Positions 1 to 64,000 of a stretch of DNA of 64,000 nucleotides are shown piece by piece (position 1 is the first letter of the stretch; each line of letters starts with the position of its first letter). Under the pieces are notes generated by a model. The model was not told the DNA's origin. It saw only the letters and a program-made list of their open reading frames with translations, and ran no database searches. This DNA comes from Bythopirellula sp. (GTDB taxonomy: Bacteria > Planctomycetota > Planctomycetia > Pirellulales > Lacipirellulaceae). The DNA is taken from assembly GCA_965216565.1 (NCBI GenBank), contig OZ244170.1, positions 224,001-288,000 of the forward strand. The letters are read 5' to 3'. Both the position numbers and the translations under genes were made by a program.

Positions 1-11933: not shown

Positions 11934-12909
11934 TGCTACTTTCGTAAACACGTGTGACAAGCTCGAGCGACAATTCAGGATTATTCGTTCGCTGGTCCGC
12001 GATCGCGACACTCGACGCGGCCATCGCAAACCCCACCGTCTTGTTGATGTCCCAATCGTTTAACCACGAGTAGGCGAGGCCAGCCACGAATGCATCGCCA
12101 GCTCCTCCCGCGTTGACGGGAGCGGCTTGCTCTTCAGGGAGCTTGTAAATACTTTGTTTGTTGCCATCGCTGACATATACGCCATCCTTGCCCAAAGTTA
12201 CGAAGAGTCTTGTCAGGCCTTGTTGGTGGAACCAATCGGCGATCTTCGGCAAGTCACCTTCTTCCTTCACCTCGAATCCGGCTAGCTCCTCAGCCTCCAT
12301 GAGATTCGTCTTCAATGTGTGCACCGAGTTTAGATGTGGCCGGATCTTGACTGCTTTGGCGGTTGAGACTGAATCGACAAAGAGAGGCCGAGCCTCAGTA
12401 CCGCCCGCCAGCCATGCCAATGCATCTTCGCTGAGATTCGTGTCCAGGACAACCAATGCTGCTTGGTTTAGCAGTTGTTTGTGAACTTGCAGCTGTTGTG
12501 GTCCTAGCCGATCGATAATAGTCATGTCCGAGATGGCCACGTGCATGTCGCCGGACCCATCGATGATCGAGAGATAAGTTGACGTATGTTCGGAATCGAT
12601 TTGCGACACATGCTGCATGTCGATTCCAGCGGCTGTTCCCTGCTCCAGCAACTGGCGTCCATGCTGATCGCTACCTACGGCTGAGATCAGTCGACAGGCA
12701 GCACCCAATCGCGATATGTTTTCGGCGATATTTCGCGCTACTCCACCTGGCGAAGTCCGTACAGTTCCGGGGTTGGAGTCTTTCAGGAGCAGCCTGCTAT
12801 TGGGAACTCCGTGGATGTCCATGTTCATCCCACCAATAACAACCACGTAAGGGCTATTTGGGGAGTTGACATTACCAGAAGCAGAGGTGTTTCCAGCCGG
12901 CGGATTCAT
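11923..12909 (-). CDS. psuK: PfkB-family kinase, probable pseudouridine kinase
   Basis: DSNPG, GGVARNIAEN and GAGDAF; coupled to psuG. Confidence 0.85.
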   Translation of the reverse strand: MNPPAGNTSASGNVNSPNSPYVVVIGGMNMDIHGVPNSRLLLKDSNPGTVRTSPGGVARNIAENISRLGAACRLISAVGSDQHGRQLLEQGTAAGIDMQHVSQIDSEHTSTYLSIIDGSGDMHVAISDMTIIDRLGPQQLQVHKQLLNQAALVVLDTNLSEDALAWLAGGTEARPLFVDSVSTAKAVKIRPHLNSVHTLKTNLMEAEELAGFEVKEEGDLPKIADWFHQQGLTRLFVTLGKDGVYVSDGNKQSIYKLPEEQAAPVNAGGAGDAFVAGLAYSWLNDWDINKTVGFAMAASSVAIADQRTNNPELSLELVTRVYESSNAN

Positions 12910-12972
12910 GGATGATACTTCGACAATGAATAAGCTCTAGCTTGGACGGCTGGGGCAAGGTACTCCGAGTGG

Positions 12973-14349
12973 CTATTTTCCGAATCGCTTCTCGATTTGC
13001 TTATGCATTTCGTCGCGCACCGCTTCGTAGCTATCGGGGAGCTCGATCGGCGGGTTGGGAAACTCGGGTTTGAATCCCGCCAACTGTTGCTCGTGGTATT
13101 TGACTTTGAAATCGATGAACTTTAATCCGGCTGCAGTCGAGATTACGACTACGCGCTGTCCGCGCTGGATGTCGCCACGCTTGACCAATTTCTCGGTTGC
13201 TGCCAGGGCGACTCCGGTATGGGGGCAATTGAATAGGCCGGTCCGATCTGCCCGTGCTGAGGCTTCGGAAAGCTCGGCCTCCGAGGCTTGCTCGACAACG
13301 CCATCGTATTTCTTGAGCGCGGCGACTGCCTTGGCATAGGACACGGGATTGCCAATTTGAATCGCGGTAGCCATGGTCGACTGGGCTTGCTGCGGTTCCA
13401 AGTCATCGAAACCTCGTTGGTAGGCTTGATATAACGGGTTGGCGGCTTCGGCTTGGGCACAGCAAATTCGCGGCCGGCCTTTGGCCAAGCCCAACTCGCT
13501 GAGCATATCGAGACCCTTCGCGAGGGCGGAGACGTTGCCCAGGTTTCCGCCGGGGATGATGATCCAGTCGGGCATGTTCCAATCGAATTGCTCAACAATC
13601 TCAATGGCGACAGTTTTCTGCCCTTCGATCCGCAGACTGTTCATTGAGTTCGCCAGGTAGATGCCTTCTTCCGAGGCGATGCGTTTGACGATTTCCATGC
13701 ATCCATCGAAATCGGTGTCGATGGCAAACACCATGGCACCGTTGGCTACTGGTTGAATAAGCTGAGCGATCGAAACCTTACCGTTGGGGATAAATACGAT
13801 CGCCGGGATTCCCGCCGCGCCTGCATAGGCAGCTAGGGCGGCTGATGTATCACCCGTCGAGGCACATGCTACCGCCGGGATCGTTTGCCCTTGGTTGATC
13901 ATTTGACGAACCATCGAAACCAGCACAGTCATGCCGAGGTCTTTGAACGAACCAGTGTGCGAGTTGCCGCACTGCTTGATCCACAGATCATCCAGTCCGA
14001 TCTGTTCGCCGTAGCGTTCGGCCCAAAAGAGATTCGTATTCCCCTCGTACATCGAGACGACATTTTCATCGGCGACGCCGGGGAGCACCCACTCTTTTTT
14101 CCCCCACACGCCCGAGCCGTAGGGCCACTTGGTGCCGCGTCCTCTCTGGTAAAATATCTGCTTCCACTCGTCGGCCGACTTCTTGCGAAGCTCGTCCATA
14201 TCGTGCACCACTTCCAGCAGACTGCCGTCAGAACCGGTGTAGACGACTTCGTTTAGCTCGAAACGTTCATCGGGATTGCTGATGCTTTGAAACCAAGCAC
14301 GAGGTTGAAAATCTTGGTCGGTTGATGGTTGGGCAGAGAGAGTTGACAT
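12973..14349 (-). CDS. thrC: Threonine synthase
   Basis: [11 protein letters not shown] (PLP lysine), [27 protein letters not shown] and PGGNLGN. Confidence 0.93.
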
Positions 14350-14765
14350 GGCAAGTCGTGCTAGTGAGTTGGGTGGCTAGGGCACTCCTGCGGAGGGCCC
14401 AATTGGAGACAGTTTTCGGAGGACTCATGCTCCTCGACGGTTGACTCCAGTGTACACAACAGGAGTGGAATCGCCGAGGCGGGCCGATGCAGCTGGGTAG
14501 TATTCCTAGGCGGATTTTGTTCCGGCAAACTTGATTTCCATGGCGAAGAAGGCCTAGGCCAAAATTGCGGATACCCCTTATTCGCGGGGAATTCCCTCAA
14601 GTTCGCAGGATTTCGGTGAGTCGACCGCTTGGCTATTGCTGCGTCGAGGGCAGCATCACTGAGCTAATAGAACAGGAGGGAAATCTACCTGGCAGCTAAA
14701 ATTTCCCTAACCGGAACAGGGATGATTTTGCGGGCTATGGTTCTACTCGTCAGAACCGTCTGACG

Positions 14766-15737
14766 ATGAATAATCTGTTCCACCCAACAATGGAACGCAA
14801 GCTTGGAGATAAGGAAATCTCTTCATACTCAGGGACGAAGGGCTGCACGGTGTTTGATCGATTCTGGAAATATGTTTTTTTTCTTTGCCTAGCCAGCACA
14901 ATGTCCTTCTCGACTCAGAGCCAGGCCTTAAGCGATGACCATTGGCTTGAGACACTGGAAATCTTTGGCGGAATCGATGGTAGTAAGCAGCCCCAGGATT
15001 TTGGCGTCAATGCGAACTTGGGCGGACGTTTTCACGTGAATTGGGGCGGTCCCGTCCTCGCTGATTACGGACTGGGTATGCAGTTAGGCACTGCAATTGT
15101 TTCTTCGGACAATGCGGTGCGAGTTTACGAACTCGTCGGGGAAGCAGGGGGACGCCACCAGAGTTTCACTACTGCCGGAATGTTTCAGCGTCTTGAAAAT
15201 GGTTTTAGCTGGGGAATAGTCTACGACTTCCTTTACGAAGAGTCGTTCGACGATTTCTTTCTTGGCCAGTGGCGAATTCGTACTGCTTACGATCTGACAC
15301 GAGATTGGCAGGTCGGTATGACAGTGAACATTGCCGAGGAAGACGAAACGGGACAGTTCAATGCCACGACAGTGACACTGGCTCCGATTTCACAGGCCCA
15401 TTGGTATGTGAGGCATCTGTGGCAGACCGGGACTCAAACAACATTTTGGGTAGGTATTGCAGAGGAGCATGGCGAAAACAATGCCGTGACCGGCCCTTCG
15501 CCAGGTAAGGACGAAGTCTTTCTGTTCGGTGCCGATTTCCTCGCCCCGCTGAACGATAGTCTGGCTCTCTACGGCGAGACGAATCTTATGATGCCAGCCG
15601 ACACTGGGACCGTCGATGCATTCCTCGGCGTGCAATGGTTCCCCTGGGGCAATGCAAAACGGGCCCGGCGAACGGATTTCTCTCCACTGTTGCCCGTTGC
15701 CGGCAGCCCAACATTCTCAGTCGACCTCCGCCAGTAA
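14766..15737 (+). CDS. Planctomycete putative outer-membrane beta-barrel protein (DUF6666-like)
   Basis: FGGIDGSKQPQDFGVNAN; amphipathic beta-strand pattern; signal peptide suggests a start near GTG 14850. Confidence 0.55.
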   Translation: MNNLFHPTMERKLGDKEISSYSGTKGCTVFDRFWKYVFFLCLASTMSFSTQSQALSDDHWLETLEIFGGIDGSKQPQDFGVNANLGGRFHVNWGGPVLADYGLGMQLGTAIVSSDNAVRVYELVGEAGGRHQSFTTAGMFQRLENGFSWGIVYDFLYEESFDDFFLGQWRIRTAYDLTRDWQVGMTVNIAEEDETGQFNATTVTLAPISQAHWYVRHLWQTGTQTTFWVGIAEEHGENNAVTGPSPGKDEVFLFGADFLAPLNDSLALYGETNLMMPADTGTVDAFLGVQWFPWGNAKRARRTDFSPLLPVAGSPTFSVDLRQ

Positions 15738-15970
15738 TCGGCGCAATCGCCACAGTTGTTTCAATTGCAAAACTCGGCGCACAAAATGTGACCAGAGGTA
15801 AGGGACTCCCCTAGGCAGGCAGAAAACTGCCATTCTGTGAGCAAGGCTTGTGGGTCTAACCCTACATCAGAAGCCTTTGAATTAAGGTGCGCCGTCGTTC
15901 TGTTGTCCCCCGTGATCAACCTCCACGTGGGTACGGCCCGATGTGCGTCTACCTAACAAATACATAAAAT

Positions 15971-18900
15971 ATGGCTCCAGAATTGACAACTAACGCCTCT
16001 ACAGAGCTTGGCATTGAGCCCTCTTATCCAGCGGAACGCGCTGCGCCCAACGAAGTTGTGGATGCAACGTCGAGCCGTGCGTATCAAGTTCTCAATCAGA
16101 TCAGCGCAGGCCAAGATGGTGTCGCCTACGAAGCCGTCAATAAGAACAACGACCAGCAAGTCGAGCTTTGGAAACTCGTCGGGACTCAACACGTGGTTGG
16201 GCGTGAGGAAGAAGTCCTCCAACGGCTGAGCCTGGTCCAATTGCTTCGCCATCCCGCAACGCGCCGGGTTCACACTGTTATCAAAGACGGTTCCCAACCA
16301 ATTGTCATTCTTGAGACCTCACCACCAGCTACACTGAAAGATTGGCTCCGACTTGGCGGTCCAGATTTCAATCCGCTGACGATTCTTCGATCTGTTGTCG
16401 GGGCACTGGATGAAGCACATAAGCTGGGCCTCTCACACGAAGCAATTTACCCAGAGTCTATTCGATTGCAGAGCGATCTTACGCCGCAACTCGATTTCAC
16501 GCGACTAAGTGTAACGTCGCCCCCAACAGGCGAGCCTGTCAGGTTCTCTCACGCAAACGAGTTACCCTTCGAGAATCGCGACATAGCCAACGACTCTTAC
16601 TGCGTGGGCCAACTAATAGATTGGTTGCTTGAGGAGTATCCAGAATTTGAGCACTCGTGTCATGAAACTTCGAGCCGCCATACCGCTGAGCTCAGGCAGC
16701 TCGCCCAAAGTGCAATTCACGATTCATCATCGGATCGACCCTCGTTAGCGAGATTTGTCGAATGTTTCTCTGCATTTCTGGATGAGGATCAAGAAGACCA
16801 GTCTGCTACGGAATTTGATGCCGAGAAAACTGACAGCGTGGCCGAGGGCTACTCTGGAACTCTGTCGAACCAATTCGTCTCCAGTGATTCGACCGCAGAA
16901 CTATCGGGTAACGTTGCACCGGCCGACTCTACGGCCGAGCTGAGCGCCATACCCCAGGTTGCTGATTCGACTGCCGAGATAGATTCCACTGCAGGTTCGG
17001 CTCCCGGCACCGCCGACTTGGGGCTCTTGGGCCCCGTTCCTACGCGGAAACAGAATGCCATTCGCATGCCTAATGCGGGTGAGCGGCTGGGGCGTTACCA
17101 GATTCTCAAGAAAATTGGCGAGGGCGGGATGGGGGCCGTCTATCAAGCTGAAGATATCAGCGATGGTTCGCTTGTTGCCATCAAAGTACTTAGCGAGTCG
17201 GCGAGTTTAAGGTCCAATTCTTTGCAGCGATTTCACAAGGAAGCGCGACTGCTCGCCGCGGTGAACAATCCTCACGTTGCCAATCTGATCGAAGTCAACG
17301 AGCAAGACGGATTGCACTACATCGTGCTGGAGTTTGTTGAAGGAGTCGATCTCAAGCATGTTTTAGCGCTCCGTTCGCCCCTGGCCGAGGAGCAAGCCCT
17401 GTCCATCGCCGCGGATATTGCTCGAGCGTTAGTCGATGCCCATCAAAGCGAAATTGTGCATCGGGATATCAAGCCCGAAAACGTGTTGCTCGATCTTTCG
17501 TCCGGTTTAAAGGTCGAGGATCTAACTGAAACAGATCAGATGCCAAGGGTCAAGTTGACCGACTTCGGCATTGCCCGACACGTGAACCAATCGGAATCGT
17601 TAGCGGTGACTCAGGCGGGGGGTATCCTTGGCACGCCGATGTATATGTCGCCTGAGCAGTGCAAAGGCAAGGGTGAGATCACGCCGCAATCGGATGTCTA
17701 TGCCCTTGGCATCACACTATACGAAATGCTCGGCGGTAAAACGCCCTTTCAAGCTGACGATCCGATGAAGCTAGCCGGCATGCATTGTTTCGATGCCCCG
17801 CCAGCATTAAGAAAATTAAATCCACAGGTCAGCGAACTCGCTGCGGGAATTGTTGACAAAGCGATTGCTAAGAAGCCGATCGATCGCTACGCCGACGCCG
17901 CCCATATTCTTCGCGACCTCGACCAGCTCTTGCGAGGCGAACCCTCGGAAATAGCGGTGCACCCGTTATTGCCCGAGCACGATCCGTTGCAGGTAATTGG
18001 CAACGAAATGATGTGGGAACTTAAGTCGTCTCCCGAGCAGTTGTGGCCCATGGTGGCAAATACTGAGCGGCTGAATCGTGCGATAGGTTTGCCCCCAGTG
18101 AAATACAGCACGCGCGTCGACGAAAATAACAAGGTGCGTCGATTTGCCGAGATTTCGCTGGCCGGCTTCCAGATCTCTTGGGAAGAGCACCCATTTGAGT
18201 GGATTGAGGGCCGTCGAATGAGTGTCCTACGCGAATTCAAATCGGGCCCGTTCAAATGGTTCACCAGTACGGTTGAGCTAGAAAGAACATCCGAGGGTGG
18301 CACTAATCTGAAACACTGTGTAAAGATTCTGCCCCGAAACATGGTTGGCAAGTTGCTAGCGAAGATCGAGACAGGTAGCAAATGCCAGCGTTCTTTGGGC
18401 CGAGTCTACAGCCGCATGGATGAAACACTCTCAGGCAAACATGGAGAGTCGCCAGTCGTCGATCCGTTTGAACCCGCTGCTTCAATGGCTAAGCACCAGC
18501 GCGAGCGACTCGAGAACCGCATCGATCTGTTAATCAAACGCGGTGTAGACACAGAGCTTGCCCAGATGCTGGGTGACTATGTTGCTGCTGCTCCTGCTCA
18601 GGAGTTAGCAAAGATTCGTCCCTTGGAACTGGCCGAACGATTGCAGTTGGACAGTCAGGAACTAGTGGATGCCTGTCTCCTAGCGAGTGCGGAAGGATTG
18701 CTAATGTTGCAATGGGATATTCTGTGTCCCACCTGCCGCGTCGCTGCTGATACACAAACTACCCTAAAAGAACTCAAAGGCCATACGCATTGCGAAGCGT
18801 GCAATACAGACTTCGACTCAGACATTGCCAACTCTGTAGAGATGGTATTCCGAGTGAACTCTGATCTGCGAAAAACGGAGTTAGACAAGTTTTGCATTGG

Positions 18901-19804
18901 AGGACCAGGGCACTCACCGCATGTGGTTGCACAGGTTCGCATCGAGCCTACAGAGCGTATCGAGCTGGAATTGAACTTGCCAATCGGCGAATACCTCCTG
19001 CGGGGTCCGCAGCTTGCTAAGTCGGTAACGCTCAAAGTCCGCTCATGCGGTGCGCCCAGCCAACATGAGGTGGTGCTCAACGGTAGTCTAGACAATCGAC
19101 AAACCCCACTGTTGCGTGCGGGAAAACAGTTACTGTGGATCTGCAATGAATTCGACACCCTACAAGTTGTTCGGCTCGAACGAACTATTCCACGCAATGA
19201 TGTCGTCACTGCGGCCCAAGCCTCGGCATTGCCTCGTTTTCGAGAGCTATTCCCAGGCGAAGTGCTCGACTCGGGCCAGCTCATCTCTACCGAGCAGGTA
19301 ACCATGGTGGTCACCACCGTCCCCGAAGTCGATGCCATTTATGCTGAGCTAGGAGATGCAGCGGCGTACGAACTGTTGCAACGAAACATCGCGCATCAAC
19401 AAAAAACGATTCAAGAAAGCGGTGGTGCCGTAATCAAGACTGTCGGCGAGGGAGTCGTCGCCGCATTCGATCAGGTTGAAGCGGCTGTCGAGGCTGCATT
19501 TCAATTGGATGATACACGTACCTCGGAACCGGGTTTGGCCAAGCTTGAAAGTTCGGTCGGTATTCATCGCGGACCGGCCTTGGTAACTACCGTAAACGAC
19601 CGCTTGGACTATTTCGGTGCCACTGCACGGATTGCGACTGCCCTGCCCCATGCCTCTCACGGAATCTCAATGACGGAACCGGTGTACTCCGATCCATTGG
19701 TTCACGAATACCTGCAGCAGAACAAGCTTGCAGGCAGCTTGCTAACCCTGGATTTGCCAGGAAAGCCAAATCAAATTGTGCAATGCTTTGCCAACGACGA
19801 GTAA
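15971..19804 (+). CDS. Multidomain Hanks-type Ser/Thr kinase: degenerate kinase + kinase + SRPBCC-like + DUF5939-like Zn-ribbon + class III cyclase-like domain
   Basis: GEGGMG, VAIK, HRDIKPEN, DFG and YMSPEQ; WEEHPFEW; CPTC..CEAC; GIHRGP..RLDYFG. Confidence 0.85.
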   Translation: MAPELTTNASTELGIEPSYPAERAAPNEVVDATSSRAYQVLNQISAGQDGVAYEAVNKNNDQQVELWKLVGTQHVVGREEEVLQRLSLVQLLRHPATRRVHTVIKDGSQPIVILETSPPATLKDWLRLGGPDFNPLTILRSVVGALDEAHKLGLSHEAIYPESIRLQSDLTPQLDFTRLSVTSPPTGEPVRFSHANELPFENRDIANDSYCVGQLIDWLLEEYPEFEHSCHETSSRHTAELRQLAQSAIHDSSSDRPSLARFVECFSAFLDEDQEDQSATEFDAEKTDSVAEGYSGTLSNQFVSSDSTAELSGNVAPADSTAELSAIPQVADSTAEIDSTAGSAPGTADLGLLGPVPTRKQNAIRMPNAGERLGRYQILKKIGEGGMGAVYQAEDISDGSLVAIKVLSESASLRSNSLQRFHKEARLLAAVNNPHVANLIEVNEQDGLHYIVLEFVEGVDLKHVLALRSPLAEEQALSIAADIARALVDAHQSEIVHRDIKPENVLLDLSSGLKVEDLTETDQMPRVKLTDFGIARHVNQSESLAVTQAGGILGTPMYMSPEQCKGKGEITPQSDVYALGITLYEMLGGKTPFQADDPMKLAGMHCFDAPPALRKLNPQVSELAAGIVDKAIAKKPIDRYADAAHILRDLDQLLRGEPSEIAVHPLLPEHDPLQVIGNEMMWELKSSPEQLWPMVANTERLNRAIGLPPVKYSTRVDENNKVRRFAEISLAGFQISWEEHPFEWIEGRRMSVLREFKSGPFKWFTSTVELERTSEGGTNLKHCVKILPRNMVGKLLAKIETGSKCQRSLGRVYSRMDETLSGKHGESPVVDPFEPAASMAKHQRERLENRIDLLIKRGVDTELAQMLGDYVAAAPAQELAKIRPLELAERLQLDSQELVDACLLASAEGLLMLQWDILCPTCRVAADTQTTLKELKGHTHCEACNTDFDSDIANSVEMVFRVNSDLRKTELDKFCIGGPGHSPHVVAQVRIEPTERIELELNLPIGEYLLRGPQLAKSVTLKVRSCGAPSQHEVVLNGSLDNRQTPLLRAGKQLLWICNEFDTLQVVRLERTIPRNDVVTAAQASALPRFRELFPGEVLDSGQLISTEQVTMVVTTVPEVDAIYAELGDAAAYELLQRNIAHQQKTIQESGGAVIKTVGEGVVAAFDQVEAAVEAAFQLDDTRTSEPGLAKLESSVGIHRGPALVTTVNDRLDYFGATARIATALPHASHGISMTEPVYSDPLVHEYLQQNKLAGSLLTLDLPGKPNQIVQCFANDE

Positions 19805-19811
19805 GAACATC

Positions 19812-20906
19812 ATGAATGCAACTGACAATCAATCGACTACTAAAAATCCTTGGACGCTTACCGAATGTCGCGATGACGGCTCGGCGGGGCAGACCATCAA
19901 TATTTCGTCCGTGCAGTTTACTGTGGGGCGAATGGCGGGCACTTCGCTGACGGTGCCTTTCAACTCGGTATCGAAGAATCACGCGGTGATTGAAATCGAA
20001 GAAGGCCGCCCGGTCATACGCGACCTGGGGAGTACGAATGGTACTTTTGTGAACGGTCGGCCAATTACTTCCGCTCCGCTCACCAACGGCGACATCGTTC
20101 AGTTTGCAGACACCATGTACCGAGTGGGAGAGCCACAGGCTGAGGAATTTGGTGCCACCATCGCGGGCGATTCTCTTCCTTGGGCGACTGCACTCATTAA
20201 ATTCGACGAGCTAATGGAGGGCGAGGGAGTTCATCCTCATTTTCAGCCGATTGTCGAATTGCCCAGTGGGAACACGGTGGCCTACGAACTTTTGGCACGT
20301 AGTATCCACGAAGGTCTTCAGAGTCCTTATCAAATGTTTACGACTGCTGCTCGGTTAGGACAAGAATGTGGGCTTAGCGAGCTCATGCGCCGCGAAGGCG
20401 TAAGAGACGCTTTGCAAATGACGGATTGCGGCAACCTGTTTTTGAATACCCACCCTAAAGAGATCATCAATCCAAGATTCTTGCAATCGCTGCACGAGCT
20501 TCGCGTGCTTACCCCCAACTTGCCGATCACGATCGAGTTGCATGAAGGTGCCATCACTCAGATGGACGACATGAAAAACTTCAAAGCGTTACTCGACGAC
20601 CTGGATATGCTGTTGGCCTACGACGACTTTGGCGCGGGGCAAGCTCGACTCGACGAATTGACCGAGATTCCTCCGCACTACTTAAAGTTCGACATCAAGT
20701 TTATTAGAGAAATCGACAAAGCATCGGCTAGTCGTCAAGGCATGGTCGAGACACTAGTGCGCCTAGTGAAAGAACTGGGCGTCTACGCCTTGGCCGAGGG
20801 CGTTGAAAATGCTGACGAGGGGGAGACCTGCACACAACTCGGTTTCGATTTGGCACAGGGCTATCACTTCGGTCGACCGGCGCCGCGTGAGTCTTGGGAG
20901 AAATGA
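19812..20906 (+). CDS. FHA domain + EAL c-di-GMP phosphodiesterase
   Basis: VGR..VSKNHA..DLGSTNGTFVNG; FQPIV, YELLAR, DDFGAG, KFD, AEGVE and QGY. Confidence 0.9.
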   Translation: MNATDNQSTTKNPWTLTECRDDGSAGQTINISSVQFTVGRMAGTSLTVPFNSVSKNHAVIEIEEGRPVIRDLGSTNGTFVNGRPITSAPLTNGDIVQFADTMYRVGEPQAEEFGATIAGDSLPWATALIKFDELMEGEGVHPHFQPIVELPSGNTVAYELLARSIHEGLQSPYQMFTTAARLGQECGLSELMRREGVRDALQMTDCGNLFLNTHPKEIINPRFLQSLHELRVLTPNLPITIELHEGAITQMDDMKNFKALLDDLDMLLAYDDFGAGQARLDELTEIPPHYLKFDIKFIREIDKASASRQGMVETLVRLVKELGVYALAEGVENADEGETCTQLGFDLAQGYHFGRPAPRESWEK

Positions 20907-23278
20907 TACCGCACCTAGCTTTACACATTGGTCGACGCGCAGGCCGGAGACTGTTGAATCTTGTGCTGCGCCGCCATAGGGCGACACTTCTTCTGTTTGC
21001 CACAATCACCGCGCTGGCCAGTTTCTACGCCTCGCAACTTCAATTCGAGGATTCGCTAGACTCCTGGTTTTTGCAAGATAGCGAAGAGCTGGCCACCTAC
21101 GAACGATTCCGGGAGCAGTTTGGCACTGACGAATTCATTGTAGTTGGGCTCTACCCAGATGAACTGTTCACTGTAGAGTTCTTTTCTCAATTGAGAGCCT
21201 TCACCCGGGAGCTTGAATCCCAATCGTCAATTGGGCGAGTGGTGTCCCTTGCTAACGTGAAAGTTCTGGATCGAAGGCAGGGTCGCCTCAATCTAGTTCC
21301 CTTCGCGGAAGGACGAGAAGGTACTTGGCCAACATCGGCAGCGGCTATCGCTGACTTGCGTATGCGCCTCAATGCCGCACCGTCCACGGTCGGCCGATTG
21401 ATGGATCAACAAGGCCTGGCTACGGCAGTAGTCGTGGAATTGTCGGAGCAAGCAAGTGAGATTGACAGCAAATCACGAGTTGTCGAGCAGATTCGCCAAA
21501 GCTGCCACAGTTGTTTTTCGCAAGCCGTCACATGTCGGCTTGCGGGAACACCGGTAATGGATGACGCGATATTTCAATATTCCAGGCACGACCTGATTTT
21601 TCTCGCACCTTTGGCAGTATGTGCTTGCACACTGATGTGCTTTGTACTTTACCGGAGTCTTATCGATGCCCTCGCGGCGATAATTGTTCCGCTAGTCGCA
21701 GCATTGTGGGTATTAGGGGTGATGGGGTTTTTTCAGATCCCTATTTCGTTTCTTACTTCAGTGCTGCTCATGGTAATTTTGGTTTCTGGAATGGCCGATG
21801 CCATTCATCTGCTTACAACCTACCATAACAAATACGCAGCCGAACGAGCTCAAACGAAAGCAATACGTAACACACTTGCTGAGTTGTGGAGGCCATGTGC
21901 GATTACAACGGCAACCACCGCTACGGGTTTTATTTCACTAGTTGCATGTGACATCGTGCCGGTAAGAACCTTCGGTTGGTTAGCGGCGTTCGGTGCGGTT
22001 GCGGCCTTGGTGACCAGTTTCTTGATGCTACCGTGCTTGCTGCTTTGCAAAACTAACAGGGACGTGCACGCTAAACCTCTTCCAGTAAACCAACTTTGTA
22101 GCTGGATTGTTCGCCTAACAAAGATGCAACGCAGGCAAAGGGGTATTGCTCTGGCAGTTGTGCTGATGGCCGCCGGGCCGTGCTTGGTGGCTGTTCCGGG
22201 ACTGCAGATCGCTTCGAGTCCCTTGAGTTTGTTTCGTCCGAATAACACCATTCGGCAAGATGCCGAGCACATCGACAACAGCTTCGGAGGCTTCGCAACG
22301 ATGGAGTTCGAATTCTCCTCAAAGAAGGACGTGCTGCATTGGGAGCACTTCACCAAAATCACAAGCTTTACCCGCTGGTTGAAGGACCAACAATTTACGA
22401 GTGGTACGCTCTCGTTCCTCGACCTGCTTTCTGAAACAAACCGGGTCCAGCCCTATAAACGCAATCAACTTGGACAACCCGTGGGGATGTGGAACACCTT
22501 GCGTGAAGCCAAGCAATTGGAGCCGGAGTTCTACAATCGATTGTTACAGAACGAGAACTCTGTTGCTCGCGTCTCCGCCCGAGTGCCACTCACGGGGGTA
22601 CCTATAGACGCTAGACGCATTCATGCGATTGAGAAATATTTGTCGAGCAACTTCACCAACTCCGATCTCACGGTGAGTTCAACGGGATATGTAAAACACT
22701 TCAGCAGTCTGCGGAATAGCTTGATGCAGGGGCAAATCAGCAGCTTCGTCCTGGCAGCGATCTCGATGACTGTGGTACTCGGGATCGCTTTGCGATCGTG
22801 GAGCATGGCATTCCTGTCGCTGGCTCCTAACTTCCTCCCGATCATATGTGGATTTGGCGTAATGGCTGCGTGTGGCATTCCACTCGACCCTGGGACTATT
22901 ATGATTGCCTCGGTTGCGCTGGGTTTGGTAGTCGACGACACATGCCATTTGCTCTGTGGCGTGCAACGACAACAAACTGCTGGAAACAATTTAGATAGGT
23001 CGATGAAGTTAACCGTGAGAGAAGTCGGTCCCGCGCTGTGCATGACCAGCCTTGTGTTGGCGGTTGGTTTTTCGACATTGATGCTTGGAAGTTTTGCACC
23101 CTCAGTCTACTTTGGATGTGTGATGGTGCTCGTGGTCTCCACAGCGCTGTTGGTAGACCTGGTATTGGTCCCCATCCTAGTCTTGGCAATCTGTCCGTTG
23201 ATTGGTTACTTAGCAAAGAACAAACTTCCGAACCAAACGATTCGAACCAGCTCTCAGCGGTATCTAAGCACAAGCTAA
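20903..23278 (+). CDS. MMPL/RND-superfamily transporter
   Basis: Two TM bundles with ADAIH and VDDTCH motifs; ATGA overlap with the EAL gene stop. Confidence 0.85.
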   Translation: MIPHLALHIGRRAGRRLLNLVLRRHRATLLLFATITALASFYASQLQFEDSLDSWFLQDSEELATYERFREQFGTDEFIVVGLYPDELFTVEFFSQLRAFTRELESQSSIGRVVSLANVKVLDRRQGRLNLVPFAEGREGTWPTSAAAIADLRMRLNAAPSTVGRLMDQQGLATAVVVELSEQASEIDSKSRVVEQIRQSCHSCFSQAVTCRLAGTPVMDDAIFQYSRHDLIFLAPLAVCACTLMCFVLYRSLIDALAAIIVPLVAALWVLGVMGFFQIPISFLTSVLLMVILVSGMADAIHLLTTYHNKYAAERAQTKAIRNTLAELWRPCAITTATTATGFISLVACDIVPVRTFGWLAAFGAVAALVTSFLMLPCLLLCKTNRDVHAKPLPVNQLCSWIVRLTKMQRRQRGIALAVVLMAAGPCLVAVPGLQIASSPLSLFRPNNTIRQDAEHIDNSFGGFATMEFEFSSKKDVLHWEHFTKITSFTRWLKDQQFTSGTLSFLDLLSETNRVQPYKRNQLGQPVGMWNTLREAKQLEPEFYNRLLQNENSVARVSARVPLTGVPIDARRIHAIEKYLSSNFTNSDLTVSSTGYVKHFSSLRNSLMQGQISSFVLAAISMTVVLGIALRSWSMAFLSLAPNFLPIICGFGVMAACGIPLDPGTIMIASVALGLVVDDTCHLLCGVQRQQTAGNNLDRSMKLTVREVGPALCMTSLVLAVGFSTLMLGSFAPSVYFGCVMVLVVSTALLVDLVLVPILVLAICPLIGYLAKNKLPNQTIRTSSQRYLSTS

Positions 23279-23386
23279 GAGCGGCAGGATCCACAATGCG
23301 ATCCTTGCTGACTTCTGCAAGATCAGAAAACCCACTAAGCACGCGGCTCCACGGAATTTAGGGAAGCGAAGCATCGCTCATCCGAG

Positions 23387-23444
23387 TAGCCGAGGCGGGC
23401 CTCGAACCCCCACGAAGGTTCCCCTTCACTGGATTTTAAGTCCA
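23387..23444 (-). pseudogene. Displaced, decayed 3' half of tRNA-Leu(UAA): outer att site of the island array
   Basis: 58-bp homologue of 50494-50551 with a different variable arm and two T-arm changes. Confidence 0.9.
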
Positions 23445-23768
23445 CGAATTTGGCATTGCGCTTACGTGGAACACACAAGGCGTTTATGCATCAACTTCCT
23501 TTTTTTGATGGCTTTCAGCGTTTCAGCGTGGCAAATGGATTGCTCCTGCCATGAATATGTATTGCACACATTGTTCCAATTGTGTTCCAAGAGTCAATCT
23601 GTTCCACGGCCTACGGTAGCAAGATGGGTCAGACCTTTTGCATGTTTATCCTATCGAACGATGTATTTGACGCAAACTAGCTGCTTCGGCATAAACACTT
23701 TGGCAGGTGAACTGAACGCGTTAGTCAGAGTGCATTTCGCTGCTTGGATGGGCGTCACCCGAGCGAAT
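23445..23768. repeat. Conserved island left end R1 (copy A) with TGTTCCA repeats
   Basis: Homologous to 31604-31928. TGTTCCA at 23572, 23583 and 23600; inverted TGGAACA at 23467. Confidence 0.9.
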
Positions 23769-23921
23769 TAGAGCTGCGAGAAAAAGGACTTCGAGCCCCC
23801 TAAGAAACAAGATTAGCAAAGTTTGCAAAATAGGCTTTCCAAGAGCACGGAGACCAATTCCACCGCTATTATTTAATGTAACGGGTTGAATTGCATGCCG
23901 CTTGTCGCAAGCATGGAATGA

Positions 23922-25697
23922 ATGTGGTCCTCCCGTCTGTTTTGGAAACTGTTTCTCACCTATGCCGGGCTTGTTCTGATCGCTCTTAGTATCTGTGTCG
24001 CCATTGTGTCGGGGTGGCAGGAAGAGCAATTGGTTGAACAAGTCCGTCGACGGCTGCATGACTCTGCAGCCCTGTTGCGTGACGACTTAGGCAGTCGCTT
24101 GGTTGCAGGCCGCAGTGAAGCTCTGCAGCAGAAAGTACGAAATCTCGGTGAACAGACGCAAACTCGCTTTACTATGGTAACCAGGGAGGGACTTGTACTG
24201 GCCGACTCGGAGCAATTGGGACTAGCCGAAGTTGTCGAGATGGAGAATCATCGCAACCGAAAAGAATTCGTCTTGGCTTCCCGCTCAGGGGAAGGAGTCT
24301 CTCAGCGAAACAGCTCAACACTAGGTGTACCGTTCCTGTATTTCGCTCTGGCGGTTGAGCAAGACAATGAAATCATCGGCTACGTTCGGGCGGCACAATC
24401 GATGGCTTCGATTCAGGAAGAAGTCAGCTCAATCCGTCGGCTAATTTGGTCGGTTGGACTCCTGATTGGACTCTCGGGTCTTGCCACTACCTATTGGCTC
24501 ACGCAACGGATCATAAGTCCTATTCAGGAGTTGACGGATGCAGCCGAGGACATTGCTACAGGAAATTACCCTGAGCGAATCGGAGTCCATTCCAGCGACG
24601 AGCTTGGTATCCTGGCACGTTCGTTTGAGAATATGAATAGTGAGTTGAAATCCAGAGAGAATCAGCTCAGGACCAGCTCCCACCGGCAGCAAGCAGTGCT
24701 AGGTGGAATGATCGAGGGGGTATTAGCTGTCGATAGCCGCCAAAAGGTTCTATTTGCTAATGCGGCAGCGGGAAAAGCACTTTCCTTTCAGCCCGATCAA
24801 ATTGAAGGGCATGCTCTACTGGAAGTTGTTCGCAGCCATGAATTGCGAGAGATTGTAGAGCAGACTCTCAGCTCCCGTGAACTTTGTCAGGGCGAACTTG
24901 CCTGGCAAGCGGACTCGATACGTACGCTCAAGATTCACGCCACCCCGCTTCCTGGCGAACCTTGTCCGGGCGTTGTGCTGGTGTTGCATGATGTGACCGA
25001 GCTTAAACGCCTAGAATATCTTCGTCAGCAGTTTGTCGCGAATGTATCTCACGAACTCAAAACGCCGCTTAGCTCGATCAAAGCCTACACAGAAACACTG
25101 CTTAGCGGAGCACTTGAGGACAAGAGCAATGCACCCCGGTTCTTGCGCCAAATCGACGATCAGGCAGATCGGCTGCACGACCTCATCCTCGACATGCTGA
25201 GCCTTGCTCGGATCGAATCTGGAAATGCCACTCTAGAACTAATTAACGTACCTCTGCAGCGGGTCGTTACGACGAGTCTAGCGGACTATGAAGCACGAAG
25301 CAGATCGGCTCAGATTTCATTGAATCATCAGTCCGATTGCGATTCTCTCGAAGTACGTGTCGACGAAGAATCGTTACAACAGATTATGAGCAATTTGATC
25401 GACAATGCCATTAAATATACGCCCTCGGGGGGGACCATCTCAGTCTGGAGCCACCAGGAAGCAGGCATGGCAGTAATCGAAGTCTCGGACACGGGCATCG
25501 GGATTGCCCCGGAGCACCAGGAGAGGCTTTTCGAGAGATTCTACCGCGTCGATAAAGCCCGCTCTCGCGAGATGGGAGGCACAGGCTTGGGCCTGGCAAT
25601 TGTCAAGCACCTGTGCCAGGCAATGGGGGGAAGCGTGTCAGTCGAGAGCCAGTTAGGCAGGGGAAGCACATTTCGAGTGCGAATTCCCCTCGCTTAA
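23922..25697 (+). CDS. phoR: Phosphate regulon sensor histidine kinase (HAMP-PAS-HisKA-HATPase)
   Basis: MENHRNRKE, FVANVSHELKTPL, NLIDNAIKY and FYRVDKARSREMGGTGLGL; next to the pst genes. Confidence 0.9.
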   Translation: MWSSRLFWKLFLTYAGLVLIALSICVAIVSGWQEEQLVEQVRRRLHDSAALLRDDLGSRLVAGRSEALQQKVRNLGEQTQTRFTMVTREGLVLADSEQLGLAEVVEMENHRNRKEFVLASRSGEGVSQRNSSTLGVPFLYFALAVEQDNEIIGYVRAAQSMASIQEEVSSIRRLIWSVGLLIGLSGLATTYWLTQRIISPIQELTDAAEDIATGNYPERIGVHSSDELGILARSFENMNSELKSRENQLRTSSHRQQAVLGGMIEGVLAVDSRQKVLFANAAAGKALSFQPDQIEGHALLEVVRSHELREIVEQTLSSRELCQGELAWQADSIRTLKIHATPLPGEPCPGVVLVLHDVTELKRLEYLRQQFVANVSHELKTPLSSIKAYTETLLSGALEDKSNAPRFLRQIDDQADRLHDLILDMLSLARIESGNATLELINVPLQRVVTTSLADYEARSRSAQISLNHQSDCDSLEVRVDEESLQQIMSNLIDNAIKYTPSGGTISVWSHQEAGMAVIEVSDTGIGIAPEHQERLFERFYRVDKARSREMGGTGLGLAIVKHLCQAMGGSVSVESQLGRGSTFRVRIPLA

Positions 25698-25710
25698 AAC
25701 CCGATTGCAC

Positions 25711-25755
25711 TTCTCATCCAATCTTCACACTCTCTTCATAGCCTCACGCTATAGT
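25711..25755 (+). promoter_or_regulatory. Pho box (three units, 11-bp period) plus -10 element for pstS
   Basis: TTCTCAT (25711), TCTTCAC (25722), TCTTCAT (25733); TATAGT at 25750, 10 bp after the last unit. Confidence 0.7.
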
Positions 25756-25812
25756 CTGAGTTGTGACCTGCCCAGACTATTCCGCCGTATATTTTTCAAC
25801 CGGATACTAGTT

Positions 25813-26787
25813 GTGACACCCAGTCGACATACAGTTTTGTCCACCGTTATTCTGAGCATTTGCCTTGTTCTCCAAGCAGGCTGCAGCAGTTCGAATTCGA
25901 CTCCTACTGGGGCTGGACTGACTGAGAGCGAGCTAGTTCTGTCCGGAGACGTTCGCATTCATGGATCGAGTACCGTTTTCCCAGTTTCGCAAGCGGTCGC
26001 CGAAGAATTCAAAGAGGTGGCACCAAGAGTTAAGGTTTCGGTTGGTTCCGCGGGTACGAGTGGCGGGATGAAAAAATTTGCGGCTGGTGAAATCGACATC
26101 TGCGATGCCTCACGAAGAATAAAAGACAGCGAAAAGGATAACTGTATTGCTTCTAATGTTGAGTTCATCGAGTTAACAGTCGCCGTGGATGGTCTCTCGG
26201 TTGTGGTAAATCCCAAAAACGATTGGGTAGACTGCCTAACCGTCGAGCAACTAAAGACTATTTGGCGGCCTGAAAGTGACGAAACAGTTGTGAACTGGAG
26301 CGATGTCGACCCTGAGTGGCCGGACGAACCTTTGAAACTGTACGGACCGGGCACCGATTCGGGAACCTTCGATTATTTCACCAAAGCCATTAATGGCGAA
26401 GAGCGGGCTAGTCGCGCAGACTATACCGCAAGCGAAAACGATAACCAGCTAGTTCGCGGAGTAATTTCCGATAAGGGTGCCCTTGGGTACTTTGGATATG
26501 CCTACTACGCTGAGAATAAAGATGCCTTGAAACTGTTGGCAGTCGACGGTGGAGAGGGTTGTGTTTCTCCTAATGACACGACTGTGCGTAGCGGCTCGTA
26601 CAAGCCTCTTTCCAGATCACTATTTATCTATGTAAGCAAGTCATCCTTAGAGCGACCGGAAATGGTTGCATTCGTGAAGTTTTACCTGGAGAACGTAGGC
26701 CGCTTGGCTGGCGATGTAGGGTATGTGCCCGTTTCCGATGAAGTGGCCAAGCAAAACAAAGTGCTTTTGCAAAAGGTTATGCAATAG
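25813..26787 (+). CDS. pstS: Phosphate ABC transporter substrate-binding lipoprotein
   Basis: Lipobox LQAGC, GSSTVFP, GTSGG and SGTFDYF. GTG 25813 chosen because the promoter lies inside the longer ORF. Confidence 0.93.
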   Translation: MTPSRHTVLSTVILSICLVLQAGCSSSNSTPTGAGLTESELVLSGDVRIHGSSTVFPVSQAVAEEFKEVAPRVKVSVGSAGTSGGMKKFAAGEIDICDASRRIKDSEKDNCIASNVEFIELTVAVDGLSVVVNPKNDWVDCLTVEQLKTIWRPESDETVVNWSDVDPEWPDEPLKLYGPGTDSGTFDYFTKAINGEERASRADYTASENDNQLVRGVISDKGALGYFGYAYYAENKDALKLLAVDGGEGCVSPNDTTVRSGSYKPLSRSLFIYVSKSSLERPEMVAFVKFYLENVGRLAGDVGYVPVSDEVAKQNKVLLQKVMQ

Positions 26788-26845
26788 ACACCAATTGGTG
26801 GTTTAGGTCTCTAATTTTGCAATAAGAACTAAGACTTCAAATGAC

Positions 26846-27781
26846 ATGTCTACAGCAGTTCCCACTCGAGACACACTAGCTGGCAAGTCAAAAGGCTTCG
26901 ATTTTCGTAAAGTCTTTGAGATTGCGATTCGCGGCATCCTAATAGCTTGTACTGCGATTTCGATTGTCACGACCATCGGGATCGTAGTCGTTCTATTCTT
27001 CGAATCATTCCAGTTCTTTCGCGAGGTTTCGATCTGGGAGTTCCTCACTGGCACCCGCTGGTCGCCACTGCTTAAGCCACAACACTTTGGCATCTTGCCT
27101 CTGTTTTGTGGCACTTTGCTCGTAGCAGGTGGATCGGCGATTCTAGCCATCCCTTTGGGCTTGGCCACGGCTATTTATTTGAGTGAGTACGCTTCACCTC
27201 TTGTACGTGAAGTCTTGAAACCTTCGATCGAAGTATTGGCAGGCATACCCTCAGTGGTCTACGGCTACCTGGCAGTTGTCTTTGTTTCGCCATTAGTTCG
27301 TGATGCCATTCCCTCAGCTGATCTATTTAATGCCGCGAATGCCTGTATTGTTGTCGGCATTATGATTTTGCCGATGGTCATCTCGCTGAGCGAAGACATT
27401 CTAAGATCAGTGCCACGTTCATTGCGCGAGGGTGCCTATGCCCTGGGAGCAACCAAGCTCGACGTAATCCTGAAAGTTGTCTTGCCCACCGCCATGTCGG
27501 GTATTATGGCAGCTTGTTTGCTGGCAATTGCCAGGGCGGTCGGAGAAACGATGGCGGTGACACTCGCAGCAGGGGCGACTCCCAACCTAACACTCAACCC
27601 GTTTGAAGGCATTCAAACCATGACTGCCTACATCGTGCAAGTGAGTTTAGGCGACACACCTGCCGGAACACTTGAATACCGCACAATCTTTGCGGTTGGT
27701 TTGGCTCTATTCGTTTCGACTTTCATACTCAACGTATTAGCTCGCTTAATATTAATGCGAGTTGAGGAGAAATACGAATGA
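26846..27781 (+). CDS. pstC: Phosphate ABC transporter permease
   Basis: [20 protein letters not shown] and [10 protein letters not shown]. Confidence 0.95.
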
Positions 27782-28656
27782 GTTTAGTGGAAAATAACAA
27801 TGGTCGCCCTTATGCAAAACTAGTTTCCATTGTCTTTGCTTGGCTATGCGCCGGAGCAGCTTGGCTTTGCGTTTCAATTCTGGTGCTCTTACTGTGGAAT
27901 GTAGTGAGCTACGGCTGGGACGCACTTAGTTGGGATTATGTTAACCGTTTTCCTTCAAGATTCGCTGAGAAGGCAGGTATTAAGCCTGCCCTGGTAGGCA
28001 GTATGTATTTAATTGGCTTGACGGCTTTGTTCGCGGTGCCAGTTGGTGTGGGGGCCGCCATATACCTTGAAGAATATACGCCCAAGAGCCGTTGGCGGAC
28101 ATTGGTGCAAATCAACATCGCTAACTTGGCCGGTGTGCCTTCGATTGTGTATGGGATCTTAGGACTTGGTATGTTCGTGCGGACCATGCAGCTCAACCGG
28201 AGCCTCATGGCCGGAGCCCTCACTTTGACGCTCGTTGTTCTGCCGATTGTCATCTTGGCGGCACAAGAATCGCTCCGAGCTGTGCCCAGTTCTATCCGCC
28301 AAGCATCCTATGCCCTTGGGGCAACGCGCTGGCAAACAGTTTGGCACCAGTTGCTTCCGGCTGCTTTGCCGGGCACGATGACAGGCGTAATTTTGGCGCT
28401 CTCTCGAGCCTTGGGCGAAGCTGCTCCCCTGGTCGCTATCGGCGCCGCAACTTATGTAACTTTCTTACCCGAAGATATCCTTAAAGATGAATTTACTGCG
28501 CTGCCTCTGCAAATATTCAGCTGGGCCAGCGAGCCACAACAGGGATTTCACAAGGTTGCTGCGGCGGGAATCGTTGTATTGCTTTTTGTACTGATTTGCA
28601 TGAATGCAATAGCCGTTGCATTGCGCTATCGATTTAGCAAGGCCAAACGTCCATGA
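27778..28656 (+). CDS. pstA: Phosphate ABC transporter permease
   Basis: [22 protein letters not shown] and SRALGEAAP. Confidence 0.95.
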
Positions 28657-28727
28657 CTTTCGACAATGCCTGTGCAGGCACTCCTTGAGCCCTAAATATT
28701 AAAGAACTAGTCCGTAGGTCAAATGTT

Positions 28728-29621
<894 letters not shown>

Positions 29622-29658
29622 CACGAACAATTCTTCCAAATAACCTACCAGCCTTCAC

Positions 29659-30342
29659 ATGTCCATACATCTTCATCGTGATCTCGAAGCCCTCGAGCAA
29701 GAATTGCTAGCGCAGTCGTCAATTGTTGAACAGATGGTCTATCGCTCGAGTCAGGCACTCGGAGAACTGCGCAGCGACCTCATCGAGCAACTTTATCGCG
29801 ATGAAGATACGGTCAACTCGCGAGAAGTCACAATCGAAGAAGAGTGCTTAAAAATTCTAGCACTCCATCAGCCAGTAGCCGTCGATCTGCGACGTGTGGC
29901 AACAGTCATGAAAATTAATGGCGACCTGGAACGCATCGCCGACTTAGCAGTGAATATTGGCGAACGTGCTCAAGTGTTGGTGCTCCACCCACATTTTCAG
30001 TTTCCTTATAAAATAGACCAGATGGTGGAAGCTGCAACATCGATGGTCCGGGACGCCCTGGATTCATTTGTTCATTTAGATGTCGATGCCGCCCGGAATG
30101 TATGTCAGCGCGACGATGTTGTCGACGATCTTAACCGCCAAGTGATTGAAGACCTCAAAGAGTTTCTTCAAAAAAACATCAGCGAAATCGAACCAGCACT
30201 TCAATTCTTCTCCGCTTCAAGACATATTGAGCGTATTGGAGATCACGCAACAAACATTGCCGAAGATGTCGTCTATCTTGTCGATGGTGAAATAGCCCGA
30301 CACTGGCAAAACGACACTTTCTACGGAGCGACAAACCGATAA
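29659..30342 (+). CDS. phoU: Phosphate signalling protein PhoU
   Basis: QPVAVDLR, DLERIADLAVNI and ERIGDHATNIAE. Confidence 0.95.
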   Translation: MSIHLHRDLEALEQELLAQSSIVEQMVYRSSQALGELRSDLIEQLYRDEDTVNSREVTIEEECLKILALHQPVAVDLRRVATVMKINGDLERIADLAVNIGERAQVLVLHPHFQFPYKIDQMVEAATSMVRDALDSFVHLDVDAARNVCQRDDVVDDLNRQVIEDLKEFLQKNISEIEPALQFFSASRHIERIGDHATNIAEDVVYLVDGEIARHWQNDTFYGATNR

Positions 30343-30345
30343 TTA

Positions 30346-31053
30346 ATGTCAAAACAAGTCAATATTTTAATTGTAGAAGACGATGCCTCACTAGCCGAGG
30401 TGCTGGACTACAACCTCAGCCAGGAAGGATACAAGACGCATATTGCCCGCGATGGACATCAAGGACTTCGTGAGACCCGTCTACGCTGCCCCAATCTCGT
30501 CATACTCGATTTAATGCTGCCAATGATCGATGGTCTAGAAGTCTGCAGACGATTACGTGCAGATCCAGCGACTCAAGACTTACTTGTGATGATGCTGACT
30601 GCCCGTTCCGAAGAGACGGACCAAATCGTTGGCTTTTCAGTTGGAGCTGACGACTATGTAACGAAACCTTTCAGCGTAAAAGTGCTCCTGCAAAGAATTA
30701 ACGCCCTCTTGCGTCGCAAGGAAAAAAGCAATTCAGATCGTGACGTTATCGTTAGCCAAGGTATTCTCATCGACCATCGGAACCATCGCGCGACTATAAG
30801 CGAAAAACCTGTAAATCTCACGCCGAGCGAGTTTGCGTTGTTGAGCACTCTTGTGCGCCAGCCAGGAAGGGTCTATTCTCGAAGCGAACTTATCGATGCT
30901 TCTCTCGGTGGCGATGCGATTGTGCTGGAACGCACCATCGATGTTCATATTCGTGCCCTACGCAAAAAAATGGGCGCCCACGCCGACTTACTTCAAACTG
31001 TACGCGGCATTGGCTACCGCCTGCGCGATCCGGCAGATGTAGGTGCGACGTAG
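30346..31053 (+). CDS. phoB: OmpR-family response regulator, PhoB
   Basis: LDLMLP, GADDYVTKPFS, RTIDVHIR and VRGIGY; follows phoU. Confidence 0.88.
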   Translation: MSKQVNILIVEDDASLAEVLDYNLSQEGYKTHIARDGHQGLRETRLRCPNLVILDLMLPMIDGLEVCRRLRADPATQDLLVMMLTARSEETDQIVGFSVGADDYVTKPFSVKVLLQRINALLRRKEKSNSDRDVIVSQGILIDHRNHRATISEKPVNLTPSEFALLSTLVRQPGRVYSRSELIDASLGGDAIVLERTIDVHIRALRKKMGAHADLLQTVRGIGYRLRDPADVGAT

Positions 31054-31216
31054 CAAACATTTCGATCAACCTTGTTCCTCGCACCACACAATGGGTGACC
31101 AGTTGTCCACGCGGTAATCCTTCAGTGCACGCTTGCAAATGCTAACTTGAAAGACCTAGTTGTTTCTCAATCATCGATAGAATTGTCACTTCTTCAAGTG
31201 AGATGGAGACTTGCAG

Positions 31217-31545
31217 CGCACAGGGGTTACCCCCTTCCAAGCGTCCGAACGCGATTACCCAAGACACGTTGGCTTCATTGTCCCGGGCACCCTAAGAAAC
31301 TCCGGGCTCACCATGATTTCCTCCAGCATCAAATCAAGCGATGCAGCTCAAGAGTCAACGCGGGTACCAGATGAGATTGATCTGTGTGTAATCAATCGAT
31401 TGGAAGAGTAGGCTCAGAGTCATGCGGCTGAGCCTATAATACGAACGAGGCATTTGCGTTTGATCTGCATGGCACTCTGGATTGATACTCCAGTGCGATA
31501 CAAAAATATGGACCGTCGTAAGTCCGCTGATTGCAAAACATTAAG
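31217..31545. repeat. Conserved island right end R2 (copy A)
   Basis: Matches 50167-50493; I count 6 substitutions over 31235-31545. Confidence 0.93.
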
Positions 31546-31603
31546 TAGCCGAGGCGGGACTCGAACCCGCACGGGGGTTACCCCCCACTGGATTTTAAGT
31601 CCA
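31546..31603 (-). repeat. Internal att core: exact copy of the tRNA-Leu(UAA) 3' half
   Basis: Identical to 50494-50551; identity stops at the anticodon stem. Confidence 0.95.
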
Positions 31604-31928
31604 CGAATCTGGCATTTCACTTACGTGGAACGTACAAGGCGATTGTGCATTAACGTCTTCATTTCTAATGGATTCCGGCGTTTCTGCGTGGCAATTGGAT
31701 TTCTTTTGCCATGAACTTGTATTGCCTACATTGTTCCAATTGTGTTCCAAGAGTCAATCTGTTCCACGGCCTACGGTAGCAAGATGGGTCAGACCTCTTG
31801 CATGCCTATTCTATCGAACGATTTAGTTGACGCAAACTAGCTGCTTCGGCATAAACGCTTTGGCAGTGGAACCGAACGCGTTAGTCAGAGTGCATTTCGC
31901 TGCTTGGAAGGGCGTCACCCACGCGAAT
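31604..31928. repeat. Conserved island left end R1 (copy B)
   Basis: Homologous to 23445-23768; TGTTCCA at 31732, 31743 and 31760. Confidence 0.9.
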
Positions 31929-32329
31929 GTGATGTGCGCACTTTTTGACTTCGGTGGGGGAAGGCCCAAGCGCCCAACGGAATATATTAAGACGCTTGGG
32001 TGTGGATCACTTTACCAAGACTCGGCTTGGCTTGCGTGCCGAATTTAATTCAACAGTCTTCTTGAGATTATAACTTGATTTACCGTCGGCCCAACTCACC
32101 ACCTACAACTAGGAGCCCAATCAACAAGAGCAACCGGAAACCCTTTATTGGATAAAACATGGAATTGCCCTCCACTATCGGTAGGGCTGCGCTTACTCAA
32201 TCTACAAATGATTCATAGTTCATTGGATTTCAGTTAAACTATCAGCGGGCTTCGATTGGCACGAGGCTTCTGCTCGGACCAGCCCAACAATTAAATTGCT
32301 AGAGTTTCAAAGGTTCCATAGAATCGCCA

Positions 32330-33745
32330 CTATGGTAGCTGAATCGGCTCGAACCACAGCTTGCCTTGAAATTTCTCCTCATCCGATTCATGTGATACGG
32401 TAAATAATTGCTCTAGCTCATGTCTGCCTGAGTTTGGATGCCATAGTCCTTTGTTAGCTAGCCGAACTGCATACTCCACACGATTGTTAAGCTTCTCATC
32501 TGGGTCTGGCAAATGCAGGAATAGCCTATAGCCGCCGACTGGCATTGTCTTTGGAATGCCTAACGAGAAACTAATAACAATGGGCTGACCGGGCAGCCAT
32601 TGCTTTGGGTTCACGTTAAGCTTGGTTCGGAATTCAGTGCCTTCTTCCGCGTTGACTGCAATCAGGAATACATCACGAGGATTAATTAATGCAGCCCAAC
32701 CTGAATTGCGTAGCGTTATCGAAATCGATAAGCCTTGATTTGCTCTAGCATCAAGACTGCATCGGCTATGCAATAGCTCTAGACGATAGCCAAGCCGTCG
32801 ATCGAGTTCATTGAAAAAACCATTTTTACGCCAACTAGATATGACATCGGGATGGTAGCCCAAATTCAGATAAGTCCAATGGAGCCTAGACAACTCTTTT
32901 CGCGCGACCTTTACCGAAGTGTATTCGCTAACTTTGCAGGTCTCACCTCCCATCGGTACAAATCGAGATTCCAGGGCAAGTAACTGTTTTTCCTTTTGAA
33001 TGCGAGACTTCTCATAAGTTCCCATATCAGTTTCGTTGGCCAAGAAACAATCATTGTGGTAGCCAATTCTGGCTTGAGCCGTATTAGTGAATGGTTTCAG
33101 AGGTTGCTGAGAATCAACCACATAGCGTTTCTGCATAGGTGTGCGGACCTGAATGGAGCGGTTTGATGGTAGAGCTCCCAACAACCGAGTAGCTAGCTTT
33201 TTGATTGAATGAGCTTCAGCTAGGCCATTCGAAGAACTGTGGAGTTCTCCCCAAGCACCAATAAATCCCATTTGGAAGACGGAGATAACATCGGCGTTGG
33301 CTTGCAGCAGCGGTTCCAATTGGTCGACGTGCCGCATGATCGACTTCATGGGAGCATCAGGCTCACCAATTCTTGAGCTATAAGCAAATCGAAGAATGCA
33401 CTTACATCCTGCCCGTCTGATGGTCGCTAAATCCTCGCTTATGAGATCTAGCTGGATGTTGCTAAGCTCCTTGTCTCGAAACTTTGTAAGGTAATAGAAC
33501 CGGAGAACGAGTGTGATGTGGTCTTCCCGCAACTCACGGAGTTTCTCCAGCGAAAGTGGCTCTCCCTCTGAATGTGCTGTGAGTTGGACGTAGAACCCTC
33601 TATCAGGATTAGCAAGGACAGCAGTGCTCGGCTGATAGGTAACGTTAGAGACTGCTGCCCGGGACAATCTAGCCCCAATATTGGAATAGAACATCACGAG
33701 CAGGATGGCGATGCTCACGCAGACTTGTGTCCGAAATTTAGTCAT
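32330..33745 (-). CDS. DUF4874/DUF4832 putative glycoside hydrolase, secreted
   Basis: NPDRGFY, ILRFAY, GFIGAWGELH, HNDCFLA, GGETC and RRLGYR. Start 33745 or 33793. Confidence 0.8.
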   Translation of the reverse strand: MTKFRTQVCVSIAILLVMFYSNIGARLSRAAVSNVTYQPSTAVLANPDRGFYVQLTAHSEGEPLSLEKLRELREDHITLVLRFYYLTKFRDKELSNIQLDLISEDLATIRRAGCKCILRFAYSSRIGEPDAPMKSIMRHVDQLEPLLQANADVISVFQMGFIGAWGELHSSSNGLAEAHSIKKLATRLLGALPSNRSIQVRTPMQKRYVVDSQQPLKPFTNTAQARIGYHNDCFLANETDMGTYEKSRIQKEKQLLALESRFVPMGGETCKVSEYTSVKVARKELSRLHWTYLNLGYHPDVISSWRKNGFFNELDRRLGYRLELLHSRCSLDARANQGLSISITLRNSGWAALINPRDVFLIAVNAEEGTEFRTKLNVNPKQWLPGQPIVISFSLGIPKTMPVGGYRLFLHLPDPDEKLNNRVEYAVRLANKGLWHPNSGRHELEQLFTVSHESDEEKFQGKLWFEPIQLP

Positions 33746-33803
33746 AAAATCACGAGAGCGAGCCCTAGTTTCAAAATTCGGGTTGTTAAACACGGCTATC
33801 CAG

Positions 33804-35012
33804 CTAAATACGCAAGTAGATTTTACGTAGGTGCATCCAGTAAATGATTAACCATAAACACAATCCCACAGCTAAGTTATCGAGCAACATCTGATACGTG
33901 TTGCCTAGGAATTGGAAGGGCACCGTTCCTAGATGTCGATTGAGTGTGTCTAGCCACCAGGCTGCGGTCATGTAAATCATGCAGTACATGGCGATCGAGT
34001 TGCGACCCACGATTACCGCCGGCATCGCCCAGGATTGCCATTTCTTGATGTCGATCAAGGCATACAAAAAGGCCAAGACTAAGAGGCATAGACCTGTAGA
34101 GAGCAACCCGAAACTGGGTGTCCAGATTTTCTTGACAATAGGACAGATCCCCAAGAACTGAAGAAGCACTCCCAGCGTGGCTAGGACTAGGCCACCTAGG
34201 ACAAGTCGTCTTACCTTTTGATTTGGATCTAATTGTCCTCGCAAGAGTTCCCCTGCCATCAAGCCAAATATCATCGTGGCCAGTGATGGAATGAAGTTCA
34301 GCGTGTTGTAGCCCTCTTCGTGAGCGACAAATAAATTCTCTCGAGGAAAAAGGTTGAGAAACCAGACATCAAAGAAGTGGGCCGGATGTATGTTCTTGTT
34401 CCAATGTGAAAAGAAACCATCGTAATAGTCAACGCTAGACGCGGTCCCATATTGAAATTCTTTCCCTGGCAGTGGCCAATAAGCAAATAGGCACCAATAG
34501 AAGAAGAGCAGGCCAAAGGCGCAGGCCATTTGCACCTTCCAGCTTCGTTCCCAAAGAACAAACAGGAATACATAGCCGAGACCAATTTGCGTAACAACAT
34601 CTTCGAACGTCCAAAAAGTGCTACTCTTGCTTAGAGATCGCAAGAACACACCCAAGAGAATCAATACCACAGCACGAATCACTGCGTGGCTAAGCAATGC
34701 CACATAAGAGTGTCCTCTCCGCCGACGAGACACATAAGAATAAGCCATCGACATGCCAACCATGAACATGAATGACGGTTGAATCATGTCCCAGAGAACC
34801 AAGCCTTGCCATTCGACGTGTTCGAACTGTTTAAGCAATATCTTGAAAATCTGCGAATCCGAATTGGACTCCTCTATAGGAACCATCCAATTCCAATGGG
34901 CCGCAGTGAAAGCTAGAAGCAGCATCACAATTCCACGGTACGCATCCAAAGATAGCAATCGATCTGGCTTGCTTATTGCCGGAGCCATTCGATCTGAGTT
35001 GTGATCGGCCAT
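33804..35012 (-). CDS. HGSNAT-like membrane N-acetyltransferase (heparan-alpha-glucosaminide N-acetyltransferase/DUF5009 type)
   Basis: RLLSLDAYRG, HVEWQG..WDMIQPSFMFMVG, PIVKKIWTPSF and GRNSI. Confidence 0.8.
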   Translation of the reverse strand: MADHNSDRMAPAISKPDRLLSLDAYRGIVMLLLAFTAAHWNWMVPIEESNSDSQIFKILLKQFEHVEWQGLVLWDMIQPSFMFMVGMSMAYSYVSRRRRGHSYVALLSHAVIRAVVLILLGVFLRSLSKSSTFWTFEDVVTQIGLGYVFLFVLWERSWKVQMACAFGLLFFYWCLFAYWPLPGKEFQYGTASSVDYYDGFFSHWNKNIHPAHFFDVWFLNLFPRENLFVAHEEGYNTLNFIPSLATMIFGLMAGELLRGQLDPNQKVRRLVLGGLVLATLGVLLQFLGICPIVKKIWTPSFGLLSTGLCLLVLAFLYALIDIKKWQSWAMPAVIVGRNSIAMYCMIYMTAAWWLDTLNRHLGTVPFQFLGNTYQMLLDNLAVGLCLWLIIYWMHLRKIYLRI

Positions 35013-35642
35013 CGTGTCCAACGGATATGCGACAAACTATCGTAGAAAAGTACTGGTGGACCGAGGCGATTCCCATCGCACCGCTATGGCGGTTAAGAAA
35101 GTCCTGTTGCACTTGATTTTGCCATGGCGAGGATTTCGTGCATAGCAATAATGCAGTGTGTCCTGCAAAGTTTCTCACAATGTCTTGCAGCCACTTACTT
35201 TCAATACTCGCCGACCCAATAGTCTCGCCTAAAGTCCTTCAGGTAACAATGTGCGTAAACGGCAAGGCATAGCGCAGGCTGTCGAGCATAGCGCGGACTC
35301 TTGTGAATCAGTTTTAGCTAGTACCCTAATCACACTGCACTCAGTATATGACAGACACTCAGATATATAGCTAGACTTACGACTATTGATACCAGAAGAG
35401 CTAAGCCAAGCGTGATAGTTCGCGGCCCAGTATGCTCTATGTGAAGACTAAGACCGTCACCTGACGGGCTTAATACTAAATGGCATTAACCAATCACCGA
35501 GTGTTGACGCCCTTCATTCTTCGTATTCTACTGTCGATGAGGTTTTGCTAGGTTCACGATTACTAATTCCTTTGGCCTATAGATCACAGACCATCTAAGG
35601 CTTCGCCAACCTGCTTCCTATAGTCGACAAATAGTGTGACTC

Positions 35643-36536
35643 ATGACTGGCACTTGGACTTCCTACCGGAGCGGCGACGACTATGAAGATGCTGTTTGCT
35701 TTCCACGGGGTTGCCGAGAACAGTATTTGGTTCATCCAGACTTATCTCACTCCTATCTAGCGGATCGCGGAGTGATCCTGAGTGGGATCAGTCACCTGGT
35801 AAAACCCTACACGGTCCAACGGTCAAATCCGGGCTATCACGTCCTGCTATTCTCGGTTAGTGGAAAGGGAGATTTGCTTGCGGGAGGCGAACGTCGCACG
35901 ATAGGGCCCGGCGAACTCTTGGTTGCCCCTAGCGTCAGCGAATATCGATATGAAGCTTCGAGAGAATGGAGTTGCGTTTGGTTTCACTTAGCAATGGATG
36001 CTCCTTGGTCTAAGGCATTCCCTGAGCAAGTTACGGTTGTTAATGCTAGGCATGTGAACTTTATCTCGTCGCTAACAGAGCAATACCTCGCCGAAAGACA
36101 GCACCGCATCGCAGATTCGAATTCTGTGGATCGAGCGCTTGCCAGCTTAATAATCATGTTTGTTGATCGTGAGCTTCGGCAGCTTGGTCAAAGCCGTAAA
36201 GATCACGACATTCGCACCCGAATAGAACATGTGTGGGAGAAAGTCGTCGCGAACCTAGCCTATCCGTGGACAACTCGTGCTTTGGCAAGCGAGGCAGATA
36301 TGTCCGCTTCTCAGTTTTCGCGTCAGGTAAAGATCTTTTACAAAGCCACGCCAATGGCAGTTGTTTTAGATTATCGAATGCAGCGAGCGAGCGAGATGCT
36401 CGCCTTCACGGACTACACCCTTGAGTCCATCGCGGAGAATATCGGATACGAAACGGCCTTCTCCTTTTCTCGTGCATTCAAAAGGCAGGTTGGCAAAAGT
36501 CCGAGCGAGTTTCGAAAAGAGACGCAGCCCAAGTAA
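35643..36536 (+). CDS. AraC-family transcriptional regulator
   Basis: N-terminal cupin; C-terminal IAENIGYETAFSFSRAFKRQVGKSP. Confidence 0.92.
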   Translation: MTGTWTSYRSGDDYEDAVCFPRGCREQYLVHPDLSHSYLADRGVILSGISHLVKPYTVQRSNPGYHVLLFSVSGKGDLLAGGERRTIGPGELLVAPSVSEYRYEASREWSCVWFHLAMDAPWSKAFPEQVTVVNARHVNFISSLTEQYLAERQHRIADSNSVDRALASLIIMFVDRELRQLGQSRKDHDIRTRIEHVWEKVVANLAYPWTTRALASEADMSASQFSRQVKIFYKATPMAVVLDYRMQRASEMLAFTDYTLESIAENIGYETAFSFSRAFKRQVGKSPSEFRKETQPK

Positions 36537-36939
36537 GTACTGGAAGCTCACAGCTACCGCTGCAGCATTCATAGGATTGACTCCTATCTCACCCACTTCA
36601 CGAAGCAGCGAGATATCTACGAATGCTCCCTTTTCCGATCGTTGCTTAGCACCCCTTCGGCGCCATTGACACCTCCAGTAGTGGTGTTCCAGCTATGCTG
36701 GCCAATACGCTAGGCCCCTTAAATCCCGAGGATCAGCGAAATTTATCTTCCAAGCATGACTAAAAGTGGTATGGAAAGAAAAATCCAAGCCATTCTACTC
36801 TTAGCCAATTAACACCATAATTGGAGGCATACCTAACAATGGACAGAGCAAGGCTAGGATACGGATGCACGACCTTATCTCTTCACAAGCACAGTTACCT
36901 TCTCGCAGTCGAAGACAACCTGGTTCAAGGAACCGCCCC

Positions 36940-37995
36940 ATGAGTTCGGATACCAAGCGAACGCCATACGGTTTTACTTTGGTAGAATTGCTAGTCGTAA
37001 TCGCCATCATCGGCGTTTTGATTGCCCTCCTATTGCCGGCGGTGCAAGCTGCACGAGAATCAGCTCGCCGGACTCAATGCTCCAATCAACTACGTCAGCT
37101 AGCTCTCTCCTTTCAAAACCATCACGACACTTTCGGTCACTTACCTACTGGTGGTTGGAGTTGGCAATGCTTGGGCGATCCCGACAAAGGATTCGGCAAA
37201 GAGCAGCCAGGAGGCTGGATGTTCAATATCCTGCCTTTCATCGAGCAGTCCAATCTTCGCGAACTTGGTTCCGGCTCTACCGGGGCCGACAAGACCGCGG
37301 CCACAAGACAACGTGTCGAATCGCCATTCGAAGGGATGAATTGCCCGAGCCGACGCTCGACCAATGTATACGAGTTTGAAGGCAGCGGAAAAACCTTTTG
37401 GGACTCTGATCCTTTTACCGTTTGCAGCAAAACCGACTATGCTGTAAACGCGGGCGACATGCTTGCTACCGAGCTATTCGGATATCCGCTCAGCGAGTCG
37501 GACTACAATGACCCAGGCTACAATTGGCAAAATTATGGCACTAATCTGTATAGCCACTTTAACGTTGTTAACTTTGGCATAGAAGAACGCAACGTACCCA
37601 CGGGAGTTGTTTTTGGCCGGTCAGAGATTAGTTTCCGACGCATTGAAGATGGAACGACAAACACCTATCTGGTGGGTGAGAAGTACATGTCGACGGATCA
37701 TTATGAAGACGGGTTAGATTCTGGGGATAACGAACCAGCTTTTTCTGGAAATAATAACGACACGATGCGTACGACTTCAGCAATTCGAACACTTGGCAGG
37801 AAATACGAATTAACACCTGATCAACCTGGTGATTCATCCGTAGACGATCGCCAATTTCTTTTTGGTAGCACACACACGAGCGGCTTCAACATGGCGATGT
37901 GCGATGCCTCTGTTCAGTTCGTGAGTTTTGATGTCGATCCTGAAACCCACAGGGCCAGAGGGCATCGTTACGACGGAGTTGTTGTGAGTGAGTGA
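36940..37995 (+). CDS. DUF1559 (SBP_bac_10) prepilin-type N-terminal protein
   Basis: GFTLVELLVVIAIIGVLIALLLPAVQAARE; DGTTNT..VGEK; H-x9-DA C-terminal motif. Confidence 0.92.
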   Translation: MSSDTKRTPYGFTLVELLVVIAIIGVLIALLLPAVQAARESARRTQCSNQLRQLALSFQNHHDTFGHLPTGGWSWQCLGDPDKGFGKEQPGGWMFNILPFIEQSNLRELGSGSTGADKTAATRQRVESPFEGMNCPSRRSTNVYEFEGSGKTFWDSDPFTVCSKTDYAVNAGDMLATELFGYPLSESDYNDPGYNWQNYGTNLYSHFNVVNFGIEERNVPTGVVFGRSEISFRRIEDGTTNTYLVGEKYMSTDHYEDGLDSGDNEPAFSGNNNDTMRTTSAIRTLGRKYELTPDQPGDSSVDDRQFLFGSTHTSGFNMAMCDASVQFVSFDVDPETHRARGHRYDGVVVSE

Positions 37996-38259
37996 CAAGG
38001 CCGTATTGAGTTTGTGGAATAGCATTCCGAAATATGAAGATCAGCAAGTTGTATTTGGAGTTCCAGTATTTCACGGAAATCGGGCCACTCGGATGGTTTG
38101 CCAAAAATAGCTTTAACTAAGATGCTAGGGGGGATTAGAATCATTAAGAGTTGTAATGCTTGAGGGTTGAAAGCAGTTCCTTAGGGAATCGCTTAATCGA
38201 CTCACTCGTCTTTTCTGTATTTCTCAGTTCTTTGATCGACAATAAGGAGTTTCAGTCTA

Positions 38260-38931
38260 ATGACAGCTAAAAGTTTTCTTAGAGTCGCTGGAAGCGTGGC
38301 CTTACTTGCCATGCTGAGCACCAGTGCCTGGGCGGGCACTTTTTCGACCATGACAATTGATGGTGCGTTCGCAGACTGGGCCGGTATTCCTGTCCTCGAT
38401 TCGGATGCAGCCGACAACGCTGGTTCTGTTGACCTCGCCGATATCCAAATCGCAAACGACAACAGCAATCTCTATATTCGGGCGACGTACCATGGCGCTC
38501 TAGCTCAATCGACATTCATCGCAATGGACATTGATCAAGATCCGAACACCGGATTCGACACATTCTCTCTCGGTCTTAGCGGTTCGGAAGTAGCCTGGCA
38601 AAATGACTTCGCTTTCGAGCAATTCGCCGGGGGATTCAATGTAGGCGCATTGTCGGGCCCTAACTTTGGCGGGGGCCATGCACTGATGGCGCCCTTTGGG
38701 GATTCAAGCAGTCGCGAATGGTCCATTTCTCTCAGCGCTCTACATGGTGGTGGAGTCTACGGAAGCGGGACCATCTTTCCCGATGACAGTTTCGACATCC
38801 TGCTCTACTCTGATGCGGGTTCAGGTGATGTGTCGAGTAACATTTCCTACACGTTGGCCATTCCTGAGCCAGCGAGTTGTGTGCTAGGGCTACTCGGATG
38901 CTGCCTGCTTTTGGGCAAACGACGCAGCTAG
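38260..38931 (+). CDS. PEP-CTERM protein with acidic beta-sandwich-like domain
   Basis: Signal peptide; IDGAFADW..IANDN..DIDQDPNTGF; IPEPAS + TM + KRR. Confidence 0.8.
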   Translation: MTAKSFLRVAGSVALLAMLSTSAWAGTFSTMTIDGAFADWAGIPVLDSDAADNAGSVDLADIQIANDNSNLYIRATYHGALAQSTFIAMDIDQDPNTGFDTFSLGLSGSEVAWQNDFAFEQFAGGFNVGALSGPNFGGGHALMAPFGDSSSREWSISLSALHGGGVYGSGTIFPDDSFDILLYSDAGSGDVSSNISYTLAIPEPASCVLGLLGCCLLLGKRRS

Positions 38932-38967
38932 AAGTCCAAGACTTGCAGAGATATGCCTCCTGGCGAA

Positions 38968-38997
38968 GCAGGAGTGTGAGATTACTCACACTCCTGC
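38968..38997. repeat. Perfect 13-bp intergenic hairpin
   Basis: GCAGGAGTGTGAG-ATTA-CTCACACTCCTGC, no U-tract. Confidence 0.7.
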
Positions 38998-39074
38998 AGA
39001 TAGCCAGTGTCTAGTACGTTAGATTTAGTTCAAGCAAACAATTGATGTAGTCCACACAGCTTAGGAGTTTTGCA

Positions 39075-40001
39075 ATGAGATGTTCACGTGTTCAAACATG
39101 TTATCTGAGTGTGCTTGTGTGCCTCAGCGCAATGTGTTTGCTTGCCGATAGAGCGAGAGCCGTTGTAGCTCCCAGTACATGGACCACCGACATTAACGTC
39201 CAGGAAGACCCGAATCTTGTCGATCCTTTTGACGACTGGAACTCATCAGGTATTCCGTTTGTCGTTACCGATCCAGAAGACAATCCTGGGCTTTGGGACA
39301 TTAACCAAATCCGAATTGCAAACGACGACGAATTTATCTACCTGCACGTCACCTACCACAACAACCTCTCAGTCGGAACCCTCCTGGGATTTGATCTCGA
39401 CCAGGATCCGAATACTGGTTTTGACGTACAGGACCTCGGTTTGATTGGCTCGGAATTGGGTTACCTAAACGATTTTGCTTTCGAGCAAGAAGATGGAGTG
39501 TTCAATAACGAAGATCCCCTACTCGGCGGACCCATTGGAAATGGCGGTGCGCTGATTTGGCCATTTTTCAACATCAACGGGCCAGAAAAGGAATATGCCA
39601 TACCTCTGGATGCCATGTTTACAAACGACATGACCGACCCCAACGGCCCTCCAGTGCAAACGCCCGCTTTTGCGAGCGATACCTTTGATCTGATGGTTTA
39701 TCATGACTTGGGACTAGGAGATATTACTGAGGTCATCACTTACACGTTGGCGACCGATCCAAATCCGTGTGGCGATGGCGACTTCGATTGCAACGGATCT
39801 GTAGATGGGATCGATTTCTTGGAGTGGCAGCAAGGCAATTCGCCGAACAATGGCAGTTCGGGGGATCTCGCATTGTGGGAAACCAATTACAACACACCTC
39901 CATTAGTAGGTGCAGTAGGAGCCGTTCCTGAACCAACAAGCATCATGCTGGCAGTCTATAGTTTGACACTCCTAGGATGTCGACGTCGAACTGCCGGCTA
40001 G
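39075..40001 (+). CDS. PEP-CTERM protein, paralogue of 38260-38931, with dockerin-like repeat
   Basis: IANDD..DLDQDPNTGFD..LGLIGSE..NDFAFEQ; GDFDCNGSVDG; VPEPTS. Confidence 0.8.
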   Translation: MRCSRVQTCYLSVLVCLSAMCLLADRARAVVAPSTWTTDINVQEDPNLVDPFDDWNSSGIPFVVTDPEDNPGLWDINQIRIANDDEFIYLHVTYHNNLSVGTLLGFDLDQDPNTGFDVQDLGLIGSELGYLNDFAFEQEDGVFNNEDPLLGGPIGNGGALIWPFFNINGPEKEYAIPLDAMFTNDMTDPNGPPVQTPAFASDTFDLMVYHDLGLGDITEVITYTLATDPNPCGDGDFDCNGSVDGIDFLEWQQGNSPNNGSSGDLALWETNYNTPPLVGAVGAVPEPTSIMLAVYSLTLLGCRRRTAG

Positions 40002-40163
40002 AAGCCAAGGATCGCTGTGCATCGGGGCAGCATGCACGGCTGGCAATGTGCTCTCGGGTATATTGCCAGCCATAGGAAATTGACTGATTTAGGCCGGATA
40101 CTTCACGAGTACGTCTGCGGTGGCTTTTGGATACAGTAGAACATCGCACAGAAACGAATCGCA

Positions 40164-41900
40164 ATGCCTTACCCAGAACAGAGCAGCTTTAGACGTTGGA
40201 TTCTCAACCAGCAATTCTTTGCTTTGATGTTGCTGACGATATGGCTTGTGGCCCCTGTCGAAATGACCAAGGCATCTGAACCGCCATTGCAGACAATTAC
40301 TTTTCAGCCCAGCACGGCAGACTTCCTCAATCCAGAGCGCGGATTCTTTCAATTTACTGATCTGACCAATCCGTGGAGCTACGGCTCAATTCGATCTCAG
40401 GGGCAAACGCTCGTATACGGTCGTATCTTGGCGGATAACTTTCGCACTGGCCCTTTCAGTCAATCTTTTCTCAACCAGATTCAGTCCGGCTTTGATGCCG
40501 CTCGAATTCATGGCATCAAAGTAAAGCCACGCGTGGCTTACAACGATGATGGCGGAGCAGATGCACCAAAGTCAGTCATCCTGAATCACATTCAGCAGCT
40601 CAAGCCGCTTTGGGAAGCCAATAAAGATGTGATCTATCACATGGATGCAGGTTTCATTGGTGGCTGGGGCGAGTGGCATAGCTCTTCCAATGGACTCGAT
40701 AACAATGCTGATCGAACTGAAATCCTGAATGCCATTCTCGACGCCTTGCCATCAGACCGCATGGTGGGAATTCGTACGCCTCATTTCAAGCGGGAGATAT
40801 TCAATGGGGCACCGGGAGACGATTCCCTGAAGATCACATCGGCTAATGCCTTCGACGAGTCTAACCTAACCCGCGTGGGACATCTAAACGATTGCTTCCT
40901 TGCATCCTCTAGTGACTTCGGGACATACGTTACCCCGGGGTGGTCACGGCAGGACGAGATCAACTATATCGGAGGTGAGAGCGAGTTTTCACCTCACGGG
41001 GGCGAGACGTGTAGCCCAAGTGCATTCTCGACTGGTACTAACGCAATCGCTGAAATGACTCAGTTGCACACGGACTATTTGAATATTAATTACCACCCCA
41101 CCGTCATTCAAAGCTGGGAAAATGATGGAAATACATCGGGGGGTTTCGACGACAGCTTCGAAGAAATTAGCCGACGGTTAGGATATCGCTACGAATTGCA
41201 GACAGCAGGATTGCCGGATGCTGTGAAGCCAAGCGGACTTTTAGAAATAGAATTCACGATCGATAACGTAGGATTTGGAGAACTCTTCAATCCGCGGAGT
41301 ATAGAGATTACTCTTGAAAACAATTCGACTGGCGAACTTTTCTCAGCGACTCTGCAGGCCGACCCTAGATTTTGGAGTGGTGGTTCTAGCAATCAGGTAG
41401 GGGCTTTTTTGAGTGTGCCTAAGGACATGGAAGAAGGGACATATACCGTCGGCATAAGAATGGCCGATAACGAAAGCTCGATTGAGGGGGATGTCCGATA
41501 TTCCATCCGATTTGCGAATGACGGCGTTTGGGATAGTAGCGAAGGGATCAATGTTCTCAAGACCGACTTGCAGATCTCCCACAGTGCGTTAGGCACTAGC
41601 TATCAGTTGGGCGAGGAGTTTGAAGAAGTGAGTGATCCATCGGCACTTCTGTTGGCAGGTGATTTCGATGCTAATGGTACAGTGGACGGGGCTGATTTTC
41701 TGGAATGGCAAAACGGATATGGAGTTTCCTACAATTCTACTGACCTGGTTCACTGGCAAGCGAATTATGGCCAAAGTTCAGGCATCGTTGCTAGCGCTAC
41801 TTTAGTACCCGAACCTGGCACTGTCTCATTATTCTGCTTAGCGTTCATGGCATCACTGATACCGAGGAACCAAAGGTTCACTGCTGAATTCAACGCTTAG
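40164..41900 (+). CDS. DUF4874/DUF4832 putative glycoside hydrolase with dockerin-like repeat and PEP-CTERM
   Basis: NPERGF, GFIGGWGEWH, NDCFLA, GGETC and RRLGYR; VPEPGT. Confidence 0.82.
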   Translation: MPYPEQSSFRRWILNQQFFALMLLTIWLVAPVEMTKASEPPLQTITFQPSTADFLNPERGFFQFTDLTNPWSYGSIRSQGQTLVYGRILADNFRTGPFSQSFLNQIQSGFDAARIHGIKVKPRVAYNDDGGADAPKSVILNHIQQLKPLWEANKDVIYHMDAGFIGGWGEWHSSSNGLDNNADRTEILNAILDALPSDRMVGIRTPHFKREIFNGAPGDDSLKITSANAFDESNLTRVGHLNDCFLASSSDFGTYVTPGWSRQDEINYIGGESEFSPHGGETCSPSAFSTGTNAIAEMTQLHTDYLNINYHPTVIQSWENDGNTSGGFDDSFEEISRRLGYRYELQTAGLPDAVKPSGLLEIEFTIDNVGFGELFNPRSIEITLENNSTGELFSATLQADPRFWSGGSSNQVGAFLSVPKDMEEGTYTVGIRMADNESSIEGDVRYSIRFANDGVWDSSEGINVLKTDLQISHSALGTSYQLGEEFEEVSDPSALLLAGDFDANGTVDGADFLEWQNGYGVSYNSTDLVHWQANYGQSSGIVASATLVPEPGTVSLFCLAFMASLIPRNQRFTAEFNA

Positions 41901-41962
41901 TAGACTTTTCCTCGCCAGAGTTTCACATTCCAGATCGGGATGACGTAGTTAGCACAACTCAC

Positions 41963-43126
41963 ATGAAAAAACAGAGGCTATCTAGGTTCATGGGTCGCGA
42001 ATGGAGCACATGCCTCGCATTTGCTCTTGCTGTATTATTTCTAGTAGATAATGCATCTGCTGATTTGGACGTCCTGGTACCTGCCTACTTCTATCCCGTC
42101 AACAACAGCCCCTGGGACGATCTGAACGACGCTGCATCCCAGGTTGAAATTACGGCGATCATGAACCCTGGAAGTGGCCCCGGGAATTCTCAGGATACTA
42201 ACTACGTGAATGCAGTCGACAGCCTTCGCTCGGCTGGAGGGCTAGTAATTGGTTATGTTCACACGTCGTTTGGCACACGGGATCTGAATACGGTGCTTAG
42301 CGAAATCGATGACTACGACAATTGGTACAACATTGATGGGATCTTTGTCGACGAAATGGCAAATAGCGGTCCAGCCGAAAGACTGAATTACTATCGAGAC
42401 ATCTACAACCACGTCAAATCCATTGACCCCAATTGGACGGTCGTCGGTAACCCTGGCACAGACACTCTCGAGCAGTATCTTACTTGGCCCACGGCCGATC
42501 AATTTGTGATATTTGAAGACTTCGGCTCCGCTTACGCCGGTGATACTACTCCAAGTTGGGTGTCCGATTACGAGCGCACTCAATTTGCGCATCTCATCCA
42601 CAGTGAGTCTTCTAATGTAACAATGCAAAGCAATTTAGAATTGGCCGTCACTCGCAACGCCGGTTCGGTCTACATTACCAACGATGTATTGAACAACCCT
42701 TGGGATACATTGCCTTCCTATTGGCAAGCACAAATCGATGCGATCGAGTTGTTCAACAACTCTATTCTAGATGCAGATTTCAATGAAAATGGTACTGTGG
42801 ATAACTTAGATCTAGCCCTCTGGAGCAATGGATATGGGATTTCTAATGACGCAAGCAAATATCAGGGGGATGCGAACGGTGACGGCGTAGTCGATGGAAG
42901 AGACTTCTTGCAGTGGCAACAAGACTACGGAGAAACAGCTCTTTTTGCTGGACACTCAGCGAGTGTGGGAAACCAAGCCAGCGCACAAAGCCTGCCAGAA
43001 CCAAATTGTGCGCAGTTACTAGCTCTCAGTGTGTTCATTTTTAGCATTGTTCTCAGGAGTACTCCTGCGAGTTCTAAACGTGAAGTAGATTTTCGCACCT
43101 CTAATGAGGGCAGACTTCACCAATGA
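41963..43126 (+). CDS. Spherulin-4 family / GH135 alpha-1,4-N-acetylgalactosaminidase-like, PEP-CTERM anchored
   Basis: LVPAYFYP, IMNPGSGPG, GYVHT, IDGIFVDE, NPGT, VIFE and YITND; LPEP. Confidence 0.85.
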   Translation: MKKQRLSRFMGREWSTCLAFALAVLFLVDNASADLDVLVPAYFYPVNNSPWDDLNDAASQVEITAIMNPGSGPGNSQDTNYVNAVDSLRSAGGLVIGYVHTSFGTRDLNTVLSEIDDYDNWYNIDGIFVDEMANSGPAERLNYYRDIYNHVKSIDPNWTVVGNPGTDTLEQYLTWPTADQFVIFEDFGSAYAGDTTPSWVSDYERTQFAHLIHSESSNVTMQSNLELAVTRNAGSVYITNDVLNNPWDTLPSYWQAQIDAIELFNNSILDADFNENGTVDNLDLALWSNGYGISNDASKYQGDANGDGVVDGRDFLQWQQDYGETALFAGHSASVGNQASAQSLPEPNCAQLLALSVFIFSIVLRSTPASSKREVDFRTSNEGRLHQ

Positions 43127-44145
43127 ATGCCATACGTGTTGTGTTCCCCCGTTTGTTGTTTCGAATACTAGCCTTGGTACGATCAATATTTGTTGCTGTT
43201 TGCATAGTTGTTGTTCTTTCAAAATCAGCAATTACAGCACAGAATTCTTTTCTAGACGTTGAAAGTTGGGGATATCAACTCACCGGTTATGACAAACAGA
43301 GTTTCGACCAGCTTGTTAGAGCTCCGTTGGATTTACTCGTAATTGACTTAGCCCGCGATGGAAATGAAGACTTTTTCTCGGCTGCCGACATTCGCTCGTT
43401 AAAGTCTCAAGGGAAATTTGTTCTTGCCTATTTTGAAATCGGTGCCATCGAACAATATCGCCCCGAGTGGCCGGCAGTGCCTGCTGAGCTGAAAGCAGGC
43501 CCGGTAGATGGCTGGCCTAAAGAGCAATATGTGAAGTACTGGGATCCGCGCTGGTGGCCCATCGTTCGCGGCAGAATAGATCGTTCGCTCGAAGCTAAAT
43601 TCGACGGCGTATTCCTTGACCTAATCACCGCTTATGACGAGATCCCGTTGAGCGTTCCACCTAAGGAAGAACGGGCAACACGCATGGTTGATCTGCTAGT
43701 TCGTATTTCTCGGTATGCTCGTCAGAAAAACAGCGGATTCAAGATCGTTGCTCAAAACTGTCCGGAACTTGCAACCTGGTCATTTTGGACACCCCGTACA
43801 AATCACGACTATCTGAATGCTATTGATGGCATTGCACTGGAAAGTCCTTTCTACCTAGCTCATGACAAGCCTTGTGATGCATCTTGGTGCGAGGAGAATC
43901 GAAGAAATGCTAAAACTATCAAGGAACACGGCAAACTGCTCCTTGGCGTTGACTATGCAAAAAAGCAGTCCGCAATAGAGAATTCTTATTCCATTCAAAT
44001 CCAAGAGGGATTCGTTCCATTTATTGGAGAACGAAACCTCGATGGTTTCTCTAATGGGTTTTTAGATATTGCACAGTCCCGATCAGTAACTACTCGCGCT
44101 GTTGGTGGTAAGTCTTCCAGTAGCTCCTTAGAAACCGCTAAATGA
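43123..44145 (+). CDS. GH114-like endo-alpha-1,4-polygalactosaminidase (TM1410/MJ1477 type)
   Basis: WGYQL, AYFEIGAIEQYR, WPKE, FDGVFLD, QN and DGIALE. Confidence 0.82.
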   Translation: MNAIRVVFPRLLFRILALVRSIFVAVCIVVVLSKSAITAQNSFLDVESWGYQLTGYDKQSFDQLVRAPLDLLVIDLARDGNEDFFSAADIRSLKSQGKFVLAYFEIGAIEQYRPEWPAVPAELKAGPVDGWPKEQYVKYWDPRWWPIVRGRIDRSLEAKFDGVFLDLITAYDEIPLSVPPKEERATRMVDLLVRISRYARQKNSGFKIVAQNCPELATWSFWTPRTNHDYLNAIDGIALESPFYLAHDKPCDASWCEENRRNAKTIKEHGKLLLGVDYAKKQSAIENSYSIQIQEGFVPFIGERNLDGFSNGFLDIAQSRSVTTRAVGGKSSSSSLETAK

Positions 44146-44324
44146 AAATAGAATAAGATGCTGGTAAGAAACAACTTCAATCGCAGATTGCAACGAGAGA
44201 CTTCTTTCTTAGCTAACTATGAATAATACTAGTGTGTCCTAAGTACAATCAGTAGTTTGTCCATTTATTCAAATGAATGAGAGATTAGCCGAGGCGAAGA
44301 TAAGCAACATGAGGAAGCATTCAT

Positions 44325-45368
44325 ATGGTTAAGGTAGGTATTGCTGGAATTGGTTTCATGGGAATGGTGCATTACCTGTCTTACCAAAAGTTGCGGGGCG
44401 TCCAGGTCGTTGCCATCTGTGAAAAGGACAAGGAACGATTAAGCGGTGACTGGCGGAGTATAAAGGGAAACTTTGGTCCAGCGGGAAGAAAAACAGATCT
44501 CTCTAATGTCAAACGATATTCGTCACTCAATGACCTTATAGCTGATCCAGATATCGATCTAATCGACATCACTCTGCCGCCTTCGCTACATGCAGATACT
44601 GCCGTAAATGCACTGCGATCTGGCAAGCATGTATTTTGCGAAAAGCCGATGGCACTCAACCCTCGTGACTGCAAACGCATGAGCACTGAGGCGAAAAAGG
44701 CTGGCAAGTTGCTCATGATTGGTCACGTCCTGCCTTTCTTTCCGGAATATGCCTGGGCACTCAATGAGCAGAAGCGCAATAGGTTTGGCCGTCTCTTGGG
44801 AGGAAGTTTCAAGAGAGTCATCTCCGATCCTACCTGGCTCAAACACTACTGGTCACCGAGTAAGGTCGGTGGCCCCATGCTCGACTTGCACATTCACGAT
44901 GCACACTTTATCCGCCTATTCTTTGGCAACCCTCAGAAGGTGACAAGTCGAGGTCGGCTTCGGAGGGGCGTTGCTGAACACTGGCATTCTCAGTTCGACT
45001 ATGGGGTTAAGGGGCCATTGGTTCAGGCCACAAGCGGTACGATTTCGCAACAAGGCCGAGGATTTGATCACGCGTTTGAAATTCACTTTGAAAAAGCAAC
45101 CCTAATGTTTGAATTTGCAACAATCGGCAAAGAGGCCGGCTATCTTTGTCCACCAACGATACTAACAAGTGATGGCAAAGTGAAGCGACCGGCGTTGGGA
45201 TCGGGTGACCCTATGTTAGTGTTCCAATCCGAACTTAAAGAAGTAGCTAAGTGTATTCGTAACAATACAGACTCTGACGTTCTTAACAGTGGGCTCGCAG
45301 CCGATGCGGTTCAGATTTGTCAGAAACAGACGGAGAGTTTGCTTAAGAGGCGTTTTATCACGATTTGA
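44325..45368 (+). CDS. Gfo/Idh/MocA NAD(P)-dependent oxidoreductase
   Basis: GIGFMG, HVFCEKP and DLHIHD. Confidence 0.88.
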   Translation: MVKVGIAGIGFMGMVHYLSYQKLRGVQVVAICEKDKERLSGDWRSIKGNFGPAGRKTDLSNVKRYSSLNDLIADPDIDLIDITLPPSLHADTAVNALRSGKHVFCEKPMALNPRDCKRMSTEAKKAGKLLMIGHVLPFFPEYAWALNEQKRNRFGRLLGGSFKRVISDPTWLKHYWSPSKVGGPMLDLHIHDAHFIRLFFGNPQKVTSRGRLRRGVAEHWHSQFDYGVKGPLVQATSGTISQQGRGFDHAFEIHFEKATLMFEFATIGKEAGYLCPPTILTSDGKVKRPALGSGDPMLVFQSELKEVAKCIRNNTDSDVLNSGLAADAVQICQKQTESLLKRRFITI

Positions 45369-45498
45369 ATGACATCGCGACAACCATGTGGACCAGATTA
45401 CTTCTTGCAAATTCGAAGAAGAATTTCTATTTGCACCAAACACCTGAACCGTTGACAGCGACTTTGGGAACCAAGTTTTTGGCACATTTTTCGCAGAG

Positions 45499-46923
45499 AT
45501 GAAAACTATGAATAATCATACTGGCAATGAAAACTCCGAATCCCTCGGCCGTCGCGAATTGCTTAAACTGCCTGCCCTCGGCGCTGGACTAGTGGCAGCA
45601 GGCGGTATTGCTGCTTTGGCCAAGGAGAATAATGGACGTGACTCCACCACGTTGCGACAACGAAAGATGCCCGCTCCACCTGCTCAACCTCTCTCATGCC
45701 CGCCGATCGATGAGATACGAATAGGGTTTGTGGGCGTCGGAGGCATGGGCACGAATCACGTACGTAATCTTGTTCAGGTACCTAATGCCGTCATCAAAGC
45801 AGTTTGTGATATCAGACCCGCTCATGCAGAACGGGCAAAACAGATTGTTACCGAGGCTGGGTTTCCTGAGCCGACTCTTTACACCAATGGTGAGCGCGAC
45901 TACGAGAGAATGTGCGCCGAAGAGGATCTCGATCTAGTTTTTACCGCAACTCCTTGGCGCTGGCATGTCCCAGTGTGTGTTGCAGCTATGGTCAATGGCA
46001 AGCACGCAGCTACGGAAGTCACTGCATCACTATCGATAGAAGGTTGTTGGGAGTTAGTAGAGACGGCCGAAAAGCAAGAGAAGCACTGCGTAATGATGGA
46101 GAATTGCAACTACGGACAGTGGGAAATGATGCTTCTGAACATGAGTAGGCAAGGTGTCCTTGGTGATATTCTGCACGCAGAATGCGGCTACCTGCATGAC
46201 TTGAGAGCAATCAAGTTTAGTGACGAGGGCGAAGGCTTATGGCGACGAGAATACTCTAAAACTCACAATTGCAATCTTTATCCCACCCATGGCCTCGGTC
46301 CGGTTGGGCAATGCATGGATATCAACCGAGGCGATCGCTTCGACTATGTGGTTTCAATGAGCAGTCCGTCGCGTGGATTACAGAATTGGGCAGAGGAACA
46401 CTTCCCCGCAGGGCATAACGTTCGTTCAGAAGAATACGAGCTGGGGGATGTGAATGTTAGTTTGATCAAAACTGCCAAAGGCCGGACCATTTACTTGAAC
46501 CACGACACGAATCTGCCACGGCCCTACAGTCGAATAAATATACTTCAAGGCACTAAGGGCATTTTCGAAGGATATCCAAACCGATGTCATGTAGAAGGGA
46601 TTAGCGAGCCTCATGAGTGGGAATCTGGAGAAAAGTTCCTTGCGGAGTATGAGCATCCGCTTTGGCAGAAGTTCAAAGACAAGAGCACAGGCGCTGCACA
46701 CGGGAACATGGACTATTTGGAATCCTATCGGCTCATTGAATGCTTGCACAATGGCTGGCCGACTGATATGAACGTCTATGATGCCGCTTCATTGAGTGCA
46801 GTTGTAGAGCTGACAAAACGATCGGTAGCCCAAGGAAGCAAGCCTATAGAATTCCCTGACTTCACCCGCGATCGATGGAAAACTTGGCAACCTGTAGAAA
46901 TAGAAGCACCGACTTCTGCTTAA
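45499..46923 (+). CDS. GH109 NAD+-dependent alpha-N-acetylgalactosaminidase-like, Tat-exported
   Basis: GRRELLK Tat motif; ATPWRWH, MMENCNY, YLHDL, YPTHGLGP, AHGNMD and FPDFTR. Confidence 0.88.
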   Translation: MKTMNNHTGNENSESLGRRELLKLPALGAGLVAAGGIAALAKENNGRDSTTLRQRKMPAPPAQPLSCPPIDEIRIGFVGVGGMGTNHVRNLVQVPNAVIKAVCDIRPAHAERAKQIVTEAGFPEPTLYTNGERDYERMCAEEDLDLVFTATPWRWHVPVCVAAMVNGKHAATEVTASLSIEGCWELVETAEKQEKHCVMMENCNYGQWEMMLLNMSRQGVLGDILHAECGYLHDLRAIKFSDEGEGLWRREYSKTHNCNLYPTHGLGPVGQCMDINRGDRFDYVVSMSSPSRGLQNWAEEHFPAGHNVRSEEYELGDVNVSLIKTAKGRTIYLNHDTNLPRPYSRINILQGTKGIFEGYPNRCHVEGISEPHEWESGEKFLAEYEHPLWQKFKDKSTGAAHGNMDYLESYRLIECLHNGWPTDMNVYDAASLSAVVELTKRSVAQGSKPIEFPDFTRDRWKTWQPVEIEAPTSA

Positions 46924-47051
46924 AAACACACTTCTTCGTCCTAAGAAACGATTCGAATTGAGATAAGATCGAGATCTATGCATGGATCATCTGATGCAGA
47001 TAGGTTCCGTGTCTAGCATTATTAGAGACTTTGTTTTGGGGAATTGAAGCC

Positions 47052-47909
47052 ATGATTAAATCGATTAGTTACTGGTCAATGAAAGATGGCCTTGCTGGGA
47101 CTCATCCCATTAGCGATGCCTTGCAGCAGGCAAAGTCCTCGGGATTCGAGGGATTGGAACTTTGCATTGGGGTCGATGGGGTTCTCACCCCAGCTACAAG
47201 TCAAGAAGAATGCGAGGAGATCCGTGACCAGATTGAGCAAAGTGGATTGATCGTTGAAACTCTCGCTAGTGGCATGAGTTGGGCATTCAACCCCACTAGT
47301 GATGATCCCGATGTGCGACAGCAGGCAATTGCGATCCACCAAGCAGCGTTGCGGCGAGCAGCTTGGCTCGGTTGTCAAGCGATGTTGTTTGTGCCGGGTG
47401 TGGTTTGTAGTCCGATCGTCCCCGACGAGCGTATTAGATATGATGTCGCAGTTGATCGAGCCCGAGATGCTGTAAGCCAGCTATTGGAAGTCGCCGAAGA
47501 AGTCCAGGTAGATCTATGCGTTGAAAATGTATGGAACGGGTTGTTCTATTCTCCCCTGGAACTCTCAACATTTATTCGATCATTCAAGACTGATCGTCTG
47601 GGTGTGTATTTCGACGTTGGCAATGTCTTGGGGTATCACCAATACCCTCCACATTGGGTTGAATTACTAGGGACACTCATCAAACGGGTACATGTCAAAG
47701 ATTTCCAAGACAAGTTTGATTGGATTGGCGAATACTCCTTCTGTGGGCTCGGGCAAGGCGATGTTCCTTGGGAGGCAACGATGCAAAGCCTGCAACAGAT
47801 TGGATACGATAGCACGGTTGTTGCGGAAATGCTTCCCTACAGTGAAGGGCTGCTTGAAGAGACAAGCCAAGCATTGGATAAGATTCTAGGCATCGAGTCT
47901 GTCGCTTAG
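47052..47909 (+). CDS. Sugar phosphate isomerase/epimerase (xylose-isomerase-like TIM barrel)
   Basis: ENVWN, YFDVGN, VHVKD and AE metal ligands. Confidence 0.85.
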   Translation: MIKSISYWSMKDGLAGTHPISDALQQAKSSGFEGLELCIGVDGVLTPATSQEECEEIRDQIEQSGLIVETLASGMSWAFNPTSDDPDVRQQAIAIHQAALRRAAWLGCQAMLFVPGVVCSPIVPDERIRYDVAVDRARDAVSQLLEVAEEVQVDLCVENVWNGLFYSPLELSTFIRSFKTDRLGVYFDVGNVLGYHQYPPHWVELLGTLIKRVHVKDFQDKFDWIGEYSFCGLGQGDVPWEATMQSLQQIGYDSTVVAEMLPYSEGLLEETSQALDKILGIESVA

Positions 47910-47952
47910 AGTTATTCGGCAATCAATAAGAAAAGGATGCGACGGCTTAAGC

Positions 47953-49767
47953 ATGACTCTAACAGCAGTTGACTGGTGCATCCTGATTGGCTTTTTCGTC
48001 TTCGCCCTTGGGATTGGGATTGCCGTATCTAGGCAGGCGGGGAAAAGCTCGAGTGAGTTCTTTCTCTCGGGAAGGAACATGCCATGGTGGTTGCTCGGGT
48101 TCTCCATGGTGGCCACCACCTTTTCAACCGATACACCAAATCTGGTGACTGATCTCGTTAGGGAAAAAGGAGTAGCTGGAAATTGGGCTTGGTGGTCCTT
48201 CCTGATTACTGGAGTTGTTACTGTCTTTTTCTACGCTAAGCTTTGGCGTCGCTCGGGTGTATTGACAGATCTTGAACTCTACAAGATCCGCTACAGTGGC
48301 AGGGCGGCCTCCTTCCTGCGTGGATTTCGAGCACTCTATCTAGGTGTTTTCATCAACATCTTGGTCATGGCGACTGTCACCGTGGCAGCAATCAAGATTG
48401 GTGAGACGATGTTGGGCTGGAACCGATATCAGTCTGTCGTGACTGCTATGGCGGTAACAGTAGTATTCAGCTCGATGGGCGGATTCAAAGGAGTCATTCT
48501 GACTGACTTTGTGTTGTTCATACTTTCGATGGTTGGTTCTTTTGCTGCGGCATATTTTGCGTTGCAACATGAAAGTGTCGGTGGACTTCTTGGTTTATTG
48601 AATCATCCGAATGTGTCGGACAAGCTGGATCTGTTTCCTGATTTGACGCCGGATTCCTCCGCTGAATGGTCTATCTTGTTAAGCCTGCTATTGATACCTC
48701 TACTAGTTCAATGGTGGAGCGCCTGGTATCCAGGTTCCGAACCCGGTGGCGGTGGCTACCTCGCCCAACGGATGCTCGCTGCAAAAGATGAGCGACATTC
48801 GGTGCGGGCCATCTTCTTTTTCCAGGTGGCCCATTATGCGATCCGCCCTTGGCCTTGGATTCTAGTCGCTCTGTGCTCGCTTGCTGTGTTCCCTACGATC
48901 GACGACATTAAAGCGGCCTTTCCCAATGCAGAGAACGTAGCAAATGACAGCGGCTATTCAGCTATGCTAACTTTCCTGCCACCAGGGTGGTTTGGGCTAG
49001 TGCTTACGTCGCTGGTAGCTGCATACATGAGCACAATATCGACGCAACTCAACTGGGGGGCTTCCTATGTTGTCAATGATTTCTGGAAACAGTATGTGGA
49101 GCCAGAGGCCAGTGAAAGAAGATTAGTGTGGGTGGGTCGTCTTTCAACAGTGGTAATGATGGTTCTCGCTGCCGTCGTTGCATTCCAGATTGAGAAAGCA
49201 AGTGATGCCTTTAGTTTGCTAGTGGCATTGGGAGCAGGTACCGGGGGAGTATTGTTGGCAAGGTGGTTTTGGTGGCGAGTTAATGCCATGAGCGAGATTG
49301 TGGCAATTGTCGCTGCAGCCGTTGTTTCGTTGACATTCCAATTCACAGACTTCGGAACTGCTCTCACTGACAAGCTTGGTATTTGGTCGATTGCGGTCCA
49401 AGTCGCAATTGTTACATCCTTATGGCTAATAGCAACTTTTGCGACTAGCCCCACGGAATTCTCAGTCCTTAAGACCTTCATAGAGCAATGCAACCCGGGG
49501 GGACCTGGGTGGCGGTATGTGTTCGAAGAAGCAGCTCGCCGAGGTGAGTCGATATCGCCAAGTGCGCAAGGAATCAACTTTCCACTCAGCATTCTCGCTA
49601 CTGTACTAGGCTGCATACTGGTTTACGGCACACTTTTCGCAACAGGGTATTTCCTGTACGGAAGAGAAAGCTTGGGGCTGTTGTGGCTCGGAATCACACT
49701 CGTTTCTGGAGTTGGACTCAAGCTTGTTTGGATCAGAATAGCCACGAGCGATTCGTTAAAAATGTAA
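47953..49767 (+). CDS. Sodium:solute symporter
   Basis: FFLSGRNMPWW, SMVATTF, AQRMLAAK and AAYMSTIST. Confidence 0.92.
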   Translation: MTLTAVDWCILIGFFVFALGIGIAVSRQAGKSSSEFFLSGRNMPWWLLGFSMVATTFSTDTPNLVTDLVREKGVAGNWAWWSFLITGVVTVFFYAKLWRRSGVLTDLELYKIRYSGRAASFLRGFRALYLGVFINILVMATVTVAAIKIGETMLGWNRYQSVVTAMAVTVVFSSMGGFKGVILTDFVLFILSMVGSFAAAYFALQHESVGGLLGLLNHPNVSDKLDLFPDLTPDSSAEWSILLSLLLIPLLVQWWSAWYPGSEPGGGGYLAQRMLAAKDERHSVRAIFFFQVAHYAIRPWPWILVALCSLAVFPTIDDIKAAFPNAENVANDSGYSAMLTFLPPGWFGLVLTSLVAAYMSTISTQLNWGASYVVNDFWKQYVEPEASERRLVWVGRLSTVVMMVLAAVVAFQIEKASDAFSLLVALGAGTGGVLLARWFWWRVNAMSEIVAIVAAAVVSLTFQFTDFGTALTDKLGIWSIAVQVAIVTSLWLIATFATSPTEFSVLKTFIEQCNPGGPGWRYVFEEAARRGESISPSAQGINFPLSILATVLGCILVYGTLFATGYFLYGRESLGLLWLGITLVSGVGLKLVWIRIATSDSLKM

Positions 49768-50166
49768 TCAGCGAATAAGTAGAGGATACTGTTTCTACTT
49801 GAAACTCTTTTAAACGTTTTATTACCAGGAGCTTTACACCAACGAGACTGAGTCTTCTGCCTTAAGATTTACTCCTTAGTCGCGAATACCATAGGTCACT
49901 GGTGTGGGTGACATCTCCAGGTCTATATGTGATCTAATCGCATGCCTTCACTAGAGGCAGGCGGAAGCTCAGGTTCTGTTAGACTAGCCCGGCATATAGT
50001 TGTCCGTGGAAGTTAGCGAAATCCTAACTTATATGTCACAAGGAATACTTGCTACAGCTGACATGCCTGAAAGTGAACCCCCGAGTGGTGCGACAACTTT
50101 CTATTCTTGGGCCACTGACGAGCATGCGTTAACTCACACCTCTGCGTCGAACAAAGAGGCTTTTGA

Positions 50167-50493
50167 CGCACGGGTTGCCCCATTCCAAGCGTCCAAACGC
50201 GATTACCCAAGACACGTTGGCTTCATTGTCCCGGGCACCCTACGAAACTCCGGGCTCACCATGATTTCCTCCAGCATCAAATCAAGCGATGCAGCTCAAG
50301 AGTCAACGCGGGTACCAGATGAGATTGATCTGTGTGTAATCAATCGATTGGAAGAGTAGGCTCATGGTCATGCGGTTGAGCCTATAATACGAACGAGGCA
50401 TTTGCGTTTGATCTGCATGGCACTCTGGATTGATACTCCAGTGCGATACAAAAATATGGACCGTCGTAAGTCCGCTGTTTGCAAAACATTAAG
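50167..50493. repeat. Conserved island right end R2 (copy B)
   Basis: Near-identical to 31217-31545. Confidence 0.93.
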
Positions 50494-50579
50494 TAGCCGA
50501 GGCGGGACTCGAACCCGCACGGGGGTTACCCCCCACTGGATTTTAAGTCCAGAGCGTCTGCCAATTCCGCCACTCGGCC
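50494..50579 (-). tRNA. tRNA-Leu(UAA), CCA not encoded
   Basis: Cloverleaf: GGCCGAG/CTCGGCT acceptor, CTGGA-CTTAAAA-TCCAG anticodon arm, long variable arm, GCGGG-TTCGAGT-CCCGC T arm. Confidence 0.96.
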
Positions 50580-50747
50580 TGAGTGATTGCTCGATAGGTA
50601 TTTCGTTGTGCTTCTTGCAAACGTATTTCGCCTTCTGCGTCGTTCCTTAGGTCTACAAGTTACTTGCTGATTGTGGTTTCGCCAACGACAGAAATCTTCC
50701 TTCAATATATTTTTCTTGCTGGCGGCCATGACCCCAGGGACTTTAGA

Positions 50748-52304
50748 TCAGACTGATTCCCGTTTTTCTGGCATGGCCTGGCTAGAACCGATCTCAATGC
50801 GGTTGATGGCGTTTAGGAATGCGCGGGCACCTGCTTCTACCGTATCGGTCGATACGCCCCGCCCTCGATAAATTCGGCCGCCGTATTCGACTTCTACAAT
50901 GGACTCGCCCTGGGCGTCTTTGCCGCGGGTGGCACTTTGCACTCGGAAGTCACGAACCACTACCGACTTGTTCGTGATCTCTTCGATTGCCATGAAGAGT
51001 GCGTCCAAGGGACCATCGCCGCATTCCAACGTGGCGGAATGGGATTCATCGGCACTGACAAGCGTGATCGTTGCCGAGGGGGAGCGGCCGCTCGTGGCTT
51101 GAATCTCGTAAGACTCGAATTGCCATTGATCGACATCCTGGGTATCAGTGCGTTCGATGAGCGCCGCGATGTCTCCATCGTAGATCTCTTTCTTTTTGTC
51201 AGCCAACTCCTTGAATTGCTCGAACAAGCTATCCAGTTGCTTTTCGTCAATATGGTAGCCCATTTCGCGCGCCTTATCGGCAAGCGCGGCTCTGCCGCTA
51301 TGTTTGCCCAATACGAGGTCAGTTTGCGAAAAGCCGACGTCCTCGGGACGCATGATCTCGTAGGTAGTTCGCTCCTTGAGCATGCCGTCTTGATGAATTC
51401 CCGCCTCGTGGGCAAAAGCATTGCGACCGACGATTGCCTTGTTTCGCTGCACGAGCATGCCGGTGATGTTCGATACGAGACGACTGGTGGGCACAAGTCG
51501 GGGGGTGTTGATCCTCGTCTCTGCCTGGTAGTAGTCTCCGCGGGTGCGTAGCGCCATTGCCACTTCTTCAAGGGAACAATTCCCTGCCCTTTCACCGAGC
51601 CCGTTGATTGTGCACTCGATTTGGCCCGCCCCGTGCTCGACGGCAGAAAGGCTGTTAGCTACCGCCAAGCCAAGGTCGTCATGGCAATGGACACTGATGA
51701 CTGCCTGGTCGATGTTGGGAACGCGATTCATTAAGTTTTCGATCACGTTGGCAAAATGCGCTGGTGTGGCATAGCCGACCGTGTCGGGAATATTGACGGT
51801 TGTCGCGCCGGCGGTAATAGCCGCTTCGACTACTTTGCATAAAAAATCGATTTCCGTACGTGCCGCATCTTCGGGAGAGAATTCGATGTTATCGCACAGT
51901 TTCTTGGCACGCGTCACTCCCGCCACGGCTCTGCGAATGATCTCTTCCTTATCCATGCGAAGCTTGAACTCCCGATGAATGGCGCTCGTCGCGAGAAACA
52001 CATGAATGCGAACGTCGTCGCCACTCTTTAGTGCTTCCCATGCGCGATCGATATCCTGATCGCGACAGCGGGCCAATCCGCAAATCGTTGCGCCGTGGAC
52101 CGTGTTGGCGATTTCTTGGACTGCGTCGAAGTCCCCAATGGAGGTGATTGGGAATCCGGCTTCGATGACGTCCACACCCAAATCGACCAGAGCCTGAGCG
52201 ACTTCGATCTTCTCGCTGAGGTTCATGCTGCAGCCCGGCGACTGCTCGCCATCGCGCAAGGTCGTGTCGAAGATGGTTATGCGACGTGGTTTGGAGGAGG
52301 ACAT
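50748..52304 (-). CDS. leuA: 2-isopropylmalate synthase
   Basis: DTTLRDGEQ, HCHDDLG, GERAGN, HEAGIHQDG and the C-terminal regulatory domain. Confidence 0.96.
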   Translation of the reverse strand: MSSSKPRRITIFDTTLRDGEQSPGCSMNLSEKIEVAQALVDLGVDVIEAGFPITSIGDFDAVQEIANTVHGATICGLARCRDQDIDRAWEALKSGDDVRIHVFLATSAIHREFKLRMDKEEIIRRAVAGVTRAKKLCDNIEFSPEDAARTEIDFLCKVVEAAITAGATTVNIPDTVGYATPAHFANVIENLMNRVPNIDQAVISVHCHDDLGLAVANSLSAVEHGAGQIECTINGLGERAGNCSLEEVAMALRTRGDYYQAETRINTPRLVPTSRLVSNITGMLVQRNKAIVGRNAFAHEAGIHQDGMLKERTTYEIMRPEDVGFSQTDLVLGKHSGRAALADKAREMGYHIDEKQLDSLFEQFKELADKKKEIYDGDIAALIERTDTQDVDQWQFESYEIQATSGRSPSATITLVSADESHSATLECGDGPLDALFMAIEEITNKSVVVRDFRVQSATRGKDAQGESIVEVEYGGRIYRGRGVSTDTVEAGARAFLNAINRIEIGSSQAMPEKRESV

Positions 52305-52380
52305 TCTTTTGGGTCCATAGTCTATTGTCCGTTTTGGGAGCGCTTAGATCGTTGCAACGGACAACCTGCAATGATCCAGT

Positions 52381-52420
52381 AAAACAAAAAAACCCCAAGG
52401 CCGGTTTGGGCCTTAGGGTT
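52381..52420 (-). terminator. Attenuator terminator upstream of leuA
   Basis: Minus strand AACCCTAAGGCC-CAAACC-GGCCTTGGGGTT followed by a T-run. Confidence 0.88.
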
Positions 52421-52454
52421 CTGAAATCGTTCTCGTTGTGTAACTGTACGAACC

Positions 52455-52514
52455 CTAAGTCCCGAGTCGGGATAGCTCTAGTAATAACAAGCTTAGTAGG
52501 GATTCGAGTGGCAT
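52455..52514 (-). CDS. leuL: leu leader peptide MPLESLLSLLLLELSRLGT
   Basis: 19 codons with 9 Leu (CTC CTA CTA TTG TTA TTA CTA CTA CTC). CTTAGGGTTC at the stop is complementary to the terminator 5' arm. Confidence 0.88.
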   Translation of the reverse strand: MPLESLLSLLLLELSRLGT

Positions 52515-52573
52515 TTTTCGCTTCTAAGTGAATGGGCCGCTGATATTCGTCTCACCGGCGACTTCATTAGATT

Positions 52574-52602
52574 AATGTACTGGACTCACCGAGGTGGGTC
52601 AA
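52574..52602 (-). promoter_or_regulatory. sigma70-type promoter for leuL-leuA
   Basis: TTGACC, 17 bp, TACATT on the minus strand. Confidence 0.6.
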
Positions 52603-52821
52603 GGTTCGCTCGGGCAAGACTTCACGTCTCGATCTGGTCTCACGACCGTCATAATACTCCTCTTCGGCTCTCTGGGCATCGATCTCCTTGGTTCTCGGTG
52701 AATTGACAATGAGGCTGGTGGACAACGCCCAGCGAGTGTCCCATCTATTTCATTAGGGGCATTCCAAGCCCCGCTATTCTAAGCCCCGATATGCAGTCCG
52801 AACCAGACGTCAGGGATACCT

Positions 52822-54168
52822 ATGGAAACTACATTCGACAGCACTTTGCAAGCTGCCCAGGCCGCTTTGGCGGTGGCACAAGGCGGAGAAACTCCGCCCT
52901 CAGCTAACAATACATCGCCGGTTCGATTTCTGCCTTTGGAACCCCAGGATTTCGAAGAGCTGGGAATTTCTCAAGACAAGCTGGAAGGACTTGTTCTGAA
53001 GTTGCTGCTCTATCGTGGCAATTTTACGGGACGAAACGTCGCCGATAGTTTGCAACTTCCTCGGCCTTTGGTTGTCGAGACACTGGAGACGCTACGGGCT
53101 GAACTGCTGATTGCAATCAAGGGTTCGGCAGGACTGGAAGACTATATATTCCACCTGACCGAAGCCGGACACGAACGCGCGGCTCGACTCGCCAAACGAT
53201 GTAGCTATGCGGGAGTCGCCCCTGTGCCGTTTGAGAGCTACGTAAATTCGATTGAGAAGCAATCATTGCGACAAAGCAAGCTTAGCAGTACCGCCTTGAA
53301 GGAAGCTTTCCACGGTTTGCGGCTTAGCGAGACATTGCTTAGCCAAATGGGACAAGCTGTCAACGACGGTCGTGGCCTGTTCCTTTACGGACCTCCCGGC
53401 AACGGCAAGACTAGTATTTCGGAGTTGGTGGTAGGTTCGTTTGGCGAATTTGTTTGGATTCCTCATACCATCACCATCGACGGGGAAATGGTTCGGCTAT
53501 ACGATCCCCGCAGCCATCAGGCGGTGGTAAACTCTGACCTCGATCAAATGAGTTATGACCGACGTTGGATCTTGATTCATCGTCCCACGATCGTCGTCGG
53601 TGGCGAATTGACAATGGAACAGCTGGACTTGCAGTTCAATTCCCAGACCGGCATTTGCGAGGCACCTGTTCAACTCCGTGCGAATTGCGGTGCCCTTGTG
53701 ATTGACGACTTCGGGCGTCAACGCATGCCAACTTCTGAGCTATTGAACCGGCTCATCATTCCAATGGAAAAACACCACGACTATATCAATCTGCCAAGTG
53801 GTCGACAGGTGGCGGTGCCATTCGATATGTTGACGGTGTTTTCAACCAATCTGAAACCGATGGACCTCGTCGACGAAGCATTTCTGCGTCGTATTCCCTA
53901 CAAGATCGAAGTGCAAGGTCCCTCGGAAGCCGAATTCGTTGAGTTATTCCTCGATCTGGCTCAACAAAGTGGACTGACTTGCACTCGGGAAGCAGTGGAG
54001 TACTTGCTCAAGCAGCACTACCAACCAAAGGATCGTCCCTTGCGGTATTGCCACCCGCGCGATTTGATTCGCCAGATTCGCAACTATTGCGAGTTTGAAG
54101 GTCAGCCGTCGGAGGTGAATCGTCAGTCGCTAGACGTAGCTGTGAAAAACTATTTTGCTGAGCTATAG
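52822..54168 (+). CDS. AAA+ ATPase of unknown function
   Basis: GPPGNGKT Walker A, LVIDDFGRQ Walker B, FSTN and AFLRRI. Confidence 0.85.
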   Translation: METTFDSTLQAAQAALAVAQGGETPPSANNTSPVRFLPLEPQDFEELGISQDKLEGLVLKLLLYRGNFTGRNVADSLQLPRPLVVETLETLRAELLIAIKGSAGLEDYIFHLTEAGHERAARLAKRCSYAGVAPVPFESYVNSIEKQSLRQSKLSSTALKEAFHGLRLSETLLSQMGQAVNDGRGLFLYGPPGNGKTSISELVVGSFGEFVWIPHTITIDGEMVRLYDPRSHQAVVNSDLDQMSYDRRWILIHRPTIVVGGELTMEQLDLQFNSQTGICEAPVQLRANCGALVIDDFGRQRMPTSELLNRLIIPMEKHHDYINLPSGRQVAVPFDMLTVFSTNLKPMDLVDEAFLRRIPYKIEVQGPSEAEFVELFLDLAQQSGLTCTREAVEYLLKQHYQPKDRPLRYCHPRDLIRQIRNYCEFEGQPSEVNRQSLDVAVKNYFAEL

Positions 54169-54331
54169 ACGCAAGCCGCGGTTGAGTCTCAAAATTGCCA
54201 TTCCCATCGATCAGTGCTAGCACTGCAATCGATATTGACCCATATCGCACATTGGGACAAATTTATGCTCTGCTCGGCACTTTTCTTTGCCGGCTTAACT
54301 GACCCAACCCTGTGCAAATGGAGGTGCACCG

Positions 54332-54913
54332 ATGAAGCGCGACCTGGATCTGGCACGACAGCTCTTGCTGGATATTGAGAACCGAGGCGCCGACTGCTCA
54401 TTGAGCGTCTTGCGATCTGGACCCGACCACGAATTTCAAGAGCGAATCCGCTATCATCTGCGACTATTAATTGATGCCAATCTCTTACAAGAAGTAGATC
54501 GTACCTCTTCCGGCGTACCTTGTGTGCGACTAACCCACGAAGGGCACGAGCTGATCGAACTCTCCCGCAGCGATTCGCGGTGGGGCGAAGCCAAGGCAAT
54601 TTGCCAGGATCGTACCGGTGGACTGTCACTTTCGTTCATTAAAACAATTCTGCTTCGATTTGCTACCAGCCGCCCACGACTACGGCGACCTCACCTGTCT
54701 CGACGGCTTCGCTATGAGCCCGAGTCTTATCGCGATTCGCTTAGCTATCGGGAATTTGATCGTCTTGAGGACCGCAGCTATATGATGGACGACGACGTTC
54801 GCTACGTCCGCGTAAGGGGTGGTCTCAACGGATGGCGTGAAGGACTCGACTTAGATGGCGACGGGATTGCCGACGTAGAGTACGATACGCCGCTGCACTC
54901 AGACTTGATCTGA
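54332..54913 (+). CDS. DUF2513-like winged-helix protein with Arg/Asp-rich tail
   Basis: MKRDLDLARQLLL..YHLRLL..RLTHEGHE. Confidence 0.75.
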   Translation: MKRDLDLARQLLLDIENRGADCSLSVLRSGPDHEFQERIRYHLRLLIDANLLQEVDRTSSGVPCVRLTHEGHELIELSRSDSRWGEAKAICQDRTGGLSLSFIKTILLRFATSRPRLRRPHLSRRLRYEPESYRDSLSYREFDRLEDRSYMMDDDVRYVRVRGGLNGWREGLDLDGDGIADVEYDTPLHSDLI

Positions 54914-54936
54914 ACTTAGCGGCTAAAAGATTAATC

Positions 54937-54973
54937 AGAGCCTGGGGGCAATAGTCTCCGGGCTCTTTTTTTT
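54937..54973 (+). terminator. Intrinsic terminator
   Basis: AGAGCCTGGGG...CTCCGGGCTCT plus a T-run, between convergent genes. Confidence 0.75.
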
Positions 54974-54984
54974 GTTGTGATCAA

Positions 54985-55962
54985 CTAGTGGAATAGTCGC
55001 TTTGCCTCGGCCGTGCCGCGTGCTTCGATTGCACGGTCTATCGCAGCCCGTTGTGAATTATCTAACGTCCAGCCCATAGCTGCTGCGCTCTCTTCTATCT
55101 GCCAGCGTCGACGGGCACCGCACAATGCGACCGTGATACCGGGCTGATTGATTGTCCAATTCACTACCACTTCGGCAACAGATCGCTCACACTCCTGGGC
55201 AATTCCGCGAAGCGTGTCGACAAACTCCTGATTGCGATCCCATTCTTCTCCTTGGTACATCGGGTAATTGCGCCGCGAATCGTCTTTGTCGAGCTGTTCG
55301 AGTTTTTCTAGTTGGCCTGCAAGTAATCCCTTCATCAAAGCCCAATAGACGATTACCGAGACTTCCTGCTCTTGGCACCAGGGGACGGTCTGCTGTTCGA
55401 TGTCGCGTTGCAACATGTTGTAAGGGAGTTGCACGGCCGTCAGGGGGCACGCTGCGTGAAACTCTTTGATTTGATCCAATTGGCAATTCGATGCTCCGGC
55501 GAATCGAACTTTGCCGGCAGCAATCAGCTCGGCAATCGCTCCTGCGGAATCGCTGACAGGAACTTGAGGATCTGGGGAGTGCAAATAGTAAAGTTCGACA
55601 TGATCGGTCCCGAGCCTAAGTAGACTCTCGTCGCATTCGGCCTTGATGGTATCGGGACGGGCATCCTGAGTTTGCTTGCCATCGTCGCCGTAGTGTATGC
55701 CGCATTTCGTGGCTAGAACGTACTCGTGGCGCTGTTCCGAGAGAGCGCGTCGGACCAGGTTCTCGCTCTCACCATTCGGACCATAGCAATAGGCCGTATC
55801 GATAAAGTTGATGCCAATGTCTAAGCAAGCTTGAAGTGCGAGGATGCTGTCTTGGTCATTAACATCTGCCGTCGAGGCCCCTGCCATAGGCCAAGTGCCT
55901 AATGAGACAGGCGACACCGGCAAGCCACTCTTGCCCAGCGGGCGAAGTATTTCATCTTTCAT
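54985..55962 (-). CDS. Aldo/keto reductase
   Basis: FIDTAYCYG, LATK, LYYLHSPD and GASN. Confidence 0.92.
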   Translation of the reverse strand: MKDEILRPLGKSGLPVSPVSLGTWPMAGASTADVNDQDSILALQACLDIGINFIDTAYCYGPNGESENLVRRALSEQRHEYVLATKCGIHYGDDGKQTQDARPDTIKAECDESLLRLGTDHVELYYLHSPDPQVPVSDSAGAIAELIAAGKVRFAGASNCQLDQIKEFHAACPLTAVQLPYNMLQRDIEQQTVPWCQEQEVSVIVYWALMKGLLAGQLEKLEQLDKDDSRRNYPMYQGEEWDRNQEFVDTLRGIAQECERSVAEVVVNWTINQPGITVALCGARRRWQIEESAAAMGWTLDNSQRAAIDRAIEARGTAEAKRLFH

Positions 55963-56164
55963 GGGTACCTTGGCAACTGTTGCGAAACCTTTGTCCTTCG
56001 GGTGATCTGCTCAATATAGGCGAGCTGGACCCGTTCGACCACCGACGCAACACCTGTTCAACGATTGCCAGGCACTTCATCTTGCTCTGCAAACCCAAAT
56101 TGCTAACATAACCTTATTCAACCGCACCCCCATCCGCGCGAGGCGGCAAGTCGCCGTTGTAAAG

Positions 56165-56920
56165 ATGCCCGACGATCAATACGAAGCCAGTGACCGTTTT
56201 GAAATCGAAGAGCCAGAAGCTTATCGCGAAAAGAGCGGGATGTCTGGCTGTCTCAAGGGATGCTTGATCGCCAGTGCGATTATGCTGGTCTTGGTCATCG
56301 TCGTTGGGATTTGGGTAGCACGGAATGTGAAAGGTTGGACGGCCGATATTACTTCGCAGGTGGTCAATGTTGTCATCGACGAGTCTGATCTTCCCGATCA
56401 AGAGAAAGTGGAGATCAAAGATCAGGTTGCACGTCTGACCGACGCATTCCGTGAGGGCGACCTTTCATTTGAACAGGCCGGTAAAGTCGTCGAGGACATC
56501 ATGAAATCGCCACTTATGCCTTCGATCGTCGTGGCAGGAATTGAACGCAAGTACTTTGAAGACTCTGGGCTTACCGAGGAAGAGAAGGAAGCGGGGCGTA
56601 CCGCGCTCAACCGATTTGTGACCGGCATGATTGAGGAGAAGATCGGAGAACAGGAATTCGAAGCGGCCATGAGCAAAATTGCCGTGAAGCAGCCAGATGG
56701 TCAATGGCAGATGCGAGATTCCGTCAGCGACGAAGAACTTCGTGGACTGATTGATTTTCTAAAGGAAAAAGCAGACGCGGCTGAGATCCCCGCGGAAGTT
56801 CAGCAAGTCGATCCTTCCGACGAGATGAAAAGGATTATTGATGCTGCTTTGGATGATTCTCTCCCCGCGGAGGAAGACCCCTCTCAAGAGGAGGCAGTCG
56901 AACAGGAAATACAGCTTTAG
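56165..56920 (+). CDS. Hypothetical single-TM acidic protein
   Basis: 251-aa ORF with GCLKGC + TM helix. Confidence 0.7.
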   Translation: MPDDQYEASDRFEIEEPEAYREKSGMSGCLKGCLIASAIMLVLVIVVGIWVARNVKGWTADITSQVVNVVIDESDLPDQEKVEIKDQVARLTDAFREGDLSFEQAGKVVEDIMKSPLMPSIVVAGIERKYFEDSGLTEEEKEAGRTALNRFVTGMIEEKIGEQEFEAAMSKIAVKQPDGQWQMRDSVSDEELRGLIDFLKEKADAAEIPAEVQQVDPSDEMKRIIDAALDDSLPAEEDPSQEEAVEQEIQL

Positions 56921-57274
56921 TGGTTGAACCCACGTGCTCTTTTTCTCTAGGAGATGTGAAAAACCCTTATCTGCAGCGGGGTTATGCAGTTTTTTTCGCG
57001 CAAATTCATCGCTTTGACCGCAATTTTCTTGATCGTACTGTAGCTAGTAACTAATTGTGGATAGAGAGGCTTGTACGAACAGATTCTACAGGCACGGAAC
57101 AACATCTTAAGTTGCGAAGTTGATGCTTCTGCCAGCTCGCTTTTTAAGATCGCTTGTCAAAAGAAGGTGGTTGTCTCTGCGCAAGGGCGTTGAGTCTTAG
57201 AGCAAGAGTGCTCAATCAAGGGCGAAAGCTCTTATTACACTTGCTATCTACAAATGGTTTGGGGGCGAAAGCTC

Positions 57275-58057
57275 ATGAAGTCGACTTACAGTACCGGTAC
57301 GCGCAGTGCCGGCAGAACCTACACCCTTGCTCTCGTCGCAGCTACTTGTCTGTGCATGCTTTCGATCCAGTCGACCTATGCGGGGTCGATTTTCTACGGC
57401 GACTATTCTGATATTCCTCCAGGCACAGTCATGTATCTGGATATCGAAGAATCCTCCGGCACCGATCCTGTGCCACCGGCCCTGTACGGCGCACCCACCA
57501 TCAGTGGTGACCAGTTAGACTTCAATCCTCCGGGATTTGTGGCTACTTCCACAGGTGGCCCACTGGATGTTACCGATGGCCAGCTGAACTTTACTCTGAT
57601 GGCTGCTCCCGGCGAGGGCTTTAGCTCTGTCGTGGTCAACGAAGGCGGCGACTACAGTTTTTCTGGAACTGGAGGAGCTGGAACAACAGTCAGTGCCAGT
57701 CTGAGTATCCGGGTTGAGATTCTAGAAATCGATAACACCCCACTCGCGAATTCTATTGTTCTGATTGGAACAGACTTTTTCGGCACCGACTATGCTTCCG
57801 CTGGTGGAACCGACACGGGGCTACTCAATTGGTCTCTCGACGCAGTCGCCGATTTAAGTCCCGCACTGGGTGGCTCGACCCTGGGTGTGACCAAAGCTGA
57901 TGTGGTGATCAACAACCAGCTCATCAGCAACAGCGAGTCCGACTCCTTAGCATTCATTGCTAAAAAGGACTTCAAGGTTAATCCTGTAATTCCTGAGCCT
58001 ACCGCTCTCGCGCTCTTTGGCTTGGGAAGTCTGCTGATTTGCTCGCGACGAAAGTAG
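57275..58057 (+). CDS. PEP-CTERM protein
   Basis: Signal peptide; IPEPTALALFGLGSLLICSRRK. Start 57254 or 57275. Confidence 0.82.
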   Translation: MKSTYSTGTRSAGRTYTLALVAATCLCMLSIQSTYAGSIFYGDYSDIPPGTVMYLDIEESSGTDPVPPALYGAPTISGDQLDFNPPGFVATSTGGPLDVTDGQLNFTLMAAPGEGFSSVVVNEGGDYSFSGTGGAGTTVSASLSIRVEILEIDNTPLANSIVLIGTDFFGTDYASAGGTDTGLLNWSLDAVADLSPALGGSTLGVTKADVVINNQLISNSESDSLAFIAKKDFKVNPVIPEPTALALFGLGSLLICSRRK

Positions 58058-58094
58058 ACGCGCTTCGACTGAGCAAACCAGTTAGATTCACTAC

Positions 58095-59471
58095 TTAGAG
58101 ATTCGACAGTACGCCTGTCGAATCTCCAAAGCGTGGTAGAGAGTCGATACCCATTTTCTCTGCAAGGGCCAGATAGAGATTGCACATCGGCTTCGATTTA
58201 TGGTCGACATAGCGGCCCGGGGCTAGAACACCGCCTCCGCCTCCAGCCAGTACGATTGGTAGGTTTCTATGCGTGTGACGATTGCCGTCGGAGTTGCCGC
58301 TTCCGTAGACGATCATTGAGTTATCGAGAAGCGAATTGCCATCGACGTCTTCTATCTCAGCAAGCCGCGAGAGAAAACTGCTCAACTGCGTGACGTACCA
58401 GCGGTCGATCTCGCTGATCTTCTGCATGGTCTCTTCCACATTGCGATGATGACTCAGATTGTGATGCCCTTCAGAAATGCCAATGTGCGAAAACGAGCGG
58501 TTGCTGCCATCGTGCGATAACATGAATGTGGCAATGCGAGTTGAATCTGTTTGAAACGCGAGCAGAAGCATTTCAAACATCAGCTCTAAGTACTCGGGGT
58601 AATCCTTCGGTATTCCCAGGGGAGCCTGTATCGCAGGAGCATGCTGAGATGTTATTTGCTCCGACTTCTCGATCCGAGATTCCAGTTCCCGCACACCAGT
58701 CAGATATTGGTCGAGCTTGACAAGATCGTGGGCCCCTAGAGTTTTCTTGACCCTGCGGGCATCGTCTCGCGCAAAGTCGAGAATCGAACGCTGTTGCTGA
58801 CGTCGACGCTCTAAATTCGCTAGCCGCTCGTGGGGTTTGCCGGCACCAAACATTCGCTCGAAGAGCAATCGTGGATTCGATTCAGGCGTCTTGGGCGTCG
58901 AAGGGGAACTCCACGACATATTGTAGCTGTAGGCACACGAATATCCCGAGTCGCAGTTGCCCGTCGTTCGGACTGGCTCGCAGGAAAGTTCCAATGAACT
59001 GAACCGCGTAAGATGGCCAATCTCTTTTGCCATCGCTTGGTCGACTGAGATTCCCGAGCGAATATCGGTCGCGCTCTTGTTAATCCTGACGCCGGTGAGA
59101 AAGACTCCGCCTCCGCGGGCGTGATCTCCCCCTCCATCTTTGCCAGCCTCGGCATTTACTTGATCTAAGCCTCCCAAGACCTGGATCTGATCGCGTAACT
59201 TCGCAAGCGGTGCCAGTGATTGACTCAGTTCGAAGTTGGAGCCGGTCTGCTTGGGCCACCAAGTATCTTGAATCACGCCATTGGGAAAATACAGAAACGC
59301 AGTCCGTAGCGGGGCGCCTGTCGCCGTTTGAGCCAGTGCTTTCTTGGATTGCACATTTGCAATTGCACTGTTTGTACCCAGCGATGCGAAAGCCGGTAAA
59401 GCAATCGAAGCCCCAAGCCCACGCAGAAAATTCCGCCGCGAGGTTTCTTTAGTTGGTTGGTGCTGATGCAT
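58095..59471 (-). CDS. DUF1552 protein, Tat-exported
   Basis: SRRNFLRG, YFPNG, CDSGYSCAY, HHNLSHH and GNRH. Confidence 0.88.
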   Translation of the reverse strand: MHQHQPTKETSRRNFLRGLGASIALPAFASLGTNSAIANVQSKKALAQTATGAPLRTAFLYFPNGVIQDTWWPKQTGSNFELSQSLAPLAKLRDQIQVLGGLDQVNAEAGKDGGGDHARGGGVFLTGVRINKSATDIRSGISVDQAMAKEIGHLTRFSSLELSCEPVRTTGNCDSGYSCAYSYNMSWSSPSTPKTPESNPRLLFERMFGAGKPHERLANLERRRQQQRSILDFARDDARRVKKTLGAHDLVKLDQYLTGVRELESRIEKSEQITSQHAPAIQAPLGIPKDYPEYLELMFEMLLLAFQTDSTRIATFMLSHDGSNRSFSHIGISEGHHNLSHHRNVEETMQKISEIDRWYVTQLSSFLSRLAEIEDVDGNSLLDNSMIVYGSGNSDGNRHTHRNLPIVLAGGGGGVLAPGRYVDHKSKPMCNLYLALAEKMGIDSLPRFGDSTGVLSNL

Positions 59472-61584
59472 GCTTGTTCGATTGCTCGCGTCTGCTGCGT
59501 TGGAATGGGGCTGATAGCACAATGCCGCGGAGTAATACGCTGGACTTGCCGTCTTCAGCTTCGAGCTGCTCGACAATTCTGTCAACGCTCTGTACGTCAT
59601 GGTACTCTAGCCCGCGACCAACCGCAAAGGTCAGCATTTTTTCGGTCAAACATCGATAGAAGTCACGCTCGTGTTGGCTGATCAAGATCTGCTTCAAATC
59701 TCTGACACCTGCGAAAGAGCTTCCCGAAATTAACTCGCCACTGGGATCAATGGTTTTGCCATGCTCGGCTTCTCGCCAGGCCCCTAGTGCGTTGAAGTTT
59801 TCGAATGCGAGGCCAATCGGGTCCATCCGGTTATGACAGGAACTGCAAACTGGATCTTCTCGATGCTTGGCGAGTGACTGTCGCAAACTGGGTACGTCGG
59901 CGTCTTTCGGAAACCGGACTTCTGGCAAGTCAGGGATATCTGGCGGGGGTGGAGCCGGAGGCACGCCCAAGATGTTTTCTAAGACGTACAGCCCTCGTTT
60001 GACGGGTGATGTTCGATTGGGATTAGAAGTTGTGACCAACATTGTCCCTTGCGTCAGGATACCGCCGCGGGGACTGTCGGCAGGGAGCGAAACCTTGCGA
60101 ACCTTATCGCCCCACACACCTGCGATCCCATAATGCTTGGCAAGTTTGTCATTGAGAAATGCATAATCACAATCAATCAGTTCTAGCAGGGGGCGGTCCT
60201 CTTGAAACACATGCTGGAAGTGCATTTCTGTTTCTTCTTGCATGAGCGACTTGAGGGCATTGAAATCTCCTCGGTCAAATTCTTGATTTCTGGCCATTGC
60301 TTGGTCATATAGTTTCCGTGCTTTTCGCAACTCGTTCCTTTGTTCTTTCGTAAGCTCATCTGGTTGAATCGTGCGAAGCCGAACTTGTTCTCTGCGGAGC
60401 TTGGCCAGATTGGCATCGGGGGGGAGGTCGCGACGGATGATATCCGGGATCTCTAGGGTGACTTGTTTGATATCTCGACTTCCCAGCCATTGGCCAGCAA
60501 ACTGTTTGACGAATTGATTCCCGCGTGAATCGGCAAGCATGCGATCGATCTGTTGGGAAAGGTTCTCCCGCAATTGGCTCACACCAGCGAGACGCATAAG
60601 TTGTTCGTCGGGCATCGTCGACCAGAGGAAGTAGGACAAGCGAGATGCTAGCGAGAACTCATCTATGTAGGGAAACGCCTCATCGTCATTGGTATCGAGT
60701 TGCTCGATCTTAAACAGAAAACGGGGCGACGACAGCACACCGGCAATTGATTGTTGAATCGCCGACTCGAAAGGTTCGTTGTCCTCGGTGTGAGTGAGCA
60801 TCGTAAAATCGACGAGGCGCTGAAGAGTTTCTTCATCAACTGGTCGACGGTAGGCGCGAGTTGCGAACGAACGAAAAAACGTCTGCAGAAACTCAGGCTG
60901 TTGTTCGGATGAAGAAGGGAGCGTTGCGCCAAAAAAGTTGCGTTGCCCTTCCAGGTCCGATGACAGCGGCATGGCCTGTTCGGTAATTGTTTTGGCTGCT
61001 TGGACGTATTTTTCTAAATGTAAAGGAGACATGTTCAGCACTTCGCCTAGATTGTCGAAGCCATGCCCACTGTCGTCGGGTGGAAAGTTGGTTTCTGTGT
61101 CGTAGTCGACTCCCAATAGATCGCGAACTGTGTTGCGATACTCCACTCGATTTAGCCGACGCAGGGTGACGCGCCCCGGATTTGGCTGGCCAGGTACAAA
61201 GAGGAACACATCGCTTTTAATCCAGTCGACTAGCTGTTCTCTCTGCGTGGTATCCAAAGAGAAAGCATCAGGCGGCGGCATGAGCTCTGCTTGCAGCATC
61301 TTCAGCACGCGCCACCAAAATTCAGGGTCGCCCTTGGCTGCCGCAGAAGACTCAAACTGATCAAGGGCCACGCCGCCCTCGGCCATGCCATAGCCGTGAC
61401 AGTCGTAACACGATTCGGCCAAGATCGGCTCGATCTCGCTGAGGAACTTGTCTTTCGACAAATCTTCCGCGTTGCTGGAAGCCAAGTTTAAAGCTAGAGC
61501 CAACGCGCAGCAGGATAGCGCGAAACTGCTATTCCAAGCAAATCGGAGAGGAAGCTGCGATCGATTTCGACCTGAGGCGAGCAT
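59449..61584 (-). CDS. Planctomycete cytochrome c protein (DUF1587/1592/1588/1585/1595)
   Basis: CYDCH and CSSCH; RRLNRVEYRNT, LASRLSYFLW and TSPVKRG. Confidence 0.9.
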   Translation of the reverse strand: MLASGRNRSQLPLRFAWNSSFALSCCALALALNLASSNAEDLSKDKFLSEIEPILAESCYDCHGYGMAEGGVALDQFESSAAAKGDPEFWWRVLKMLQAELMPPPDAFSLDTTQREQLVDWIKSDVFLFVPGQPNPGRVTLRRLNRVEYRNTVRDLLGVDYDTETNFPPDDSGHGFDNLGEVLNMSPLHLEKYVQAAKTITEQAMPLSSDLEGQRNFFGATLPSSSEQQPEFLQTFFRSFATRAYRRPVDEETLQRLVDFTMLTHTEDNEPFESAIQQSIAGVLSSPRFLFKIEQLDTNDDEAFPYIDEFSLASRLSYFLWSTMPDEQLMRLAGVSQLRENLSQQIDRMLADSRGNQFVKQFAGQWLGSRDIKQVTLEIPDIIRRDLPPDANLAKLRREQVRLRTIQPDELTKEQRNELRKARKLYDQAMARNQEFDRGDFNALKSLMQEETEMHFQHVFQEDRPLLELIDCDYAFLNDKLAKHYGIAGVWGDKVRKVSLPADSPRGGILTQGTMLVTTSNPNRTSPVKRGLYVLENILGVPPAPPPPDIPDLPEVRFPKDADVPSLRQSLAKHREDPVCSSCHNRMDPIGLAFENFNALGAWREAEHGKTIDPSGELISGSSFAGVRDLKQILISQHERDFYRCLTEKMLTFAVGRGLEYHDVQSVDRIVEQLEAEDGKSSVLLRGIVLSAPFQRSRREQSNKHASAPTN

Positions 61585-61680
61585 GGGGGAGGCGACGCGG
61601 CGGGGGAGGGCGGGGCTCGAGGTGTCAGTCCGCAGTTTACCAGCTTCTGAGTCGCAACGGGTGCGATTTCGCTGAGTTGT

Positions 61681-62952
61681 TTATTTTCCGATTCGATAAA
61701 GATGCGTCGTGCTGCGCAAAATAAGGGAGTTTTCAACTAACGCTGGGGTCGCATAAAATCCATTGGGAAACGTATTTTTCGCTAGAACCTTAAACTCCGG
61801 GGCGGCTTTGATGACGAAGACCTCCCCCTCCTTATTCCCGCAATAGAGACGGCCGTCGGCAAGAATTGGCGACGACCAAAATTGACCGCTGAGCCGCTGC
61901 GACCAAAACTTCTGCCCACTTCTGGCGGCCAGGCATGTTGCAACCCCGTTGTCCCCAAACATGAACAGCCCGCCGTTGGTGACGATCACTGACCCACGCT
62001 GTGGGACTGCCTTGCGAGTGCTCCAGACTATTTGTGGTGATTCAGATACACTCTCAGGGGGCCGCACCGCAATCAAACTGTTGTCTCCGGTTCCGGCATT
62101 GATATAGACGAGCCCATATTCATGAATGGGGGCCGTCGAAGCATTCATTCCCCCATGCCGTACGCGCCACAATTCATCGCCATCGGCAGGATCGTAGACA
62201 ATCGTTTCCACTGCGGCTGGACTAACCATCTGCCTTTGACCATTCAAATCAATCAACGTCGGCGTGCCGTAGGCCTTCTTGAAGTCTCCCACATCAGTGC
62301 CATAGTCGATGTCACGATCTCTCCGCCAGATCGTCTTTCCGGAGTACTTGTCGAGCGCAATAACGTACTGCTGATCGATGCCATCAAAGTGGATGAGTAG
62401 ATTGTTGCCTTCGACAACGGGGGACGACGCTGGGCCCCGGAAATGGTCGCAAGGTAAGTCTTGTCGCTGCCACAGAACTTCACCCGTCTCGTTATCAATA
62501 CACGCCGTGCCGCTCGAACCATAGTGAACGAACACGCGATCCGACTCAGCGTAGGGTGTGCAAGAGGCATAAGAGTTTGCCGGATGACAGAACGCTGGTT
62601 GCTCGATCTCAAAGACCAACAAGTCGTGAACAACTTCGCCGGTCTCTAGATCAATACACAGAGCGGACAGCTCTTTGCCGTCCTCAGTAGCCGTGGTGAG
62701 CCAAACTTGCTGATCCCAAACGACTGGCGACGACCAACCTTTGCCGTGGATTGGGGTCTTCCAACGGACGTTCTTCGTCTCTGAAAACTCGACGGGAGGC
62801 TTGCAGCCCTGCATCGTGCCGGTGCCATCGGGCCCCCGGTACCGGTTCCAGTAATTCTGTTCGGCTACCGATGCCACTGTCGACAACGTGACTAGCAGTC
62901 CTAGGGCAAGCCCGACAGAATTCCGCCAGGCAACGATTCGAGGGGCAATCAT
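61681..62952 (-). CDS. PQQ-like beta-propeller (BamB-like) protein
   Basis: WNRYRGP, GWSSPV, SSP repeats and TGEVLW. Confidence 0.85.
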   Translation of the reverse strand: MIAPRIVAWRNSVGLALGLLVTLSTVASVAEQNYWNRYRGPDGTGTMQGCKPPVEFSETKNVRWKTPIHGKGWSSPVVWDQQVWLTTATEDGKELSALCIDLETGEVVHDLLVFEIEQPAFCHPANSYASCTPYAESDRVFVHYGSSGTACIDNETGEVLWQRQDLPCDHFRGPASSPVVEGNNLLIHFDGIDQQYVIALDKYSGKTIWRRDRDIDYGTDVGDFKKAYGTPTLIDLNGQRQMVSPAAVETIVYDPADGDELWRVRHGGMNASTAPIHEYGLVYINAGTGDNSLIAVRPPESVSESPQIVWSTRKAVPQRGSVIVTNGGLFMFGDNGVATCLAARSGQKFWSQRLSGQFWSSPILADGRLYCGNKEGEVFVIKAAPEFKVLAKNTFPNGFYATPALVENSLILRSTTHLYRIGK

Positions 62953-63013
62953 GACGGCTCTTCTCCAAAAACCTTTGCCTCTTTAGCATCAGATCCGTTT
63001 CGATGCCAACACG

Positions 63014-63448
63014 CTACTCTTCAGATATCTCCAACTTCTGAATTTTGTCGCCCTGTTCAATCGAGTCGACAACTTTCTGACCGTCTCCCAGCACTTTTCC
63101 AAACACAGAGTGTTTGCCATCGAGCCACGGGGTGGCTACGTGCGTGATGAAAAACTGCGAGCCATTTGTATTGGGGCCGGCATTGGCCATGGAGAGGATG
63201 CCCGGCTCGTCGTGCTTGAGTTCTGGATGGAACTCGTCTTCAAAAGTATAGCCCGGTCCGCCGGTGCCTGTTCCTTGCGGGCAGCCACCTTGAACCATGA
63301 AATCGTCGATCACTCGATGGAAAACCAGGCCGTCGTAAAAGCCATCGCCGGCAAGCTTTTCGAAGTTGGCCACAGTGTTGGGAGTTTTGTCAGCAAACAG
63401 CTCAAGGCGAATCTCGCCCTTGTCCGTAGTGAATGTGGCAACTTTCAT
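63014..63448 (-). CDS. Cyclophilin-type peptidyl-prolyl isomerase
   Basis: [29 protein letters not shown] and [10 protein letters not shown]. Confidence 0.96.
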
Positions 63449-63562
63449 CGTCGTCTTTCCGTTTGAACGTGAGAGAATGGGGAGAGTCAGCAGCGACCTT
63501 CAGAATGGCATTAGCAGCCACTTTTCGCAACCCCCGGCCCAGACACGGTGAAACACCCCAAA

Positions 63563-64000
63563 CTAAGTCCGAAGCGTTTGGCTGATCCCGGCGGCGATGG
63601 GCAGAAATATAAGCACCGGCAGCCAGGCGGCGAGCGTCGGCCTGAGCAGGCTAACGCCGCCCAGCGATTGGCCGGCCAGTGTCACCACCGAAAACGCGAC
63701 GGCTACCACGATGCACAGGCCGATGGAAAGAAACATATTGCGATTGCCGCGAGTGAACATCAGCGGTAGCCCCAGCATCAACAGTGTGCCGTCCATGATT
63801 GGCTTTAAGAATCGAGAGTGAACGGCCACCTGCACATCGGGTCCCAAGTCTGTGGTGGGATTGCTTAGTTCGCGAATGAGTTCACCCGTCGATGCATAGT
63901 TCCTCCAAGTCGAACCGCTAGCCAGCAATTCGAATCGAACCTGAGAAACAACAAATACTTGCTTGGCTTCGAGCCAAGGTGTATCGCTGGGCATCAACAC
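63563..64000 (-). CDS. LptF/LptG-family permease, C-terminal part (5'-truncated)
   Basis: HSRFLKP..LLMLGLP and LAAWLP. Confidence 0.75.
   Translation of the reverse strand: MLMPSDTPWLEAKQVFVVSQVRFELLASGSTWRNYASTGELIRELSNPTTDLGPDVQVAVHSRFLKPIMDGTLLMLGLPLMFTRGNRNMFLSIGLCIVVAVAFSVVTLAGQSLGGVSLLRPTLAAWLPVLIFLPIAAGISQTLRT

Follow-up and report, generated by a model that had tools for sequence, protein, structure and literature searches.

How cargo enters genomic islands is mostly unexplained. The locus analyzed here lies in a 64,000-nucleotide stretch of a Bythopirellula sp. chromosome (the window), where the limits of exchanged pathways can be read to the base and two cargos are seen in one backbone, and it raises the question of how two unrelated pathways came to sit between the same ends. 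An earlier note on this DNA had described two tandem units at a tRNA-Leu(UAA) gene, and this layout is real: three tRNA 3'-half cores and the common arms R1 and R2 delimit units of 8159 and 18948 bp, which are also the core spacings (Table 1). The gene is the only tRNA found in the window (Leu(TAA), ARAGORN). The core was correctly recognized as the tRNA 3' half, although each copy (the third at 50492-50551) measures 60 bp and not the 58 bp first given; the variable-arm stem of the distal copy, core', is a different allele that retains pairing. Both arms are common to the two units, as proposed, with R1 at 88% identity (385 nt including the core, 23385-23768 versus 31544-31928, E 5e-137) and R2 at 97 to 98% (97.7% over 383 nt including the core, 31221-31603 versus 50169-50551).

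Table 1. Features of the tandem locus at tRNA-Leu(UAA), in window coordinates
Feature	Position	Strand	Remarks
Distal att core (core')	23385..23444	-	Diverged tRNA-Leu 3'-half copy, 88% identical
R1a	23445..23768		attR arm by homology (~first 170 bp) and array remnant
Tandem arm-type repeats, TTGGAAC x2, 11-bp period	23572..23590	-	-144/-133 from core
Palindromic unit, ACGCC-type centre	23741..23765	-	25 bp; left end of Pho cargo
Cargo 1	23922..31053	+	phoR, pstS, pstC, pstA, pstB, phoU, phoB
Palindromic unit, GCCCC-type centre (variant ACCCC)	31219..31243	+	25 bp; right end of Pho cargo
R2a	31221..31543		Array remnant, ~250 bp of unplaced origin and ~30 nt like relatives' attL
Internal att core	31544..31603	-	tRNA 3' half, identical
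R1b	31604..31928		attR arm by homology (arm repeats 31732-31750) and array remnant
Three-unit array, 46-bp period (31901, 31947, 31993)	31901..32017	-	Left end of glycan cargo
Cargo 2	32330..49767		Two DUF4874/DUF4832 proteins, NagX, AraC, DUF1559, spherulin-4, GH114, Gfo/Idh/MocA, GH109, epimerase-like TIM barrel, sodium:solute symporter (SSS)
Two-unit array (50122, 50167; outer unit GCCCC-type)	50122..50191	+	Right end of glycan cargo
R2b	50169..50491		323 bp, differs from R2a at 9 positions
Intact tRNA-Leu(UAA)	50493..50579	-	Downstream of leuA (50748-52304, -), same in relatives

An assembly artefact is unlikely, because R1a differs from R1b, core' differs from the internal core, and contigs of a strain about 99% identical, from another study's run, span core'-R1a-Pho-R2. 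This strain comparison used contigs only, against positions 22000-34500 of the window. In a conspecific strain the Pho unit is present and depth over the start of the glycan unit is zero; the glycan unit looks dispensable within the species. Run X3 contributed just two 151-nt pieces, both on the R2-core-R1b junction, and run X2 was fragmentary, so gaps in these runs carry no weight. In X2, the R2 copy of the Pho-bearing strain has 8 differences from R2a and 6 from R2b over 282 positions, too few to place a crossover. The strain contigs compared contained neither a circle nor a joint.

The two cargos differ in kind. Cargo 1 holds the genome's only pstS/pstC/pstA/phoU set, and cargo 2 probably serves galactosamine-glycan (amino-sugar) utilization. 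The distribution of the pho operon is patchy: the closest one, in relative G020 (77% DNA identity), is also flanked by palindrome arrays (see below) but lies in other surroundings; in five further relatives pho sits at a common chromosomal locus without arrays, and no flanking arrays were scored for the operons of G001 and G014 (78-86% amino acid identity). Neither unit encodes an integrase, relaxase, replicase or transposase, as the sequence had first suggested and a Pfam scan of 22 cargo and gap ORFs (23466-50359) bore out. Integrase remnants in the gaps were looked for with 20 mobility proteins from relatives, and the only TBLASTN matches with E<0.05 in 23301-50600 were the tRNA core read as protein. 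R1 and R2 were also considered as integrase pseudogenes, for which six-frame translation, read-through BLASTP and TBLASTN all came back empty.

The outer ends point to an ordinary source. The tRNA-Leu(UAA) gene is indeed an integration hotspot, and relatives have tyrosine integrases beside this tRNA or beside copies of its core; integrase-bearing elements occupy it in G020, G031, G027, G004, G016 and G017, the island in G020 also carrying Rep, ParA and TraD, and G008 has a 2.1-kb island at the same tRNA without a long integrase ORF. Judged by its homology to the distal arm in G016 and by arm-type repeats at equal offsets in both copies, R1 is a genuine attR arm; the TTGGAAC positions in R1a match the attR arms of G016 and G031. 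R2 resembles relatives' attL over roughly the first 30 nt only, and the +61/+72 arm pair is missing from it, so the internal junction may not be a working attP. Of the proposal that this junction is an attP moved in trans, the attR arm is thus upheld, while R2 without its arm pair tells against the rest, as does the absence from this genome of a close homolog of the Leu-site integrases that could act from elsewhere. Neither an adjacent autonomous ICE/IME in this genome nor a direct parent ICE/IME of the two units was found. R1 and R2 have zero matches elsewhere in the 5.21-Mb single contig, and among 119 other family genomes R2 occurs in none and the arm part of R1 in one, so a cassette family defined by R1/R2 is not supported. 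The same ends do surround other cargo in relatives if the end motif, a palindrome, is meant, and do not if the R1/R2 sequences are.

The feature that recurs, absent from the earlier note, is the palindrome arrays at the inner ends of R1 and R2. The common ends stop at 25-bp palindromes with near-symmetric 10-bp arms and a 5-bp centre: R1a/R1b identity ends 3 nt beyond the unit at the left end of the Pho cargo, and R2 identity starts inside the unit at its right end. The centres of the outermost units lie at 23751-23755 and 31229-31233 for the Pho cargo and at 31911-31915 and 50177-50181 for the glycan cargo. A motif scan of this genome gave four copies, every one at a cargo end, scoring 38-45 bits against a shuffle maximum of 13.5 (these sites were in the training set). 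A sequence model had matches at E<1e-7 in 11 of 120 family genomes, of which six had played no part in building it, and gave five matches in this genome. Our list for this genome holds about 10 arrays, six of them inside tRNA islands, which make up about 5% of the genome. Units repeat at 45-46 bp in 85 of 102 gaps (search window 43-49), and chains at 43-49 bp are weakly enriched in this genome (6 versus 1-4 at control spacings). The arrays are mosaic, of up to eight units in both orientations. Integrase-bearing islands (L131, G020, G012, G061, G116 and this genome's Arg and Met islands) have them just inside the att ends. Some are single, in direct orientation, or between single genes, including away from tRNAs, so an array does not always mark the end of a cargo.

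The motif does not read as a protein remnant (stop codons interrupt the 'VTPFQA' frame at most sites) or as a structured RNA: single-strand folds are inconsistent, no Rfam family fits, and only the tRNA exceeded the gathering score. Single queries, which are weak, gave no match in viral contigs (one long pattern) or PLSDB, and most of the 35 pattern matches in genome contigs outside planctomycetes were low-scoring and taken as chance. The arrays may bear some likeness to cos sites and oriT. No description of them appeared in the literature searched, a scope that excluded subscription papers and supplements.

In relatives, outward-facing pairs of sites enclose coherent pathways, namely nitrate/nitrite assimilation, hydrogenase maturation, metal efflux and GH32 glycan use, and array-bounded cargo reaches 66 kb. 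In all eight pairs examined, unrelated pathway cargo is flanked by an ACGCC-type end on one side and a GCCCC-type end on the other. Outer arms match within pairs at 65 of 80 positions versus 48.9 when permuted (p=3e-4, overstated because the pairs were picked from model matches, two belong to this genome, and arm sequences are common to kin); inner arms do not match. In G012 a segment occurs in two copies without a single mismatch over 3759 bp, starting 1 bp ahead of one unit centre and ending 1 bp past another. The bounding units are of other types (GATGC and GGACC), so a border can fall at any unit. In this genome the genes on either side of the G020 and G009 inserts sit next to each other, and no array lies at either of these empty sites, which leaves a pre-existing target unsupported. 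Separately, the cargo of one segment in G012 includes an intI-like gene with attC-like repeats.

No recombinase could be tied to the arrays: an array lay within about 1.5 kb at 6 of 68 tyrosine-recombinase loci, and clustering of array neighbors returned att integrases and a Rep-like protein and no new enzyme. For RAYT, one weak chain was found within about 1.5 kb of 30 Y1 loci (five genomes; 30 of 50 matches). None of the loci examined contained an autonomous member with a transposase, or a trio of recombinases, inside the ends. A XerD-like 327-aa recombinase near an array in G116 was set aside, its 42% homolog in this genome having no array.

Repeated sites between exchangeable gene units are known from integrons (attC arrays) and shufflons. 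Unlike integron sites, the units here lack the attC RYYYAAC/GTTRRRY core and any attC Rfam match, the cargo is multi-operon and in both orientations, and neither IntI nor Rci adjoins. The tandem layout itself, of which the earlier note knew no description in planctomycetes, is of a described kind: it resembles accreted cis-mobilizable elements (CIMEs), known in tandem from Streptococcus (PMC7563491), and the tandem ssrA islands without an integration module in Dehalococcoides (PMC3146451). In the portions of those papers drawn on here, such islands are att-flanked, carry metabolic cargo and no integrase or transfer genes, and lie in tandem at one gene's 3' end with the decayed element distal; this locus likewise has att direct repeats at the tRNA 3' end and no recombination, mobilization or conjugation genes. 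Unlike CIMEs as those portions present them, both neighbors here lack an integrase, no ICE/IME adjoins, one att arm looks truncated, and the near-identical backbones share the inner palindromes at which their cargo is cut. Prochlorococcus tycheposons are also marine and tRNA-targeted with phosphate/nitrate assimilation cargo, and encode an integrase and an excisionase and often replication functions (bioRxiv 10.1101/2020.12.28.424599, in part); the units here have the tRNA att site and nutrient cargo and none of these genes, whether a tyrosine or serine integrase of their own or the other hallmarks, and that part of the account does not mention inner palindrome arrays.

Other known systems share traits with the arrays. 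The pdif modules of Acinetobacter plasmids, as excerpted from PMC9771954, also place cargo between inversely oriented sites and shuffle it among backbones. Unlike XerC-XerD dif-like sites, with two different arms and a 6-11-bp spacer, the units here differ from this genome's own 26-bp dif-like repeat (~2.514 Mb), lie in 45-46-bp-period arrays and enclose cargo of up to 66 kb. REP/BIME/REPIN, GTAG and CGTC repeats (the last including Neisseria dRS3, CGTC-1) are likewise short intergenic palindromes with 4-5-nt loops in mosaic clusters with linkers, according to the relevant part of PMC3733652; unlike them, the arrays have few copies per genome, are concentrated at island and module borders with two site types per cargo, and have no Y1 (RAYT) gene flanked by repeats as a neighbor. 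RIT/Tn554-like transposons share palindromic or inverted-repeat ends and identical copies within one genome (PMC3414803 and PMC5737581, sections consulted), but their two or three adjacent tyrosine recombinase genes are absent inside any array-bounded segment examined.

Three explanations compete with the one we prefer. The units could be non-autonomous cassettes defined by att ends alone, moving as whole core-to-core circles through a Leu-site integrase in trans, with the palindromes incidental. The tandem cores, the intact internal core and attR repeats in both R1 copies fit this, as do the integrase-bearing elements in the six relatives, the G008 island and the strain with the Pho unit and no depth at the glycan unit start; but the arm pair missing from R2, a genome without the cognate integrase and the absence of R2 from 119 other family genomes all speak against it, and two cargos with the same ends cut at palindromes go unexplained. 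We consider it unlikely. Slightly more doubtful still are decayed islands in which the arrays are protein docking sites or REP/BIME-like repeats, common in mobile DNA, that offer no more than short homologies for RecA or phage-annealase exchange, with no dedicated recombinase. Neisseria dRS3 forms mosaic arrays. The arrays here, mosaic and of up to eight units in both orientations, some between single genes away from tRNAs and none with an associated enzyme, fit this reading. Against it stand the two different site types in all eight pairs, the perfect G012 duplication bounded at unit centres, the small number of arrays in this genome and their concentration in tRNA islands, and the absence of RAYT association and Rfam match.

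The cargos might instead be non-autonomous transposons with multi-site ends (as in RIT/Tn554-like or Tn3/Tn5053-like elements), both inserted in the same palindromic target centre of an att backbone. Left and right ends are distinct with three sites each, the ends read GGG from outside inward, and the outer arms co-vary as if derived from one target palindrome. This is nonetheless very improbable, given flanks that are inverted and free of target duplication at the eight pairs, no autonomous member in the loci examined, and the GATGC and GGACC units bounding the G012 duplicate.

With modest confidence, we favor a two-tier system in which cargo was exchanged at palindromes inside an att backbone that had lost its integrase. 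The outer att ends would derive from an ordinary tyrosine-integrase island family targeting tRNA-Leu; the backbone, present twice in tandem today, would have lost both the integrase and part of the attL arm. The inner tier would be a module between two different 25-bp sites of the array type found across this planctomycete family; a double crossover at site centres between backbones would swap the pathway and keep the backbone, most likely catalyzed by a putative tyrosine recombinase. Addition of the second unit to the first probably relied on a transiently present integrase or on homologous recombination across the 383-bp R2+core repeat. What the sequences show is the layout, the att ancestry of R1, the arrays with two site types per cargo, borders at site centres, empty sites and a patchy cargo distribution; crossover at the sites, the enzyme class, the way the tandem formed and any present-day activity are what we infer.

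The palindrome rows bracketing each package look like swap points for whole pathways among planctomycetes. A broader and more tentative reading is that Lacipirellulaceae-type planctomycetes possess an undescribed cassette-exchange system, in which site arrays with different centres split islands and plasmid-like elements into modules that a putative dedicated recombinase swaps between matching pairs, this locus being one backbone loaded with two pathways; the modules would include att/integrase, Rep/ParA, resolvase and pathway cargo of up to 66 kb. The site consensus makes the question of exchange testable. Should no dedicated recombinase be involved, the locus is a CIME-like tandem plus an undescribed repeat family. 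If one does act on the sites, they would represent a possible new tool for large-cargo exchange and a new route by which whole nutrient pathways, here including the genome's only high-affinity phosphate system, move in marine planctomycetes.

The tandem at tRNA-Leu has the layout proposed in the earlier note: the tRNA call, alignments and gene content bore out tRNA-Leu cores (copies of the tRNA 3' half), arms R1 (attR side) and R2 (attL side) shared by two units with unrelated cargo, and no mobility gene. The cores are spaced 18,948 and 8,159 bp apart; core-plus-R1 copies are 88% identical over 385 nt and R2-plus-core copies 97.7% over 383 nt. No further copy of either arm was found elsewhere in this genome (G000), nor any mobility gene or remnant within the units. 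Cargo 1 is phoR-pstSCAB-phoU-phoB, and cargo 2 is a cluster of DUF4832, spherulin-4, GH114, GH109, NagX and sodium symporter genes. Because GH114 enzymes are endo-galactosaminidases, according to the accessible text of PMC12054363, the latter probably serves the use of amino-sugar glycans. The Pfam content of the window indicates a planctomycete host.

What the earlier note missed is a palindromic motif: at their inner ends R1 and R2 carry one and the same motif, inverted around each cargo, and the shared sequence stops there. A weight matrix found exactly four high-scoring copies in this genome. An inverted pair of the motif also stands in a genome of Bythopirellula sp., a genus of Lacipirellulaceae, the family to which the window probably belongs. 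In relatives, the motif belongs to arrays of up to 8 palindromes of 25 bp (arm consensus CGCTTGGGTG, 5-bp centre) at a 45-46-bp period; gaps within a 43-49 window are 45 or 46 in 85/102 cases, and left and right unit halves are reshuffled from locus to locus. With a sequence-only model, 31/120 genomes of the family gave matches at E<=0.01, many of these close to the threshold; 11/120 matched at E<1e-7, six of them outside the training set. At E<=1e-4, 3/151 genomes of the order matched, and ten metagenome loci fit a strict form of the pattern.

We lean towards a two-tier reading, in which an att backbone without its integrase lies outside and cargo is exchanged at palindromic sites inside. Between outward-facing pairs lie genes for nitrate assimilation (G115), for hydrogenase maturation (G014) and for metal efflux (G061), as well as a 66-kb glycan region (G012), a sulfatase/porin set (G116) and a sigma/kinase/autotransporter set (G009). 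All 8 tabulated pairs, which we chose from model matches and in which kin share arms, combine an ACGCC-type end with a GCCCC-type end. Outer arms agree within pairs (65/80 versus 48.9 permuted; with one pair from this genome left out, 57/70 versus 43.3), and inner arms do not. G012 has two copies of a segment with an intI-like gene; they agree without a mismatch for 3,759 bp, a stretch that begins 1 bp ahead of a GATGC centre and stops 1 bp past a GGACC centre. Further GGACC-GATGC junction arrays lie elsewhere in that genome. The genes either side of the G020 and G009 inserts are neighbours in this genome, the G009 insert extending one gene beyond its palindrome pair; lepA of the G020 insert has 95% amino acid identity to lepA here, which sits at another place. 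In G013, G012, G009, G008 and G018, the pho genes lie at one chromosomal locus that these genomes share and that has no arrays. In this genome the locus is without pho and the cassette copy is the sole one, its closest counterpart (G020) being array-flanked in a different setting. At several tRNAs, integrase-bearing islands, the Arg and Met islands of this genome among them, have arrays a short way inside their att ends; arrays also bracket a resolvase module and a module of ParA and an RPA-like Rep. Overall, the tandem units have att-derived outer ends and have lost the integrase, two site types flank each cargo, and borders fall at site centres. Cargo would be exchanged by two crossovers, one per site type, and the different centres would keep its two ends from recombining together. 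An odd-numbered centre, readable as an overlap of 7 bp, suits a tyrosine recombinase better than a serine one.

Against borders and exchange, arrays are also seen alone and in direct orientation, and none stands at the two empty sites in this genome that correspond to the G020 and G009 inserts. No enzyme is tied to the arrays, one of which lies within ~1.5 kb at only 6/68 recombinase loci and 1/30 Y1 loci. Chain enrichment over control spacings is weak in this genome, pho in G001 and G014 lacks scored flanking arrays, and glycan-cluster relatives, present in 21/120 genomes, have an array in 1/8 genomes (G004, beside araC) within the stretches covered. It is quite unlikely that the arrays are docking sites serving as short homologies, and very improbable that the palindromes are the ends of a multi-site transposon.

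The earlier note had read the units as att-only cassettes with an attP, moved in trans. Their att ancestry holds: an island in G016 has a distal arm homologous to the core-proximal ~170 bp of R1 (z=31; alignment), and R1 carries tandem TTGGAAC repeats at about -145/-134, as do G016 and G031. In relatives, tyrosine integrases adjoin tRNA-Leu or its core copies; G020, for example, has a 37-kb element there with an integrase, RPA-type Rep, ParA and TraD. At five loci of relatives, a TTGGAAC pair stands at +61/+72 in the tRNA-proximal arm, and an integrase start comes next. R2 shares only its first ~30 nt with that arm and lacks the pair, and none of the 8 PF00589 matches in this genome is a close homologue of the Leu-site integrase family (best E 1e-7, 30%, C-terminal part); neither a working attP nor a resident helper is therefore borne out. 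In the search for the same ends in relatives, R2 was found in 0/119 other family genomes and R1 matches in 7/119, of which one has the arm and the rest short pieces, mostly the inner motif. Pure att cassettes are a reading that we consider unlikely. On the two-tier reading, the tandem could have formed by a visiting integrase or by homologous recombination across R2 and core.

Contigs from a sequencing run of another study (X1; ~99% identical, depth 8-9) cover 22000-23016, 23017-27290 and 27327-31571 of the compared stretch 22000-34500, and depth is zero at 32008-33675. The result is consistent with a strain that carries the Pho unit and lacks the glycan unit, a contig gap not being proof; no circle junctions were seen in these contigs. 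Counting the core, the first 192 bp of the R1 copies show 33 differences and the final 192 bp show 13; the R2 copies differ at 9/323. This pattern fits fusion of an older distal end to a recent backbone, as well as two backbones that are both recent and differ in cargo alone.

Coordinates of features in the window, in this genome (G000) and in other family genomes (G###, with contig C#; L###, loci taken from them)
Feature	Position	Description
tRNA-Leu(TAA)	50493-50579 (-)	single tRNA in window
Core copy	31544-31603	tRNA 3' 60 bp, identical
Distal core copy	23385-23444	tRNA 3' 60 bp, 88%
R2 hairpin	31408-31433; 50356-50381	stem kept in both copies; three of nine R2 differences in or beside loop
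Kinase/cyclase-like, FHA-EAL, MMPL genes	15971-23278 (+)	immediately left of distal att; older island possible
HEAT-repeat ORF	7379-9445 (-)	pretoxin HINT domain
Intergenic inverted repeat	5082-5150	26 bp, 17-nt loop
tRNA-Met island, 142 kb	G000:C1:1371737-1513774	integrase, RPA-type Rep, XerD-like recombinase and methylase, metal-efflux genes; array 650 bp inside distal att; backbone genes common to G116 element with other cargo
tRNA-Arg(CCG) island, 37 kb	G000:C1:3309779-3346822	integrase, rhamnosidase cargo; array about 600 bp beyond integrase
Array sites	G000:C1:2672109-2677900; G000:C1:1062652-1063015	between single large genes, function not known, and beside sulfatase; no tRNA repeat found near
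Duplicated small integron-like unit	G012 C1:2048253-2052133 (L307); 4117389-4121269 (L306)	between arrays; intI-like gene, two ~104-bp attC-like repeats
Array-bounded insert	L170:5002-16060 (G020:C57)	housekeeping genes lepA and tex
Second integrase family	L043:7654-8945; L054:5362-6770	reads toward tRNA-Leu core, which itself encodes its C-terminus
2.1-kb island, same tRNA	L049:8798-10990 (G008:C38)	5' fragment of an integrase, single ice-binding-like adhesive gene; partial unit, another attR arm family
253-bp inverted repeat, 89%	L056:5669-5920 / 9352-9604 (G017:C159)	around IS110 gene and array; adjoins split integrase and tRNA-Leu core remnant
IS110 and IS4/Tn5-type transposase genes	L128:689-1963; L125:214-2018; L231:3697-5139	directly adjoin arrays; possible target preference

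Identity of the arrays with REP/RAYT elements was rejected (accessible text of PMC3733652; Y1 locus comparison), as was identity with RITs (accessible parts of PMC3414803 and PMC5737581) and with integrons. Att-flanked tandem islands without an integrase are described as CIMEs (PMC7563491; PMC3146451), and the outer layer here is CIME-like. Tycheposons carry similar cargo but, in the portion consulted, have integrases, whereas these units have none (10.1101/2020.12.28.424599). The inner layer works similarly to pdif modules as outlined in the accessible text of PMC9771954, but its sites are not dif. No description of these palindrome arrays was found in the openly accessible main texts of the literature. 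The feature is real; an enzyme for the arrays and their activity are putative. The outer att layer is of an already known kind; the inner palindrome layer is apparently undescribed, and we suggest, tentatively and with some doubt, that it may be a dedicated natural cassette-exchange system.
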